A DNA stretch of 64,000 bases. Origin: a virus. Taxonomy: Duplodnaviria; Heunggongvirae; Uroviricota; Caudoviricetes. Both the position numbers and the translations under genes were made by a program. Of this stretch, positions 1 through 64,000 are shown piece after piece. The stretch is taken from IMG/VR virus record IMGVR_UViG_3300035210_000151; one strand, written 5' to 3'. Positions within the stretch are counted from its first letter, which is position 1; the number at the start of each line of letters is the position of its first letter. Below the pieces are notes generated by a model. That model saw nothing but the letters and a program-made list of their open reading frames with translations, searched no databases and was not told the DNA's origin.

Positions 1-425
1 CCATAACTCATACCAGAAATGTTAAATCTGGATTTGGAGATGTATGGATTCCCCATGTGTTCACCAAAGATCAAAGGTTTGTTTATGTGTACATCTTTCA
101 TGTAAGGGAACATGGAATGTACGAAAACATGGTCACCCTCTTTACTTGGTTTTGTAGATCCAAATGAATAGTTTAAAGCATTGTTTTTTGAAGCTTTGTA
201 CACATACTCTCTTTGACTTCTGTTGAAAGGAAGTTCTTCATGATCTTGGGTAATGATATACGGCCTGATGAAATGACCCCAGTGTTCGAACAACCAACGT
301 CCACGGGCTAAAATAGGGAAGTTTCTTCTTAACGTATGCTTTGTTTGGAATTTGTCAACCATATACAGTATCACTAAACCAATCACCACTAAACACACAA
401 TCCCTGCCAACACATTGCTTAACAT
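1..425 (-). CDS. FMN-binding glutamate synthase family protein (YerD-like), 5' part, runs off the window
   Basis: Manual translation from ATG 425 (RBS AAGGAG): MLSNVLAGIVCLVVIGLVILYMVDKFQTKHTLRRNFP...EELPFNRSQREYVYKASK...SFGST...FNISGMSYG. N-terminal TM helix plus family motifs. Not in the ORF track. Confidence 0.85.
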   Translation of the reverse strand, partial: MLSNVLAGIVCLVVIGLVILYMVDKFQTKHTLRRNFPILARGRWLFEHWGHFIRPYIITQDHEELPFNRSQREYVYKASKNNALNYSFGSTKPSKEGDHVFVHSMFPYMKDVHINKPLIFGEHMGNPYISKSRFNISGMSY

Positions 426-648
426 TAATCTAATCTCCTTATAATGTAATTAGCTACATTCTAGTCCTGAAATATTTTATTTCAAATGGTATTCTATTTA
501 TTTTTTTGATACCGCTTATCGAAATTTATCTAATTATTTCAAAACTATTATAATGCGTATCTACCTCTTTTTTAAGGAATTATTTTTTGACGCCATATTT
601 TTAGAAATATTTTGAGAATTGAAAACTATTGACGGCACATTTCTGACA

Positions 649-676
649 TTGACTATTTGTGAAAATAGTGTATCAT
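649..676 (+). promoter_or_regulatory. sigma70-type promoter
   Basis: TTGACT-N16-TATCAT upstream of the RBS GGAG and ORF 697. Confidence 0.5.
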
Positions 677-696
677 TTGCTTAACACGGAGAAACT

Positions 697-927
697 ATGA
701 AAAATATGGAAGAAGCCCAGTTTAAAAGGAAAATATCGCTATATGCTATTTTATTTTACATCACTGTTGCAGCCTTAACAGTATTATTAACTGTATCTGT
801 CAATATATACAGCATAAATATCTTAACGGCTATCCCTTGTTATTTAATCTTATCAGCCATTGCTTATTATGGTCATACATTTTTTGCCAAGATGAGAAGT
901 ATCATTTTCGTTAAAAGAAAATATTAA
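697..927 (+). CDS. small membrane protein, 2 TM
   Basis: 76 aa, two hydrophobic segments, RBS GGAG. Confidence 0.7.
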   Translation: MKNMEEAQFKRKISLYAILFYITVAALTVLLTVSVNIYSINILTAIPCYLILSAIAYYGHTFFAKMRSIIFVKRKY

Positions 928-999
928 CACTATCAATAGAACCACCTTGACTTGACTGCTTAAATTATTGTATACTCCAATCAATTTGGAGATCTAATT

Positions 1000-2007
1000 A
1001 TGAGCAGTTTGGCCCATTTTTGTAATCGTATTGGTATTGACAGCCATCTGTTACGAGTTATCAAAAAAGACAATATCCTTTATAACAAAAAAACCGCTGA
1101 ACCTCTTTCTGATTGGGTTATTTTTAATGCTGTCAACAATCCTATTCAAGACAGCTTAATTTTCCATAAATTTAGAGACGATGAAAACTTCTATACAGAG
1201 CCGTATTCATTCGTTGCTAATAATCTTCCGATTATGCCTAGAAATACAATCCATCAAAAGGCTACGAAAGAATCAACGTTCCAACGTCATAATAATCAAC
1301 ATTCAATCATTGTTGACAATCAGCCCTACTTTACGAATCTTTTTAATAAAGCGTGTGAAGGTGTTTCAGATTACAAAATGATTTATCCTTTTGAAGATTT
1401 TGGCAACTTTTCGTTTAGTATTGATTTCAGGTCAGAAGTGCTTACACTAAAACGCATTTCAACCAGTTTGGTCAATCGCTCAAATTTGGATGTGCTAGAT
1501 GCAGATAATTACAGTTATGCAGCTCGTTTGAATTTATATCATGGGGCTAATCAAAAAATGCATTTTTCTCCCCACTACATTACAGACTTTTCAGATGACA
1601 TTAATCGTAAGTTAATGGTTATTAATCATGCTGTTTATGATTTATGGCAAGATTTATCTGATGTACCGGGATTTTTGAAATCGAGTATTTATTCATTTCC
1701 AAATGCTACGCATAAATTAAAAGGTCATTACTTTACTATTACTGACACTGGATCTGGTTTGGATATGAACTTGGATAGCTTTTTCAAATTCACCATCAAT
1801 TTTGAAGCTTCCATGAAGCTAGCAAAACAATTCATCAAACGATATAATAATTATAACGATCCCATTGCGTTACATGTGATGAAGATGCTTAATATTATTA
1901 ATCCAGTTTCTCTTGATTTAATGATGGCACAAGATCTTTATGACTTCTATAATGACATTGAAGCTTTTGAAAATTATATTAAAGTATTTGAAATGACCAC
2001 TATTTAG
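1000..2007 (+). CDS. hypothetical protein, M-x-x-I tail
   Basis: 335 aa, RBS GGAG, ends KVFEMTTI. Confidence 0.8.
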   Translation: MSSLAHFCNRIGIDSHLLRVIKKDNILYNKKTAEPLSDWVIFNAVNNPIQDSLIFHKFRDDENFYTEPYSFVANNLPIMPRNTIHQKATKESTFQRHNNQHSIIVDNQPYFTNLFNKACEGVSDYKMIYPFEDFGNFSFSIDFRSEVLTLKRISTSLVNRSNLDVLDADNYSYAARLNLYHGANQKMHFSPHYITDFSDDINRKLMVINHAVYDLWQDLSDVPGFLKSSIYSFPNATHKLKGHYFTITDTGSGLDMNLDSFFKFTINFEASMKLAKQFIKRYNNYNDPIALHVMKMLNIINPVSLDLMMAQDLYDFYNDIEAFENYIKVFEMTTI

Positions 2008-2019
2008 GAGTTCGCAATA

Positions 2020-2868
2020 ATGTTTGTTATGGAATACCGAAAGCCATTAAGTGAACTGGGACAAGACAGTCGAAAGCTTTGGCTTGAAAAAGATATTGCT
2101 GCCTCGCCATCATTTTTGGTCAATGACCTCTTGAAAATTTTTAATCATCATGATATTACACCTTTCTTTTCAAGATCAACAGGAGTTTCTTTCAAATATT
2201 CAGACAGTGATACATTTCTTATCAGAGATGTAGGACAATTTAATACCTTAACTAAAAAATTGTTAGATCCTCACTTTAAATATGGTATTCGTGATTCGCT
2301 GAATAAGTTGACTCCAAAACTTATGAATATTGATAATTTTCTGAAGCCTGATATGATTTCAGGTTTTTATGACATGTTGTTTGATCGTAGTCGCTATTAT
2401 AAAACAGTAGTGGTTAATCTTAATCCAGCCGCTACAACCATTCATGACATTGACTTTCTGGATATTTATTATGACAGTCATTACAGTTTATTTCCGTCAG
2501 CAAATAAGCCATTTTCTAAAAAAGGACCAACTTATACAAATAGAATAGGTGTTTGGTTTAGAATTTATCTTAAACCAGAAGCATGCAGTTTTTCTGTCCA
2601 TAAAGAAAACATTAACTGTATGGCTCAGCATCCGCTAGATGAAACGGTTCGTGAAGATATTAAACTAACAGACTTGAACAAAAAAAAGACCAGTCAGTAT
2701 TTTGTAAACAGTATTGAATATCATTTTAAATTTCATTATGATGATTTTGATTCAGCACTTATTTTGTATTTGGATTCAAAAAGGGATGAACTATCAAAAA
2801 AACTAGGCTATGAGGTCACAGTTGTTGATCGTCATATGCTTGACCTTATCAATATGACGCTTATTTAA
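2020..2868 (+). CDS. hypothetical protein, paralogue family A, M-x-x-I tail
   Basis: MF..YR..WLEKD motif shared with the next two ORFs; ends DLINMTLI. Confidence 0.8.
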   Translation: MFVMEYRKPLSELGQDSRKLWLEKDIAASPSFLVNDLLKIFNHHDITPFFSRSTGVSFKYSDSDTFLIRDVGQFNTLTKKLLDPHFKYGIRDSLNKLTPKLMNIDNFLKPDMISGFYDMLFDRSRYYKTVVVNLNPAATTIHDIDFLDIYYDSHYSLFPSANKPFSKKGPTYTNRIGVWFRIYLKPEACSFSVHKENINCMAQHPLDETVREDIKLTDLNKKKTSQYFVNSIEYHFKFHYDDFDSALILYLDSKRDELSKKLGYEVTVVDRHMLDLINMTLI

Positions 2869-2886
2869 AAATGGAGTTAACTTAAA

Positions 2887-3768
2887 ATGTTTGTTAAACC
2901 TTACCGATCTCACGTAACACAAATGAATGGAATGACTCCAAAACTTTGGTTGGAACGTGATCTTAATATGGCTCCACCTAAACTGGTAACGTCATTAAGA
3001 GAGCATTACAGTCGTTTTAATAGTGATCTCCTTCCGGTTTTGAATACAGCAACCAGTGTTTCTTTTCAGTATGCTGATTCTAATGAATATATTGTTAGAG
3101 ATCTTGGTTACGCCAGTATTATTATGAAATCTTTGCTAGATTTAAAGATTACGGGTGGATTTAATAATAAAATAGATTCAATAGTCAATAAGCTGTCACG
3201 TATTGATAAATTTATAGGTGTTAATAAGGGTGGGTTATTTTACCAAATATTAAGTCGTCAAACCTATGTTCGATCAATTGTTGTTGGTTTAAAAAATGGT
3301 GCTGATTGCATTAGTGATATTGAATACGTTGAACTTTGTTATGATAACAAACCAAATATCATTCCTTTTAATAAGCCCATTGCAAAGAAATTTCCAGTAA
3401 GAACTAAACGAACAGGTGTTAAACTTAAACTTGAAGACAATAATGTTGAGAATACTAAAGTTTATAGAACAGGGGTTAAAATACGACTTTATCTGGAACC
3501 CACAATAGCGAGCTATATAGTTAAAAAAGAAAGTGTTAATTGTATTGAAGACATTACATATTTTGACAGTAGAAATCCGGCACAAATGAGTGATTATCTT
3601 TTGGACAGTACAGAACATCATTTAAATGTTTATCATAAAGATGTTGATGATGAATTAGTTTTAGCTTTTCTTGAAGTGAATAAAGAACGATTAAGTCAGA
3701 AGTTTGGTTACACTGTTACACATATAGATAAATCTATTCTTGATATTATTGAGATGGCAATTTTTTAA
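2887..3768 (+). CDS. hypothetical protein, paralogue family A, M-x-x-F tail
   Basis: MFVKPYR..WLERD; ends DIIEMAIF. Confidence 0.8.
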   Translation: MFVKPYRSHVTQMNGMTPKLWLERDLNMAPPKLVTSLREHYSRFNSDLLPVLNTATSVSFQYADSNEYIVRDLGYASIIMKSLLDLKITGGFNNKIDSIVNKLSRIDKFIGVNKGGLFYQILSRQTYVRSIVVGLKNGADCISDIEYVELCYDNKPNIIPFNKPIAKKFPVRTKRTGVKLKLEDNNVENTKVYRTGVKIRLYLEPTIASYIVKKESVNCIEDITYFDSRNPAQMSDYLLDSTEHHLNVYHKDVDDELVLAFLEVNKERLSQKFGYTVTHIDKSILDIIEMAIF

Positions 3769-3830
3769 AGATTGTTTTATTTTGACTTATGTGCTATTAT
3801 TGAGAACGGATAAATTGGGAGCTTAGTAGT

Positions 3831-4691
3831 ATGTTTTTAAAACCTTATCGTCATCTATTGCTAGATGAATCAATTAAAAGTCATGAAGCTTGGTTGCTTA
3901 AAGATATGGATGCAGCTCCACAGAATCTATTACAATCTTTTATCACCCATGTAGAAGCAATCCCTTCAGATACCATAAAATATTTTGTTCGACCTGCTTT
4001 AAAACAAATGGTGAGTGGCAAGAAACCTACTGACATCTCTTTGCAGTTTTCTGGAAATCACGACTTTATTTTACGTGATTTGGCTTTTGGTGAAACTATT
4101 GTCAAATCGCTTTTATCTAAACATATAGACAAAGAAATTAATGAGTATATCAATATTTTTTTTGATAAACTAAATAATGTTGATTATTTTTTAAATGGCA
4201 CGTATAATCGTGATTTTAATAAAAATAACATGCATTATCATAAATCATTTGTTGTGGGACTTAATCAAAAAGCTACTAGTATTGATGATATAGAATATAT
4301 TGATGTCTTTTTTGATAGTAAACACGATGCAATTCCAACCAGTAAAAAATTAAATCTATGTCCAGAATGTGTTAGTCGAAAAGGTATTGCATTGCGGTTT
4401 AATTTAAAATTAACACCATCATCATTTAGAACTAATGAAGAAACTGTTAACTGTAGTTCAGTGGGTGATGGATCTCAATACAACACTATTACTGATTGTT
4501 CTGGTGCTTTTCATAGCACTTATATTCTCAACAGTACAGAATATTATTTTGATATGTATATTAACGATATTGATAATGTCATGATTAGCTACCTTGAAAC
4601 TCATAAAGATGTATTGGCTCAGCGACTAGGTTATATTCCTGATGCTATTGATAAAGATATATTAAAAGTTATTGATATGGTTGTTATTTAA
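3831..4691 (+). CDS. hypothetical protein, paralogue family A, M-x-x-I tail
   Basis: MFLKPYR..WLLKD; ends KVIDMVVI. Confidence 0.8.
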   Translation: MFLKPYRHLLLDESIKSHEAWLLKDMDAAPQNLLQSFITHVEAIPSDTIKYFVRPALKQMVSGKKPTDISLQFSGNHDFILRDLAFGETIVKSLLSKHIDKEINEYINIFFDKLNNVDYFLNGTYNRDFNKNNMHYHKSFVVGLNQKATSIDDIEYIDVFFDSKHDAIPTSKKLNLCPECVSRKGIALRFNLKLTPSSFRTNEETVNCSSVGDGSQYNTITDCSGAFHSTYILNSTEYYFDMYINDIDNVMISYLETHKDVLAQRLGYIPDAIDKDILKVIDMVVI

Positions 4692-4699
4692 GGATTATT

Positions 4700-5689
4700 A
4701 TGAATCAGATTGAAAAAGAATTATTATTACAATTATTAAATATTGATGAAAAGAATATCAACTACTATTTAAAAAACAACAATGTTTCTCATATGGATAC
4801 AGGTATAGTCGATCTGAGTTTTCTTTTGTATTCTTGTTTGAAATCAGGTTTAACGGATGTTCAGATTGTTTATAATCAAACTACTGATGTTGTAAGTTTT
4901 AAATCATATCTCCGTTCCATAGAAAATATTGATTTTGACCGTTACGAAATTATCAAAAAAGATTTACATCTTTTTTATAAGGGCATTTCTTATGTCATTA
5001 AGGATGCTGGGTTGTATCTTTTTGATGAGCCTACTTATTTACAAATGTCATTGAATGAAAATAACTCAGGACTTCATACAGCTACTTATAGAACTAATAA
5101 ATATATGACTAATGTTGGCCCATCACTTATGTATCGTTTGGTTTATATTGGGTATCCAAAAATAGGTGGATATGTTGATGATGAATTTGATTTCCAGTAT
5201 GAGCATTCTTTTGACGCCCTTGAAGAACTCGATGAAAAAAACTATTTTGTAACAGACGCTCAATTAGATCATAATTTCAAGATCACATCAAAGTATTTAA
5301 CACAAAAGAATTCTAAGAAACTTGATAAAAAATTAAATATTTACAAAGATAGTTTATCTTTAATTACGAAAGGTTCTAAAATCAATGAATATTATTCTCC
5401 AACTAAAAGTAGGATTACTTTTTTCATTAATGAAGATAACGAATTAGATTTCGATCTAAATATGCAATTTAATCATAATCTATATAGCTATTCTGCTTTA
5501 GAGCAAATAGACAAAATTATTAACTACAAGAAACATTTTGAATCGAATTTTTTTATCCATTTTCTATCGTCTTTTGAATCAATTTTTATAGAGTATTTTA
5601 AGAAAAATGATTTTCTTATAGATGTGAGTATTAATTGTGTTGACGATTTATTAAATTATAGAAATTTGATGGGAATGGCTAAAATTTGA
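4700..5689 (+). CDS. hypothetical protein, M-x-x-I tail
   Basis: 329 aa, RBS AAGGA, ends NLMGMAKI. Confidence 0.8.
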   Translation: MNQIEKELLLQLLNIDEKNINYYLKNNNVSHMDTGIVDLSFLLYSCLKSGLTDVQIVYNQTTDVVSFKSYLRSIENIDFDRYEIIKKDLHLFYKGISYVIKDAGLYLFDEPTYLQMSLNENNSGLHTATYRTNKYMTNVGPSLMYRLVYIGYPKIGGYVDDEFDFQYEHSFDALEELDEKNYFVTDAQLDHNFKITSKYLTQKNSKKLDKKLNIYKDSLSLITKGSKINEYYSPTKSRITFFINEDNELDFDLNMQFNHNLYSYSALEQIDKIINYKKHFESNFFIHFLSSFESIFIEYFKKNDFLIDVSINCVDDLLNYRNLMGMAKI

Positions 5690-5786
5690 TTTGAATTCCA
5701 TATTAATATTATTTATGTAGGTTGTTAACTTCTTTTCTTTTGATTAAATTATGCTAAATTACTAGTTAATAACAAAAAATAATGTA

Positions 5787-6575
5787 ATGAAAGCTAAAGT
5801 TGATTTAGATATAGAAGTAAAAAAATATTTCATTATTTTTTTTGAACAGCATTTCTCAATAACGCCCATTTATAAACGTATTGATAAAGAAAATGCTTCA
5901 TTTGAAATCGTTGTGGATAATAATAGTGAACTTTTCATTGTGAAGTATGCAAGCCTATTTGCACAAAAATCAGCTTTACAAATACGTTCGACAGCAAATC
6001 CTGCTTTTCTTGAAAAAGTGTTCAATCTATTATTTGACAATGAACAGATTAATTATAAGCAACGATTATTATTTATCCTTGATAGTATTAATGATGTAAA
6101 TGCTAAATTTAAGTTCTTCAGTCAAATTGATTTAGACAGCACACCATTTTTTTCGTTTAAGTCTTCAATAGATAAAAAAGATAACAGGCTTTATTATAGT
6201 TTGTGTACTAAACGATATTTTAGAATGCAGGTTAATAGTAATTTATATAACGTCACTGAACGAAGTGCTCACTTTTTAACAGGACGGTTTGATTTAGATT
6301 TAAATGTTAAAAACACTCAGATTGAATTTAGATGCCAACTTACTTCAAGTAGTTTAGACGAATATGCGGTTGATAGTGTAATTATGATTACAGTTGCATT
6401 GGACAAATTCGAAAAATCAGTTAAAAGATGTAAGAAGCAAATGATATCTCTTATACTGGATGAGTGTTTTGCTGATATTGTTGCTGACCATGATATCTCA
6501 TTAAAAAAATTGCAGGCCATGTCAGAAGAAGAAATTAAACCTTATGCTGATTTGGTTTATATGTCGAGGATTTAA
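5787..6575 (+). CDS. hypothetical protein, M-x-x-I tail
   Basis: 262 aa, ends DLVYMSRI. Confidence 0.75.
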   Translation: MKAKVDLDIEVKKYFIIFFEQHFSITPIYKRIDKENASFEIVVDNNSELFIVKYASLFAQKSALQIRSTANPAFLEKVFNLLFDNEQINYKQRLLFILDSINDVNAKFKFFSQIDLDSTPFFSFKSSIDKKDNRLYYSLCTKRYFRMQVNSNLYNVTERSAHFLTGRFDLDLNVKNTQIEFRCQLTSSSLDEYAVDSVIMITVALDKFEKSVKRCKKQMISLILDECFADIVADHDISLKKLQAMSEEEIKPYADLVYMSRI

Positions 6576-6577
6576 AT

Positions 6578-7366
6578 ATGAAACAATTCTTAAATTTAGA
6601 ATTTCCAAAGATTGGTTTACTCAGCCATATCATGCCACAGTTAAAAGATTATAGACTGGATGAAGAACGTTCGTTTTATGATATTGTACCGAACCGTTTT
6701 AAAGGTAATATTAGACGTTCTTTTCTGAGAATTCATAAAGAAACTCATTACGTCTCTTTCCTTGGCTCAAACCTAGCAGATAAGCTCTTTCTTTTGTCAT
6801 CACTAGATTACCTTCCACTTGATAACAACTATATCTTGGAAATGTTTAATATCATCTATACAGCAGCCGAAAAATATAAAATCTATGACCCACGCAAGAA
6901 CAAGAGTCATCAGAAAAATATATTAAATAGGTTGAACAATAAAAACAAGCTTGAATTTACATCTCGTTTCAAAACTCATTTTGATGTTATTGGCATGTTG
7001 TCGAGTAAAAGAAAATATCGAGATCTTGTGATGAGTAGACAATATCTATTTAACGAACAATGCCAATTAACAGAAGTTTATTTATTCCAATTACCTATTC
7101 CATACCCCGATTCTAATGAGACACTTTTCAATGTAATGATTACGCAATTAAATGGAGTGTGGCATATCAATTGTGAACAAATTAAGCAAAGTCCCGATGG
7201 TTACATTGGCGTTGATTATTGTTTTTCTGATTTAGAATCCTTTTCTTTTTTGATTAACAATGAATTTGCTACTCATTATAAATCAGTGATTAAACATAAC
7301 CTTGATATAGACACTGATGTGCTTAATGAAGATTATGTTTCACTTTTGAGAATGATGGTAATTTAA
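6578..7366 (+). CDS. hypothetical protein, paralogue family B, M-x-x-I tail
   Basis: PNRFKGN and NEDY..LL.M motifs shared with 11394..12194; ends SLLRMMVI. Confidence 0.8.
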   Translation: MKQFLNLEFPKIGLLSHIMPQLKDYRLDEERSFYDIVPNRFKGNIRRSFLRIHKETHYVSFLGSNLADKLFLLSSLDYLPLDNNYILEMFNIIYTAAEKYKIYDPRKNKSHQKNILNRLNNKNKLEFTSRFKTHFDVIGMLSSKRKYRDLVMSRQYLFNEQCQLTEVYLFQLPIPYPDSNETLFNVMITQLNGVWHINCEQIKQSPDGYIGVDYCFSDLESFSFLINNEFATHYKSVIKHNLDIDTDVLNEDYVSLLRMMVI

Positions 7367-7370
7367 AGAA

Positions 7371-7583
7371 CTACCACCGAAGTTTTTGTTCTTTTTTAGA
7401 TCTTGCGTAGAAAAATGGTGTCCAAATAAGAAGTAATACACCTAGAAAAGACATTTTGAAGGCTGCAATCCAATCAAAACGAAATCCATTATATTTGGAA
7501 TCAATCCAAGAGCATATAAAGCCTGCACTCAGACCAATTAAAAACCAACAAAGCAGAAATAAACCTATTATGGCAAATGTCAT
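7371..7583 (-). CDS. small membrane protein, 2 TM
   Basis: 70 aa hydrophobic ORF, tightly packed in a minus-strand operon. Confidence 0.7.
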   Translation of the reverse strand: MTFAIIGLFLLCWFLIGLSAGFICSWIDSKYNGFRFDWIAAFKMSFLGVLLLIWTPFFYARSKKEQKLRW

Positions 7584-7585
7584 AA

Positions 7586-7828
7586 TTAAGCCCTCTTACG
7601 TTTAGCCACACGTTCTGCAGCCCAATAACCACGGCTCCAGTATTTACGCTTGGTTTTTTCATTATCACAAGCATAGGATGGGGTTGGACTGAGTGGATAA
7701 GGTGTCATGCTGAAATTAGCACCTTGCATGTGATCAACATAGCCTTCAACAAAGTAACGAAGACGATTTTTGATGGCATGTTGATATTTCAGTGATTTGT
7801 ATTTGGACAGACGTTTTTGAATAGTCAT
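7586..7828 (-). CDS. small basic hypothetical protein
   Basis: ATG 7828 follows RBS AAGGA; contains PYP...YWSRGYW, loosely like ribosome-modulation-factor-type small proteins (weak). Confidence 0.65.
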   Translation of the reverse strand: MTIQKRLSKYKSLKYQHAIKNRLRYFVEGYVDHMQGANFSMTPYPLSPTPSYACDNEKTKRKYWSRGYWAAERVAKRKRA

Positions 7829-7839
7829 AATAAGTTCCT

Positions 7840-8193
7840 TTAGTCTCGTAGGATGGAGTAGCAAATAAACATTGTCGTTAATTCTATAATGTCTTTTTCA
7901 AATTCTTTACACGTTAACTTCAAATTAAGAGCAGTTTGTCGTTCAAGATCCATTGTAGATAATTCAACACCAGAAAAATTAAAGAACTCCATTGCGTCTG
8001 TCATGTGTGCTAATACTTTGGATGGATTTTCATGTTCAATGCGTTCTTCAAACTCATAAAGTCCCTTTTTAATTAGAAACTCAACATACTCGTTTTCCGT
8101 ATATTTATAGCTAGCACAACCGTTGTTGATGAGTCTCACCAAGTGTTCGTTTGTTTTATATTTTAAAGTGTTCTTCTTGGCTGCATTTGTCAT
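7840..8193 (-). CDS. hypothetical protein
   Basis: 117 aa, first gene of the minus-strand operon. Confidence 0.7.
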   Translation of the reverse strand: MTNAAKKNTLKYKTNEHLVRLINNGCASYKYTENEYVEFLIKKGLYEFEERIEHENPSKVLAHMTDAMEFFNFSGVELSTMDLERQTALNLKLTCKEFEKDIIELTTMFICYSILRD

Positions 8194-8265
8194 AATTAAT
8201 GATCTCTAAACAATGTAGCTATTATAGCATCAATGGCGGAAAAATGGAACTGTTTTTTCAGTATT

Positions 8266-8838
8266 TCAAATCAATGCCATTTTTAATACTTTGTCATCTA
8301 TTTCTACGTTTTCTTTTATATCTGTAATAAATCTATGAAATTCTTTTAAATCACTAAAAATATAAAACCGTTGTTGTTCTTCATTGTTTTTTAATACTTT
8401 GTTTAATTGTAGCTTTCCATCATCCATCAATTTAAATAATACAAAAAAATCAGCTTCGACTTGAATGGTGTAAGTATCTTTTGTCAAGTTTACTGAATAG
8501 TTATTTAATTTTCCATAATAGGTAGTGTCTATATTGAGTTTAATCATCTCTAAGAATATATCATGTTTCCTATTTTGAACTTCCTTATAAATATTATCAT
8601 TTAATACTTCAATGTAATCTATAAGTTTTGAATCTCTGTTTTTATTTTCAATTCGATCCGCTATCAGTTTTCTTTTAATTGTTTCTAATTTAAAATCTTC
8701 AAATTCATAATCATAGTCTACCAAACCCATGCTCAACGATAATGAATTGAATTCAATCCCTAAATCTAGATTGGGTATCATTATATATTTTAATGATATA
8801 AATGTATTGTATTTACGACATTGATTTAAAAAATTCAT
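8266..8838 (-). CDS. hypothetical protein, M-x-x-I tail
   Basis: 190 aa, ends KVLKMALI. Confidence 0.75.
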   Translation of the reverse strand: MNFLNQCRKYNTFISLKYIMIPNLDLGIEFNSLSLSMGLVDYDYEFEDFKLETIKRKLIADRIENKNRDSKLIDYIEVLNDNIYKEVQNRKHDIFLEMIKLNIDTTYYGKLNNYSVNLTKDTYTIQVEADFFVLFKLMDDGKLQLNKVLKNNEEQQRFYIFSDLKEFHRFITDIKENVEIDDKVLKMALI

Positions 8839-9036
8839 TTATTTCCCCGTCAATTAATCGCCTTATAATAACAGAAAATTATCAAAATGACAATTGTTTT
8901 TATTTTTTCCCATTAATGCGTAGTTTTATTATTTTTAAGTCTTACGATTGTTTTTTGACGCCAAATAATACATTGACAAAATTCAACACCCATGTAATAT
9001 TTAATTATAATATAATATAAAAAAAGAAGATTAATC

Positions 9037-10578
9037 ATGGATATGAAAGCAGGTATGCTTGAACCAAGGAACATGTATAAGAATTATACACTCAGTCTTT
9101 ATTTAGCCATCACTCCGAAACGTTTGAACGTTACGGGTTTAAATTGTATTGATACTTTGACAGGTATGATTGATAAAGAAGGGGTTTCATCACTTACTGA
9201 TATGCTGGTTAAATTGTATAGCCAACCTGTCAGTCAAAAAATAAAGTCCATTTATGGTGTGGGTCATTATAAAACTTATTTTGATCTTTATGATTTCGCC
9301 ATAAAATCACATAAACACATTCATTTGAACCTTATTGAATTTCTTAAAGAAGAGGGGAAACGTGAATTTTATTATGCCTTGAAGAATGTCAACGAATCCA
9401 TGAACTATAAAGAAGGTGCATTATTTAGCCAACTTTCACTTCTTCACAAAAATAAGCTAACACGGGAAGAATTTTTAATCTGGACGCAAGAAGTTGTTGA
9501 CCGAGAAGCTAAAAATAGACTGCAAAAAGACCTTATTACACGAAGACTTGTACAAGCAGAAGCAAACCATGCCCAAGTTATAAAATCGACCACTGTTTCA
9601 GTCATTATTCCAGTACCTTCTTTTGAACCAAAAAGTTCAAGCTTTAACGATGGTGCTGTGGATGTGAACATTTTAAAAGAACGCAATGAAGCTAGAGCAA
9701 AATTTACATCAATGTTTGCCCCCTACAAAGGTGGTATAGATTTGGTATTAGGATATCAAGAAAAAGGCTTTTTTCAAAAGAAACACAATTGTTTAAATTT
9801 AAATATACACAATAGTCAAGAAGGTATTATTATTGCTGGGGAAGATTCTGGCCCGAAAGAACTGCTACGTTCCTATATCTATCAGTCCATCAGTCAATCT
9901 AGTGGATTATTACTCTTTTCGGCTCTCTCTGATAAGTCTACTTTGACCTATGTGTTTCAGGTAGCTAAACATTTTGATATTGTGGACGATGTGCATGTAT
10001 TCTATTATGGTTCTGATGAGTTATCCACATTGACCATCAATGATTATATTAAATCCAATAAAATTGTATTAATTTTGTATCCAGAATTTCTAGGCACTAC
10101 CAGTAATGAAGAAAATCTTATTAAATGCTATCAAAGTATTAATTCTATTATTTCTAATGTGAGCGTCAGTAATATTAATAAAGGTGCCACAAAGTTTCCA
10201 TTCAATATTTATTTCAATGAACTTTCATTTCCAACTTATATAGGAGAAGAACTTAGAAAATTGATAGCGAACTTATCATGTTTGCATATACACAATGTTA
10301 ACTATTACATTGTTAATGAAAGCTTAACATTACTCTATTCTGAATTTAGTCCAGATATTTTTAATCATATCAAGAATGTCATTATTCTTAATAATGAATC
10401 TGGTAAAGAAATCTGTCAATATTTCGACACTCAAAAATTAAAACCTGCTGACTTTTCAGCATTAGAACCGCTAGAATTTTATTATTTCTCTGAAAATGTT
10501 TTGGTTAATTCTCGTAAATTCAATGGGATTTATATGCCAATTGATATTGATGTAAATCTCGATGATCACCTAAATTAG
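9037..10578 (+). CDS. degenerate DotL/IcmO/TrbC-like coupling-protein NTPase domain with unknown N-terminus; Walker A broken, no all-alpha domain
   Basis: C-terminal half follows DotL motif order: LVLG..IIIAGEDSGPKE..SGLLLF..DKS..DDVHVF..NKIVLILYP..PFNIYFNE. Comparison from memory. Confidence 0.6.
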   Translation: MDMKAGMLEPRNMYKNYTLSLYLAITPKRLNVTGLNCIDTLTGMIDKEGVSSLTDMLVKLYSQPVSQKIKSIYGVGHYKTYFDLYDFAIKSHKHIHLNLIEFLKEEGKREFYYALKNVNESMNYKEGALFSQLSLLHKNKLTREEFLIWTQEVVDREAKNRLQKDLITRRLVQAEANHAQVIKSTTVSVIIPVPSFEPKSSSFNDGAVDVNILKERNEARAKFTSMFAPYKGGIDLVLGYQEKGFFQKKHNCLNLNIHNSQEGIIIAGEDSGPKELLRSYIYQSISQSSGLLLFSALSDKSTLTYVFQVAKHFDIVDDVHVFYYGSDELSTLTINDYIKSNKIVLILYPEFLGTTSNEENLIKCYQSINSIISNVSVSNINKGATKFPFNIYFNELSFPTYIGEELRKLIANLSCLHIHNVNYYIVNESLTLLYSEFSPDIFNHIKNVIILNNESGKEICQYFDTQKLKPADFSALEPLEFYYFSENVLVNSRKFNGIYMPIDIDVNLDDHLN

Positions 10579-10651
10579 CCTTTATTTTGTTGCTTTTGCA
10601 GGTGCGATCTGTTAATATGAACAATAAATCGACATTGAGGAATATTGCACC

Positions 10652-11101
10652 ATGCTAAAAAAAATGAAAACCTACCAATTTTTCTTTATCGCTATCATGC
10701 TTGTTATTTGGTCAGCGTTTTCATATACAGCAAATGCTAATAAATATTTCGAAGGCGATTATCATGATTCAACCGTTATAGAAGCCATTTTTGACCCTAA
10801 TGAACAAACAAACCATATGGGTACGTTTACCTTTAAAGACAGTGATGTCGTCATCATTAAGCCTATTGGAAAAGATGTGTTCACTGCTTTCCATAGCAAT
10901 GGTCAAGAACCGCTTGAAGTTTCTTTGTTGATTTCTGAGCAAGAATTACAGATTAAACCAAGTGAAATGATTGTTATTTCTAAATATGTTGGTATTGGTG
11001 CTGCTTTTATTGCTATGCTTTGCTTTATGATTATGATTTTCAGTAGAAACAAAAAAGAAACACCCGAAGAAAAACGTCAAAAACTTAAATCCCGCGTTTA
11101 A
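10652..11101 (+). CDS. membrane-anchored hypothetical protein
   Basis: N-terminal signal or TM segment, C-terminal TM segment, basic tail. Confidence 0.75.
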   Translation: MLKKMKTYQFFFIAIMLVIWSAFSYTANANKYFEGDYHDSTVIEAIFDPNEQTNHMGTFTFKDSDVVIIKPIGKDVFTAFHSNGQEPLEVSLLISEQELQIKPSEMIVISKYVGIGAAFIAMLCFMIMIFSRNKKETPEEKRQKLKSRV

Positions 11102-11115
11102 ATAGGAGTATTATT

Positions 11116-11346
11116 ATGGTTATGCCTTGCTGCACTCATTGTTACGAAAAATACATTAACGAAGATGGCACTCCTGATCAAGAAGCCATTGAAAAACTTG
11201 AAGCCAAAGATGTTCAAGATCTTAAAGAACACATCATCAAGACCGTTAACGATCCTGATTATGATGCTCGTAAACCTTTGCCACGTTGGCAACCTGTTCG
11301 TTGCACCTGTATCTGCCATACGAAAGGTTTAGTTATTCAACACTAA
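11116..11346 (+). CDS. small Cys-rich putative Zn-binding protein
   Basis: CCTHC and CTCICH motifs, RBS AGGAG. Confidence 0.7.
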   Translation: MVMPCCTHCYEKYINEDGTPDQEAIEKLEAKDVQDLKEHIIKTVNDPDYDARKPLPRWQPVRCTCICHTKGLVIQH

Positions 11347-11364
11347 TCAAACCATGTTTATAAT

Positions 11365-11389
11365 AAAGCCTCTTCGTTGAGGCTTTTTT
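11365..11389. terminator. bidirectional intrinsic terminator
   Basis: AAAGCCTC-ttcgtt-GAGGCTTTTTT between convergent genes. Confidence 0.75.
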
Positions 11390-11393
11390 ATGT

Positions 11394-12194
11394 TTAAATT
11401 TTAATCATTTCTAATAAAAGAAGATAATCTTCGTTATAATCGACTTTTTCTTCATTTAGCCATTTTTTCACTGCAGCTTGGTATCTGTCTAAAAAACGTT
11501 CAGTAAGCGATTTTTTTAAGCATTCTGGATTGGTCACGTCTTCATTGGCTCCATTTTCTGTTTTAGTCAGATAAATCATTGTTTTTTCTTTGTTATGCAA
11601 TATGGATACTGTCATTTTAAAAAGACCTTTCATGGGAAATTCTAAGGTGTGACAAGGCAGAATGGTCAGATCATCAGCCATATAATAATGTTCGCTCAAA
11701 TAAAGCTGTCCATTAATAGATTTACTACGTCCAGTGGTCATTTTACCCACAAGTCCATATTTTAAACCTACTTCAATCTTATCTTGAAGTCTATTCGGAT
11801 TATCTAACCATTTTTCTAATTTTTGGGATGTCTTCTGCATGTTATGATGGTCATAATACTTGTAATAATGAGCGATTTCATACACTGTCTTAAAAGTGTC
11901 TAGAACGAGTTTTTTATTGATAGGTGCTTTATTAAATTTATCAAACAAAACTACTTGTTCTTCTACTGTCCCACCTAATAACATTACCAAACTATCTTCC
12001 CTATCAATGTGAAGGCTTGCTGATGATGGATTGCCTTTAAATTTATTAGGCTTAATGCTGTAGCTGGCAGATGTATAATAGTTATATAGCTCTTGAAATT
12101 CTTCATCTTCTTCTGTCAGCATATAATTGCTAAGATTACTTTTCACGAATTTAAGTAAATCTATTTTTTTAATATTGCACTCGAAATACTTCAT
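11394..12194 (-). CDS. hypothetical protein, paralogue family B, M-x-x-I tail
   Basis: PNKFKGN motif; ends NEDYLLLLEMIKI. Confidence 0.8.
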   Translation of the reverse strand: MKYFECNIKKIDLLKFVKSNLSNYMLTEEDEEFQELYNYYTSASYSIKPNKFKGNPSSASLHIDREDSLVMLLGGTVEEQVVLFDKFNKAPINKKLVLDTFKTVYEIAHYYKYYDHHNMQKTSQKLEKWLDNPNRLQDKIEVGLKYGLVGKMTTGRSKSINGQLYLSEHYYMADDLTILPCHTLEFPMKGLFKMTVSILHNKEKTMIYLTKTENGANEDVTNPECLKKSLTERFLDRYQAAVKKWLNEEKVDYNEDYLLLLEMIKI

Positions 12195-12357
12195 GATAAG
12201 TCCTCTTTAAGTTTATTCATTATTAACCAAAAATAGAATAACTCAATATTTAATGTCCACTTCAATTAAAACACCTAATTCATCTTTTTTTAGTAAAAAA
12301 CTTTAAAAGTAAAATAAAATGTGTTAAACTGATCTATCTTAAATCATGGAGATAATT

Positions 12358-13530
12358 ATGAATATCGTATTTGCCGACCATCCCGTTCCAAAAAACATTA
12401 CAAAGTCACTTTTCCTTGCTGGCCCTTCGCCTCGGGAGATTGGGATACTGGATTGGCGACATGAAGCTATTGATTATCTCAAAAGCATCAACTTCCAAGG
12501 CACCATCTTTGTTCCTATTCCAGAAAAACGCTTCTATGGCTCTACTGACTTGCCTAATTGGAACTATCATACTCAGGTAGAATGGGAATGTTTGTGCCGT
12601 GATATTTCTGACACTATTGTCTTTTGGGTTCCACGAAGTATCGAAGGTAAAATGCCCGGTTTCGTGACCAATATTGAATTCGGTGAAGACCTTGCCACAG
12701 GTAAAGTCGTCTATGGCCGTCCACCAGAAGCCGAAAAATGTAAATACCTTGATAAACGTATGACTGATAAAGGTTATCCTGTCTTTGAAACCTTGTCTGC
12801 AACACTTGATCATGTGGCTAAAACGCTGGGTGATGGTTCGTTCCGTAAAGATGGTGAAGTCCATGTCCCATTGTTCATTTGGAAATCAGACCAATTTCAA
12901 AATTGGTATGCTAATTTGCTGGCTGCTGGTAATACGTTGGAGTCAGCTCGTGTCCACAGTCAGGTCACTGTGGGTGATAACCATCTATTTGCGTATGTAT
13001 TGGCCGTTAAGATTTGGGTCGCCAGTGAACGTAGATTGAAAAGCAATGAATTTGTATTCTCACGAAAAGACAGTATCAATGTGTGTATGTATTATAAAGA
13101 CATTGATGACACTAAAATTGTGTTGGTTAAAGAATTCCGTAGCACTGTTAATAACATGGAAGGGTTTGTGTATGAGCTACCCGGTGGAAGCTCTTTCAAT
13201 CCAGAAAAAAATATTGTGTCTATTGTCAAAGATGAACTCCATGAAGAAGTGGGTTTTACACTGGATGATGATACTCGTTTAGTCCATGTAGATACTCGAC
13301 AAGTGGCGGCTACTTTTGCGACTCATCAAGTGCATCTTTATAAAATTGAATTAAATAAATCTGAATATGATTCGATTGTTGCCAAAAAAGATCAGAAGTT
13401 TGGCAACATTGAAGATAGTGAAGTCATCAGTATTGAAGTGGTCAACCTTAAAGAACTCTTTAACAAGTTGGTAGACTTTTCAGTTATCGGAATGATTTTT
13501 TCAAGTATTTTGGAAAATCATAATTCTTAA
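12358..13530 (+). CDS. nucleoside 2-deoxyribosyltransferase-like domain fused to NUDIX hydrolase
   Basis: N-terminal SLFLAGP..WR..QVEWE..D.IVFWVPR..TNIEFG; C-terminal Nudix box ELPGG...DELHEEVG. Confidence 0.8.
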   Translation: MNIVFADHPVPKNITKSLFLAGPSPREIGILDWRHEAIDYLKSINFQGTIFVPIPEKRFYGSTDLPNWNYHTQVEWECLCRDISDTIVFWVPRSIEGKMPGFVTNIEFGEDLATGKVVYGRPPEAEKCKYLDKRMTDKGYPVFETLSATLDHVAKTLGDGSFRKDGEVHVPLFIWKSDQFQNWYANLLAAGNTLESARVHSQVTVGDNHLFAYVLAVKIWVASERRLKSNEFVFSRKDSINVCMYYKDIDDTKIVLVKEFRSTVNNMEGFVYELPGGSSFNPEKNIVSIVKDELHEEVGFTLDDDTRLVHVDTRQVAATFATHQVHLYKIELNKSEYDSIVAKKDQKFGNIEDSEVISIEVVNLKELFNKLVDFSVIGMIFSSILENHNS

Positions 13531-13639
13531 ATTATCTTAACGATTAAAGAGCCTTGCCATGCAAGGTTTCTTTTTTTGGCGATATTGATATTTATTTTAA
13601 GAGTGATAAGATATCATTGTTTAAATATGAGGATACTCT

Positions 13640-14320
13640 ATGAAAAAGTCTTTAAGTCTATCAATTGCTGCACTTTCACTTGCTTTATTTTCTGGGCTGG
13701 CTACTGCAGCCTACCCAGCAGGTCCAGACGTTCCCGCTGTTAATAATAAACCTGTTGATCCCACTGTTTGTTTTGAAGATAAAGTAGTTAAAAAAGTGGT
13801 TCCTGCCAATTTGTCTAGTTTTGGTGGATATGCTGTTGATGTTCAGTATGTGAATATTGTACCTAACAACAATTGTCATGTGATGATCAATGATGCAGCT
13901 ATGACACAATTATTTAGCACAGGTAATGTAAGCACCGCATTTTCTTCATTAGGTTCTCAGACTCTCTATGGTAGCTATACTGTGATGGGCGTACCAAGAA
14001 ATGAGAACAATATTCTTTACAAAACTGAATCTAATCACATTATTACTAATAAAAAAGCTGGTGACCCTTCTGATATTTTACGTTTTGAAATGCTTGGCAA
14101 TGATCCAAGGCTAGATACCCGTGATTTCAATATTGTGCTTCGAATGAAAACCTTTACTGGTAAATTAGACCCATATAACAAGCCTATTGTCGATTCATTT
14201 ACTTTTAATGTGTCTGAAACATTCAAAGTAGGTTATCGCAATCATTTCTTATTCAGTAAAAATAATCAACTTATTTATGTGAACGTTTATCCGTTGAAAT
14301 ACCCTATACCGAAAAGATAA
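13640..14320 (+). CDS. exported hypothetical protein
   Basis: Sec signal peptide MKKSLSLSIAALSLALFSGLATA. Confidence 0.8.
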   Translation: MKKSLSLSIAALSLALFSGLATAAYPAGPDVPAVNNKPVDPTVCFEDKVVKKVVPANLSSFGGYAVDVQYVNIVPNNNCHVMINDAAMTQLFSTGNVSTAFSSLGSQTLYGSYTVMGVPRNENNILYKTESNHIITNKKAGDPSDILRFEMLGNDPRLDTRDFNIVLRMKTFTGKLDPYNKPIVDSFTFNVSETFKVGYRNHFLFSKNNQLIYVNVYPLKYPIPKR

Positions 14321-14341
14321 TTAATCATAAGGAGAATTATT

Positions 14342-14575
14342 ATGAAATACGGCGTTATTTACAATGTATCCATTCATCATGAAGGTGATGAACGAAGTCG
14401 AACAAATCCCGGCCACGGTTATCCAGCTTACACTGAGAATGTGGAAACCTTTAAGTCATTTGAAACTGATGAACTATTAAAGCAGTGGATTGCTAAAAAC
14501 AAAGATAAAACTTATAAAGCTATTCGTTATGAAGAATTAAAAGTAACACTTAAACTCGATGTTGATTTGAGTTAA
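14342..14575 (+). CDS. small phage-type hypothetical protein
   Basis: RBS AAGGAG, motif GDERSRTNPGHGYPA. Confidence 0.75.
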   Translation: MKYGVIYNVSIHHEGDERSRTNPGHGYPAYTENVETFKSFETDELLKQWIAKNKDKTYKAIRYEELKVTLKLDVDLS

Positions 14576-14592
14576 TGAAGCAAAACAAAACG

Positions 14593-14647
14593 AAGCTGCT
14601 CAATTGAGTGGCTTTTTTTTGACTATTTTTTAATCATGTGCTATAAT
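14593..14647 (+). promoter_or_regulatory. intrinsic terminator overlapping a sigma70 promoter for the RNA ligase
   Basis: AAGCTGCTC-aatt-GAGTGGCTTTTTTTT; its T-tract forms TTGACT(14619)-N17-TATAAT(14642), with extended TG. Confidence 0.7.
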
Positions 14648-14681
14648 ATCGCATCTTTTACAAAGCAATGAGGCTTAAATA

Positions 14682-15653
14682 ATGAAAAAATTTAGAAGTA
14701 TTGATGGTCTTTCTAAAATCTTCACGATGTTGCGTGCTAACGCAGATTATAAGGGTATTCCACATTCTGAATTGCCTACTCTGAATTTCACAGGTACTGT
14801 AAAAATTCATGGCACCAATGCCGGTATGATTATTGAATCAGCGGACGCCACAACTGTGACAGCACAAGGACGAGATAAAATAGTGACCTTCGATCACGAT
14901 AATGCCGGTTTTGCGGCTTATTGCATGTCATTGACACCAAAGGTCATCCAAGAGATGTATAAAGCCCTTAATCCATCAGGAAAAGGTGTTTTGACTGTTT
15001 TTGGCGAATGGGCCGGTGAAGGCGTTCAGAATAGTGCAGCAGTGGGTAAAGTGCAGAAGCATTTTATTATTTTTGCAGCTCATGTTGATTCTCAATACAT
15101 TACGCTTAATCGTGAGTATCACAACCATGATTACCGTATCTATAACGTATATGAAGTCCCTACTTACAATATTGACATCAACTTTGCTAATCCCGGTAAC
15201 ATCGAAGAAGTGTTGACTGAACTTACTTTGGCTGTTGAAGCTGAATGTCCTTGGGCCTTGCAGTTTGGTGTTTCTGGTATTGGTGAAGGTATTGTTTGGC
15301 ATTTGACCGATGATCCGACTAACTCAGGTTACATTTTTAAAACGAAAGGGCCAAAACACTCTGTTCGTAAAAACCCATCTGCAAAAGCGGCTACTGTTGA
15401 TGTAGAAAAGGTAAACTCGATTCATGAGTGCGTTGATATTATGTTGACTGAAAATCGCATGAAGCAAATGATTAAAGATCACAACATTGAAGTTATTCCA
15501 GAAAACTTCGGTGTGTTCTTGAAGTATGTCTCTATGGATTGTTTGAAAGAAGAGTCGGCTTTGCTGGTTGAGAACAATCTCCTTTGGAAAGATGTCACTA
15601 AATCATTGGCAGTTCGTTGTCGTGAATGGTATTTCAAGAATTTTGAAATTTGA
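14682..15653 (+). CDS. RNA ligase, Rnl2 family
   Basis: Nucleotidyltransferase motifs KIHGTN (I), FGEWAG (III), GEGIVW (IV), FKTK (V). Confidence 0.85.
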   Translation: MKKFRSIDGLSKIFTMLRANADYKGIPHSELPTLNFTGTVKIHGTNAGMIIESADATTVTAQGRDKIVTFDHDNAGFAAYCMSLTPKVIQEMYKALNPSGKGVLTVFGEWAGEGVQNSAAVGKVQKHFIIFAAHVDSQYITLNREYHNHDYRIYNVYEVPTYNIDINFANPGNIEEVLTELTLAVEAECPWALQFGVSGIGEGIVWHLTDDPTNSGYIFKTKGPKHSVRKNPSAKAATVDVEKVNSIHECVDIMLTENRMKQMIKDHNIEVIPENFGVFLKYVSMDCLKEESALLVENNLLWKDVTKSLAVRCREWYFKNFEI

Positions 15654-15667
15654 TTTTCTTGATTTGT

Positions 15668-15849
15668 AATTTTCCGTTTTATACCCTTTAATATATTGAC
15701 ACTTATGGTCATTGAGAATTTTACATACAAAAATCCGTTATATTCTGTGATTATTCTCAATTTTCCGTTTTATAATACAAACCAAAGCAAATTATTGTTG
15801 TAAATATCTTAAAATATATAGTGTTAATTATGATGTAAAAACCCGTTAT
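15668..15849. repeat. intergenic repeated motif array
   Basis: AATTTTCCGTTTTATA at 15668 and 15759; related AAAAA(T/C)CCGTTAT at 15729 and 15837; inverted pair ATTGAGAAT(15711)/ATTCTCAAT(15753). Confidence 0.6.
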
Positions 15850-15980
15850 TAAAAATATAAGTAATAAAATTTTATTATCTGTTTATTGTATTAAATTCAA
15901 TAAGTTATTCAAAAATACTTTTATTTTTAAAATCATCATGTTATAATTATTCATCATTTATAAAAAAGAGGATAAAACAT

Positions 15981-16358
15981 ATGGATTGGTTGGTAACAAA
16001 AGGCTTTAAGCATGACAAAAAATCAGATACATTTGTTGAAGATTTAGAAAGTTCAATTATTGGATTATCTGAATTGTCTGGCGATGGTGCGTATGTAGTT
16101 GCAGGCAAGATTGATAAAGAAGCTATTCAGCGAGCAATTGAAAATCAATGTTATCCATACATCTTTAAAGTATTTAATTCAGACGATGATTTGATTGTAG
16201 AGGGGATTTGTGAAGGTATCTCGCCAGCTCCATTACTGTCAATCAACCGTGAGCTTTATGATTTTGATATTGAATACATTCAGTTTATTGAAGATGGTCA
16301 AGTGGTTGATGTTTTGTTGATCGAAGATGAGTTCGATATGTCGATGGAAGAAGATTAA
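15981..16358 (+). CDS. acidic hypothetical protein
   Basis: 125 aa, D/E-rich, RBS GAGGA. Confidence 0.75.
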   Translation: MDWLVTKGFKHDKKSDTFVEDLESSIIGLSELSGDGAYVVAGKIDKEAIQRAIENQCYPYIFKVFNSDDDLIVEGICEGISPAPLLSINRELYDFDIEYIQFIEDGQVVDVLLIEDEFDMSMEED

Positions 16359-16400
16359 TCAATAGTTCTTGTTAATGATTTTCGATTGAATACAATCTTC

Positions 16401-16470
16401 TTGATGTCTTAACCGTTTTAGAGTATAATGTAGGCTCAGCTATAAAGCACTGCAGATACTTAAAAACGGT
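16401..16470 (+). promoter_or_regulatory. sigma70 promoter overlapped by an imperfect inverted repeat
   Basis: TTGATG-N17-TATAAT; arms ACCGTTTTAGAGTAT and ATACTTAAAAACGGT. Confidence 0.55.
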
Positions 16471-16532
16471 AAAAAACACCTTATTTAAATCGTTAATGCC
16501 GTTAATCAAACAAAACTATTGAGGTGACTCGA

Positions 16533-16751
16533 ATGGACGATAAAACAGCTAAAAAACTGGTTATGGAGCGGAAGAAGCTTCGTGCAGAGAGTAAAAAACT
16601 GGGTGATAAGCTTTGGAAGACTAACCTTTGTTCACCAGAAGCGGATCGGTATAGAGCACGATTGAAAGAAATTGATGCTATCTTTGCCGAAAAAGGCAAT
16701 CTGTTTCAAGCAGGGTTTGCTCATTTACTTGTCGCTCAGCCACAATCGTAA
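16533..16751 (+). CDS. small basic helical hypothetical protein
   Basis: RBS GAGGTG before ATG 16533, terminator follows. Confidence 0.7.
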   Translation: MDDKTAKKLVMERKKLRAESKKLGDKLWKTNLCSPEADRYRARLKEIDAIFAEKGNLFQAGFAHLLVAQPQS

Positions 16752-16770
16752 CGTCTTTTAGTTATAAACA

Positions 16771-16796
16771 AAAACACCACAGATGTGGTGTTTTTT
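16771..16796. terminator. bidirectional intrinsic terminator
   Basis: AAAACACCAC-agat-GTGGTGTTTTTT. Confidence 0.7.
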
Positions 16797-16822
16797 ATTG
16801 TCATTAAATTTAATTTTTTTGA

Positions 16823-17119
16823 CTATCTTTCAAGAGTTACAATGGTAAACTTATCACCGATTTGCTTTTCCAAACAAACCTTTGCCATGTTGACCAGATA
16901 ATCGTAAGCAATGTTCGATTCGTTTGAGGGTTCTTCATCGGATGGTTCCCAATCATGTACATACACAATAGCTTTCAATAATACAATGGTGTGCGGTAAT
17001 ATACCGATTTCCAACAGTTGTTCTTCTGTGCCATTCAAAATGTCATGATCATGATCATTCCATAATGCAAAACCACAACAATAATCTCCGAAGATCCTTA
17101 ATACTGGTTTTTCATTCAT
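16823..17119 (-). CDS. hypothetical protein
   Basis: 98 aa, RBS GAGGA. Confidence 0.7.
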   Translation of the reverse strand: MNEKPVLRIFGDYCCGFALWNDHDHDILNGTEEQLLEIGILPHTIVLLKAIVYVHDWEPSDEEPSNESNIAYDYLVNMAKVCLEKQIGDKFTIVTLER

Positions 17120-17178
17120 CTAAGCTTTCCTCAATAGTTTTAAGGCTACGAATAGCCTTATTTTAAATGTGTATATTG

Positions 17179-17691
17179 TTAGTTATCGTTATGATGGTTG
17201 CTGTGATGATCATGAGAGCTATCATGCCCACCACTATTGCTTGAATCATCAGAAGCCGCATATACAAAGTCACTGTATACATTGCCATCTTTATCCCTTT
17301 TTGCATTACCACCTTGACGATGTTTTGGATCAATGTATTGTGCCATTTTTTGACGCTCATTGTAAATCATTGTATGAAACTCATTTCTTTTTTCTAGAAA
17401 ATTGACACATTTTCTGAGGTGTCTTAAAAGACCACTATCACCTGCCACATCAAATTTATCTGCTGAAAACTTGACTTTCTCTGTAAGTCTATCATAGGTG
17501 ATGGTCAGTTCTTCTTCAAAAGGTGAAAAAATGTATTGATCTTTTGATGGTAAGACCAGTGTTAATACATTATCGTCTAATGTATAGTTAAATGTCAGGT
17601 TTGGATAGATGTTCATACCATAATCAATTCTTAGGATATTCAGGATATGGTTTAATATGTGTTTTTTCTTGAAATAATTAAACATGAGCAT
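17179..17691 (-). CDS. hypothetical protein with Ser/His/Asp-rich tail
   Basis: RBS AGGAG; ends SSNSGGHDSSHDHHSNHHNDN. Confidence 0.75.
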   Translation of the reverse strand: MLMFNYFKKKHILNHILNILRIDYGMNIYPNLTFNYTLDDNVLTLVLPSKDQYIFSPFEEELTITYDRLTEKVKFSADKFDVAGDSGLLRHLRKCVNFLEKRNEFHTMIYNERQKMAQYIDPKHRQGGNAKRDKDGNVYSDFVYAASDDSSNSGGHDSSHDHHSNHHNDN

Positions 17692-17747
17692 TAACTCCTA
17701 TAATTTTCTCGATTATAGCATAAAACTATACAAAAAACACCTTAAAT

Positions 17748-18356
17748 TTAACTTAATAAAAAATGAGCAGCTTGTGTATTTTCTTTATTGATTTCTTTAA
17801 CATGGGAAGCATAAGAAATTAGGTTTACTAATTCATGAAATTCAACATTATCAATTTGGACTCCATTGATTCTAAATGTGTTTTTCGTAAATTCATTTCT
17901 TTTTTCTATTAGTATTATTATATCTTCAAATTCCACAGTTAAATAAGATCCAGTTTGATCTTTTCTTAATTTATATTTTCTATCAAGCTTAAAATCACAT
18001 TTGTCCTCTATATCTTTCTCACTTGTTATTTTAATACGATGTAGGCTCATTATTATAAATTCATGGTGTATCTCTGTATCTGCAGCTTGGTTTATTCCTA
18101 ATGAGCCATCAAAACCGGGTAAACAATGTAGGTATTCTTTAAGTTTTAAAGCCTCTTTATTATTATCTGCAAAATTTATTAGACCTTTTAAATTAGAATC
18201 TGCTGGTAATTTGTCTTCATCTGCTAATTCACACATTGCAACCAATAATATTATAGCTCTTCTAACCCACAGATCATCTGGTTCATTATAGTCTATACCA
18301 GAGAAGTCATAAATATTGAAAAGATTTTTTATTTTTATATATTCATTGTATACCAT
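17748..18356 (-). CDS. family C: stand-alone DotL/IcmO all-alpha-domain-like protein
   Basis: DLWVRRAI..LKEYLHCLPGFD..Q..EIHHEFIIMSL. Confidence 0.7.
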   Translation of the reverse strand: MVYNEYIKIKNLFNIYDFSGIDYNEPDDLWVRRAIILLVAMCELADEDKLPADSNLKGLINFADNNKEALKLKEYLHCLPGFDGSLGINQAADTEIHHEFIIMSLHRIKITSEKDIEDKCDFKLDRKYKLRKDQTGSYLTVEFEDIIILIEKRNEFTKNTFRINGVQIDNVEFHELVNLISYASHVKEINKENTQAAHFLLS

Positions 18357-18423
18357 AGTATTAATATCCTCTTTTTTAAGCATACTAGCATTCAAAGAAT
18401 AATTAGCAATATGGATTATGATA

Positions 18424-19041
18424 TTAACGGAGCAAATAGTAAACAGCTTCTATATTTTCTTTGGTTATATTTTTTGTAAATTGTGTATATGAAATAATAT
18501 TGACTAGATTATGCAATTCAATATCGTCTACAAGCGTATCATTTACTCGAAAAGTTTTTTGAAGAAATTCATTTCTTTTTTCTATCTGGACAGTGTAATC
18601 GTTAAAAACTACATCTAAATAAGATCCATCCTGATCTGTTCTTAACGTATATTTACCCAAATGATTTATTGTACATCTATCATTAAGCTCCTGTTCTCTT
18701 TGTTCAGCAAGCCCATTTAAATTCATTTCTACAAAACCATGTTGATTATATGTGCCTGTTGATTGATTAGAACCCAATGAATCTTTATACCCCGGAAGTA
18801 TTTTTAGATAATTTTTTAATTTAACAGCATCTTGATTCTCAGTTATGAATTTTGTTAAATCATCTAAATTTGAACTTTGTGGGTATTTTTCTTTGTAGCT
18901 TAATTCACACATAGATTCGATCAGCATTAATGCACGACTAGACCACATATCCATACCACTGTTGTTGCTAAGAAACGTTTCACCGTAAAAACCACAGATG
19001 TTGGCTATATTTTTTATCTTTATATATTCATTATAATACAT
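18424..19041 (-). CDS. family C: stand-alone DotL/IcmO all-alpha-domain-like protein (best match)
   Basis: GMDMWSSRAL..LKNYLKILPGY..NQ..NQHGFVEMNL, compared with DotL DMWKGRAI..LRNYLNTLPGY..KQ..EQHGFITMQL (recalled). Confidence 0.75.
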   Translation of the reverse strand: MYYNEYIKIKNIANICGFYGETFLSNNSGMDMWSSRALMLIESMCELSYKEKYPQSSNLDDLTKFITENQDAVKLKNYLKILPGYKDSLGSNQSTGTYNQHGFVEMNLNGLAEQREQELNDRCTINHLGKYTLRTDQDGSYLDVVFNDYTVQIEKRNEFLQKTFRVNDTLVDDIELHNLVNIISYTQFTKNITKENIEAVYYLLR

Positions 19042-19105
19042 CAGTTAACATCCTCTTTTACAGTATGCTAGCATTAGAATGATAACTTTCAATAGATAGA
19101 TAATA

Positions 19106-19717
19106 TTAACGAAGAAAGTAATAGGCAGCTTCTGTGTTAACAACAGTAGGATCTTTTACAATATTACTATAGTTAATCAAATTAATGAGTTCTTCCATTT
19201 TTATATCTGGGACACTACGGTTATTGACCATGAAATTATGAGGATAGTTAACAGAGTTTCTTTCAATTTTAATCATCACATTTTCTGTCTTTATGTTTAA
19301 TTGTAAACCGTTCTTAATATTTTTTAAGTTCATTTCAATTAAAGAATCGTTGAAATACACACCACCCAAATTTGATTGGTTTCTATGTCTGAAATCATCT
19401 AAACAATGAAGAATGAAACCATGTATTTCATAATCTTTAATGGTTGGTTGTACACCTTCTTTATAATTGGAGATAAAATGATCCATGTATTTTCTTAACA
19501 TAGAAGCTTCTGGATTTTCTTTTATAAATTTAAGAACTGAATCCAAAGCAGCACTTTCAGGATATTTGCCATTATCACCAAGCTCGCACATGGCGTCTAA
19601 TAACAATAGTGCCCTTGATTCCCACATAACATCGTGATCAGCACAAATTAATGATTTTCCATAACAATCATAAATCATGATTAGATTTTTTATTTTAACA
19701 TACTCTTTGTATAGCAT
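19106..19717 (-). CDS. family C paralogue
   Basis: VMWESRAL..LRKYM..EIHGFILHCL. Confidence 0.75.
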   Translation of the reverse strand: MLYKEYVKIKNLIMIYDCYGKSLICADHDVMWESRALLLLDAMCELGDNGKYPESAALDSVLKFIKENPEASMLRKYMDHFISNYKEGVQPTIKDYEIHGFILHCLDDFRHRNQSNLGGVYFNDSLIEMNLKNIKNGLQLNIKTENVMIKIERNSVNYPHNFMVNNRSVPDIKMEELINLINYSNIVKDPTVVNTEAAYYFLR

Positions 19718-19719
19718 GG

Positions 19720-20346
19720 TTAGCTTCTCTCACTGTTAAAAAAAAAGAAGGCTGCTTGTATATTTTGTAAGTTAATCTGTTTAACAAATCTAGCATAGGT
19801 AATAACATTTATCATCTCAGAGAATTTTAAATCTTCAAAGATAACATCATTGATAATGAACGTTTTTTCGTCTAATGCATAATCTCTTTCTATAGTTACT
19901 TTAAATCCTTGTAAATTGACATCCAAAAAATCACTAGTTATTTCATCTCTAAGTATATAGTCAGCATTAAAATCAGGATGACAATTTCCATAAATGTCTC
20001 CCATGTAACATTTTGGCAACCGATGTAGCCCATCACTGTGAAGACTATGATAGGATAATGTTTCCATACATTGTTTTGTTAGTTTTTTATTATATTTGGG
20101 GATGCTTGTTAAATATTCGTTTAATAATCTTGCCTCATAATTTTCATTTGAAAATTTGGTCAGATCACTTAGTTTTGAACTGATAGGATATTTACCAGTG
20201 GCCTCTAACTCGCACATTGCCATTAAGAGTCTTTCACTTCCTTCATACCTTATACTTCCTACCGATTTCTCATCGACAAAAGGTTTTTCGTAGATCTGAA
20301 ACAATCTCATTAAATTTTTAATTTTGATGTATTTTTCAAATAACAT
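19720..20346 (-). CDS. family C paralogue
   Basis: YIKIKN..AMCEL..KYP..LNEYLTSIPKY. Confidence 0.75.
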   Translation of the reverse strand: MLFEKYIKIKNLMRLFQIYEKPFVDEKSVGSIRYEGSERLLMAMCELEATGKYPISSKLSDLTKFSNENYEARLLNEYLTSIPKYNKKLTKQCMETLSYHSLHSDGLHRLPKCYMGDIYGNCHPDFNADYILRDEITSDFLDVNLQGFKVTIERDYALDEKTFIINDVIFEDLKFSEMINVITYARFVKQINLQNIQAAFFFFNSERS

Positions 20347-20363
20347 GATTATATTTATCCTTA

Positions 20364-20996
20364 TTATCTTAAAAAGTTATAAGCGACTTGTATATTTTTT
20401 AAATTTAATTCTTTGACAATAGTAGCATAATTAATGAGATTGATCAATTCATTAATCTCAATATCTTCAAACATGATTCCATTGATTTTAAATGATCTTT
20501 TATTAAAGTGATGTAAGTGTTCAACGCTCAAAAGAACGCCATTAGAATTAACATTTAAATAACTACCATCCTTATCTTCTTCAACGTATAAAGAAATGAT
20601 GTTATCCAGTTTGTAGTAAGGTTGAAATTGACTAAACTTATTACTTCTATGTTCAATTTCATTTAATTCAAGCATTGCGAGACGGTGCTGGTAATATGTT
20701 TCTTTGGGTTGGTTACAATAAAGGCTTTCATCATATCCGGGGATGTTGTGTATATAATTGTTTAATTTTTTGGCTTCTGGATTTTCATTGACGAATTTTA
20801 TCAGGTCATTTAAATCTGTACTTTCTGGGTATTTATTTTTGTTTTCCAATTCACAAAAAACAGCCACTAATAATCTACCAATTGTACAATCGTTATCTTT
20901 TTTATTAACTAAAAATATATCATAGTATTTCTTACTGTCATAAAATTTACAAATATCCATTTTGTTTTTAATAGTAATAAATTCATGTTTGTACAT
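20364..20996 (-). CDS. family C paralogue
   Basis: FCEL..KYPES..LNNYIHNIPGY..YQHRLAMLEL. Confidence 0.75.
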   Translation of the reverse strand: MYKHEFITIKNKMDICKFYDSKKYYDIFLVNKKDNDCTIGRLLVAVFCELENKNKYPESTDLNDLIKFVNENPEAKKLNNYIHNIPGYDESLYCNQPKETYYQHRLAMLELNEIEHRSNKFSQFQPYYKLDNIISLYVEEDKDGSYLNVNSNGVLLSVEHLHHFNKRSFKINGIMFEDIEINELINLINYATIVKELNLKNIQVAYNFLR

Positions 20997-20998
20997 AA

Positions 20999-21535
20999 CT
21001 ACCTCAATATCGACAATATTTCATTAAATCGTTTATTATCCAGTTTATAATTCAATTTGTAGTTTGAAATGAAAATTTCAAAATCACTGGCCCGTTTAAA
21101 CGTCAGTTTACCTCTGTTCTTTTTCCGTTCTATGAACCCACCCAAATAGCGTATGGTATTAATTTCAGTCAATTTATAATACATTTTATCGCCGTTCTCA
21201 TATTCAATAATGATAATAGCCGTATTCATTTTTATCTTTAATCCATCATAAACAAAATCATGTGCCCGATGTTTTAATAATGACTGCATAAGTTTTTCAT
21301 GTTTTTCTGCTGTTGTCATGTCTAGGTATTTTCTTAACTCTCTATTGTCCACAATGTTGTATGTTTTATCAGACAGCTTAATGAGATCGTCATAACGTAA
21401 CGATTTGGGTGACATGGGATGACTGGTTATCATTTTCATGAATGACCATTCTGCTTTCATATTGATACCGAAGAGTTTCAACACTTCAAAATAGGTCAGT
21501 AAGCTTTTATTTCTTCGGTAACTGTAATCTAGCAT
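20999..21535 (-). CDS. hypothetical protein, possible diverged family C member
   Basis: LRKYLD..EKH..LMQSL; ends ILR like family C. Confidence 0.65.
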   Translation of the reverse strand: MLDYSYRRNKSLLTYFEVLKLFGINMKAEWSFMKMITSHPMSPKSLRYDDLIKLSDKTYNIVDNRELRKYLDMTTAEKHEKLMQSLLKHRAHDFVYDGLKIKMNTAIIIIEYENGDKMYYKLTEINTIRYLGGFIERKKNRGKLTFKRASDFEIFISNYKLNYKLDNKRFNEILSILR

Positions 21536-21556
21536 TATGTCATCCTTTAATGTTGG

Positions 21557-22165
21557 TTAAAATTTAATCATCTCTAATACATCTGTTGTGAACTCAGAGT
21601 ATTCATCAATGTTATTCATGTAAGTAAAAATTTCTTCTGATGTATCGAAAAAATAGTTTTTAAAACAGGTTGTTCTCTTTTTATCTTTATTGTAAATATG
21701 AAGCAATCTAAATTTATCTTCATATTTTAATAAGGTGACTTTATGTATACCACATTCAATAACGACAACATCGTCTGAATATTTTACACCCGTGCATTGT
21801 CTAGCCAGTCCTTTGTTGGTAGGAAGTTCAATTTGTATCAGCAAGGCTATAATTTGAATAGTTTCGTCAATAAGCTTGTCATTCAAAATATTGCCTAGAT
21901 TTTGACAAGATGTTTTATTATTTACCGCATCATTGATAATATGGTCAATTTCTCCACCATCTAATACCTTTAATAAATCAAATACAGTTTTATTGAATAA
22001 TCTTTTTGATTCATAAACAGATTCGAAAATAGCAATAGCGAGTAAGGCTTTGTTATTATCATTATTCATCAGATGATCATTTACGATGTTGATATTTTCA
22101 TACCATTTTTCCATCATCTTTTTGAATGCCCCATGATCTTTAATCTTTCTAGCTCTTGTGCTCAT
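21557..22165 (-). CDS. hypothetical protein, M-x-x-F tail
   Basis: RBS GGAG before ATG 22165; ends DVLEMIKF. Confidence 0.75.
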   Translation of the reverse strand: MSTRARKIKDHGAFKKMMEKWYENINIVNDHLMNNDNNKALLAIAIFESVYESKRLFNKTVFDLLKVLDGGEIDHIINDAVNNKTSCQNLGNILNDKLIDETIQIIALLIQIELPTNKGLARQCTGVKYSDDVVVIECGIHKVTLLKYEDKFRLLHIYNKDKKRTTCFKNYFFDTSEEIFTYMNNIDEYSEFTTDVLEMIKF

Positions 22166-22232
22166 TAAGATCTCCATATACAGAATAAAATTTTGTCTAT
22201 ATTATCACATTATCTTAAAAATATCAACTTAA

Positions 22233-22261
22233 TTGACTGTACCTCAACCCTATGATATAAT
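22233..22261 (+). promoter_or_regulatory. near-consensus sigma70 promoter
   Basis: TTGACT-N17-TATAAT with extended TG. Confidence 0.75.
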
Positions 22262-22290
22262 CCCTATTCAATCAACAGAGTTCATAAACT

Positions 22291-22806
22291 ATGACCGATA
22301 TTCATGGAAATCTTTCTCGTTTAGCCTGCTTTTTTAATGGTTACTATGAGAAGCGTGACGATAAATTTGAGAAAGATGTTATTGCAAGCTATTGCAATGA
22401 TGATATTTTCTGTGGCCTTTTTTTAAGTCATCTTAAAGTTATTGTGCATATTGATGAACGTGGTCGTGAAAGTGTTCCACGTCACCTTGAAAAAGATGAC
22501 CTTGAAACCTATATGTCTATTGTGAATGATTCTTACTTGTATGTTGTTCAGGAGTGTGGTGAGTTCAAACCTTATCATGGTGGTGGTGAAGAAGGTGTTC
22601 ATCTTCCGCATATTGAGAAAATCATTACAAAGAATTTTCCTGCAATATTGTATGTTGATGCTTTAAAAATGATTAAAGAAATCAATGCCATTACTAACTA
22701 TGGTTATTACGAAGTGCATGACTACTACACAGATGATGTCTATTACCAGTATAAGTATATTAAAATTGAAGAATTGATAAAAGTATTGGAGAAATACATA
22801 AAATGA
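22291..22806 (+). CDS. phage-type hypothetical protein
   Basis: 171 aa, follows the promoter, overlaps the next start by 4 nt. Confidence 0.75.
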   Translation: MTDIHGNLSRLACFFNGYYEKRDDKFEKDVIASYCNDDIFCGLFLSHLKVIVHIDERGRESVPRHLEKDDLETYMSIVNDSYLYVVQECGEFKPYHGGGEEGVHLPHIEKIITKNFPAILYVDALKMIKEINAITNYGYYEVHDYYTDDVYYQYKYIKIEELIKVLEKYIK

Positions 22807-23261
22807 GCGACCCTATTGAAGACGAAAAAACTGAAAAAATCAGTAACATCACTGATCTTATTTTTATTTCGCTGGCCGCAGTCGCTTATATGTTTCATGT
22901 ACAATATCCTGCATTGTCGAATTTTTTGGCGACGTTCATTGGTGCTACCTTTATTGTCTTTTGTCTACCTCATTTTTACATGATGTGGCGTGAAAAAACA
23001 GTGCTTAATTATCATTTTTTGAAATACATTCTGACCACTTATGAGCATCGTGTAAGCTTTGTCCTCAGAAACACTATTGTTTATTTTATCTACTATTATA
23101 TTTGGTCGTTCAACCAAAATGATGCCTACTTTATTGGATTGAGCACTGTAGTTGCATTTGATTTGATTATTTTAGCGAATATTATCAGTTCAAGACGTAT
23201 TGAAAAACTAAAGGTTCGTTTTGCGGCCATGCCACCACCTGTCACAACTGAAAAAGAATAA
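22803..23261 (+). CDS. membrane protein, about 4 TM
   Basis: Hydrophobic segments, translational coupling. Confidence 0.75.
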   Translation: MSDPIEDEKTEKISNITDLIFISLAAVAYMFHVQYPALSNFLATFIGATFIVFCLPHFYMMWREKTVLNYHFLKYILTTYEHRVSFVLRNTIVYFIYYYIWSFNQNDAYFIGLSTVVAFDLIILANIISSRRIEKLKVRFAAMPPPVTTEKE

Positions 23262-23278
23262 TTAAATGACAAAAGAAT

Positions 23279-23301
23279 GGAGCTTCGGCTCCTTTTTTTT
23301 T
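23279..23301 (+). terminator. intrinsic terminator
   Basis: GGAGC-ttcg-GCTCC followed by a T-run. Confidence 0.8.
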
Positions 23302-23390
23302 ACTTTTTTTCGAAAAAACTTATTTTTGGAATTGAATGAAAAAAAGCTTATGGTACAATGTTTTTTATTAGTTAATAGAAGGAACTTATA

Positions 23391-23987
23391 ATGGCAAAAT
23401 TGTATTTTAGGCACGCGGTAATGAATTCTGGTAAAAGTTTGGCTCTACTTCAAGTAAATCACAACTATGTATCAATCGGTAAAAAAACTGTTTTATTCTC
23501 ACATAAATTAGATGATAGATTTGGTGAAAATGTTATTGCGTCAAGGCTGGGTGTATCGGCTGACAGTGTTGCAGTGTTTGAAGACCTTAATTTATTTGAC
23601 CATGTAAAATCAAGAATTGAAGCGGGTGAACCGATTGCTTGTGTTCTTTGTGATGAAGTCCAATTCTACACAGATCTACAAATAGAACAACTCTCAGACA
23701 TCGTAGACTTCCTTAACGTTCCTGTGATTTGTTACGGTTTAAAATTATCCGCTTTTGGTGAACTTTTTGGTGCAGCTAAGCGTCTAATCGAACTGGCTGA
23801 TGAAATAGAAGAATTAAAGCATGTCTGCTGGTGTGCAAAACGTGCTACCATGATTATTCGTCATGATGAACATGGTAATGTCATAAAGTCAGGTAACCTT
23901 GTTGATGTAGGTGCTGAAAGCAAATATCGCTCAGTCTGCCGAAAACACTGGAAACTTGGTATTTACGAAGCCCCAAAAGACGAGTAA
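23391..23987 (+). CDS. tdk: thymidine kinase
   Basis: P-loop AVMNSGKS, Walker B LCDEVQF, VICYGL, Zn site CWC...CRKH. Confidence 0.93.
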   Translation: MAKLYFRHAVMNSGKSLALLQVNHNYVSIGKKTVLFSHKLDDRFGENVIASRLGVSADSVAVFEDLNLFDHVKSRIEAGEPIACVLCDEVQFYTDLQIEQLSDIVDFLNVPVICYGLKLSAFGELFGAAKRLIELADEIEELKHVCWCAKRATMIIRHDEHGNVIKSGNLVDVGAESKYRSVCRKHWKLGIYEAPKDE

Positions 23988-24044
23988 ACCTTTCAATTTT
24001 CGTTCTCTTATGATATAATGTTGAAAATCTACGGAGAACACAAC

Positions 24045-24872
24045 ATGTCTAAAATGATGCTTGTTAACAAACAATTTCTTGCTGCTGTTTTTGGTTTGAG
24101 CTACCTTGTTAAAGGGAGTAGTTCCAGACATGAGCATCACATTTTGGAAGTGTTGGATCAGCCATATATCTTCAATAGCGATGATTGTGATGAAGATGAT
24201 CCAGAAGTTCCTAATACTTCTTTGGTTGAACAGCCATATGGTTACAATCATTCTAGCCCACAATCTGCTTATGCCGACCTTTTGTCGAAAAACAAGTCTG
24301 TCTTGAATGATAAAATTTCTCGATTTGAAACTGAAAATCTTAAATTTGGTAATAAGGTTCTGTTGCTTCGTCATTCCCTTGGTCTGTTGCCAGAAAGACG
24401 AATGGCGACCATTACTCGTAAACTGAACGAAGTTGAAGAATTTAAAAAGTTGGTTAAATCTACACCTAATTTGAAAGATATTCTTGTTTTACTTGAAGAT
24501 GAATATTACATTGTTGATGGGTTCATCAAACCAAACCAAACGTGTTATGTGTTTGAAAAAGCTCACAGTATTCACTTTTCAAGTGCTATCCATGAAGTGA
24601 CTGCTGTTAAAGTAGGTGTAAACCCCGTTAAAGGTGAGAAAAAAGAAGATAATAAGGTTTACATGAGCATCACTTTGCAAGGTATTAAGGAGCCTAAGCG
24701 TTTTAATATCGTCTGGTCTGATTTCAGTGATTTCAACGGTGATTACTTCAAAACTGGCACTACAGGTCAATTTGTGTTCACTGATAAAGACAAGTGCCTT
24801 GCTTTTGCAAAAGAGATGTTGAGCAAAGACATTGAAAAATTGCAAAACAACATGAATACCCTTACGGTGTAA
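24045..24872 (+). CDS. hypothetical protein, paralogue family D
   Basis: C-terminal FNGDYF..FVFTDKDKCLAFAK shared with the next two ORFs. Confidence 0.75.
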   Translation: MSKMMLVNKQFLAAVFGLSYLVKGSSSRHEHHILEVLDQPYIFNSDDCDEDDPEVPNTSLVEQPYGYNHSSPQSAYADLLSKNKSVLNDKISRFETENLKFGNKVLLLRHSLGLLPERRMATITRKLNEVEEFKKLVKSTPNLKDILVLLEDEYYIVDGFIKPNQTCYVFEKAHSIHFSSAIHEVTAVKVGVNPVKGEKKEDNKVYMSITLQGIKEPKRFNIVWSDFSDFNGDYFKTGTTGQFVFTDKDKCLAFAKEMLSKDIEKLQNNMNTLTV

Positions 24873-24940
24873 GGGTGTTTCTTTCATTTTTTATTTAATT
24901 AGTATATAATCCTATCATTCTTAAACTGAGGACTACTCAA

Positions 24941-25684
24941 ATGACTACCAATATCCAGACAGTTCATAGCGTTCCTTCGCATCAATTTTTACATTATTTT
25001 GGATTTCATATTGCCCTCATGAACAGAGGATATGATGGCGAACCTTGCGAGCTGCAGGAAGGCATTGGTAAACATTATGATGACTATGATTGCATTGAGA
25101 AATTTGAAAAGTTGTCAAATGTTGAACATTATCTTAAATTTTATTATAAAGAACGGCTGGATAATTATTCTGCACGATTGAGCAAGATTAAATGGAGCAT
25201 CAGCACTATTTTTAAACAACCTTTTTTTATCTTTGGTTTTTCTCCTAAGTTAAAAAGAAATATCGCAGAACTGAAAACAATTAAGGAACAATATAAAAAA
25301 CTATTGGCTGATCCATTGACATATACGCCCATTAAGAAATTGGATGAACACATTAATGTTCCTAAATATTTAATTGGCGAGCAGGATTATTATTACTATC
25401 CATCGCTTGTGAGAAGTCGGTTGGTTATTCGAAAATTGCACGTTGGTCAACGTATTATTGAAAAAGCTAGTCATTTCCCGCCATACACTCATTGTTTCAG
25501 TTATGATTTTTATGATATTAATGATAAAAACTTCAAATTACATTATTCTTTTTTAAGTCTTTTTACATTTGATGGAATTAAATGGGGTAACGAATTAGGT
25601 AATGATATGTTGTTTCTTTCGGAAGAAGATGCAAAGAATCATGTCACTGAGTTCTACAAAGACCAACTGACTACCATTGCATAA
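24941..25684 (+). CDS. hypothetical protein, paralogue family D
   Basis: C-terminal FDGIKW..LFLSEEDAK. Confidence 0.75.
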   Translation: MTTNIQTVHSVPSHQFLHYFGFHIALMNRGYDGEPCELQEGIGKHYDDYDCIEKFEKLSNVEHYLKFYYKERLDNYSARLSKIKWSISTIFKQPFFIFGFSPKLKRNIAELKTIKEQYKKLLADPLTYTPIKKLDEHINVPKYLIGEQDYYYYPSLVRSRLVIRKLHVGQRIIEKASHFPPYTHCFSYDFYDINDKNFKLHYSFLSLFTFDGIKWGNELGNDMLFLSEEDAKNHVTEFYKDQLTTIA

Positions 25685-25777
25685 TTGATATTCAATTCGG
25701 TATGAAAGATGATTAAACTTGTCTTTCATGTCGTCATCCTGTATAATGCAGTCATTAAACTATTTGAGGCTATCATC

Positions 25778-26623
25778 ATGAAAGAGATCGACAACATTCA
25801 AACTCCAGTAAAAGTTGATATCCGTCAAATTCTCAATACCTATGGCTCTCATTACACGGTTAAGCATAATCGTGATAAAAAAACACTTAAACCTATTTTT
25901 GACTTCAAGCTTTCAATTCATGAAGAAATTGGTGAAAAAGATAAACACAACGAATGGGCACACCAGTATGCAACCTTTGATGATGCCTACAAATCAGCCT
26001 GTAATACTGTTGAGGTCATTAAAAGAGATACGTTGACTCAATATGAAGAACGTGAAGCCAGCTTTTCATGGAAATTTCACAAACTCATGTCAAAACTTGG
26101 TCTGCTGAGTGTTCAAGACAACGATGAATTGAAAGAACATGCTTCTATTGTTGCTCAATTGAAAAAAGATATTGAAGACCTTAAAAATAAAACAGCTAAA
26201 TTTGATGTTGTCTTGTTGAATGGTGAATACAATATGCCATCACATATGCCAGAATTGGGTAAAACGTATTACATGCTTAATATTAATAATTTGGCTAACG
26301 TCAAGCTGACACCGATGAAGTTGATTCCAGAAGAAGTTGCCATTTATGACTATCGTGGTTCGAGTAGCAATGATAAGTTCGCTGATCAATTCGACTTTAA
26401 ATTTAGTCATTACTTTGAAGGCCCAAATGGTGAAAGCACTATGATTGACTCTGACCGCTTGGTTCGTTTTAATGGTCAATACTGGAACTTAGGCATCATG
26501 AATTATTATTTGTTTGTTGATGAAAAAGAAGCCTTGGCATTTGCTAAAAAATGTGCCGAAAATAAAGTAGCGGGAATGCAAGCTGAATTGATTGCAATTG
26601 CGGAATCAATGGCTAAGCTTTAA
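25778..26623 (+). CDS. hypothetical protein, paralogue family D
   Basis: C-terminal FNGQYW..LFVDEKEALAFAK. Confidence 0.75.
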   Translation: MKEIDNIQTPVKVDIRQILNTYGSHYTVKHNRDKKTLKPIFDFKLSIHEEIGEKDKHNEWAHQYATFDDAYKSACNTVEVIKRDTLTQYEEREASFSWKFHKLMSKLGLLSVQDNDELKEHASIVAQLKKDIEDLKNKTAKFDVVLLNGEYNMPSHMPELGKTYYMLNINNLANVKLTPMKLIPEEVAIYDYRGSSSNDKFADQFDFKFSHYFEGPNGESTMIDSDRLVRFNGQYWNLGIMNYYLFVDEKEALAFAKKCAENKVAGMQAELIAIAESMAKL

Positions 26624-26762
26624 TTATACTGTCATAACCCTTAGCCATATTTTGACCGATATGGCTCATTTCATCATAAATTAATGATAACTATTCTTAG
26701 ATTGACTTAATTGCTCATATTTGATATACTTGCCTCATTTAACCAATCAGCAGGTATATCCT

Positions 26763-27218
26763 ATGAGTGTTCAAGTTAACAGTCTTCTTATTTCAACAGC
26801 AGAAATGGTTCAAGATATTAAAAACCTTTTAACCTACGATAGCAATTTTGCCATCTGGACAAAACAAGGTATTAAAAGTCCTGTCTTTATTGTTGATATT
26901 GCCAAACAAGCTGGTTTTAAAGTCTTTGTCATCAATGATATGCGTTATGTAGACAAATTTGAAGCAGATTTAGCAGCGGCAAAACTTGCTGCTCATCCAG
27001 TTGTTGTCGTCTTTCCCAACATTAATAAATTCTTTGATTTTCAATATGCTTATTGGGATGTTTTTATTGAAATGCTGACCCATCGTAAAGTTGGCAATGT
27101 TAAACTGTCTGTAGGTGATTTTATTGTTGCTACTGGCGAGTTGAATAATCAAGGTAATTTTTTCGATACTGTCCCTTCTAAAATTACAGAGCGTTTGCTC
27201 AATTATCGAATTATCTAA
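26763..27218 (+). CDS. degenerate MoxR/AAA_5-like ATPase (pseudo-ATPase)
   Basis: FAIWTKQGIKS (broken Walker A), VVVFPNIN (broken Walker B), RKVGNVKL..IVATG. Confidence 0.55.
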   Translation: MSVQVNSLLISTAEMVQDIKNLLTYDSNFAIWTKQGIKSPVFIVDIAKQAGFKVFVINDMRYVDKFEADLAAAKLAAHPVVVVFPNINKFFDFQYAYWDVFIEMLTHRKVGNVKLSVGDFIVATGELNNQGNFFDTVPSKITERLLNYRII

Positions 27219-27229
27219 ACATTATAGTG

Positions 27230-27264
27230 TTGACGTTGTGGGCCGTATTTGTTATAATATGGCC
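27230..27264 (+). promoter_or_regulatory. sigma70 promoter with an inverted repeat around -10
   Basis: TTGACG-N17-TATAAT; arms GGCCGTATT and AATATGGCC. Confidence 0.65.
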
Positions 27265-27294
27265 TTAAATCACTAAACCATTAAGGTAAATGAC

Positions 27295-27828
27295 ATGAAT
27301 ACTCAAGTAGAACGTTCGATTGTTTCAGCACAAACTCTGACACCTATTTTGAAGCCATTGATTGCAACCCAGCTTAACTTCCTTGTTTGGTCTAAACAGA
27401 ATGTTGAAATTTATGATGGTATGATTGATGCTGTTTCTCAGGCTGGCTTTTATGTCATTGTACTTAAAAATGTTGCAGACATTGCACGAAAAATTCGTGA
27501 AGCTCAACACAATGCTCTTATTAACGATGAGCCTATTGAATTGATTGATGATGAATTGGTTAATGAAGTTTTGACTGCAAAAGCGGCTGGTAAGAAAGTG
27601 GCTGTTATGTTTCATGAAGTAGAACGTTTCTCAGAGGAAGCATTACTTTTCTTGGCTTTCGCATTAACTGATAAACGCATTGCTCATGTTGAACTCGACA
27701 AAAATGATTTGATTTTTGCCACAGGAAACATGAATGATAAAGGCAATCCAGACTTTCCAGAAAATATTTACCGAAGCAGTCGGTTTGATATGGTATCTGC
27801 ACGTTTTATGAATTACAGATACGAATAA
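27295..27828 (+). CDS. degenerate MoxR/AAA_5-like ATPase, paralogue of the previous gene
   Basis: NFLVWSKQ, VMFHEVER, DKRIAHVEL..IFATGN..SARF. Confidence 0.55.
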   Translation: MNTQVERSIVSAQTLTPILKPLIATQLNFLVWSKQNVEIYDGMIDAVSQAGFYVIVLKNVADIARKIREAQHNALINDEPIELIDDELVNEVLTAKAAGKKVAVMFHEVERFSEEALLFLAFALTDKRIAHVELDKNDLIFATGNMNDKGNPDFPENIYRSSRFDMVSARFMNYRYE

Positions 27829-27900
27829 TACTTGTTGATTTTGTGTTAAACTTTTGATACAATAATGGTTCATAAATAGTATTACTACCGAGGATTTAAA

Positions 27901-28545
27901 ATGAAAATTCGTATTCTTTCCGCTGTTCTGTTGGCTGCATCTGTTCTGTTGGGTGGTTGCACAACAAATCCCTACTCAGGTGAAAAGCAAATGGCTAAAT
28001 CTGCCAAATATGGTACCATTGCTGCAGTAACGGGTGGTGTCATTGGTGCTCTTGTCGGTGGTGAGAAAGGTGCTTATATTGGTGCCGGTCTAGGTGCAAT
28101 GACAGGTGGTGGTTATGGCTACTACACTGATGTGCAAGAAAAGAAACTGCGTGAACAAATTCAAGCCAGTAACGCTGAAATGGAGCTGTCTCGAACCAAA
28201 GACAATCGCCTGATGATTACCATGCCGGGTGATATTTCGTTCATGTCGGGTAGTGCTGACATTAATCCATCCAATTATCAAGCTCTCACAGTAATTGCGA
28301 ATGAAGTCAGAACCAACAACATGACCATGATGATTGTGGGTCATACTGACAACACTGGATCTGTCGCATTGAATGACTCACTGTCAAAAGCTCGGGCTAA
28401 TTCAGTGGCGAGTTACATGTATGCCCAAGGCGTTCCATTTGGGGCTGTAAAAACGGAAGGTCTGTCATTCCACCAACCCGTGGCTTCGAATAGCACACCT
28501 GATGGTCGAGCTAAGAACCGCCGTGTTGAAATCATTCTGCAGTAA
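27901..28545 (+). CDS. OmpA-family lipoprotein (YiaD-like)
   Basis: Lipobox LLGGC, glycine zipper, GHTDNTG..LS..RA..V, NRRVEI. Confidence 0.92.
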   Translation: MKIRILSAVLLAASVLLGGCTTNPYSGEKQMAKSAKYGTIAAVTGGVIGALVGGEKGAYIGAGLGAMTGGGYGYYTDVQEKKLREQIQASNAEMELSRTKDNRLMITMPGDISFMSGSADINPSNYQALTVIANEVRTNNMTMMIVGHTDNTGSVALNDSLSKARANSVASYMYAQGVPFGAVKTEGLSFHQPVASNSTPDGRAKNRRVEIILQ

Positions 28546-28556
28546 TTCATTCATTT

Positions 28557-28581
28557 AAAAAGCCTCTTGATAGAGGCTTTT
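28557..28581 (+). terminator. intrinsic terminator
   Basis: AAAAGCCTCT-tgat-AGAGGCTTTT. Confidence 0.7.
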
Positions 28582-28603
28582 ATCATTCTTGTCGAGGTAT
28601 TAT

Positions 28604-29008
28604 ATGAAAGTGGTTAAAGAAAAAAATGGTGATATTAGTGTCATTGATGATGGCAATCCATTGGTATTCGGCTTCCGTCAGTTTTCTAAAACACGTTATT
28701 ACGATGTCCTTAAAGACCAGTTTGACTGCATTGATCAAATGCATATTGGTATGTATTATTATCTGGATGGTGGTTGCGATTATGAATTCAAAGTCGAATG
28801 GATTCTTCAAGGCAACAATGTAGCCGTCTACATTCGTCTTTTTGATGATTGTTGGAAATACATGGATGATATTCTTCCTATTATGAATATGCTCAAATCC
28901 TTTGATGGTAAAGTGCCTACACCTAATGAGTTCAAGGAGAAACTGCTTGCACTTGGTCTTAGTGATCTCAGCATGGCAATGGATACAAACAATAAAAATC
29001 AGGCTTAA
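28604..29008 (+). CDS. phage-type hypothetical protein
   Basis: RBS GAGGT before ATG 28604. Confidence 0.7.
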   Translation: MKVVKEKNGDISVIDDGNPLVFGFRQFSKTRYYDVLKDQFDCIDQMHIGMYYYLDGGCDYEFKVEWILQGNNVAVYIRLFDDCWKYMDDILPIMNMLKSFDGKVPTPNEFKEKLLALGLSDLSMAMDTNNKNQA

Positions 29009-29083
29009 AATCACAAAAACCTTGTCCGAGAGCGGTTTCAATGCTATAATAATCACATATTCAAACACACTAGGAATTTAAAA

Positions 29084-29227
29084 ATGAACGAACTTAACCT
29101 TATCGGCATCGAAGACATTCAATTCATGTGTGATAGCTCAGACACTGCCGCACAAGATATGTTTTCTGTCAACGAACGTGAATTGATGATTGACGATCTT
29201 GAAATTGATGACCTTTGGGCTAAATAA
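29084..29227 (+). CDS. 47-aa highly acidic protein (below the ORF-track cutoff)
   Basis: MNELNLIGIEDIQFMCDSSDTAAQDMFSVNERELMIDDLEIDDLWAK; own promoter TTGTCC(29022)-N17-TATAAT and RBS AGGA. Confidence 0.7.
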   Translation: MNELNLIGIEDIQFMCDSSDTAAQDMFSVNERELMIDDLEIDDLWAK

Positions 29228-29300
29228 CAAAATTCCAGATTGCAAAAAACGCTTTGATTTGCTATAATGGCGACACCTTAAAAAGAACGGAGATTGCACC

Positions 29301-29663
29301 ATGAGCAAACTAGAATCCATCAAGCTTGTTACGTCTGACAACAAGGATACTTTCCACAACAGTGGTAAGCGTCAATTGAAAAAGCTCGCCAAATCACTCG
29401 GTTTGACCGATAAAGAGTTTGAAGTGCGTAGCTGCTATGGTGGTCCAGCCGTAGCCGGTGAAGTGATTTTGCATACTGACAAGTTCTACTTGCAGATCTT
29501 TCAAGAAATCGTTAATGCCAAGGGGCTTCGCATCATGTATCGTGATTGCAAAGGTCGCACTGACTACACGGGTGGTCCAAACCGTTACGAGCGTATTGAG
29601 AACATGTTCAGCGAACGGTTCATTGAATCGCTCAAAAAAATGCAGGCCCGTGAACTTGATTAA
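29301..29663 (+). CDS. phage/plasmid-type hypothetical protein
   Basis: Promoter TTGCAA(29240)-N17-TATAAT, RBS GGAG; motif GGPAVAGEVILH..YRDCKGRTDYTGGPN. Confidence 0.8.
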   Translation: MSKLESIKLVTSDNKDTFHNSGKRQLKKLAKSLGLTDKEFEVRSCYGGPAVAGEVILHTDKFYLQIFQEIVNAKGLRIMYRDCKGRTDYTGGPNRYERIENMFSERFIESLKKMQARELD

Positions 29664-29679
29664 ATCTTGTGATTAAAAG

Positions 29680-29701
29680 AAGCCTCTTCGGAGGCTTTTT
29701 T
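29680..29701 (+). terminator. intrinsic terminator
   Basis: AAGCCTC-ttcg-GAGGCTTTTTT. Confidence 0.8.
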
Positions 29702-29756
29702 GTGCTTGAAGATTGTTGTAAAAAATGTTATTATATATCTCTAATGAGGATAAATT

Positions 29757-30734
29757 ATGCACCAAAAGAGCCGTTCCTACCAAGACATTCAAACTATTCT
29801 TACTGAACATTTCGGTGACCGTTCAATTAATGCTGGTGACGTTTCACTGGTTGGTTCCGTTTTTGGTAAAGAAGATGTCATTCATCTTATTCATGACGTG
29901 TTAAACAACCCAGAATTGCTTCATAAGGTTGCTAATCGCTCGTACACCCATGCATTAGGCTTCGATAAAATTGTCCTGATGGATTTGCGTAAGGATTCAC
30001 CTGACATCTCACAAAAGACCCAACTACGTCTTCATATTTGGAATCCTGAAAATACTGGTGCTCTCCCTATTGTAGAAGCCTTACATGAACATAGTTTTGA
30101 TTTCGTATCGACGGTTCTCACTGGTCATCTTGAAAACCAACAGTTCCTGTTGAGTCCGCTTTCTAAACGAGAAGAAGCTATTCTGGAAAAACTTCGTGTT
30201 GTTATTACCCAAATCACACCCGACGACTTGAAGTTCATCAATGACCAAATGGAAATTGTTGAAGCCTTGAAACTTTCGGGTGTGGGATCAAGTCAATTTC
30301 ATGATTTGAACATGCATGAAACCATTGATCTTGATAGAATTAATGATTTGACTGGATTCTCTTATAATGAAATATTGCTACTTTGCTCTATTGAAGGTCA
30401 TTATGTCAGCAACCGTATTTCAGGTGAGCGTCAAGCCTACAAGCATGTGCTTAAAGATTATGTCTCATTGACACCCTTCTGTGCGATGAGCCTTGATGAA
30501 GGTGATTCCTACTTCCACCCCTACCAGTTGCCGCATCGTTTGTATTATGACAACAAAATTTTGAACTCAACTATTCTGGTTACCACAGAAGTTCCCTCAA
30601 ACCCAGAAGGTGGTTCATTACAACGACCTACTTATGTTCAAAAAGATGAGCAGAGTTATGACAAGATTGTGTTAACATCTGAATCGTTATCAAAGATCTT
30701 GACTGATTACCTTGATTATTTGGGAACCCATTAA
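29757..30734 (+). CDS. cupin-fold (cysteine-dioxygenase-like) metalloprotein with a large insertion
   Basis: HALGFDKIVL, LRLHIW, HEHSFDFVSTVLTG, GDSY..PHRL. Confidence 0.6.
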   Translation: MHQKSRSYQDIQTILTEHFGDRSINAGDVSLVGSVFGKEDVIHLIHDVLNNPELLHKVANRSYTHALGFDKIVLMDLRKDSPDISQKTQLRLHIWNPENTGALPIVEALHEHSFDFVSTVLTGHLENQQFLLSPLSKREEAILEKLRVVITQITPDDLKFINDQMEIVEALKLSGVGSSQFHDLNMHETIDLDRINDLTGFSYNEILLLCSIEGHYVSNRISGERQAYKHVLKDYVSLTPFCAMSLDEGDSYFHPYQLPHRLYYDNKILNSTILVTTEVPSNPEGGSLQRPTYVQKDEQSYDKIVLTSESLSKILTDYLDYLGTH

Positions 30735-30803
30735 GAAACATTGAAAAGTCTCCATTCTTGGAGACTTTTGTTATGGTTTGATTGAAAAGTAAATAGGAGT
30801 GTT

Positions 30804-31481
30804 ATGAGATATTGTATAAGCGATCAAGATCGAACTCACATTGACCATTTGAAATCACACATGCCAGCCATTATTGGTGATGAATTAAAAAAAGTGGTAA
30901 AGACCAGTAAGTTTGAAGATACTTATCGAAGCAGAGCTTTTAAAAAACCTGTTATTATTAACAAAAACAATCTCAGTGAAGATTCTTTATTTAAATTAAC
31001 ATTTAGAGAATTTCTTCGTATTGAAAATGGCTCAATTGTCTACACTAAAACACCGAATGATTACATTAATAAGATGATTGATAATGCTATTTTAAAATTT
31101 AATTTATTTAAATCATTTGTATACAAAGAGATAAAGACAGGCAAGCTTCATAGCCCTGATGGTTTCAATACGTTGAAGTTTGATTTAATTTTACATATAC
31201 ATGCCTATGCTGATAGCTATAGCATCATTCAATTGCAAGTTAATTCTTATTATAGCTTGTTGGTCAGGGATTATCAAAAGTTCTATATGTATATCAAAAA
31301 CAAAGAATTCGCCAATAATGCTTATATTGAAATACGCTATGACGCACAAGGCGTTGAACTATCCATTAGTAACCTTAGTCGATTCATTAAAGTGGTTGAA
31401 GAAATTTGGGAATCCCCGTTAGACTTCAATAATTTAAATATATCCGCCATGAAGGCAACGACTGAAATGTTATTGATTTAA
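30804..31481 (+). CDS. hypothetical protein, M-x-x-I tail
   Basis: RBS AGGAG; ends ATTEMLLI. Confidence 0.75.
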   Translation: MRYCISDQDRTHIDHLKSHMPAIIGDELKKVVKTSKFEDTYRSRAFKKPVIINKNNLSEDSLFKLTFREFLRIENGSIVYTKTPNDYINKMIDNAILKFNLFKSFVYKEIKTGKLHSPDGFNTLKFDLILHIHAYADSYSIIQLQVNSYYSLLVRDYQKFYMYIKNKEFANNAYIEIRYDAQGVELSISNLSRFIKVVEEIWESPLDFNNLNISAMKATTEMLLI

Positions 31482-31544
31482 TCGTTTGATATTAAATTTA
31501 AAAAATGTTATAATGCGAGACATTATTATTTTGAGGATATTTTG

Positions 31545-32006
31545 ATGAGAATTTTCATTTATGTTATTTTGATTTGTCTGTTGGTCTTATGCATTAGAAA
31601 AATTCGAAAAATGTTGAAAGACAGTCAAGCTATTGATCTGGATGAAGGTCGCAATCCTGTGAGTGGTGGACGTGTTATTGGCATCTTTGCGGGTGGTGCT
31701 TTGATTACAGGTCTGTGTTTGTGGTTTTTCCTGAGTATGGGGACACCCGATCTAGGATCTAAACATAATATTGAAAAATATACATTTAACAATCATGTGC
31801 TTTCTTTCGATGTCCCACAATTCAGAGCCAGTTACGAAGTTTCTTTGCCCTTGTATGTGGATATCAAACCAACTGACAAAGTAGATGTTCGATACTTTGT
31901 TGACAAGGGTCAGTTGAAAAATATTACAGGTGTGTTTGTTAATGGTCAGGCTGTTCATGATGGCAGCTATCAATTAGTTTACAAAGAAATTAAAACACAT
32001 CGTTAA
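31545..32006 (+). CDS. membrane protein, 2 TM
   Basis: Two hydrophobic segments, RBS GAGGA. Confidence 0.75.
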   Translation: MRIFIYVILICLLVLCIRKIRKMLKDSQAIDLDEGRNPVSGGRVIGIFAGGALITGLCLWFFLSMGTPDLGSKHNIEKYTFNNHVLSFDVPQFRASYEVSLPLYVDIKPTDKVDVRYFVDKGQLKNITGVFVNGQAVHDGSYQLVYKEIKTHR

Positions 32007-32020
32007 TTAAAATAGGCATA

Positions 32021-32048
32021 AAAAAATCTCCATTCGTTGGAGATTTTT
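32021..32048. terminator. bidirectional intrinsic terminator
   Basis: AAAAAATCTCC-attcgtt-GGAGATTTTT between convergent genes. Confidence 0.7.
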
Positions 32049-32067
32049 ATTGTCATCAAGTTAATGA

Positions 32068-32316
32068 TTAGTGTTGTTTTACGGCTTTCAAAGCAGCTTT
32101 TAATTCCAAAGCTTCTTTGTTCCAAGACACATAAGCGATCATCAATGCGAGAGAGAATGAAGCGAATGCTGTTAGTGCTGACACTATTGTTACTTCGAAA
32201 TACATTCCAGTCACAATTTCATTGTTTATATAAGGCACCGCCGTCATGATTGAACCTAAGATAACAGCCACTGCCATCAATAGATAATTTGAATTAAGAA
32301 AATTTGATTTTAACAT
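32068..32316 (-). CDS. small membrane protein, 2 TM
   Basis: 82 aa, RBS GGAG. Confidence 0.7.
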   Translation of the reverse strand: MLKSNFLNSNYLLMAVAVILGSIMTAVPYINNEIVTGMYFEVTIVSALTAFASFSLALMIAYVSWNKEALELKAALKAVKQH

Positions 32317-32438
32317 ATCACTCCGAAATTAATTAATACAATAACTATATTCGATTCTTATTAAATTTCAAGCATTAAAATACTTTTAAATAAAAAATAA
32401 CCCACTATGGTCTATTTAATCTAACATTTGTTATTTAC

Positions 32439-33209
32439 TTATTTAAAAATTTCTGGAAAGGTAGTTTCTAATACTTTTTCAATGTTGAGCAATGCAGCAA
32501 CAAACTCATCTTCTTTACCACCAGAATCTTTCATGCTTACCAGTTTCATCATATTTCGCAAACTACCTGTAATAAGCAAACCACTGGCCTTAGCCGTAGG
32601 GAATAGCAAGTTACGGGTTTCGTTGTCTTGAATATCATGTTCAGCCAAGATCTTTTTTGTAGATTCTAGAACAGCTTGGTAAGCGGCATAGTGGTTAGCA
32701 TCACGCAACACCAGACAAGGGCTTTTCTGAGCACTGGTTTTGGAGACTGTCAGACGGCTAAGGTGAACAATATCACGTTGAGTCGAAAACTCATGTTCAA
32801 CACCAATACTGATACCTGTCAACATGATACCGACTTGGATTTGATGCAATACCGAATGATGTTTCAATTCAATAGTGCTTTCAGCAATCGCATTCAATGT
32901 TTTGTTTTTAGGATTGAGATAACTCATGAAAGAAGATAGTCCTACTGTTTGATAAAGCTTGTGCTTCACCATTGCAAGGCTTACATCGTTGCCCATAAAA
33001 CAAAGACCGCCTGTTTTGTTCAACTCAATAGGAAAGCTGCCTAATGTAACAATAGATGCGGCAGAACCTGTCATAATGGTTTTCTCTTTGTCATGAAAAC
33101 CACCACCAATAGCGGTGTGCATAAAAGCCAACTTCTCATGACTTTTTAAATCAAGATTATTCATTTCGTTGTTAATCTGGTTGAAGTCAGCAAATGGGAA
33201 CTTATGCAT
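32439..33209 (-). CDS. divergent ThyX-like (flavin-dependent thymidylate synthase fold) protein
   Basis: HHSVLH..TGISIGVEHEF and RNLLFPTA..ITGSLR match the ThyX framework; canonical RHR-x7-S motif absent. Confidence 0.6.
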   Translation of the reverse strand: MHKFPFADFNQINNEMNNLDLKSHEKLAFMHTAIGGGFHDKEKTIMTGSAASIVTLGSFPIELNKTGGLCFMGNDVSLAMVKHKLYQTVGLSSFMSYLNPKNKTLNAIAESTIELKHHSVLHQIQVGIMLTGISIGVEHEFSTQRDIVHLSRLTVSKTSAQKSPCLVLRDANHYAAYQAVLESTKKILAEHDIQDNETRNLLFPTAKASGLLITGSLRNMMKLVSMKDSGGKEDEFVAALLNIEKVLETTFPEIFK

Positions 33210-33210
33210 G

Positions 33211-34884
33211 TTAGTTATCCTCTTTGAATATATCAGTTAAAGTTTCAGCAAAGGTTTCGTTTTCTTTCTTTTCGTAAAAGACATAGAATGGATCGAAGAT
33301 AGGGCAAATGTTTTTAAAGTCTTTGGCCGTATACTTACTGATGTAGAGATCTTCTTCTAATTTATCAATATACACTGAATAGATATTTTTCAGGCTATTC
33401 AAGTCGTCTTGGGTTAAGACATCTTTTTTCAAATACGTCATCATTTGTTTGATGAACAAATCATTATACAGGGTTTCGAATTTAAAGAATACTGACATCT
33501 GACCAACGTAGTATCTTTTTACAGCATTAGTGAAAGCCAATGTTTCATCGTAGTTTATTTCGTTGTTGATAAGCTTTTCTAACTTACCAAACATTTCAGT
33601 AAATACGACTTTAATTTGTTCTTCCAGTGAAGTATCTAGTGACAGATCTTGGCAGAAGGTATCGGTGTTAGGAATTGAGTTGTCACACAATTCAGTTGTG
33701 TGTAACAGCTTCTTGTTGTTGCTAGCCTTTTTCACTACGTTTTCGTAGTTGTGATTGGTCCAACGGTAGTCTTCTTGGAAGAACCTTTGGTATTTTTCTT
33801 TGTAGTGGTCAATCAAACTTTGTTCACCCACCAGTGCCAACAATTCATCTTCACGACCCATCAAAGCGAAACAGACGTTAGCCCACAAGAGATCTTTAAT
33901 TTTCGCAATGTTGCTTTTATCAATGGCGAAGTCCATTTTTTCGAACAATGGATAAATACGACGCTTATTGTAGTCATATTCAATGTTTTCTTTTTTGATT
34001 AACGACACAAACAACATATCCGCCAGCACCAATGTAAAGGCTTCACTCATCATTCTGGAAATGAGGTATTTGTGTTTAGCGAGTTTTGAATCATCAACGA
34101 CAAACACATCAGTAAAGATAAAATGCATGATGTCATGAAACATAAAGGTCATTTCATGCAATTCGTCTTTCTTGGGTGTCAATGGAATACCCGCGTTCAA
34201 ACCCGGCAACCAGTAGTTCTTTTGTTTTCTGTTACTGGCTCTACGGATAAATAGACCTTCGTTCAAGACATTGTTGATGATGTTCTTGAATAGTGGGTTT
34301 TTGTAAGCAATCTTGTAGTATTCGTTCTCTTGGAACAACTGATAGATAAACGGCTCAAATGAGATAACATCATTCGTTTCTGTTGGGTTAAAGTTGAGGT
34401 TAACCTTTTTTTCGAATTCAAAAATGAATGGAAGCTCATCAATCAACTTGGAAAACGCCAAATCTCGGGCTGAGTTTTTTACGCCATTGTCTTTCATGTC
34501 TTGATACGTCTTCATGGTTCTGGATGAAACAAAGATGTCATCCCAATTATACACATCATCTCGGGTTGTCTTCAAATGTGGAAAAATAAACCCTTCAACT
34601 TCGGCAGGGAAATCAAATTGAGTTTTTACGCCCTCTTTTTGAATGTTAGCGGTCACATTAGAGAAATGAACGACTTCGCAAAAAGCGTCGTAATCAGCTT
34701 TATCGCGGCTACGTTTTTCAAGCAATGTGGTTTGCTCACGAATGCAGAGATAATCAGTATCCATTGTTTCCAATGTCACCAATTCTTCGGGTTTTAGGTG
34801 GGTTGTGACTAGACCAATATCCTTGAAATATTTGCTTAATTCTTTCTCTTTGTGAAAATTTGATGTTGAGATAAAAATCTTCAT
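33211..34884 (-). CDS. Ham1/ITPase-like N-terminal domain fused to a His-rich putative metal-binding domain
   Basis: N-terminal IFISTSNFHKEKEL, AEVEGFI, WDDIF..TYQDM..KNSARDLA; downstream HEMTFMFHDIMH and MMSEA. Confidence 0.6.
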   Translation of the reverse strand: MKIFISTSNFHKEKELSKYFKDIGLVTTHLKPEELVTLETMDTDYLCIREQTTLLEKRSRDKADYDAFCEVVHFSNVTANIQKEGVKTQFDFPAEVEGFIFPHLKTTRDDVYNWDDIFVSSRTMKTYQDMKDNGVKNSARDLAFSKLIDELPFIFEFEKKVNLNFNPTETNDVISFEPFIYQLFQENEYYKIAYKNPLFKNIINNVLNEGLFIRRASNRKQKNYWLPGLNAGIPLTPKKDELHEMTFMFHDIMHFIFTDVFVVDDSKLAKHKYLISRMMSEAFTLVLADMLFVSLIKKENIEYDYNKRRIYPLFEKMDFAIDKSNIAKIKDLLWANVCFALMGREDELLALVGEQSLIDHYKEKYQRFFQEDYRWTNHNYENVVKKASNNKKLLHTTELCDNSIPNTDTFCQDLSLDTSLEEQIKVVFTEMFGKLEKLINNEINYDETLAFTNAVKRYYVGQMSVFFKFETLYNDLFIKQMMTYLKKDVLTQDDLNSLKNIYSVYIDKLEEDLYISKYTAKDFKNICPIFDPFYVFYEKKENETFAETLTDIFKEDN

Positions 34885-35029
34885 TTCTTGCTCCGTATTG
34901 ATTAGCCGAACCCTACAATTATAGCATATTGATTATTTTAATACAAGGTATTGCTATCATAGCTTTATTGTGATATAATCTATCAAATTATTTCAATAAA
35001 TGTAAAAATAGAGGTTTAAAAACAATAAA

Positions 35030-35446
35030 ATGAAAGCAAGTAAATTTTTTATAGATGTGACTAACTCAAATGGTCACATCGACGTAAGTGTAAAACATCA
35101 GTTATTCCCCGAGTTCGTTCAAGAAGTCTATGGTCGTGAAAACCCGTCTGGCTACATCAATCCTGAAAGCGAAAAACAAATCGACAAACTGATTATGCAG
35201 CGTTATTTCTTCCGTTACTGGTTGGCAGGTCGTATCGATCCGAATGTCTATACTGGTAAGGATTTTATCATCTCAAAGAATGTGCCTTATGAAGCCCTTC
35301 TTGAAGATTATATGTCAGAAGTGGATGCAAGTCTTCCAAAACCGGAAGTCTTCTCATTGTTGCATTCTCGTGAAAAGGCCACCATCGAATTTGATGAATA
35401 TTATGGTAGCTCTTCAGCCTACAAGTGTGTTATAATCGAAAAATAA
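35030..35446 (+). CDS. hypothetical protein
   Basis: 138 aa ORF after a TGATATAAT promoter element. Confidence 0.7.
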   Translation: MKASKFFIDVTNSNGHIDVSVKHQLFPEFVQEVYGRENPSGYINPESEKQIDKLIMQRYFFRYWLAGRIDPNVYTGKDFIISKNVPYEALLEDYMSEVDASLPKPEVFSLLHSREKATIEFDEYYGSSSAYKCVIIEK

Positions 35447-35479
35447 CACACCCACTCACTCTTTAAATGGAGTTTCGAA

Positions 35480-36469
35480 ATGTTCGTAAAAAATTCAGTT
35501 CGTGCAAAAAAACATAACGTCCACGTTCATATCCGTCCAGATGTGGCTGCAAATACGTCTATTCGTCCAAAAGACTTTATGCGGTGTAATGTGTCGTTTA
35601 AGAATACAGTAGATTTTATCCGTAATATGACAACTGTTTTTGAGAATGTGGTAAAAAATACACCTATGAAGCATATTGGTACACCTTTCAAGACAATCCA
35701 GTTTGAGATAAAATCTCGTTATAATCCAAAGGTTGATTCATCTGATGTCACATCAGTTACTCACCGTTGTGTTTACAATGTTATCATCAATAAAAATCGT
35801 GGTTCGTCTTATTATGGTTATAACTTTTATATCTATTTTATTCCGAAAAATGAAATCGTATCGTGTGTTCAAAACGATATGAACTTTGTTGCTGAATTGA
35901 AAGGAACAGAGCCGTCGATTGTAAAATCAATTGAACGCCGTATCAATGAAGGTCAACCATTGGCTAACAAGCTTTCTAAGCCTGTTGATCTAGCTTTGCC
36001 AAAAGGTTGCCAACCAATGTATAAAATCGAAGGTGATCACCCTTACTTTGTGGCGACACTAGATGAAGCGTCTTGGCTGAAAGACAAAAAGGGCATTACT
36101 TTTAAAGAAGTGATGGTGGTGAGTGTATTTGGTAAGCTTTTCGAAGTAGTTGGCGAAGCTCGTGTTGAAGAAATTGATACGAATGATTATGTTCAAAACT
36201 ATATCTTTAAGTCTAAAAATGATATTCCAAAAAACTTTAAGCACCAGCAATATAAAGTCAACAAAACCGAAACTGTTTACAGTAATATGTTGATTGATGA
36301 TGCGGTTGAAGGCGTGTATGATATGGTTGCGGTTGGTAAAAAAGCTGGTATGCTGGCGGTGGTTATTCATCGTTCATTCCTTGGGGATGTTCGTGAAGTG
36401 ATTTACACCGAAGACTCTAATGTCATGAAAGATTTGAAAGCTAAATTCATGAACCGTCGAAAAATTTGA
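35480..36469 (+). CDS. hypothetical protein
   Basis: 329 aa, RBS GGAG. Confidence 0.8.
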   Translation: MFVKNSVRAKKHNVHVHIRPDVAANTSIRPKDFMRCNVSFKNTVDFIRNMTTVFENVVKNTPMKHIGTPFKTIQFEIKSRYNPKVDSSDVTSVTHRCVYNVIINKNRGSSYYGYNFYIYFIPKNEIVSCVQNDMNFVAELKGTEPSIVKSIERRINEGQPLANKLSKPVDLALPKGCQPMYKIEGDHPYFVATLDEASWLKDKKGITFKEVMVVSVFGKLFEVVGEARVEEIDTNDYVQNYIFKSKNDIPKNFKHQQYKVNKTETVYSNMLIDDAVEGVYDMVAVGKKAGMLAVVIHRSFLGDVREVIYTEDSNVMKDLKAKFMNRRKI

Positions 36470-36493
36470 TTTATTTTTGATAATAGCGAGGTA

Positions 36494-36748
36494 ATGACCA
36501 TGATTAAACGTTACAGTGCAAGCCACTGCCCAAAATGTGCTCGACATGAAGATGATTACAATATTAAGCCTTTGGAACTTTTCGAAACTCCAATTGGGCA
36601 ATATGTTTTATACAGTAGCCATAAAGTTACTGTTACTCTTTATAACAAGACACTCAAAAACTATATGGATACTAAATCAGAAAATAAACAACTTCGGGAT
36701 GAAAATGCTGAACTTTTGAAACGTATTGCAGAACTTGAAAAAGTGTAA
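36494..36748 (+). CDS. small hypothetical protein, CxxC plus coiled coil
   Basis: HCPKC, RBS GAGGT. Confidence 0.7.
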   Translation: MTMIKRYSASHCPKCARHEDDYNIKPLELFETPIGQYVLYSSHKVTVTLYNKTLKNYMDTKSENKQLRDENAELLKRIAELEKV

Positions 36749-36879
36749 ATTAATTATAAGTTAACTTTTTCTATCATTTAAAAGATTATATAAAAAAGAA
36801 TATGTAATGTTGTTATTTTTTAACTTGATTTTAGAGATTATCAGCGTAATAATGTTAAAAGATAACAATATTTATATTT

Positions 36880-37617
36880 ATGAAAAACATATTTAATTTA
36901 ATTTTTATTTATTTTATAAGCAATTATTCCATAGCTGGATACACTGTAAACATACCACTAGAATTAAACGGTGGGGCTTTACCAGTTGACACTATTGTAT
37001 TCATTAATCCTTCATTACCTAACCCACCCGATCCAGAACCGACTGATCCAGTTACGTCTGGATGTTACTATTCTTTGACTGCACCCGCAGTTTCTGGCTT
37101 TGCAGAAAGCTATATTGATGGCTATTATTATAAAGAGATGGCCTATGAAGGTAAAGAAGTAATAAATGGCATTAAAGGTGAATTAAAAGCCACATTTACT
37201 GGAAATGGAAATAGTACTACATATTCAGAAATCTGTTTTGGCCCCGAAGGACCAATTTTTAAAGTTTCCCATGAAGAAGATCTTGGCTGGGCTATTGATG
37301 ATTGCCGTTATAATTCCGATCCCAATCCTGTGACTAGGACTGACAATCTTTACTATTGGAGAGAAATATCAGGCCAAGGCATATATTCCGATAAGCGAGC
37401 ATTTACTAATGCATTTCTTGGAAATCTAGGTTCAATTACTTATCAGTCATCTGGATTAACTTTTCCCAATGGTTATATTAATACATCTTATGGACAGATA
37501 CAACCACAAGATAATGTAACTATTAAACGAGGATCTATTTATTTTTCAAGAGGTAATTTTCAACAAAGTAACGGCACAGAATTCTTTTATGCTATTTGTA
37601 AAAGGACAGTCAATTAA
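36880..37617 (+). CDS. exported protein, family H
   Basis: Signal peptide, YTVNIPLE, Pro-rich linker, Cys pairs. Confidence 0.75.
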   Translation: MKNIFNLIFIYFISNYSIAGYTVNIPLELNGGALPVDTIVFINPSLPNPPDPEPTDPVTSGCYYSLTAPAVSGFAESYIDGYYYKEMAYEGKEVINGIKGELKATFTGNGNSTTYSEICFGPEGPIFKVSHEEDLGWAIDDCRYNSDPNPVTRTDNLYYWREISGQGIYSDKRAFTNAFLGNLGSITYQSSGLTFPNGYINTSYGQIQPQDNVTIKRGSIYFSRGNFQQSNGTEFFYAICKRTVN

Positions 37618-37926
37618 AGATCAATCAAGTTATACCAAATAAGATTTATTACCAATAGATCTTATTTTTTGTACGGCAGTGTCAAAACAATTCAAAATGT
37701 TACCAAACCATTCGTTCTATTAAATTCGATTATTATGACTATCAATTACTATTATATAAAGGTTTTTCTATATTTGTAATTAACTTAAATATTCCTTTTT
37801 TCGAATAAATAATGTTCATTTCATGTTCAATATTTGTAATTTATAAGTAAATATTGGTTAATTATTGTTGTTTTTAGATTAAAATTTGGTATATTATTTG
37901 GATAATAACAAATAAGGTATATTTTA

Positions 37927-39033
37927 ATGAAATTATTACGTTTAAACCTTCTTGTTGTAGCGGTTGCTATGGCGGGATGCAGTAAAGAAGCTCCACAAAG
38001 ACCACCAGCAGGGCCAGTAAGCGTTAGTTACATCACCATCAAAGAAGAACCAGTAAAGATACAGTCAGAGTTAAAAGGGAGAGTTTCCGCCGTTACTGAA
38101 GCCGAAGTTAGACCACAAATTACTGGTATTATTCAAACCATCAATGTAAAAGATGGACAAGCAGTAAAAAAGGGACAAACGTTATACAAAGTAGACCCAT
38201 CACAATATAAAGCATCTTATGATCAATCCGTTGCTGCTTATGAATCTATCAAAGCTGATATAGACACAGCTCGTTTAAAATCAGAACGTTATTCAACGTT
38301 AGCAAAACAAAAAGCGATTGCCATTCAAGACGCGGATGATGCTAAATCTGCTTACCAAAAACTTGTTTCTACATTGGCTGAACGAAAATCAGCGGTGGAT
38401 TTAGCTAAAATAAATTTAGAATACACAGATATTAAAGCTCCTATTGATGGCATATTGGGTATTTCAACTATTACTCCGGGTGCTCTTGTGACTGCTAACC
38501 AAACTGAAAGCATTAACACTATCACCACTTTGAATCCAATTTATGTAGACTTAGCACAACCAAGTAAAGAATTCTTAGACATGAGAATTTTACAAAAAGA
38601 GCTAAACTCAAAAGAAATCCCGGTGCAACTTAGATTTGATAAAAAAGGTGATTATATTTTAACAGGCCATGTAAGTTCTAACGAATTTAAAGTTGACCAA
38701 ACAACTGATTCGATTAAAGTAAGAGCCATTTTTGATAACAAAGATAAATTGTTACTACCGGGAATGTATGCTTATACTCAAGTGACCTACGGTGTCCAAC
38801 CTAATGGAATTAAAATACCATTACAAAGTGTTGTTCGTGGATTGAAAGGTGAATCTTCAGTATTTACCGTAGACAGCTCTAACAAAATTCAAAAAGTTGA
38901 TATTGATACATTATACAGCACTGGATCAGAAGTCATTGTTAAAAGTGGATTGAAAGCTGGTGATAAAGTCGTTTTCGAAGGAATCGACAAAATAAAAAAT
39001 GGGGCAGATGTTGCTCCTGTTGAACAAAAATAA
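37927..39033 (+). CDS. RND efflux periplasmic adaptor (AcrA/MexA family lipoprotein)
   Basis: Lipobox AMAGC, AEVRPQITGII, IKAPIDG, GALVTANQ, LLPGMY. Confidence 0.95.
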   Translation: MKLLRLNLLVVAVAMAGCSKEAPQRPPAGPVSVSYITIKEEPVKIQSELKGRVSAVTEAEVRPQITGIIQTINVKDGQAVKKGQTLYKVDPSQYKASYDQSVAAYESIKADIDTARLKSERYSTLAKQKAIAIQDADDAKSAYQKLVSTLAERKSAVDLAKINLEYTDIKAPIDGILGISTITPGALVTANQTESINTITTLNPIYVDLAQPSKEFLDMRILQKELNSKEIPVQLRFDKKGDYILTGHVSSNEFKVDQTTDSIKVRAIFDNKDKLLLPGMYAYTQVTYGVQPNGIKIPLQSVVRGLKGESSVFTVDSSNKIQKVDIDTLYSTGSEVIVKSGLKAGDKVVFEGIDKIKNGADVAPVEQK

Positions 39034-39044
39034 GGAGATTTTAA

Positions 39045-42000
39045 ATGACATTTTTTATACACAGACCCGTTTTTGCTTGGGTGCTGGCTATTATCGTGAT
39101 GATGGCTGGTTTACTCGCAATCAAAAACTTACCAGTGTCTCAATACCCTGATGTGGCTCCACCTACTATTGGCATTTCTGCAAAATATCCGGGTGCGGAC
39201 GCAGAAACTATCGAAAACAGTGTGACACAAATTATTGAACAATCTTTAACTGGCTTAGATGGCCTCTTATATTTTAACTCCACCAGTAGTTCTGATGGTT
39301 CTGTTAAGATCAGTTTAACTTTTGAACAAGCGACTGATCCTGACATCGCTCAGGTTCAAGTGCAAAACAAACTTCAACAAGCTATGACCCGTTTACCTAA
39401 TCAGGTTCAACAACAAGGTGTGACTGTGCGTAAAACACAATCAGACTTCTTGATGGTTATCGCCTTGTATGATGAAAAAGATAAATTGAATACCAGTGAC
39501 TTGTCAGATTTTGTTGTTTCTAATATACAAGATCCACTTTCTAGATTAGATGGTGTTGGTGATATTCGTATTTTCGGTGCTTCCTATGCTATGCGTATTT
39601 GGCTAGACCCTATAAAAATGGCTTCATTCAAATTAACCACTGGTGACATTGAGAATTCATTAAAAGCTCAAAACAATGAAATCGCTGCTGGACAAATTGG
39701 TGCTCAGCCTATTGATATTGGTCAACAAATTACCGCCACTGTGAAAGCTCAATCAAAATTACAAACACCAGAGCAGTTTAGAGGTTTGTTATTAAAGAGC
39801 AACCTTGATGGTTCAAACGTTTTCCTTAGTGATGTTGCCACTGTTGAGTTAGGTCAAGAGAACTATGGTGTTTCACCAAAATTAAACGGACACCCAGCAA
39901 CAGGTATTGCTGTTATGTTGGCTCCTAATGCTAACGCATTGGATACTTCTGCTGGTGTAAAAGAGCTTTTAACTAAGTATGAAAATGCACTTCCAGATGG
40001 TGTTAAATTAGCTTTACCAATAGATAACACAGATTTTATTAAATTATCTATTCATGAAGTGGTAAAAACATTAGCAGAAGCAATTTTACTTGTGATTGTG
40101 GTTATGTTCTTATTCTTACAAAATATCAGAGCGACACTTATACCAGCCATTACAATACCTGTTGTTATCTTAGGAACCTTTGCTGTTCTTTCTCTGTTTG
40201 GTTTTTCTATTAACACTTTAACATTGTTTGCCCTTGTATTATCTATTGGATTACTTGTAGATGATTCTATTGTTGTTGTTGAAAACGTTGAACGTGTTAT
40301 GAAAGAGGAAGGACTTGGGCCAAAAGAAGCCACTATTAAAAGTATGAAAGAAATCAGTGGTGCTCTTGTGGGTATTGCTACCGTTCTTTCGGCTGTGTTC
40401 TTACCAATGGCTTTCTTTGATGGAGCTTCTGGTGTTATTTATCGTCAATTCGCTGTGACCATTGCCACTTCTATGGCTCTTTCAGTGTTAGTAGCCATTG
40501 TGCTTACACCAGCAATTTGTGCAACATTCTTAAAACACTCTGATTTGAAAACAACGGGCTTCTTTGGTTGGTTCAACAGAACGTATGAAAATATTGAACA
40601 TAAGTATGAAAAGAAGATTGCATTCATTAACAAACGCCCTGTTCGTTTTAGTTTGATTTATTTAATTATTGGTTTTGGCGTTTACTTGATATTTACAAGC
40701 ATTCCAAATGGTTTTATTCCAAAAGAAGACCAAGGCAACTTGATGGCAATGTATACACTTCCAGTGGGTGCCACAATGAGTCGTACTGATGTCGTTGGTA
40801 AACAGGTTTCAGATTACTTCTTGGGTGAAGAAGGTCATAATACACAATACATCTTTACAGTTTCAGGATTTAGTTTCAGTGGTAATGCTCAAAATGCTGG
40901 TATGGCTTTCGTAGCATTAAAGCCTTGGGCAGAAAGACTTGAACCTGAAAACTCAGCCGATGCTGTTGCATTGAGAGCAATGGGAAAATTGTCAGTCATC
41001 AAGGATGCAACAATATTTTCATTCACAAGACCAGCCATCAGTGGTTTAGGTCAATCTGATGGTTTCAACTTGTTCTTACAAGGTTTAGGCACTCGTGAAA
41101 ATTTGAAAGCGGACAAAGATAAGTTATTGGAAATGGCATCAAAGAATCCAAAACTTGTAGGTGTACGTTTGAATGAGTTGAAAGAAACTCCACGTTTGAA
41201 AGTTAACATTGATAATAACAAAGCAACTGCTCTTGGTATTGAAGTATCTGAAATCAATAATACTCTTAGCACTGCTTGGGGTGGTAGTTATGTTAATGAC
41301 TTTATTGATAGAGGTCGTGTTAAAAAGGTTTATGTACAAAGTGATATGCAATACCGTGCTATTCCAGAAGATATTAAATACTGGCATGTTCGTAACAAAC
41401 AAGGTGATATGATTCCATTCAGTGCTTTTACAACAACTGCATGGGAATACAGTGCTGATGCGTTAGGTCGTTATAATGGTTTGGCATCTTATGAAATACA
41501 AGGTTCACCAGCTCCGGGTGTGAGTTCTGGCGAAGCAATGGACGAAATGGAAAAGATGATAGCTGAACTCTCAGGTCATTCATCTTTCTCTTGGAGTGGA
41601 TTATCTTATCAAGAGAAGTTATCACAAGGTAAGACGGCTATGTTATATATGTTCTCTATCTTTGTGGTATTCCTTTGCTTAGCAGCATTGTATGAAAGCT
41701 GGTCTGTTCCATTTGCTGTAATGTTTGTTATACCACTTGGTATTTTGGGTGCCGTAGCTGCAGTTGCATTACGTGGTCTTGAAAATGATATTTATTTCCA
41801 AGTAGCGTTGTTAACAGTTATTGGATTGTCTGCAAAAAATGCTATCTTGATTGTAGAGTTTGCTGAGCTTTACTATAACCAAGGAAAATCTCAGTTTGAA
41901 TCAGCTTTACTTGCCGCCCGTGCTCGTTTAAGACCCATCATCATGACATCCTTCGCGTTTATCGCTGGTGTTATGCCATTGGCTCTATCAAGCGGTGCTG

Positions 42001-42164
42001 GTGCAAATAGCCGTATATCTATTGGTACAGGTATTGTTGGAGGAACCTTGACAGCTACATTCCTTGCAATATTCTTTGTTCCATTGTTCTTTATTGTTGT
42101 AAAATCAATTGTGGGAAAAAGGACGCCACAAGAAACTAAATCAGAGGATGAACACCATGTATAA
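39045..42164 (+). CDS. RND efflux permease, HAE1 (AcrB/MexB family)
   Basis: FFIHRPVFAWV, GLLVDDSIVVVENVER, AKNAILIVEFA, RLRPIIMTS; 1039 aa. Confidence 0.97.
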   Translation: MTFFIHRPVFAWVLAIIVMMAGLLAIKNLPVSQYPDVAPPTIGISAKYPGADAETIENSVTQIIEQSLTGLDGLLYFNSTSSSDGSVKISLTFEQATDPDIAQVQVQNKLQQAMTRLPNQVQQQGVTVRKTQSDFLMVIALYDEKDKLNTSDLSDFVVSNIQDPLSRLDGVGDIRIFGASYAMRIWLDPIKMASFKLTTGDIENSLKAQNNEIAAGQIGAQPIDIGQQITATVKAQSKLQTPEQFRGLLLKSNLDGSNVFLSDVATVELGQENYGVSPKLNGHPATGIAVMLAPNANALDTSAGVKELLTKYENALPDGVKLALPIDNTDFIKLSIHEVVKTLAEAILLVIVVMFLFLQNIRATLIPAITIPVVILGTFAVLSLFGFSINTLTLFALVLSIGLLVDDSIVVVENVERVMKEEGLGPKEATIKSMKEISGALVGIATVLSAVFLPMAFFDGASGVIYRQFAVTIATSMALSVLVAIVLTPAICATFLKHSDLKTTGFFGWFNRTYENIEHKYEKKIAFINKRPVRFSLIYLIIGFGVYLIFTSIPNGFIPKEDQGNLMAMYTLPVGATMSRTDVVGKQVSDYFLGEEGHNTQYIFTVSGFSFSGNAQNAGMAFVALKPWAERLEPENSADAVALRAMGKLSVIKDATIFSFTRPAISGLGQSDGFNLFLQGLGTRENLKADKDKLLEMASKNPKLVGVRLNELKETPRLKVNIDNNKATALGIEVSEINNTLSTAWGGSYVNDFIDRGRVKKVYVQSDMQYRAIPEDIKYWHVRNKQGDMIPFSAFTTTAWEYSADALGRYNGLASYEIQGSPAPGVSSGEAMDEMEKMIAELSGHSSFSWSGLSYQEKLSQGKTAMLYMFSIFVVFLCLAALYESWSVPFAVMFVIPLGILGAVAAVALRGLENDIYFQVALLTVIGLSAKNAILIVEFAELYYNQGKSQFESALLAARARLRPIIMTSFAFIAGVMPLALSSGAGANSRISIGTGIVGGTLTATFLAIFFVPLFFIVVKSIVGKRTPQETKSEDEHHV

Positions 42165-43530
42165 GAAGTTTGCATTATTAGTATTACCGTTAGCGATCAG
42201 TGGTTGTTTTTCACTGAATCCTGACTATACAAGACCCGAAGGAGTTGTTCCGGCACAACTCCCGACAACGGGCATTTATGGACAAAACCAACCGGGTGCT
42301 ATTACACAAGAACAACTCTATTGGAATACTTATATTTTAAATCCAAAATTGAAAGAGATTGTAAAAAGCTCTCTTAACAATAACAAGGATCTTAGAATTG
42401 CAATGGCAAATATAGAATCTGCCAAAGCTCAATACGGTATTACTAAATCTGATCGAATACCTACTCTAAACGGTAGTATTTCAGGATCTAGAAATCGTGG
42501 AGCTGGTGGTATTTCAGAAGGATATGAAGCCAACTTTGGTATTTCATCGTTTGAGATTGACGCTTTTGGTCGTGTAAATAGTTTAAGTTCTGCAGCTCTT
42601 GAATCTTTCTTATCCACGAAAGAAGCTCGTAGAGTTACCGAACTTTCCATTATTTCAGAAACCATGAAAGCCTATTTTAATATCGGACTTGCTAAGAGCT
42701 ACTTAGCCATTGCTAAAAAGACTGAAACAGCCACTTATGATAGCTTACAGATTATTAGTAAGCGTGTTGCAGTGGGTGTAGCTAACGCAAAAGACCTTAG
42801 TGATGTTGAAAGCGTCTATTTCAGAGCACAATCTGATGTATTCAACTACCAAACACAAGTCGAACAAAGTATCAATGCTTTGGCTGTTTTAGTAGGTTCT
42901 AATGTGGATGAGAAGTTATTGCCAGAAGGTATCGTTGAATTGACTGATGGTATTAAAGATTTAAACATTGCCGTTGAATCCGATGTTCTCTATCAGCGTC
43001 CAGACGTATTGATGGCTGAACACCAATTGTTAGCAGCTAATGCAAATATTGGAGCCGCAAGAGCAGCGTTCTTCCCTAGAATAACGTTAACGACTTCGGC
43101 GGGTGTGGCAAGCTCTGATTTAACGTCATTGTTTAGTAACACATTCAGAGTGTGGAATTTTTCACCAAGTATCAATATTCCAATTTTTGATTATGGAAGA
43201 ACTGTCAACAACTTGAAATATTCAGAAGCTCAAAAAGATAAATATGTTGCTACCTATGAAAAGACTGTTCAAACTGCATTCAGAGAAGTTTCTGATGTCT
43301 TAGCTCGTAAAGGGACAATAGACAACCAGATCACATCTTATGGTAAGTTTGTTAATGCTAACCGAAACAGCTTCGATTTAGCCACTAAATCGTATGATGC
43401 TGGTGTGAGTGATTACCTCTCGGTATTGACGGCTCAGAATAATCTTTATGATGCCGAAAAATCTTCACTCTCGTTAATGAAAGAGAAGTTTGATAACAAA
43501 GTTGATTTGTATAAAGTCATCGGTTTCTAA
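42157..43530 (+). CDS. RND outer-membrane factor lipoprotein (OprM/NodT family)
   Basis: Lipobox AISGC, NNKDLR, RPDV..AEHQL..ANANIGAARAAFFP, YEKTVQTAFREVSD; ATG 42157 overlaps the permease stop. Confidence 0.95.
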   Translation: MYKKFALLVLPLAISGCFSLNPDYTRPEGVVPAQLPTTGIYGQNQPGAITQEQLYWNTYILNPKLKEIVKSSLNNNKDLRIAMANIESAKAQYGITKSDRIPTLNGSISGSRNRGAGGISEGYEANFGISSFEIDAFGRVNSLSSAALESFLSTKEARRVTELSIISETMKAYFNIGLAKSYLAIAKKTETATYDSLQIISKRVAVGVANAKDLSDVESVYFRAQSDVFNYQTQVEQSINALAVLVGSNVDEKLLPEGIVELTDGIKDLNIAVESDVLYQRPDVLMAEHQLLAANANIGAARAAFFPRITLTTSAGVASSDLTSLFSNTFRVWNFSPSINIPIFDYGRTVNNLKYSEAQKDKYVATYEKTVQTAFREVSDVLARKGTIDNQITSYGKFVNANRNSFDLATKSYDAGVSDYLSVLTAQNNLYDAEKSSLSLMKEKFDNKVDLYKVIGF

Positions 43531-43548
43531 CGGTAAATTTTTTATATT

Positions 43549-43576
43549 AAAATACCAATTCGTTGGTATTTTTTTA
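43549..43576 (+). terminator. intrinsic terminator after the RND operon
   Basis: AAAATACCAA-ttcg-TTGGTATTTT followed by further T. Confidence 0.7.
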
Positions 43577-43702
43577 TTTATTAATTTTAAATTTTTTTTT
43601 TAAAACAAAAGATTGAATTTATCAAGTATTTAAAGATTTTAATATCATTGACAGAAACCATGTTTCAGGTTTAAATATTAGGATAATTTTATAGGTGTAG
43701 TA

Positions 43703-46474
43703 ATGACAAATAATAATGATCAAATAACAAATAATAATGATGAACAATTGCTCATAGATAAATTTCTTTCATTTTTTTATGATTTTTTAAGATTGGGAAG
43801 TGATGGAACTCTTCGATTTAATGATTTTATGATGGTTCTTGCTGAGAGACATGCTGGCGTATATGATTCGATATTGCTTGATCCTAATAAGATCACTCAC
43901 CTTTCTAATTTAGCATTGATAGAAAAGCATTACCAAAATCAATTTTTAGATGATAATATTACAAAAGAAATTGGTATAAAGAATCTTAAATACAAATTAA
44001 GTATTATTTCTTACATGACAATAATGTGCAGGCATTTACGTGTTCCACTTAGTCCACAAGAGCGATCTGCTTATTTTGATTACTTGCTCCACAAAAGTGA
44101 TCAGCATCGTGATTTTCAGCGTTTTGTGGCTTCTCAACCCACAGTTGATATTGAAAATTTAGAATATTATTTTGTAGTTCGCCATATTACTGTATTATCT
44201 GGTAATTTTTCTATTTATCATAAAGAACTTTATGATATTTGCAATCAAGCTATAATGGGTGATGAATTACCTGTTTTAGACTATAAAAAAAATGATGAGT
44301 CATCATCATTAACTGAACCTACTTCGGTTGATCTTGTTAATTGTTTCGAGTCTATTACTGACATTTATTACATTTTAAAATTAATGACTAAAAAAGATTT
44401 AACAGAAGAACAATTTTATACCAATGTAAAAAAAATAGATTATAGTTTGGTGTCTAATTATGATTACAAGCTATTGTTATATAAAGCAGTCAAATATTTT
44501 GATAGCCGATCACTTTCATATCTTTTAACAATTAATAATAAATCATGTAATTTCGCTGATCTCATTCAACATATGATATCATACATTGAAGATGAATCTC
44601 TGTTAATTAAGAATACGAATATTCTTTTAGAACATATGGATATTGATTTCTGTTATCAAACCATAGAAAGTTACCAAGTTGAATCAATGTCCATCTTTGA
44701 AAAAATTTGTGAAGATAAACGATTTTTTTTGTGGGAATCTTTTCTTAAAAAAAGCATTGATGTAAGTCGAATCCCTAATATTGATAATTTTTTAGAATTT
44801 TCTTTTGCAACTTTAGAGATTGATGACGCAATAGAAATTTTTAAATTAGTCAGTGAATATGCACTCAGTAAACCTAGGCTTATTTATAGATTTTGTTATA
44901 AGTTTATGTATGACAAGCTTAATCTTTCAATATCGGCAGAACAAATAAAGAATGCACATGAATTTTTCAAAATGATGAATTTAAATATTTTTTCTACTGT
45001 TGACGACAAAGGTGTAATGTTAATCCATAATTTTTTAAAGGGTAATTTTTTAAGTGAAGCACATAAAGATTATGTTGATAGATTGTTAGATTACTTTTTT
45101 GAACAGAAGCCCTCTGCTAATTATTGGCATCATACTCATGATAGTGTAGGCAATAATTTTGTTCATTTGTTAACGTATTCAGTAGACTTTATGCACTTTG
45201 CCCATCAGTTAATTAAACAAAGAGAACTTTTAGAATTATTTTTTACTCCAGACTTACAAGGTAAAAGGCCAGTTGATTTTGTTTTAAAAACAGTTAAAAA
45301 AGGTTTGGTTCCTTATATCTTGGGTATTTTAAATATTCTTATCAATAAAGAAGATCCTTTATTCAATGATTTTACAGTGCTCCTTGATGGCTTTGTTACT
45401 GATGACCCTATTTATTCTGATGTTAAGAAAGCTATGGTTGATTTTGAAGGTGATAGTTTCAGTAAAATTGTAAAAGCACTGAACACTAAATTTCCAGCCA
45501 GTAATGATTTTGTTATGTATGATGTTTATACAAAAGAAAATGTTGAAAAATTCGAAATTTATGTAGGCGAAATGCTTCCACCCGATAGTACAGTTAAACC
45601 TTGGGTTAACAAGCTAAAAACAATATCAGGATCAAAGAAGTTGATGTTTAGCACACAGTTAAAGAAAAATTTAGCTGAATTAAGAAGAACGTTCCCGAAT
45701 TTTAAAGAGTTTATTGACCATGTAGAAAGCTATATTTATCTTAATGATATGGGAGATGGCTATTTCTGGATACCTGCATCGTTGCTGGTCAGTGCTCCGG
45801 GTATTGGTAAAACATTCTTCTTACATTGTCTTTCAAAGGCCGTTGGTGTTTCTTATGATATGATTAGTATGGAATCTGTTACTGCAGGATTTGTTTTGGT
45901 TGGATCATCTCAACAGTGGTCAGGTGGTCAACCGGGATTAGTATTCCAGAATGTGTTTAAATCAGAATATGCCAACAATATCCTTATTTTAGATGAGGTC
46001 GATAAGACGACAAGTAGTAATTATCCAGTAGAAGCTGTTTTGTTACCATTATTAGAAACGCATACAGCACAAAAGTTTAAAGATGAGTTTGTTAATCTTC
46101 CAATGGACATTAGTAAGATGATATGGGTCGCTACAGCTAACAGGCTTGATCAAATATCAGATCCTATTAAAAGTAGATTCCAAGTGTTTAACATTCCAAG
46201 TCCTAATTTTGAAGAGCGTATGATATTAACACAAGCTATCTATCATTCATTACTTCAATCTAATGCATGGGGTAAGAAATTTGAAAAAGAAATATCTCGT
46301 GAGATTTTATCTGAGCTTTCAAAAGATAAGAATTCAAGCAGAGACTTACGAAAAACTATTTCAGATGCTTGTGGCCGAGCGGCGAAAAGACAAGACAATA
46401 AAATCATATTTGAAGATTTGAATATTCTACGAACAAATAAAGAAACTTTACCATGGGACAAAAAACATGACTAA
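43703..46474 (+). CDS. Lon-type AAA+ ATPase without protease domain, long helical (ankyrin-like) N-terminus
   Basis: Walker A SAPGIGKT, Walker B LILDEVDK, LLPLLE..FKDEF, WVATAN, SRF; ankyrin-like D..GNNFVHL. Confidence 0.8.
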   Translation: MTNNNDQITNNNDEQLLIDKFLSFFYDFLRLGSDGTLRFNDFMMVLAERHAGVYDSILLDPNKITHLSNLALIEKHYQNQFLDDNITKEIGIKNLKYKLSIISYMTIMCRHLRVPLSPQERSAYFDYLLHKSDQHRDFQRFVASQPTVDIENLEYYFVVRHITVLSGNFSIYHKELYDICNQAIMGDELPVLDYKKNDESSSLTEPTSVDLVNCFESITDIYYILKLMTKKDLTEEQFYTNVKKIDYSLVSNYDYKLLLYKAVKYFDSRSLSYLLTINNKSCNFADLIQHMISYIEDESLLIKNTNILLEHMDIDFCYQTIESYQVESMSIFEKICEDKRFFLWESFLKKSIDVSRIPNIDNFLEFSFATLEIDDAIEIFKLVSEYALSKPRLIYRFCYKFMYDKLNLSISAEQIKNAHEFFKMMNLNIFSTVDDKGVMLIHNFLKGNFLSEAHKDYVDRLLDYFFEQKPSANYWHHTHDSVGNNFVHLLTYSVDFMHFAHQLIKQRELLELFFTPDLQGKRPVDFVLKTVKKGLVPYILGILNILINKEDPLFNDFTVLLDGFVTDDPIYSDVKKAMVDFEGDSFSKIVKALNTKFPASNDFVMYDVYTKENVEKFEIYVGEMLPPDSTVKPWVNKLKTISGSKKLMFSTQLKKNLAELRRTFPNFKEFIDHVESYIYLNDMGDGYFWIPASLLVSAPGIGKTFFLHCLSKAVGVSYDMISMESVTAGFVLVGSSQQWSGGQPGLVFQNVFKSEYANNILILDEVDKTTSSNYPVEAVLLPLLETHTAQKFKDEFVNLPMDISKMIWVATANRLDQISDPIKSRFQVFNIPSPNFEERMILTQAIYHSLLQSNAWGKKFEKEISREILSELSKDKNSSRDLRKTISDACGRAAKRQDNKIIFEDLNILRTNKETLPWDKKHD

Positions 46475-49316
46475 CACAATCGCATTATTATTACCAGAAA
46501 AAGGCCGTCCTTTATTTGCTGGTAAAACATTACTTGAACGCATTCAATTTAACACACAGTACAATCGTTATTCGGAAGCTTATTTCATTAAAAAAGAAGA
46601 AATAAGGGCCAACATCATTGCATTGAAAACATTTGCAAGTATATTATTGACGTTAAATGCTCAACGTATAAAAAAAGATAAAGAAATTTATGATTTATTA
46701 ATTGATTTTCCATTGTTCTTGGATCAAGAATTTGTTCATAATTGGGAAAATGAAAAACCTTGGAAAAAATATCGTTTAGAGTCACATGTTTTAAATGGGT
46801 ATGAAGATATTATTAATGGTCAATCACCTTCATTGGCATACTCTCCTAGCGAGTCTGGTTATTCAAATCGTGTGTGGGAACAATTTTTTATTAATTCTGA
46901 TGCCAATGTTATTATTGATATTATTCAAAAGTCTATTGTTTCATTAGAGAACTATTTAAGTGAAAGAGAAGATAAAGAAGTTTCAGTTCTTGAAAAAAAC
47001 ATTTATCAATTGAAAGAAACTTTTTCTTTATGTGATGAAGATGTTTTTACCTTGTATTGGACAAATACTCTTTTTGATTCTAATTTAAGTCATGTTAATA
47101 AAGTTTGGGTACATGCTCTAGAACTCTTTCAGTATAACACCCAATTGTTTTTTAATCTTATAGAATCCCGTATGGGAGTTCCAGACAATACAATGCTTTA
47201 TCGTTTAACCGCTAAAAAACCATTAGTTAGCTTGTTTTTTTACGAATCACTATCAATTACTAATAAGCCTCATGATATCTTGAAAGAGAACCAACCACAG
47301 AACTGGTCAACTGTTTGGAATAATATTGCAACCGATTTACTTAAAGATAATATTAGAATAGATTTTAGTTTAGAACATAAAACAATTCTTGATAATCTAA
47401 TTCATTTAGAGCAAAGCGAGAAACTTCCATTAGAATCTTGGGACTATCTAAATGGTATTTTGAATATTTGGAAGGCTCAACTGGGCGAAGGGAACACTAA
47501 AATATTATTTCATGGACTTAAAGGTTGTGGAAAAACATCACTAGCACTTAGTTTACTTAAAACTTTAAATTTTGAAGTTTATTCTCCAGTAAAAGATGAT
47601 ATAGAACATCTTGTTAGAAGTGTTATATTTACCAATTATCTTCCCAAGTCAGCTTTAATTATTGAAGGCCATAAGGAGTTTTTGAAGGAATCAAAATTTT
47701 TAGAATACTGTAAATCTAATTTAATTTATAATGTCGAAAATATCACTGATATTCCAAAAGATATTCTGGATCATTTTGATTATGTTTACGATTTGTCAGA
47801 CATTCCTTTTGATGTTAGATTAGCCTATTCAAAAACATTATTCGAAAATTCTAATTTGGCGATAAAAATTGCTCAACAACTGAAAACTTTTGGCAGTATT
47901 AAGAAAGCATCTTCACTGGTGAGTAATGAAACAGATTGGAAAACTATTTATCCACATGTTAATATTGAAAAAGGTAAAATAGGTGAATATTTTCATGTTC
48001 TCGATCATAATAGTTTTAAAGATATTCCTGTTTTAGCAGGTTATGATACACTATATGATACTTTCAATAACATATTGGATCTTTTTGAGAACCCCCACAA
48101 ATATGAACAGTTCTCAGCAAAAGTTCCGAAAGGCTTATTAATTGAAGGTGCTCCGGGTACTGGTAAAACTTTATTTGTGAAACATATTGCTAAGAAAACA
48201 CAATTACCATTAATTGTAGCTAACAGTCCACAATTGGCTAATAATCTCGACGGTGTTGCAGAAATTTTCAACTTTGCACGTATGTCAGCTCCTTGTATTT
48301 TATTTTTTGATGAAATTGATACTTTACTTATCAATCCTGACACACCTTTTGGTAAGGATAGTAGAAAACAGCAATTGTTGAATACGATGCTTTCAGAAAT
48401 TGATGGCATTAAAAGTTTAACAGGTGTACTCATTGTTGGAACAACGAATTATTATCACCAAATTAGTCCAATAGCCTTAAGATCAGGACGACTTTCAGAG
48501 ACTGTTTCTATATCTGTGCCTAACAGTAAAGATCGATCCGCTATATGGGAATCGTATCTTTCCTCTAAGCCTACAGAAAACATAGACTACACTAATTTGG
48601 CTAAAATGTCAGGTGGATTTAGTGGTGCTGACATTGCAGAGGCTGCAAATCAATCAGCTTTATTGGCGGCATATGAGAACTCAAATGTTATCAGTTTAAA
48701 GCATATTAACAAAGCGTGTGAAATTATTACATTAGGTCGTCCAAATCATCAGTTATTTGTTGATCCATTAGCCATGAACAAAACAGCAGTCCATGAAGTG
48801 GGACACGCTCTTATGGCAATCCATCATGGAGTAGAAGTCAATAGAGTCACCATTGTTCCAAGGCAAGGTGCGTTAGGCGTAACGTCTACTCTAGAAAAAG
48901 AAGGATTCTATTGTTTTTCAAAGGATGATTTAAAAAACAAAATATCAATATTCCTTGGTGGCATTATCGCTGAACAAGTCATTTTTGGTTCATTTGAATC
49001 AGGAGGTTCAAGTGATTTAGACGTTATATACAAAAAGATTTACCAAGCGTATTCAAAATTGGGTTTCAGTGATATTATTGGCCCGATAGGGAGTGATATT
49101 AATAATTGGTCTGAGCACAGGAAAATACAAATTGAAAAAGAGTCTACTGATTTAGTTAATCTTATTTTCAAAAAAACCTTAGACTTATTGACAGCCTATA
49201 AGCCGCTTATTGATAGTTTTTCAAAAGAATTATTAGAACATAAAAGTTTATCTATTGAAGATATAACTCATTGGAAAGAAGAATTAGATAAGTTAAAAAC
49301 AATAAAAGTCTCCTAA
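46467..49316 (+). CDS. soluble FtsH-like AAA+ Zn metalloprotease (M41) with an extra degenerate AAA domain
   Basis: GLKGCGKT, then PKGLLIEGAPGTGKT, FFDEID, LRSGRL, GFSGADI, HEVGH, GGIIAE, GGSSDL; no N-terminal TM; 8-nt overlap with the upstream gene. Confidence 0.85.
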   Translation: MTNTIALLLPEKGRPLFAGKTLLERIQFNTQYNRYSEAYFIKKEEIRANIIALKTFASILLTLNAQRIKKDKEIYDLLIDFPLFLDQEFVHNWENEKPWKKYRLESHVLNGYEDIINGQSPSLAYSPSESGYSNRVWEQFFINSDANVIIDIIQKSIVSLENYLSEREDKEVSVLEKNIYQLKETFSLCDEDVFTLYWTNTLFDSNLSHVNKVWVHALELFQYNTQLFFNLIESRMGVPDNTMLYRLTAKKPLVSLFFYESLSITNKPHDILKENQPQNWSTVWNNIATDLLKDNIRIDFSLEHKTILDNLIHLEQSEKLPLESWDYLNGILNIWKAQLGEGNTKILFHGLKGCGKTSLALSLLKTLNFEVYSPVKDDIEHLVRSVIFTNYLPKSALIIEGHKEFLKESKFLEYCKSNLIYNVENITDIPKDILDHFDYVYDLSDIPFDVRLAYSKTLFENSNLAIKIAQQLKTFGSIKKASSLVSNETDWKTIYPHVNIEKGKIGEYFHVLDHNSFKDIPVLAGYDTLYDTFNNILDLFENPHKYEQFSAKVPKGLLIEGAPGTGKTLFVKHIAKKTQLPLIVANSPQLANNLDGVAEIFNFARMSAPCILFFDEIDTLLINPDTPFGKDSRKQQLLNTMLSEIDGIKSLTGVLIVGTTNYYHQISPIALRSGRLSETVSISVPNSKDRSAIWESYLSSKPTENIDYTNLAKMSGGFSGADIAEAANQSALLAAYENSNVISLKHINKACEIITLGRPNHQLFVDPLAMNKTAVHEVGHALMAIHHGVEVNRVTIVPRQGALGVTSTLEKEGFYCFSKDDLKNKISIFLGGIIAEQVIFGSFESGGSSDLDVIYKKIYQAYSKLGFSDIIGPIGSDINNWSEHRKIQIEKESTDLVNLIFKKTLDLLTAYKPLIDSFSKELLEHKSLSIEDITHWKEELDKLKTIKVS

Positions 49317-49331
49317 GAGACTTTTTTGTTT

Positions 49332-49799
49332 TCAAGCACCCGTTACTCGGGATTGACCATTTACACTCATGACTCTAATACGTTGCCCTACACTGAATCG
49401 TTCGTTGGTTTGAACTTGTTGAACTACTGAGCGTATTGCTCCACTGTCTAAGCGAAAAGTGATCTCAACACCATTACTTTTTGTAAGAAGATTTTCACCT
49501 GCAGCACCTAATAGACCACCACCAACTGCACCAATGATTGTGGTGATTATTGCCCCCTTACCACCGCCGATAGTGCTACCTGCCACACCGCCTAAACCCG
49601 CACCAGCAATAGCACCAATAGGTGTTTTAGTGCCTTCGATTTGAACAGGTCTTAAAGATGTAATGGTACCATACATTACGGTTTGAACAGCTCTTGCGTC
49701 TTCTCTTGAATAGGTGTCACCACCTAGATTAGATACACAACCACTTAACGCAGTTGAAAGAGCAAGAAGAACAGCTAAACTTAGTTTGTTGAATGTCAT
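49332..49799 (-). CDS. slyB: outer-membrane lipoprotein SlyB/Pcp (glycine zipper 2TM)
   Basis: Lipobox LSGC, GDTYSREDARAVQTV..LRPVQIEGTKTPIG, GVEIT; resembles the Pseudomonas type. Confidence 0.88.
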   Translation of the reverse strand: MTFNKLSLAVLLALSTALSGCVSNLGGDTYSREDARAVQTVMYGTITSLRPVQIEGTKTPIGAIAGAGLGGVAGSTIGGGKGAIITTIIGAVGGGLLGAAGENLLTKSNGVEITFRLDSGAIRSVVQQVQTNERFSVGQRIRVMSVNGQSRVTGA

Positions 49800-49976
49800 A
49801 AATCACCTCATTAGTTTAATTGTTTAATAATCATTTATTGACGAATCAATAAATGCTATTGTATTTGTTAATTGATTATATATTAAAAAAGATAAAAATC
49901 AATACAGACAACTTCAACTATTTCTTGCACATTAGTTTCTATTGTTGTACAATAACCCATATTTTGGAGTTTTTAC

Positions 49977-50606
49977 ATGTTAAAACCAACAACCGTTGAC
50001 GATCTCAATAAAATTTATCCACAGTATTCTTTTGTTAAGGAAGGTGGTAGTATTTATTGCTACGATGATGATCACTCTATTATTAAAGTAGCTGAGTGTG
50101 GTTATACGGATTATTTTGCTTTCTTCTCGATGACACACAAAATTTCACCTGAGCACTTTAAAGAAATTCAGACAGCCATTAAGCAAGTGCTTTCAGCTTA
50201 TATCTTTTTTTGTTATCCTTTTTTTGAAGTTCAACGCCGACAGCTTTATCTCTATATGCTACAAAACCTTTATTGCAATAGAATGGTGATGAGCCAGCAG
50301 CTTGTTATTAATTATGTCACTAAATTCCATGATGACACTATTTACTGGTCGCCAGAGATACAGATGGGTAATGATAATTTTTACTTACATTTAACTAACT
50401 ATAACCAGATAAATGAATTCAATATCACTATCACCGATCCGGTGGGTAGACTATTGAGTATTTCGATTACCGTTGATGAGATTAACAATAAACACAGTAA
50501 GCTCACTCACTTCTTTTTTGATACCATGTTACAACCTTATCTGGGTATTGAAGCGGGTGAACTTACGATGGATCATTTCAAAGTTATTGAGATGATGGTG
50601 GTTTAA
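49977..50606 (+). CDS. hypothetical protein, M-x-x-V tail
   Basis: RBS GGAG; ends DHFKVIEMMVV. Confidence 0.8.
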   Translation: MLKPTTVDDLNKIYPQYSFVKEGGSIYCYDDDHSIIKVAECGYTDYFAFFSMTHKISPEHFKEIQTAIKQVLSAYIFFCYPFFEVQRRQLYLYMLQNLYCNRMVMSQQLVINYVTKFHDDTIYWSPEIQMGNDNFYLHLTNYNQINEFNITITDPVGRLLSISITVDEINNKHSKLTHFFFDTMLQPYLGIEAGELTMDHFKVIEMMVV

Positions 50607-51254
50607 ATGAATAGTAAATTGAATTTTTTGAAAAAGTTCCTAAAAAGCTCTCAATCTTTATTGTTGTTTAGCACGATTGTCTTTTATTTTTTTTCTATGA
50701 ACTATCCAATTTATGAGAATACTGCTTTCAGAGTTCTAAACAATCTTAGCCTATTTTTAAGCATTTCATCTTTGATTATATTATTTCGAAAGGCTTTTAT
50801 TAATTCATTGGCAATTAATATTACTTTTATTGTATTTACATTTTTATTCTATGTTAATAGTTATTTTAAAATTATGGATACACATCTGTTTAATGTTTTT
50901 TACTTTTTTATGCTGGGTGTTAGTAATTTATTTATGAACCTGAAAGCCTTATTGTTCATTGTTGAAGCCTATAAAATTGAAGACGCAGAAAGGTTTCCAG
51001 TTTTCGATTGTATTGAATTGGATGCCTTTTTGTCTGATGACGATTTAATTTATTATACGCATGATCCTTATGCTCGTGAATTTGTTAAATTTAAAATCTA
51101 TTACAGTAATTTTTATGCCTATGCTGGCAATATCTACTATGGTGGGCGAAACTATGATTTTTGGGATGTTAATAAATATATTCAAGAACAAAATATAGAC
51201 ATGAACCAATTGTCAGAAGATGACTTTCATTTAATAGCTATGATTAACATTTAA
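50607..51254 (+). CDS. 4-TM membrane protein, family F, M-x-x-I tail
   Basis: KIE..FP.FDCI motif; ends DDFHLIAMINI. Confidence 0.8.
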   Translation: MNSKLNFLKKFLKSSQSLLLFSTIVFYFFSMNYPIYENTAFRVLNNLSLFLSISSLIILFRKAFINSLAINITFIVFTFLFYVNSYFKIMDTHLFNVFYFFMLGVSNLFMNLKALLFIVEAYKIEDAERFPVFDCIELDAFLSDDDLIYYTHDPYAREFVKFKIYYSNFYAYAGNIYYGGRNYDFWDVNKYIQEQNIDMNQLSEDDFHLIAMINI

Positions 51255-51401
51255 AGAGGACTTATTTACTCTTTTACTCGAAAACCCTGTAGACAACTGT
51301 TCATCTTTTCGGTTATAATAGACAGTGTTTAAAACAAGCATAAGCTTGGTTAAATTAATGATTTAAGACATACCACCTTTCGTTTATTTTGAGGATTAAA
51401 A

Positions 51402-52055
51402 ATGAACATCACACTTATTACTCAATTCCTAAAAAGCACTCATTTTTTGACCATTTCTATGGTTTTACTGTTTGCTGTGTATCTTTCACTGGTTACTTTT
51501 TCTGTACCAGCCTTTTCTTCCATTGTTTTTAAAATTGGTGTTTTTGTGGTGTTGGCTATTTCAATGCTCTCATTGTATAGCTTATGTCGAAAAGCATTTA
51601 TCCACTCGAAAACTGTAAGCACCGTCATTATTGTATTGAGTTTGGTATTCTACATTAATGAGTATTTACAAATTATACCTACTATTGCAACTCAAATTGT
51701 TTACCCTTTGTTCATGGGTATTTGGAGTTTGTATCTTGCGATGAGCGTTCTCTTTTTCAAAATGGAAGAACATAAAATTGAAGACAATTCTATTTTCCCA
51801 GAATACGATTGTATATCTATTGACCCCTTTGTTGAAGCTTATGATTTTGGTCAAAATCCACGGGAACCACTAGAATATGAGTTTGAACGGTTTACGATGT
51901 TTTATAAAAAAGCTTATGCGTCAAATGGCATTCTTTATTTGGGTAAAGAGAAATGTGATTTTTTTCAAGCTATTGATTATTTTAAAGAAGCTAAATCTGA
52001 AATTAATGAAATTTCTAGTGATGATTTTAAACTGATCACTATGTTTAATATTTAA
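51402..52055 (+). CDS. 4-TM membrane protein, family F, M-x-x-I tail
   Basis: KIE..FPEYDCI; ends DDFKLITMFNI. Confidence 0.8.
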   Translation: MNITLITQFLKSTHFLTISMVLLFAVYLSLVTFSVPAFSSIVFKIGVFVVLAISMLSLYSLCRKAFIHSKTVSTVIIVLSLVFYINEYLQIIPTIATQIVYPLFMGIWSLYLAMSVLFFKMEEHKIEDNSIFPEYDCISIDPFVEAYDFGQNPREPLEYEFERFTMFYKKAYASNGILYLGKEKCDFFQAIDYFKEAKSEINEISSDDFKLITMFNI

Positions 52056-52057
52056 GG

Positions 52058-52711
52058 ATGCCTACTATGCGTCGTAATCTTAATTATCTATTCAAATTTA
52101 TAACCAGCTCGCAATGTGTTATGCTGGCATTGCCAATACTCTTACATGTGTATTTAATGTATTTCTATGACAAGCCTAATGCTTTATTCCTTATGGTCAA
52201 TCAATTTACGATATTGATATCTTCATTGCCACTTCTATTGATATTTTTCAGAGCCTACAGTCATTCTAAGGTTGTTAGTTCTTGTGCGGTGTCATTAAGT
52301 ATTCTCTTTTATTTGAATGCATATTTTAATTTTATTGAAATCCATAACCTTACTGGAATTTATCTTTCATTGTTACTCTTTGGTTCTATTTTCATTTCGT
52401 TCAAATCTTTAACTGCTATTCAGGAAATTCATCAAATTGAAGGATTGAGAAAGCTCCCTAAATATGACTGTATTGAAATATCAACTATCTCCAACTTTGA
52501 AGACTCTTACGAAAAATTAGATCCATATCAAAAAAGCTTTACTAAATTTAAGTTTTACTACAAAAACTGCTATGCTTATGGTGGACAAATTTATTACAAT
52601 GGTGAAAAACATGACTTCTCCAATGTCAATAATTACCTCAATGAGCAGAAAATTGACATAAATCGACTAACATCGGACGATTTCAAGCTAATATCTATGA
52701 TTTTTATATGA
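52058..52711 (+). CDS. 4-TM membrane protein, family F, M-x-x-I tail
   Basis: QIE..LPKYDCI; ends DDFKLISMIFI. Confidence 0.8.
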   Translation: MPTMRRNLNYLFKFITSSQCVMLALPILLHVYLMYFYDKPNALFLMVNQFTILISSLPLLLIFFRAYSHSKVVSSCAVSLSILFYLNAYFNFIEIHNLTGIYLSLLLFGSIFISFKSLTAIQEIHQIEGLRKLPKYDCIEISTISNFEDSYEKLDPYQKSFTKFKFYYKNCYAYGGQIYYNGEKHDFSNVNNYLNEQKIDINRLTSDDFKLISMIFI

Positions 52712-52787
52712 TTTTTTGATTTTTTTTGTTGCTTTTTAAATAACAAGTATGTTAATATATAACAACTTAAATAGTGAGGATATAATC

Positions 52788-53090
52788 ATGCATAATCAAC
52801 ATTGTTTCTACGCTCTAAAAGATGGTAAATCCTATCGTTCATTCAACAAGAACCCACTTCATTTCAAAATGTTTGAACAAGAAACCCCAATCAAGGTTGT
52901 TGTTAATGTGCTCAATGATGAAGCCGAAAAATTTACTCATGTTGGTTTGCTGAATAAAGAAGGTCGCCTTGAACATATTCATACCGAAGCTAAACATGTC
53001 AAAACATTTTTGGGTTTGAAAGAAGACGAAGAAGTTCCAGTCCACTCAGGTCGCATTGTTAAACTTCAAGCTGCAGCTTTCGAAAGTTAA
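52788..53090 (+). CDS. hypothetical protein
   Basis: RBS GAGGA before ATG 52788. Confidence 0.7.
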   Translation: MHNQHCFYALKDGKSYRSFNKNPLHFKMFEQETPIKVVVNVLNDEAEKFTHVGLLNKEGRLEHIHTEAKHVKTFLGLKEDEEVPVHSGRIVKLQAAAFES

Positions 53091-53113
53091 TTATCAATTT
53101 TGATTAGTGGATA

Positions 53114-53914
53114 TTATTGTTTTGGCGATATATCCACTTTCACTGTTTGACTGGCTAAGTTGTTAAATAATGCACAGCGTGCAACTAATATTCTATTTTC
53201 AACAGGAATACTAGTGTCATTGTATTCAAATGGGCATGTTTTTCCATTGACAGTTATTTCATAGTTAACTAAGGTAGCTTGACCAACACCATTGATAGTT
53301 CTGAATATCGTTACTCCACCTTGATCGGTTAAAAATTCTATTTGCTGACCATTTATTGTTGATGGCGATAAGCTTGCTGGATCATATCTTTCAAATGACG
53401 CATAAGAACCTATTGGTGCAAAATACCCGTAGTAATGCGTAGTCCCCCATCCAAAATAATGAGCAACTTGCATGGTATGTGTAAATCTTGTTCCATAAGC
53501 AGTCTTTGTATTTTTTTGATTGTTTTCAGTTTCTGATTCAGTAATCAAATCACCTATATTCCGCTTATTGCCTAAACTTGATATTTCAGTATTTTGTACA
53601 GTTCTTGTTTTTTCTCCTGTACAATCATTCGCGGATTGTTGAAAGCTTACACCTGTTGGCTTCGTATTGACGGTAGGTATCCAATTAGTGCATGTTTTAG
53701 GACCATAAACCCAATCAGTGATTATGGACTCACCTTGACTCCATGTTTCGACTGGTTCGGGTTCAACGGGTTCTTTCTCAGGCTCATCTGGACTTTTTAT
53801 ATTGATAAAATTTATGTTTTCCAATGGATAAACTAATCCGTATGAAGCAGACGAATTGATTGTTTGAATACTAACTAATAATATCATTAATGGTGTGAGT
53901 TTGTAGATTTTCAT
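53114..53914 (-). CDS. exported protein, family H
   Basis: Signal peptide, YGLVYPLE, PEKEPVEPEP linker, W/C-containing beta module. Confidence 0.75.
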   Translation of the reverse strand: MKIYKLTPLMILLVSIQTINSSASYGLVYPLENINFINIKSPDEPEKEPVEPEPVETWSQGESIITDWVYGPKTCTNWIPTVNTKPTGVSFQQSANDCTGEKTRTVQNTEISSLGNKRNIGDLITESETENNQKNTKTAYGTRFTHTMQVAHYFGWGTTHYYGYFAPIGSYASFERYDPASLSPSTINGQQIEFLTDQGGVTIFRTINGVGQATLVNYEITVNGKTCPFEYNDTSIPVENRILVARCALFNNLASQTVKVDISPKQ

Positions 53915-53993
53915 ATATTTTTTATTGTTTTAATTTAAATATTATAACTTTATTTAGCTTGCTATCAAATATTATTAGTATATTTTTATAAAA

Positions 53994-54344
53994 TTACGAA
54001 TAATGTGTGAAAACATAAATATTAAGCTTTAATTCATCTTCTGTAAAACCAAATGTCTCAACCAGTTCTTTTTTTAGCTTTTTATCACTGAATACTTTCT
54101 TATCAATCTCAGTCATGGGTATGCCTTCATAGCTTTCTCTGGATTTAGCAATCAGTTTACCAATGAAGGCATATTCACCAGACATTCCATCAACAATAAC
54201 AACGGTATCACCTTTCTTTTGAGTTCTTCGATTGGTGTAAGCATCATGAAGACTATCATTTTCCTCTATGTTATATTTTTCATTGTAGTCATCATAAGTC
54301 ATTTTAATACCCATTATGATGTAATGATTTTCGTTAACTGACAT
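53994..54344 (-). CDS. phage-type hypothetical protein
   Basis: RBS AAGGAG; motif VIVDGMSGEYAFIG. Confidence 0.75.
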   Translation of the reverse strand: MSVNENHYIIMGIKMTYDDYNEKYNIEENDSLHDAYTNRRTQKKGDTVVIVDGMSGEYAFIGKLIAKSRESYEGIPMTEIDKKVFSDKKLKKELVETFGFTEDELKLNIYVFTHYS

Positions 54345-54673
54345 AGATGTTCACTCCTTTTAGAAACCTTATTATACGTTAATGGTTCAAAATAATCAAT
54401 CAAAAAAACTGACATTTATGTAAACTTCATAATGGCATTCTTGCTTATTACGGATATTTGTATGTTATTTCTATATTTTTCTGTTTTTTAAGCATTTAAA
54501 AATATTTTAAAAATAATGTGTGTAAATTATATTAGCACGGAAAAATGACATGTATATGGTTTTTATGGGTGTTTTTTATGGCCTATTTTTTGTCAATATA
54601 AAAAAAATGATATAGCTTATTTTATATTGTTTATTTTGTGTTATACTGTAATTAACAACAATATGGAATTATT

Positions 54674-55120
54674 ATGGATCACAATGCTAATGAAAACAAA
54701 TATGTTCAGATAATCACTGATGCTTTAACTTCTGCTCAGGAAATGATGAAGGTCAATCAGTCAATTTTTGAAAAAGTATTGCCATCTGCAGTCGCAGATG
54801 AGATAGAGCATCGTGGACGCGGTGTTGATTTTATGTTTAATGAATTAAAACACAAAGTTGAGAACGGAACATCTCTTACTCCACCAGAAGTTTCTATGGT
54901 TAACCGTGCTCTTGTTGAATATTCACAAAGGATAGACTTGGCTCAAACGCATTTTATTCATGTTAACGAAGATTACAGCCAGATTTCACATTTTAAAGAA
55001 ATCGGACATGATATTTATAAGGTTCAAATAGACTTTAATGCTAAGGTTGCTTTGGATGCTGGTAATAGAAATGATCTTGATGACGTTAAATCAAGATTGA
55101 ATAACAGACCAAGACCGTAA
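54674..55120 (+). CDS. helical hypothetical protein
   Basis: 148 aa, followed by a terminator. Confidence 0.75.
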   Translation: MDHNANENKYVQIITDALTSAQEMMKVNQSIFEKVLPSAVADEIEHRGRGVDFMFNELKHKVENGTSLTPPEVSMVNRALVEYSQRIDLAQTHFIHVNEDYSQISHFKEIGHDIYKVQIDFNAKVALDAGNRNDLDDVKSRLNNRPRP

Positions 55121-55226
55121 GGTTCTCAATACAGAAAAGACATCTCAGGATGTCTTTTTTTGTTGTATTTATTTTTAATTTACGGTATACTAGCCATCTC
55201 ATTTAAACAAACACGAGGATTTAACT

Positions 55227-55547
55227 ATGTCTCAACAACAAGGTCAACAAAAACAACAACCCATTGAAGTTCATCTGTTCAGTGCCAAACTGCATATGGT
55301 CGGCCACAACTACATGTTCCCAAAAGGTTCTGTTGTTCACATTCACAAACGTGTTGATGATAACAAATCCAAAAAAAGTGTTTTCCAAGGTCTTCACTTT
55401 AATAACGGTTCTGTGGTTGAAGTTCAGTTTGACGCCAAAACACTTCGTCACCTGAATTGGGATGAAAAGCCTGATCGCACTGCTTATCATGTAACTTTGG
55501 TTCAATCCGAAGTGGACGCACTCAACCTACCAGCACTGCCAGTTTAA
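55227..55547 (+). CDS. hypothetical protein with Gln-rich N-terminus
   Basis: RBS GAGGA. Confidence 0.75.
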   Translation: MSQQQGQQKQQPIEVHLFSAKLHMVGHNYMFPKGSVVHIHKRVDDNKSKKSVFQGLHFNNGSVVEVQFDAKTLRHLNWDEKPDRTAYHVTLVQSEVDALNLPALPV

Positions 55548-55605
55548 CAAACGTCTGCAGTATTCATTAACCGTGTCCGGTTCGCCGGACATTGAGGAAT
55601 ACAAT

Positions 55606-55818
55606 ATGAGCCTTTCCAAGAAAGCTATCAGTGTTTGTTTTGAAGACTTGTCACTAGACGATGACGTTATCATTTGGGATCGTGACCACAATGCTCACGG
55701 AGCGACTGGTAAGGTTTATCATCTGGATACGACCACTCGGATGGTTTCAGTGGTGACAACAGGTTGTGTCGATACATGGGAAGGAATGGCGGATGGACTT
55801 CAAAAAGTCATAGATTAA
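55606..55818 (+). CDS. small hypothetical protein, possibly SH3/KOW-like
   Basis: RBS GAGGA; DDVII..HGATGKV pattern. Confidence 0.65.
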   Translation: MSLSKKAISVCFEDLSLDDDVIIWDRDHNAHGATGKVYHLDTTTRMVSVVTTGCVDTWEGMADGLQKVID

Positions 55819-55831
55819 AAAGTCATAGATT
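55802..55831 (+). repeat. 15-bp perfect tandem duplication
   Basis: AAAAAGTCATAGATT twice, spanning the stop codon. Confidence 0.85.
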
Positions 55832-56026
55832 AAGAACTTAGCAACAACATTAAACCTCACATCATTGTGGGGTTTTTTATTGTATGTTATTTGACTTTTT
55901 ATTTATCTACTATAATTTAATAGTAAATAAGGCATTTTGTAGATATGCCTACCTAATCACTACATGGGAAGCCAACGCCATCTACCAAACTAAATAACAG
56001 ATAAAGTGATATCGGAGCATACACAC

Positions 56027-57679
56027 ATGAAAACAATCTATTTCATCGACAACGAGTCGATCAAAAGAACAGCTAAGTCTATTCAAAAAACAAACCCAAC
56101 TTTCAAACACACTGTCATACTGGATGACTTGGCTAAATTACTTGGCTATACATCATATAACCAGTATGAACACTATTTAACCAATGCAATCCTTTCAAAA
56201 GATAACAGTTTAAAGTCTCTTAAGGCACTCACAAAAATAGATTCAATTGAATTACTTATTTTAAAAGATAAATTTATTGATAAATTAGCGAGCACTGGAT
56301 ATTCCATTGATAGTTTATATTTCATTAACAAAATAATAGATAATCAGAGACAAGGTTTTATTGAACATTCACATTTAAATTTGAAAGCATATATTTACTA
56401 TCTCCCTTTCGTTTTCACTCCTACAAATGAATTGTTGAATGTAGATGCTACTTTTATTCGTCATGGTCAGTTACAAAATATTATTAATATTGTTATAGAT
56501 GAATATAAAAAAATAGATGTTGAAGCTATCGAGAACCTTATTCGTAGGATGAAAATATCTCCTGACTATTCTGTTGATAGTGAACTCTATAATGCATTTA
56601 GCAAATTTAATGATGACTTAAAAACTAGAGGAATTTATTATTATATCAAATCCATCATGGAAGATTTTGATTATGATGAAGGCTATTTAACCAAACTTAT
56701 ATTTGAAGGCCATAGTGTTGAAAAAATAGAGCATCACATAAACATAAGGATAGAAAAACAAAGGCTTGCAAGAAATGATGAAATTCCAGTATTCTTCAAA
56801 GCTGATAAATACACAAGTCTTCAAAACTATTACCCATTTATACGTGAATCAGTGACAGAAGAAAAACCTTTTATTTTTGGTAGACAGGTTGACCAAAGCC
56901 CTTTTTTTGCGACTCCTGAACATTTGCATTCAAATATTTCAGTATTAGGTGCTCCGGGGACTGGTAAAGGTGTTTTTATTCATTCACTCATGTTTCAACT
57001 AATGATGAATAATAGAGGTTTTTGTGTTATGAATCCATTAGGTCGAGATTATTCTACAACTTACATAAAAAATATGGCAACTTTATTAAATAAAAAGAAT
57101 GATATGTTTGTTTTTAATACAGATGCGAGTACAAAACTAATTTCTAGTAGCATTCATAATGATAAAATTGTTTACACAACATTTGATACAAGAGATGATG
57201 ATAGGCGTAACGTAGATACTTTAAGACTTGGGAGCAATAGATTTGAACAAATATTGATCGCCTTGACTGAGCAATTCTTTACTTCAAAATTTAGAAATAA
57301 GAAGATTCCTTTTTATATCATTATTGAAGAGGCTCATAATTTGATGAATATTAATGAAAACACTGCAAATATGATTAAAAAATTGAATGAATTAAATATT
57401 TTCTTCGTTTTTGATCATCAACTTCATGAAGATTATATCAATGATCTTTGCAACACAACTTTGGTTACTAATTCATCATTTTTCTTGTTCAAAAATGCTG
57501 CCAACTTTGAATTCAAACAACTTATGATTAATTTATATGATCGAAAAGAACTTATTGGGACAACTGGACCGACTAAAAAGCTACCGCCTGTCTTCAGCAT
57601 CATTCAGAAGGGTGTTCATACAGGACAGTTCATTACTGAAATTGATGAAGATTTATACGATAATATTCAACAACCATAA
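56027..57679 (+). CDS. coupling-protein (DotL/TrbC/TraD-like) P-loop NTPase lacking the all-alpha domain, with an N-terminal helical domain
   Basis: FIFGR..HSNISVLGAPGTGKG..RGFCVMNPLG..NDMFVFN..PFYIIIEEAH..FVFDHQ; N-terminal AK.I..KHT.ILD.LAK.LGY.SYN. Confidence 0.7.
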   Translation: MKTIYFIDNESIKRTAKSIQKTNPTFKHTVILDDLAKLLGYTSYNQYEHYLTNAILSKDNSLKSLKALTKIDSIELLILKDKFIDKLASTGYSIDSLYFINKIIDNQRQGFIEHSHLNLKAYIYYLPFVFTPTNELLNVDATFIRHGQLQNIINIVIDEYKKIDVEAIENLIRRMKISPDYSVDSELYNAFSKFNDDLKTRGIYYYIKSIMEDFDYDEGYLTKLIFEGHSVEKIEHHINIRIEKQRLARNDEIPVFFKADKYTSLQNYYPFIRESVTEEKPFIFGRQVDQSPFFATPEHLHSNISVLGAPGTGKGVFIHSLMFQLMMNNRGFCVMNPLGRDYSTTYIKNMATLLNKKNDMFVFNTDASTKLISSSIHNDKIVYTTFDTRDDDRRNVDTLRLGSNRFEQILIALTEQFFTSKFRNKKIPFYIIIEEAHNLMNINENTANMIKKLNELNIFFVFDHQLHEDYINDLCNTTLVTNSSFFLFKNAANFEFKQLMINLYDRKELIGTTGPTKKLPPVFSIIQKGVHTGQFITEIDEDLYDNIQQP

Positions 57680-57792
57680 GACTACTGTTAAAAGAAACCC
57701 TTTCGAGGGTTTTTCTTTTATTTGCTGTTAAATAAACATTTTCAAGTTTGACAAAATAGATATTTGAGTTACATTATTTGGGGGAGAATTCT

Positions 57793-58626
57793 ATGAAATG
57801 GTTAACTAAATATTTTAATAAAAAAGTCAATAATGAAGAATTATTTTTAAATCATTTAAAGTCAACCTATGATTTTGATGAAGCCTGCATAATTAAAAAA
57901 GATGACTCCGACTTTCTAAATATTATTAGGACTATTGCAACTTCAATTATTGTTCGTGATAATAGACCGCTTGGTATATCAACCGCCGATCCTGACAGCA
58001 TTCAAGAACTTACTAACAAGATCCTTTCAGAATATGATTATTCTATTATAAAACTTTCACGTAACTACACAATGTCTAAATCGTATGATTATGCTTTGTT
58101 TTCAGAAAATGTTACTGGATATAGTATTTCATTTAAGTATTTAACTGATCGTAATTTGTTTGCCTCATTTCCTCATCTTGATGGTTTTGGATACTATTAC
58201 AAAGAACTAATTAAGATAAGCAACTATAAATTCACGAATAATCAGCAACCTGCTTGTTTAAGACCCTCTTATTCAATTAGATTTCCATTGTTAAACAATG
58301 GTATGTTAGATGATTATAAAAGACCTTACTATGTAAGACTAGAAACTGGTCATCGTGATTTAGAAGTTACTGTTGATATTTATGATGATGATAATAAAAC
58401 TAATTATTGTGCTAAATTGTTTTATGGGAACACACTTTTAAAAGAAGAAAATTATAGTTCAATGAATGATTTTACTTTATTTTTAGATGAATTTCTATTT
58501 CCTTACAATTTAACAGAAACTATTATTAATGAAGTTGGAATTCAATTGCCATTATCGTTTACACCAGATTTTGTAAAGTCCATGAACAAAGATTTTAAGC
58601 TTACTATTGATATGTTAAAGATATAA
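57793..58626 (+). CDS. hypothetical protein, family G, M-x-x-I tail
   Basis: FLNHLK..YDFD, FLFP; ends LTIDMLKI. Confidence 0.8.
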   Translation: MKWLTKYFNKKVNNEELFLNHLKSTYDFDEACIIKKDDSDFLNIIRTIATSIIVRDNRPLGISTADPDSIQELTNKILSEYDYSIIKLSRNYTMSKSYDYALFSENVTGYSISFKYLTDRNLFASFPHLDGFGYYYKELIKISNYKFTNNQQPACLRPSYSIRFPLLNNGMLDDYKRPYYVRLETGHRDLEVTVDIYDDDNKTNYCAKLFYGNTLLKEENYSSMNDFTLFLDEFLFPYNLTETIINEVGIQLPLSFTPDFVKSMNKDFKLTIDMLKI

Positions 58627-58637
58627 GGATAACTACA

Positions 58638-59498
58638 ATGACAGACTTAGCCAGAAAGAAAAATTTAGAAACTTCAAATATAAAAGTCAATGAAGACCAA
58701 GAATATATTGAGATCTTTTTAAATCATTTAAAAAATGAATATGATTATGATAGTGTATCTCTTTATACTTTTCAATCACCATTTGAAAGTTGTCAATTAA
58801 ATATTTTAGATGACGCAATAAACTCAATAAGTAATATGGCGAATCGTTTTGACAATTATAAAAAATTAATATTAGAGTATTTTGATACTATTAAGATTGT
58901 CAAACTTACAAGAATTTATGAATTTCATGAAGATAGTTATTATTTAATTATTTCAACTCAGTGTAATGTTAATGAATACACTATAAATTTATCATCTAGG
59001 TTTAATGATTTTGGTATTTTAAATTTTGAAAATGTTGATGATGAAAAATTTATTTATTCTTTCGAAGACTTTATGATTTATTTAAATTTTAAAATTAATC
59101 GTGTTTCTAAATTATGTCAATTTGAATCAGTTTTTATAGTTAATTCTAAAATCAATAATAAGCCACCATTTTTAATATATAATCATAAAACAAACTTTCA
59201 TCTTCCAGTTTGTTACAATAGAAAAGCACAAATAATTGTTAAAAGCACTAAAATAAACGAAATTGAAACATTGCTAGATTTAACACTTAATTTAAATAAA
59301 ACGGTCATTAAGCATTGTTCATGTATTATTAATAGTGCAGATTTAAATATCCAGATATTGATAGAAAGATTTATTTTTCCATTGAATGAATCTATTATTT
59401 TACTGAATGAATGGAATATTTATCCCCAATTAACTTATGATTTCATGAATGTTGATTATAGTAATTTTTGGGATTTAAAAATGATGGTGCAAATATGA
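58638..59498 (+). CDS. hypothetical protein, family G, M-x-x-I tail
   Basis: FLNHLK..YDYD, FIFPL; ends DLKMMVQI. Confidence 0.8.
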   Translation: MTDLARKKNLETSNIKVNEDQEYIEIFLNHLKNEYDYDSVSLYTFQSPFESCQLNILDDAINSISNMANRFDNYKKLILEYFDTIKIVKLTRIYEFHEDSYYLIISTQCNVNEYTINLSSRFNDFGILNFENVDDEKFIYSFEDFMIYLNFKINRVSKLCQFESVFIVNSKINNKPPFLIYNHKTNFHLPVCYNRKAQIIVKSTKINEIETLLDLTLNLNKTVIKHCSCIINSADLNIQILIERFIFPLNESIILLNEWNIYPQLTYDFMNVDYSNFWDLKMMVQI

Positions 59499-59514
59499 AA
59501 ATTAGGAGATTTAT

Positions 59515-60420
59515 ATGAAAGAAGGACATGTATTCAGGTCGTTTACTGACACTGGTGATATCTATTCACAGCAAATACTGCAGAACAAGACACTTGAAAA
59601 CTTTCTTTTGCATTTAAAAGAGTCCCTTGATTATGAGCAGGCTACCATTTATATTTATGACAACATAACTCAAAACTCAAAGGTTGACCTTGTTGAGAAG
59701 GCTATTAATTTTATATTAAAGGCTCGTTTCAAAAATAATATAGACTCTGATCAATATAGTCATTTTAAAGATAGATTATTTAACTACTCAGAAGTGATTC
59801 AGGTTGTTCAATTGACGCGAGTTTATAATAGACATAAAGAATACCACTATTTATTTGTATCCAGTTATCTTGATGGTGATGAATTGAATATCATTATCCC
59901 TTCTGAATTAAATGAATGTTCTTTCTTAGGGGTTCCATCAATTAATATAAGTCAGTATCGAAAATATCCTAGCTATGATGATTACAACCATTTTGTTGAA
60001 TTTAAAGAAGATAAAGTTAACAATAATAGAACTCATTTTCTTCAATCTGTTTGTGAAATAAACATGGAAATAAACTACTCCAGTCCTATTCTATCAAGCC
60101 GTCTTAAAACTACTTATGACGCTATCAGTTACGATAGAAAAGCCCAAGTCGTTTTAACATTATACCCACAAGATTATGAGTTTAACTGTGATTATGTTAT
60201 TGATTTATCATTAATATACAAACAAAAAACAATAAAAAGAACAGTTATTGAGCATCGTAGTGTAAACGATTTGGATAAAATCATTGAGAAATTCATATTT
60301 CCATTGGCTGAATCTTATGAACTTATTAATGAATGGGAGTTAGATCCTGAATTGACAGCAGAGTTTATGTCACATGATTATGAATCTTACTGGGAATTAA
60401 AACAAATGGTGGAAATATGA
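59515..60420 (+). CDS. hypothetical protein, family G, M-x-x-I tail
   Basis: FLLHLK..LDYE, FIFPL; ends ELKQMVEI. Confidence 0.8.
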   Translation: MKEGHVFRSFTDTGDIYSQQILQNKTLENFLLHLKESLDYEQATIYIYDNITQNSKVDLVEKAINFILKARFKNNIDSDQYSHFKDRLFNYSEVIQVVQLTRVYNRHKEYHYLFVSSYLDGDELNIIIPSELNECSFLGVPSINISQYRKYPSYDDYNHFVEFKEDKVNNNRTHFLQSVCEINMEINYSSPILSSRLKTTYDAISYDRKAQVVLTLYPQDYEFNCDYVIDLSLIYKQKTIKRTVIEHRSVNDLDKIIEKFIFPLAESYELINEWELDPELTAEFMSHDYESYWELKQMVEI

Positions 60421-61355
60421 TAAAGGCTATTTTAAATTTTATCAAGGGTAAAGAAAACTTAGTTCCTTTAAAAGATGAAGCTATGCCAGAACTTTCAATA
60501 CTGGACGAAAGATTATCTAGATTAAATAAACATTTTATTTTACTAGACAAACCTTTAAAAAATCTATTAACTTTTCTGAAAGAAAAATATGATTATGATA
60601 GTGCTTCTTATTATTATTATTCACAACCATTTTCTCAATATAATGAAGACGATCAGCTTTTTTTAAAAGAGGCTTTAGATCAAGCATATGCTAAATCTAG
60701 GACGCCTGAACTGCATTCTTTTGCTTTTATTGAACTTAAACGATTTTTTGATAATAATCATAGTTCAAATATTGTTCCTATATACAGCTTTTTACAGAAT
60801 GATGATATCATCAGAATTCTTCTTGATGGGATTGACATTAATTTAAATTTTCTAAGAATAAAAACCATTAATTTAAAAAACATTAATTTAAAAAACATTC
60901 ATGGACGTAAATTTATTGAATACAGAGAGTATTATGATGATGACACAAATACAATGCCTTCATTTCAACACCTACAATCTGTTTTTAGTGCTGCAATTCC
61001 ATTAAGAAATTCACCACCTATTTTAGATATTAATGATGCTCCTGTTACAGAAGAAGAATTTCTTAACTATAAAGATCGAGATGTTGAGTTGATCATTAGA
61101 CGATATTTTGATAAAAACTCTATCGAGCACTGTTCTATTGAATTGTTGAACAAAAAAGATATTATAAAATCCAAATTGATAAAAATGACTAATGAAAAAA
61201 TTGATATTGATAAAGAGGTTGATGATTTTTTGTTTCCACTTCTAGAAACATCTGAATCGCTAGCTTTGTCTAATCTTACACCTGTATTTTCTAAGGACTT
61301 TATGTCGAATGATTTTTCAGATTATATTCTGTTAAAAAAAATGGAAGACATTTAA
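60417..61355 (+). CDS. hypothetical protein, family G, M-x-x-I tail
   Basis: LLTFLK..YDYD, FLFPL; ends LLKKMEDI. Confidence 0.8.
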   Translation: MIKAILNFIKGKENLVPLKDEAMPELSILDERLSRLNKHFILLDKPLKNLLTFLKEKYDYDSASYYYYSQPFSQYNEDDQLFLKEALDQAYAKSRTPELHSFAFIELKRFFDNNHSSNIVPIYSFLQNDDIIRILLDGIDINLNFLRIKTINLKNINLKNIHGRKFIEYREYYDDDTNTMPSFQHLQSVFSAAIPLRNSPPILDINDAPVTEEEFLNYKDRDVELIIRRYFDKNSIEHCSIELLNKKDIIKSKLIKMTNEKIDIDKEVDDFLFPLLETSESLALSNLTPVFSKDFMSNDFSDYILLKKMEDI

Positions 61356-61418
61356 AAAGGCGTTGACGAAACTATTTCATCAGGTATTCTAACAGTATTC
61401 GACAAGGAGATTTAAGAA

Positions 61419-61634
61419 ATGACGTATTTTAATGCAAAAGGCGAAAATCATTCTGGTAAGGAGCTTTTTGACCGTGATGGCTTTGTAAAAGTAGATGTTC
61501 AGCATGAAATTGCAAATGTTGATCTGAATGAGTTTCCAGCTCTATCAGAGATTGTTCGTTGCCATTATGCCCTCAAAGTGTGGCACAACCATCCTAATGA
61601 GGTACCGCAAACCATCTTTTCTCGAATTAAATGA
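61419..61634 (+). CDS. small hypothetical protein
   Basis: RBS AAGGAG, upstream TTGACG promoter element, downstream terminator. Confidence 0.7.
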   Translation: MTYFNAKGENHSGKELFDRDGFVKVDVQHEIANVDLNEFPALSEIVRCHYALKVWHNHPNEVPQTIFSRIK

Positions 61635-61739
61635 GAAATAAACAAAAATAGACCTCCTATCGAGGTCTTTTTTATTGCATTGACACCATTATTTGTGTAT
61701 AATCGCTCCATCAACCTTCATCCACTCAGGAGTTAAATA

Positions 61740-62843
61740 ATGGAGTTGTTTCTAATCGGCATTCCGTGTGCTTTCATCCTTCCATTGATTTGTAAATTCA
61801 TTTTTCCACATGAAGTGACTGTGAAAGAATATCTACTTGTCTCTTTCGTTAACGTTGTGTGTGTCACTGTGTTTTATTTTCTTATCAACCTTCATGCAAC
61901 ATGGGATACGGAAATTTGGAGTGGTCAGGTCACCAGTAAACAGTCTGCGAAAGTTTCCTGTGAGCACTCTTATCAGTGTAACTGCCGTCAACAACGTTCT
62001 GGCACTGACAGCAAAGGTAATGCAACTTATACCACTGTGTGTGATACCTGTTATGACCATAGCTATGATGTTGATTGGCAAGTGGACAGTAACGTAGGTC
62101 GTGAACTTATTAATCGTGTTGACCGTCAAGGTGTAAAACAGCCTCCACGTTTCAGCAAAGTTGAAGTAGGTGAACCTTTTGCGACCACTCGTAGCTTCAC
62201 TAACTATATTAAAGCCGCACCTGACACCTTGTTTGTTGAAGCGGCATCCATGAAAGATAAATATATTGGCAAACTTCCAGAGTATCCAGATATTTATGAC
62301 TACTATCGTATCAATCGGGTTATTACGTTGGGTAAGGTCGGTGTTCCAGCCAATGATTTGAATATTATGTTGAATGAACAAATGCGTAAATGGGGGCCAT
62401 TAAAACAAGGTAACGTGATTGCTGTCTTTGTCGATGATACTTATCAAGAAGACTTCTATCATGCCTTGCAGTCTCACTGGTTGGGTGGTAAAAAGAATGA
62501 TATTATCGTGATTACTCAGGTTGATAGCACTGGTAAAATCGGTTGGAACCGTGTATTCTCTCGGGCAGATACGGCAACCTTTGATAAATCAGTCGAATTT
62601 GACTTAACCGCCATGAAACAGTTTGACAATGCTAAATATGTAGAAATTTTGAATCAGAACATTGGTGAACGCTTTCATCGGATGGACTTTGAACAGTTTA
62701 AATACTTGTTGGAAGAGCTGAAGCCCTCGACAACCGCATTGATTGTTGGTATAGTCTTTGCTCTTATCATCAACTTGGGTTTGAACTTCTTGATTGTCAA
62801 AGAAGACTTGTTCGGTGATGGTTTCCGTAGACGTTTTAGCTAA
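61740..62843 (+). CDS. phage-type membrane protein with a Cys-rich extracytoplasmic domain
   Basis: 2 N-terminal TM, DTEIWSG, SCEHSYQCNC..CDTCYDH, WLGGKKNDI, C-terminal TM. Confidence 0.8.
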   Translation: MELFLIGIPCAFILPLICKFIFPHEVTVKEYLLVSFVNVVCVTVFYFLINLHATWDTEIWSGQVTSKQSAKVSCEHSYQCNCRQQRSGTDSKGNATYTTVCDTCYDHSYDVDWQVDSNVGRELINRVDRQGVKQPPRFSKVEVGEPFATTRSFTNYIKAAPDTLFVEAASMKDKYIGKLPEYPDIYDYYRINRVITLGKVGVPANDLNIMLNEQMRKWGPLKQGNVIAVFVDDTYQEDFYHALQSHWLGGKKNDIIVITQVDSTGKIGWNRVFSRADTATFDKSVEFDLTAMKQFDNAKYVEILNQNIGERFHRMDFEQFKYLLEELKPSTTALIVGIVFALIINLGLNFLIVKEDLFGDGFRRRFS

Positions 62844-62975
62844 AAAAAGCCCTTCGGGGCTTGTTTTAAAAGATGTAAAAATCTTCAAAAAATGTAAAAA
62901 AACAATTGCTACACAACGATTTACTTGCTATACTTATCACCTAACTTAAATAACTCTTAAAGGAGAGTAGAAAGA

Positions 62976-63578
62976 ATGAATACAATGAATAAACAACGTG
63001 GTAGTGTCGTGGCTTGGGCTGTTGGTGGTCTGTTTCTACTAATCCTTGTTAGTTGCCTTATTTTTACTGGCTTGGCGATTTCAAAGCGAAATGCCTTTGT
63101 TAAAATTGAAAACAACATTCATATCGCTTATGAAGAATCGAAAAACGTTCACTCCAACTACGTGCTTCGTATTCAGGAAATGGCTCAGGTGCCTAAGATG
63201 GCAGCCAAGCAATTGAGTGAAGTTATTAAAGCAAGTAACGAAGGTCGTTATGGTAATGATGGTTCGAAAGCCGTGTTCCAGTTCTTGAAAGAGCAAAACC
63301 CGAGTATTCCAGATAGCCTTTACACGAATATTCAAAAGGAAGTGACGGGTGGCCGACTCGACTTCCAGTCCAAGATTACTCGTGTCAATGATAACAAAGG
63401 TGTGGCTTACAACATGCTTGATGATACGATTGGTGGTTTTATTCTGAAAGATATTTGGGGTCTGCCACGCAAGAACATCGGTTACGAAGGTGGCCCAGAC
63501 GATTACAAAGTTATTATGTCCGAACAATCTGTCGAAACCTTCCAAAAAGGTGTAGACAAGCCGGTCAACATGCTCTAA
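62976..63578 (+). CDS. phage-type single-TM helical protein (LemA-like)
   Basis: N-terminal TM, IQEMAQVP, GRYG.DGS.A.FQ.LKEQNP; typical partner of the preceding membrane protein in large phages. Confidence 0.7.
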   Translation: MNTMNKQRGSVVAWAVGGLFLLILVSCLIFTGLAISKRNAFVKIENNIHIAYEESKNVHSNYVLRIQEMAQVPKMAAKQLSEVIKASNEGRYGNDGSKAVFQFLKEQNPSIPDSLYTNIQKEVTGGRLDFQSKITRVNDNKGVAYNMLDDTIGGFILKDIWGLPRKNIGYEGGPDDYKVIMSEQSVETFQKGVDKPVNML

Positions 63579-63592
63579 CGAGTATGATAATA

Positions 63593-63618
63593 AAAGGGAG
63601 CCGAAAGGCTCCTTTTTT
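63593..63618 (+). terminator. intrinsic terminator
   Basis: GGAGCC-gaaa-GGCTCC followed by a T-run. Confidence 0.8.
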
Positions 63619-63677
63619 GTTGCTTAAGATAAGCTATTTATGGTATAATTGTGTCAGTTTTATAAATGGAGACAAGC

Positions 63678-64000
63678 ATGTCAGCACAAAAGTTTAGCAA
63701 AAACCCAGAGTATAAAATGGATGAAATCTATTTTGTGGCCGATGAAATGGGATTGCAACGTCAATCGCTTTCTTATGAAAGAACGAAGGGCTGTCGCTCA
63801 CCGTATTGGCAGCACTTTGAGTCTGGTCGCCAATTTCGCTACAATGAGTCCACCAACACCCTTGATGTGTCGTCTACTGATATGGATCGTTGGGCTAATT
63901 CCACTGTATTGAGTGTTGAAGTTCCTGAACGACTTGAACGCTTCCGTCAATTGCTGCTAGAATGCATTCTAATGACCCATAACACGCCGATTTGGGACGA
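63678..64000 (+). CDS. hypothetical protein, 3'-truncated by the window edge
   Basis: RBS GGAG, ATG 63678, open frame MSAQKFSKNPEYKMDEIYFVADEMG... to the end. Confidence 0.7.
   Translation, partial: MSAQKFSKNPEYKMDEIYFVADEMGLQRQSLSYERTKGCRSPYWQHFESGRQFRYNESTNTLDVSSTDMDRWANSTVLSVEVPERLERFRQLLLECILMTHNTPIWD

Follow-up and report, generated by a model that had tools for sequence, protein, structure and literature searches.

A strict C-terminal tag shared by unrelated orphan proteins of a probable low-GC megaplasmid

The stretch of DNA analyzed here (the window; 64,000 nucleotides of virus record IMGVR_UViG_3300035210_000151) encodes 19 proteins which end in the same short pattern, M-x-x-I or a close variant. 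This tag spans dozens of unrelated, fast-evolving orphan families, and it likely marks about one gene in four on what is probably a low-GC megaplasmid. The Dot/Icm megaplasmid pMPPla107 has a tag of its own, ending in DLGL. We consider the end-tags of both megaplasmids to be likely address labels, and the best reading of the M-x-x-I tag, which we put only just short of an even chance, is a lineage-specific type IVB export signal. Literature searches, with most subscription papers outside their reach, found no published description of either tag.

Results

The original prediction listed 19 termini with a shared motif, and every one of them was confirmed (Table 1): Met is at position −4 in all 19; the last residue is Ile in 16, Phe in two, and Val in one; and position −7 is Leu, Val, or Ile in 17 and Thr in two. 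The enrichment over background that this implied was also found. Counting non-overlapping ORFs of at least 60 aa, M-x-x-[IFV] ends 19 of 79 window ORFs, where composition alone would give 0.36 (binomial P 2e-27), for a pattern picked post hoc and with paralogues included; 11 families remain. Two further ORFs, 15981 and 25709, have Met at −4 but lack the rest of the motif. The tag is acidic and ∼14 residues long (consensus phi-x-phi-phi-[DE]-M-x-x-I-COOH), and its hydrophobic positions are −7, −6, −4, −3, and −1. Acidic residues had been noted just upstream, which was borne out by an excess of Asp and Glu at −20 to −10 (23% in 113 tagged proteins versus 15% in 242 untagged ones). Tagged tails therefore present an acidic stretch before a hydrophobic end, in a form milder than a Glu-rich block.

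Codon usage in 68 tagged genes agrees with the earlier claim of protein-level conservation rather than a DNA repeat. The second codon base is T in 61 genes at −7, 51 at −6, and 62 at −1, whereas third bases at −7 and −6 carry at most 0.3 bit, the 30 nt downstream of the stop codon at most 0.44 bit, and conservative substitutions, Met to Ile among them, are seen. The terminal Ile is encoded by ATT in 40 of 58 cases, close to background ATT use (3379/5639). This pattern is selection at the protein level.

Table 1. Tagged proteins, candidate readers, and a lineage marker in the window. The tagged gene given earlier as 57793 is ORF 57778–58626 with a later start.
Feature	Coordinates	Strand	C terminus	Basis
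Tagged orphan, singleton family	1000..2007	+	VFEMTTI	terminus, profile comparison
Three tandem tagged paralogues (2020, 2887, 3831)	2020..4691	+	LINMTLI, IIEMAIF, VIDMVVI	terminus
Tagged orphan, singleton family	4700..5689	+	LMGMAKI	terminus, profile comparison
Tagged orphan, singleton family	5787..6575	+	LVYMSRI	terminus, profile comparison
Tagged orphan, paralogue of 11394	6578..7366	+	LLRMMVI	E 4e-16
Tagged orphan, singleton family	8266..8838	-	VLKMALI	terminus, profile comparison
Candidate reader: untagged, degenerate paralogue of 56027 DotL-like protein	9037..10578	+		hhalign
Tagged orphan, paralogue of 6578	11394..12194	-	LLEMIKI	terminus
Tagged orphan, singleton family	21557..22177	-	VLEMIKF	terminus, profile comparison
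Tagged orphan, singleton family	30804..31481	+	TTEMLLI	terminus, profile comparison
Candidate reader: untagged, 923 aa, novel N-terminal region and Lon-type AAA+ module	43703..46474	+		TIGR00763
Candidate reader: untagged soluble FtsH-like protease	46467..49316	+		domain searches, motifs
Tagged orphan	49977..50606	+	VIEMMVV	tagged orthologues in relative loci L001 and L002
Three tandem tagged membrane-protein paralogues (50607, 51402, 52058)	50607..52711	+	LIAMINI, LITMFNI, LISMIFI	terminus, membrane segments
Lineage marker: untagged secreted-looking Cys-repeat protein, multicopy family	53114..53914	-		shared with pMPPla107
Candidate reader: untagged, soluble, truncated DotL/IcmO-like P-loop region (56027)	56006..57679	+		6sz9_A
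Four tandem tagged paralogues (57778, 58638, 59515, 60417)	57778..61355	+	TIDMLKI, LKMMVQI, LKQMVEI, LKKMEDI	terminus, model of 59515

The bodies that carry the tag are unrelated, as had been proposed. The 19 proteins form 11 families without mutual profile similarity, and with the tail removed all 55 pairs of window families had a profile–profile probability of at most 1.1%; among families of the relatives, where hhalign covered 428 of 780 pairs, 3 of the 428 merged. None of the 19 has a Pfam match, and effector-type Pfam domains are absent from both M-x-x-I-tagged sets scanned (0/19 and 0/54), compared with one, a Sir2, among 91 tagged proteins of pMPPla107. The central 80% of tagged proteins are 209 to 312 aa long, and 50607, 51402, and 52058 each have two to four predicted membrane segments. 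Tagged proteins evolve faster than untagged genes, with body identities of 49% and 67% over 42 and 77 orthologue pairs, respectively; their last seven residues retain 70% identity while the bodies are at 49%. A simple lipobox scan was negative (0/20 in the window, 0/56 in the relative G001), and a simple hydropathy scan found an N-terminal hydrophobic segment in 3/20 and 7/56, so that by these scans tagged proteins appear to lack a Sec or lipoprotein export signal.

In two structure models of tagged proteins, a long beta-meander is followed by a helical end, ordered to the last residues (pLDDT 74–97); 59515 is predicted to be alpha/beta with a final helix at 290 to 300. Foldseek returned nothing at E ≤ 0.001 for either model, VIA-align with the first model alone gave a best Z of 5.0, and an ESM Atlas search gave no usable match. 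The proposed terminal helix on unrelated bodies is thus supported by the codon analysis, the two models, and the profile comparison.

The element itself (32% GC, from peat) appears to be a low-GC megaplasmid of the pMEGA/pMPPla107 type. Contigs of 0.52, 1.54, and 1.86 Mb carry syntenic relatives, about a quarter of the ORFs on relatives have Met at −4, and Pfam matches are few among the element proteins scanned. The 53114 family has 10 copies in pMPPla107 and three in G001, and among 72,556 plasmids its sole two matches are pMPPla107 and the Leaf58 plasmid; sharing of lineage-specific families is established relative to pMPPla107 only. Pantoea and Rahnella plasmid proteins share 60% identity with the element's RND pump. 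No complete type IV secretion system (T4SS) was seen in the window, the relatives' 160 to 193 kb records, or the 21 kb loci. None of the element proteins scanned matched a capsid, portal, or terminase family, and relatives lie on 1.5 to 1.9 Mb contigs; both points make the virion packaging role considered in the original prediction unlikely. One protein, 62976, has a single PHROG match to a "virion structural protein," and a homologue is also present on a Vibrio plasmid. Three relatives carry the label "provirus" in IMG/VR, and G002, which is among these, matches a portion of the 1.86 Mb contig.

On pMPPla107, 156 of 863 ORFs (18%; 87 clusters) end in [DE][LFMI]G[LMIV], with a fuller tag of R-D-x-x-[FLM]-G-x-DLGL. 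This tag has hydrophobic residues at −1, −3, and −7 in common with the Met tag, and it is portable because the plasmid's Sir2 ends in DLGL and its paralogue does not. The plasmid encodes DotA, DotB, DotD, DotG, DotI, DotM, DotN, and a coupling protein, as well as an FtsH-like gene; its first 150 kb, where the annotated primase and the majority of the transfer genes lie, contain no tagged ORF. Elsewhere, DLGL occurs on single proteins in six of seven other Pseudomonadaceae loci examined and on two proteins of one IMG/VR contig, and at such loci outside megaplasmids the reader may be a host protein. Since the pattern has only two loci in 2.9 million viral contigs and 22 of its 52 GTDB loci are on one megaplasmid, it tracks plasmid more than host. 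A reading of DLGL as a beta-clamp motif was dropped, its Gln-Leu half being absent.

As controls, we scanned other plasmids for a terminal tag and found none on pND6-2 (108 ORFs, whole plasmid), Vibrio megaplasmid pVP-19-VB00998 (379 ORFs, 400 of 882 kb), MPF_I plasmid p60503-DIM (357 ORFs, 400 of 408 kb), or a Variovorax plasmid (50 of 801 kb); a Bosea plasmid (280 of 709 kb) showed nothing beyond Pro at −3 (40 of 236 ORFs). An FtsH-like gene is also present on p60503-DIM and was not found on the Vibrio and pND6-2 plasmids.

Four untagged window proteins are candidate readers. Against the PDB, the 56027 family has Legionella DotL (6sz9_A; E 5.2e-5, 84 positions) as its sole match at E < 0.01, and it also matches the pMPPla107 coupling protein (87%). 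The DotL-like protein has no membrane anchor, and its gene is directly upstream of the array at 57778. The weaker paralogue, 9037, aligns with it over 152 columns (hhalign 65%, E 5.9e-5). The window thus contains two truncated DotL-like paralogues next to tagged genes. The 56027 family was not found in GTDB representatives, PLSDB, or, searched with L003 DNA, complete E. coli genomes. The Lon-type module of 43703 (TIGR00763, E 2e-24, residues 695–896) comes without a protease domain. The FtsH-like 46467 combines a novel, lineage-specific N-domain, two P-loops with Walker A, and an M41 peptidase with HExGH, without a membrane segment; N-domain, P-loops, and HExGH are kept in 30 of 34 relatives, and in L001 and L002, as in the window, a gene of this type directly precedes tagged genes. 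A complex prediction pairing its N-terminal 510 residues with the last 52 of the 59515 family scored 0.01, which is uninformative either way.

Discussion

The tag marks a quarter of a megaplasmid's genes, most of which have no assigned function, as one functional class with a simple test handle, and the question is directly testable because a parallel tag sits on a cultured plasmid, pMPPla107, which has reportedly been studied already in laboratory Pseudomonas stutzeri. It also bears on substrate choice by type IVB machines, whose known signals are loose. If the tag is an export signal, the element would carry a complete type IVB system (T4BSS) and its plasmid-encoded Dot/Icm coupling complex would read the tail, with DotL/DotM/DotN binding it, perhaps helped by the soluble DotL paralogues. 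Tagged proteins would then be delivered into neighboring or recipient cells as a large arms-race set for anti-defense or competition.

In Legionella, DotM binds a Glu-rich E-block in the C-terminal signal (PMC5802825), and FxxxLxxxK and terminal hydrophobic residues also serve as signals (as cited in PMC9519443). The strict terminal register and acidic upstream stretch of the tag resemble the DotM-bound signals, and as among Legionella substrates some tagged proteins have membrane segments and, by extrapolation for the element, hundreds of unrelated ones would share a replicon. Unlike Legionella signals, the tag is far stricter (Met −4, Ile −1), plasmid-borne, and found without eukaryote-like domains, and export is only predicted. 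Also favoring export are the absence of a lipobox, the tandem arrays, and the fast-evolving bodies. The type IV secretion reader suggested originally fares unevenly: it gains from the DotL-like paralogues in the window, the analogous tag on a Dot/Icm megaplasmid, the marker family common to both elements, and the Dot/Icm-type genes published for pMEGA plasmids, but no complete T4SS was seen on the stretches of the element and its relatives that were read, the DotL match is short and the protein anchorless, and having a T4BSS does not by itself bring a tag, since three other Dot/Icm or MPF_I plasmids (pND6-2, the Vibrio megaplasmid, and p60503-DIM) are untagged. The untagged first 150 kb of pMPPla107, DLGL on lone proteins of other Pseudomonas mobile DNA, and the lack of effector-type domains in M-x-x-I-tagged sets also count against export. 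The Pseudomonas putida kib T4BSS, which kills bacteria, is a precedent for type IVB protein delivery into bacteria, although it involves one effector-immunity pair on a genomic island and no common strict tag (PMC9519443).

More broadly, Dot/Icm megaplasmids of several bacterial lineages may spend between a fifth and a quarter of their genes on privately barcoded cargo injected into other bacteria, an idea we hold tentatively and think somewhat more apt to be wrong than right. The barcodes would be MxxI here and DLGL in Pseudomonas, on hundreds of fast-evolving proteins, and a plasmid would then own an arsenal of effectors as large as that of Legionella. In an alternative form, the tagged set would be a library of F-box-like adaptors that is spread over the plasmid and serves a plasmid AAA+ protease.

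The main rival is docking on an AAA+ protease, in which the tail either acts as a degron that times removal or forms the constant end shared by a substrate-adaptor library. It is unlikely but deserves serious weight, given the soluble FtsH-like protease and the Lon-type AAA module in the window. The reader would be 46467, 43703, or a host protease. FtsH, Lon, and Tsp degrons typically have a hydrophobic free C terminus; C-terminal degrons and adaptor tails include ssrA, LpxC, and the SspB XB tail, and both SspB/RssB tails on ClpX and viral F-box proteins pair a variable binding body with a docking tail. The element's tail is likewise short and hydrophobic with candidate proteases encoded in cis; unlike these, it is helical, acidic, Met-specific, and present on a quarter of the replicon's genes. 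The intact and well-kept 46467, its position before tagged genes, the FtsH-like gene on tagged pMPPla107 but not on the Vibrio and pND6-2 plasmids, and DLGL proteins outside megaplasmids, which fit a host reader, argue for docking. Against this, untagged p60503-DIM has an FtsH-like gene too, the tail is modeled as an ordered helix rather than a loose degron, and adjacency means little with a quarter of all genes tagged.

Binding to another hub (a host or plasmid scaffold, chaperone, TPR/PDZ-type carboxylate clamp, or membrane complex) that localizes proteins inside the carrier cell would suit the hydrophobic positions common to both tags, but we consider it improbable given the plasmid-bound distribution of DLGL and the lack of any candidate hub protein in our analysis. 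Still more doubtful is that the proteins belong to one superfamily, or a few, of extreme divergence, with the tail as a structural capping helix: the narrow length range, the similar models, and the three merged family pairs are what this would predict, yet all window families are unrelated by profile, the tag is on soluble and multi-membrane proteins alike, DLGL is portable, and a capping helix would not have to keep a fixed distance from the stop codon. The ATG at −4, which is by definition invariant, and the frequent ATT for the terminal Ile speak for a signal in DNA or RNA (recombination site, re-initiation ATG, or translational coupling). This reading is largely refuted: ATT use is near background, third positions vary, nothing past the stop is conserved, and Met to Ile swaps occur.

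Whichever reading applies, export by a type IVB system being our preferred one, the element resembles described plasmids. Enterobacteriaceae pMEGA plasmids (1.3–1.6 Mb, 26–29% GC, ∼80% of genes of unassigned function; PMC12633466) carry T4CP, DotM, DotN, and IcmW (PMC12633466, Table S8). By published description, the element is like them in its probable megabase size, unassigned genes, tandem arrays, AcrAB-TolC, SlyB, FtsH and Clp proteases, and NAD and tRNA-repair genes, and unlike them in its 32% GC, peat origin, and relatives to 1.9 Mb; the main text of PMC12633466 has no occurrence of "C-terminal" or "C-terminus." Likewise, "C-termin" does not occur in the text of the pMPPla107 paper (PMC6482414). 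Like the element, the pMPPla107/pBASL58 plasmids described there have an RND pump, an FtsH-like gene, and members of the multicopy secreted family; our analysis adds a C-terminal tag to the features in common. pMPPla107 differs in tag sequence, in having no tagged family in common by BLAST, in its longer tagged proteins (median 422 aa), and in a GC content of 53%.

A portable C-terminal tag on orphan proteins

Among the 79 non-overlapping ORFs of at least 60 aa in the window, 19 ended in M-x-x-[IFV], against an expected 0.36, and the residue counts that the original prediction gave for these 19 termini were correct on recount. The tag unit was about 14 residues long. Once the tails were removed, the tagged proteins fell into 11 families, and none of the 19 had a Pfam match.

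We compared the window with four metagenome loci (L001-L004, on contigs of 0.52, 1.86, 1.54, and 0.11 Mb) and three related IMG/VR records (G001-G003); L001 and L002 were syntenic with it. Met occupied position -4, counted back from the stop, in 60/249, 60/229, and 52/208 ORFs of G001, G002, and G003, against 1-14 at neighboring positions; these counts are not independent, because G002 and L002 are one element, with G003 close to it. The corresponding values were 6/23, 7/23, and 4/22 in L001, L002, and L003, and 0/22 in the distant L004. M-x-x-[IFVLYC] ended 187 ORFs (mainly 209-312 aa; 38 clusters), a few of these by chance, and none of 54 tagged G001 proteins matched Pfam. Acidic residues made up 23% of positions -20 to -10 in 113 tagged proteins versus 15% in 242 untagged ones. 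In 42 tagged G001-G002 orthologue pairs, the protein bodies shared 49% identity and the final seven residues 70%; for 77 untagged pairs, both values were 67%. Both members kept Met at -4 in 38 of the 42, a value conditioned by choosing pairs on a tag in either member. Overall, the analysis shows a portable, lineage-specific tag that is selected at the protein level and carried by a large class of orphans whose sequences evolve fast.

The variant tail of L004 is possibly a third lineage code.

Features of the window and its relatives, by position
Sequence	Coordinates	Strand	Feature
Window	17748-20996	-	Family C: five tandem untagged paralogues with their own conserved end; no Pfam match, and no profile similarity to those tagged clusters that were compared
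Window	37927-43530	+	Complete AcrAB-TolC-type RND pump, ~60% identity to Pantoea and Rahnella plasmid proteins
Window	43703-46474	+	Lon-type AAA module without protease domain; N-terminal to it a long helical stretch that, by eye, includes ankyrin-like segments
Window	46467-49316	+	Soluble FtsH-like protease (two P-loops, HExGH), kept in 30/34 relatives; the family has a novel N-domain and groups into 34 clusters at 50% identity
Window	56006-57679		56027, gene with a truncated DotL/IcmO-like P-loop region
Window	61740-63578	+	Gene pair, PHROG 2087 and 1383, 82-96% conserved in relatives
G001	104629-105820 (L013)		Two small ORFs adjoining RNA ligase, QL[DE]LF-type termini
G001	169034-180847 (L016-L017)		Tagged paralogues (~14) in an array that a Sir2 gene splits; one paralogue has Ile for Met at -4
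L004	380-5146		Three paralogues with variant tail (Leu -4, Tyr -1), without Met tag

A parallel tag on pMPPla107

The Dot/Icm-encoding Pseudomonas megaplasmid pMPPla107 carried a separate motif: [DE][LFMI]G[LMIV] ended 156 of its 863 ORFs of at least 120 aa (exactly DLGL in 141), with R-D at -11/-10 and a hydrophobic position -7 ahead of it; the Met motif ended only three. The DLGL-type ORFs formed 87 clusters, and one of 91 tagged representatives matched Pfam (Sir2, with an untagged paralogue). No tagged ORF lay in the first 150 kb. The DLGL DNA pattern matched 52 GTDB loci, 22 of them on one 971 kb Pseudomonas plasmid and seven in other Pseudomonadaceae (in six of these seven it terminated a small ORF); two of the remaining 23 were inspected and neither was tagged. 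In IMG/VR, two loci matched the pattern, one with two tagged ORFs. A DLGL-tagged ORF of 132 aa recurred in four Pseudomonadaceae genomes (L096, L112, L127, L147), where the surrounding mobile DNA was nearly identical.

Pro was enriched at -3 and -1 on a Bosea plasmid (L199-L212; -3 Pro in 40/236 ORFs), and SPSP/SPEP ended 11 pMPPla107 ORFs; such termini are possibly a second, weaker tag.

The element and candidate readers

The sequencing runs best matching the window were peat metagenomes, eight containing at least half of its words; two may be where it came from. The element encodes RNA ligases, TK, ThyX, an AcrAB-TolC-type pump, and OmpA- and SlyB-like lipoproteins, with translation and NAD genes scattered among orphans, content that matches pMEGA megaplasmids as PMC12633466 describes them. 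Among 72,556 plasmids, gene 53114 matched only pMPPla107 (10 family copies; 3 in G001) and the Leaf58 plasmid. Gene 56027 had 30 homologues, among them ones from contigs 1.92, 1.69, and 0.77 Mb long. We infer that the element is a megaplasmid. The 61740-63578 pair also occurs on a Vibrio megaplasmid, so its "virion structural" label is doubtful.

Of the explanations weighed, we tentatively put first, at slightly under an even chance, that a type IVB coupling complex would recognize the tag and the tagged proteins would be exported. This reading draws on analogy with DotM, described as binding acidic C-terminal signals (PMC5802825), and with type IVB delivery into bacteria (PMC9519443). Against 177,635 PDB sequences, Legionella DotL was the only match to the 56027 family at E<0.01 (E 5.2e-5, 84 positions); the family also matched the coupling protein of pMPPla107 with 87% probability. 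A weaker paralogue of 56027 is 9037 (65%). The 56027 and 9037 proteins are each soluble and truncated, and their genes lie next to tagged ones. The tag was absent from 108 ORFs of pND6-2, 357 of p60503-DIM, and 379 of the Vibrio megaplasmid (400 of 882 kb), which has a coupling protein sharing 47% identity with the pMPPla107 one; since these three Dot/Icm or MPF_I plasmids are untagged, a type IVB system is not sufficient for the tag. C-terminal type IVB signals are already known; literature searches and the main texts of two megaplasmid papers (PMC12633466, PMC6482414) turned up no strict tag that spans a plasmid and varies by lineage.

A protease docking tail or degron is the next candidate, rather unlikely in our estimate; the window's candidate readers for it are the FtsH-like 46467 and the Lon-type 43703 products. 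An FtsH-like gene was on both tagged elements and not found on two untagged plasmids; a third untagged plasmid has one, so the gene is not sufficient either. The literature covered did not describe a double-P-loop soluble FtsH-like family. Binding of the tag by another hub is less likely still.

That the tag reflects structural homology seems improbable: hhalign between window families, tails removed, gave at most 1.1% probability in 55/55 pairs. Among relatives, 3/428 tested cluster pairs did merge. Confident AlphaFold models of 59515 (pLDDT 85) and a G001 array protein (pLDDT 92) ended in helices (290-300 and 226-258) and had no clear match among solved structures. Because both are predicted as a beta-meander followed by helices, some tagged families may share deep homology. 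A nucleic-acid signal is very hard to credit, since constraint in 68 tagged genes (window and G001) fell on second codon positions, wobble bases were free to vary, and no bases downstream of the stop were conserved.

The QL[DE]LF-type ends in G001 resemble the beta-clamp binding motif.
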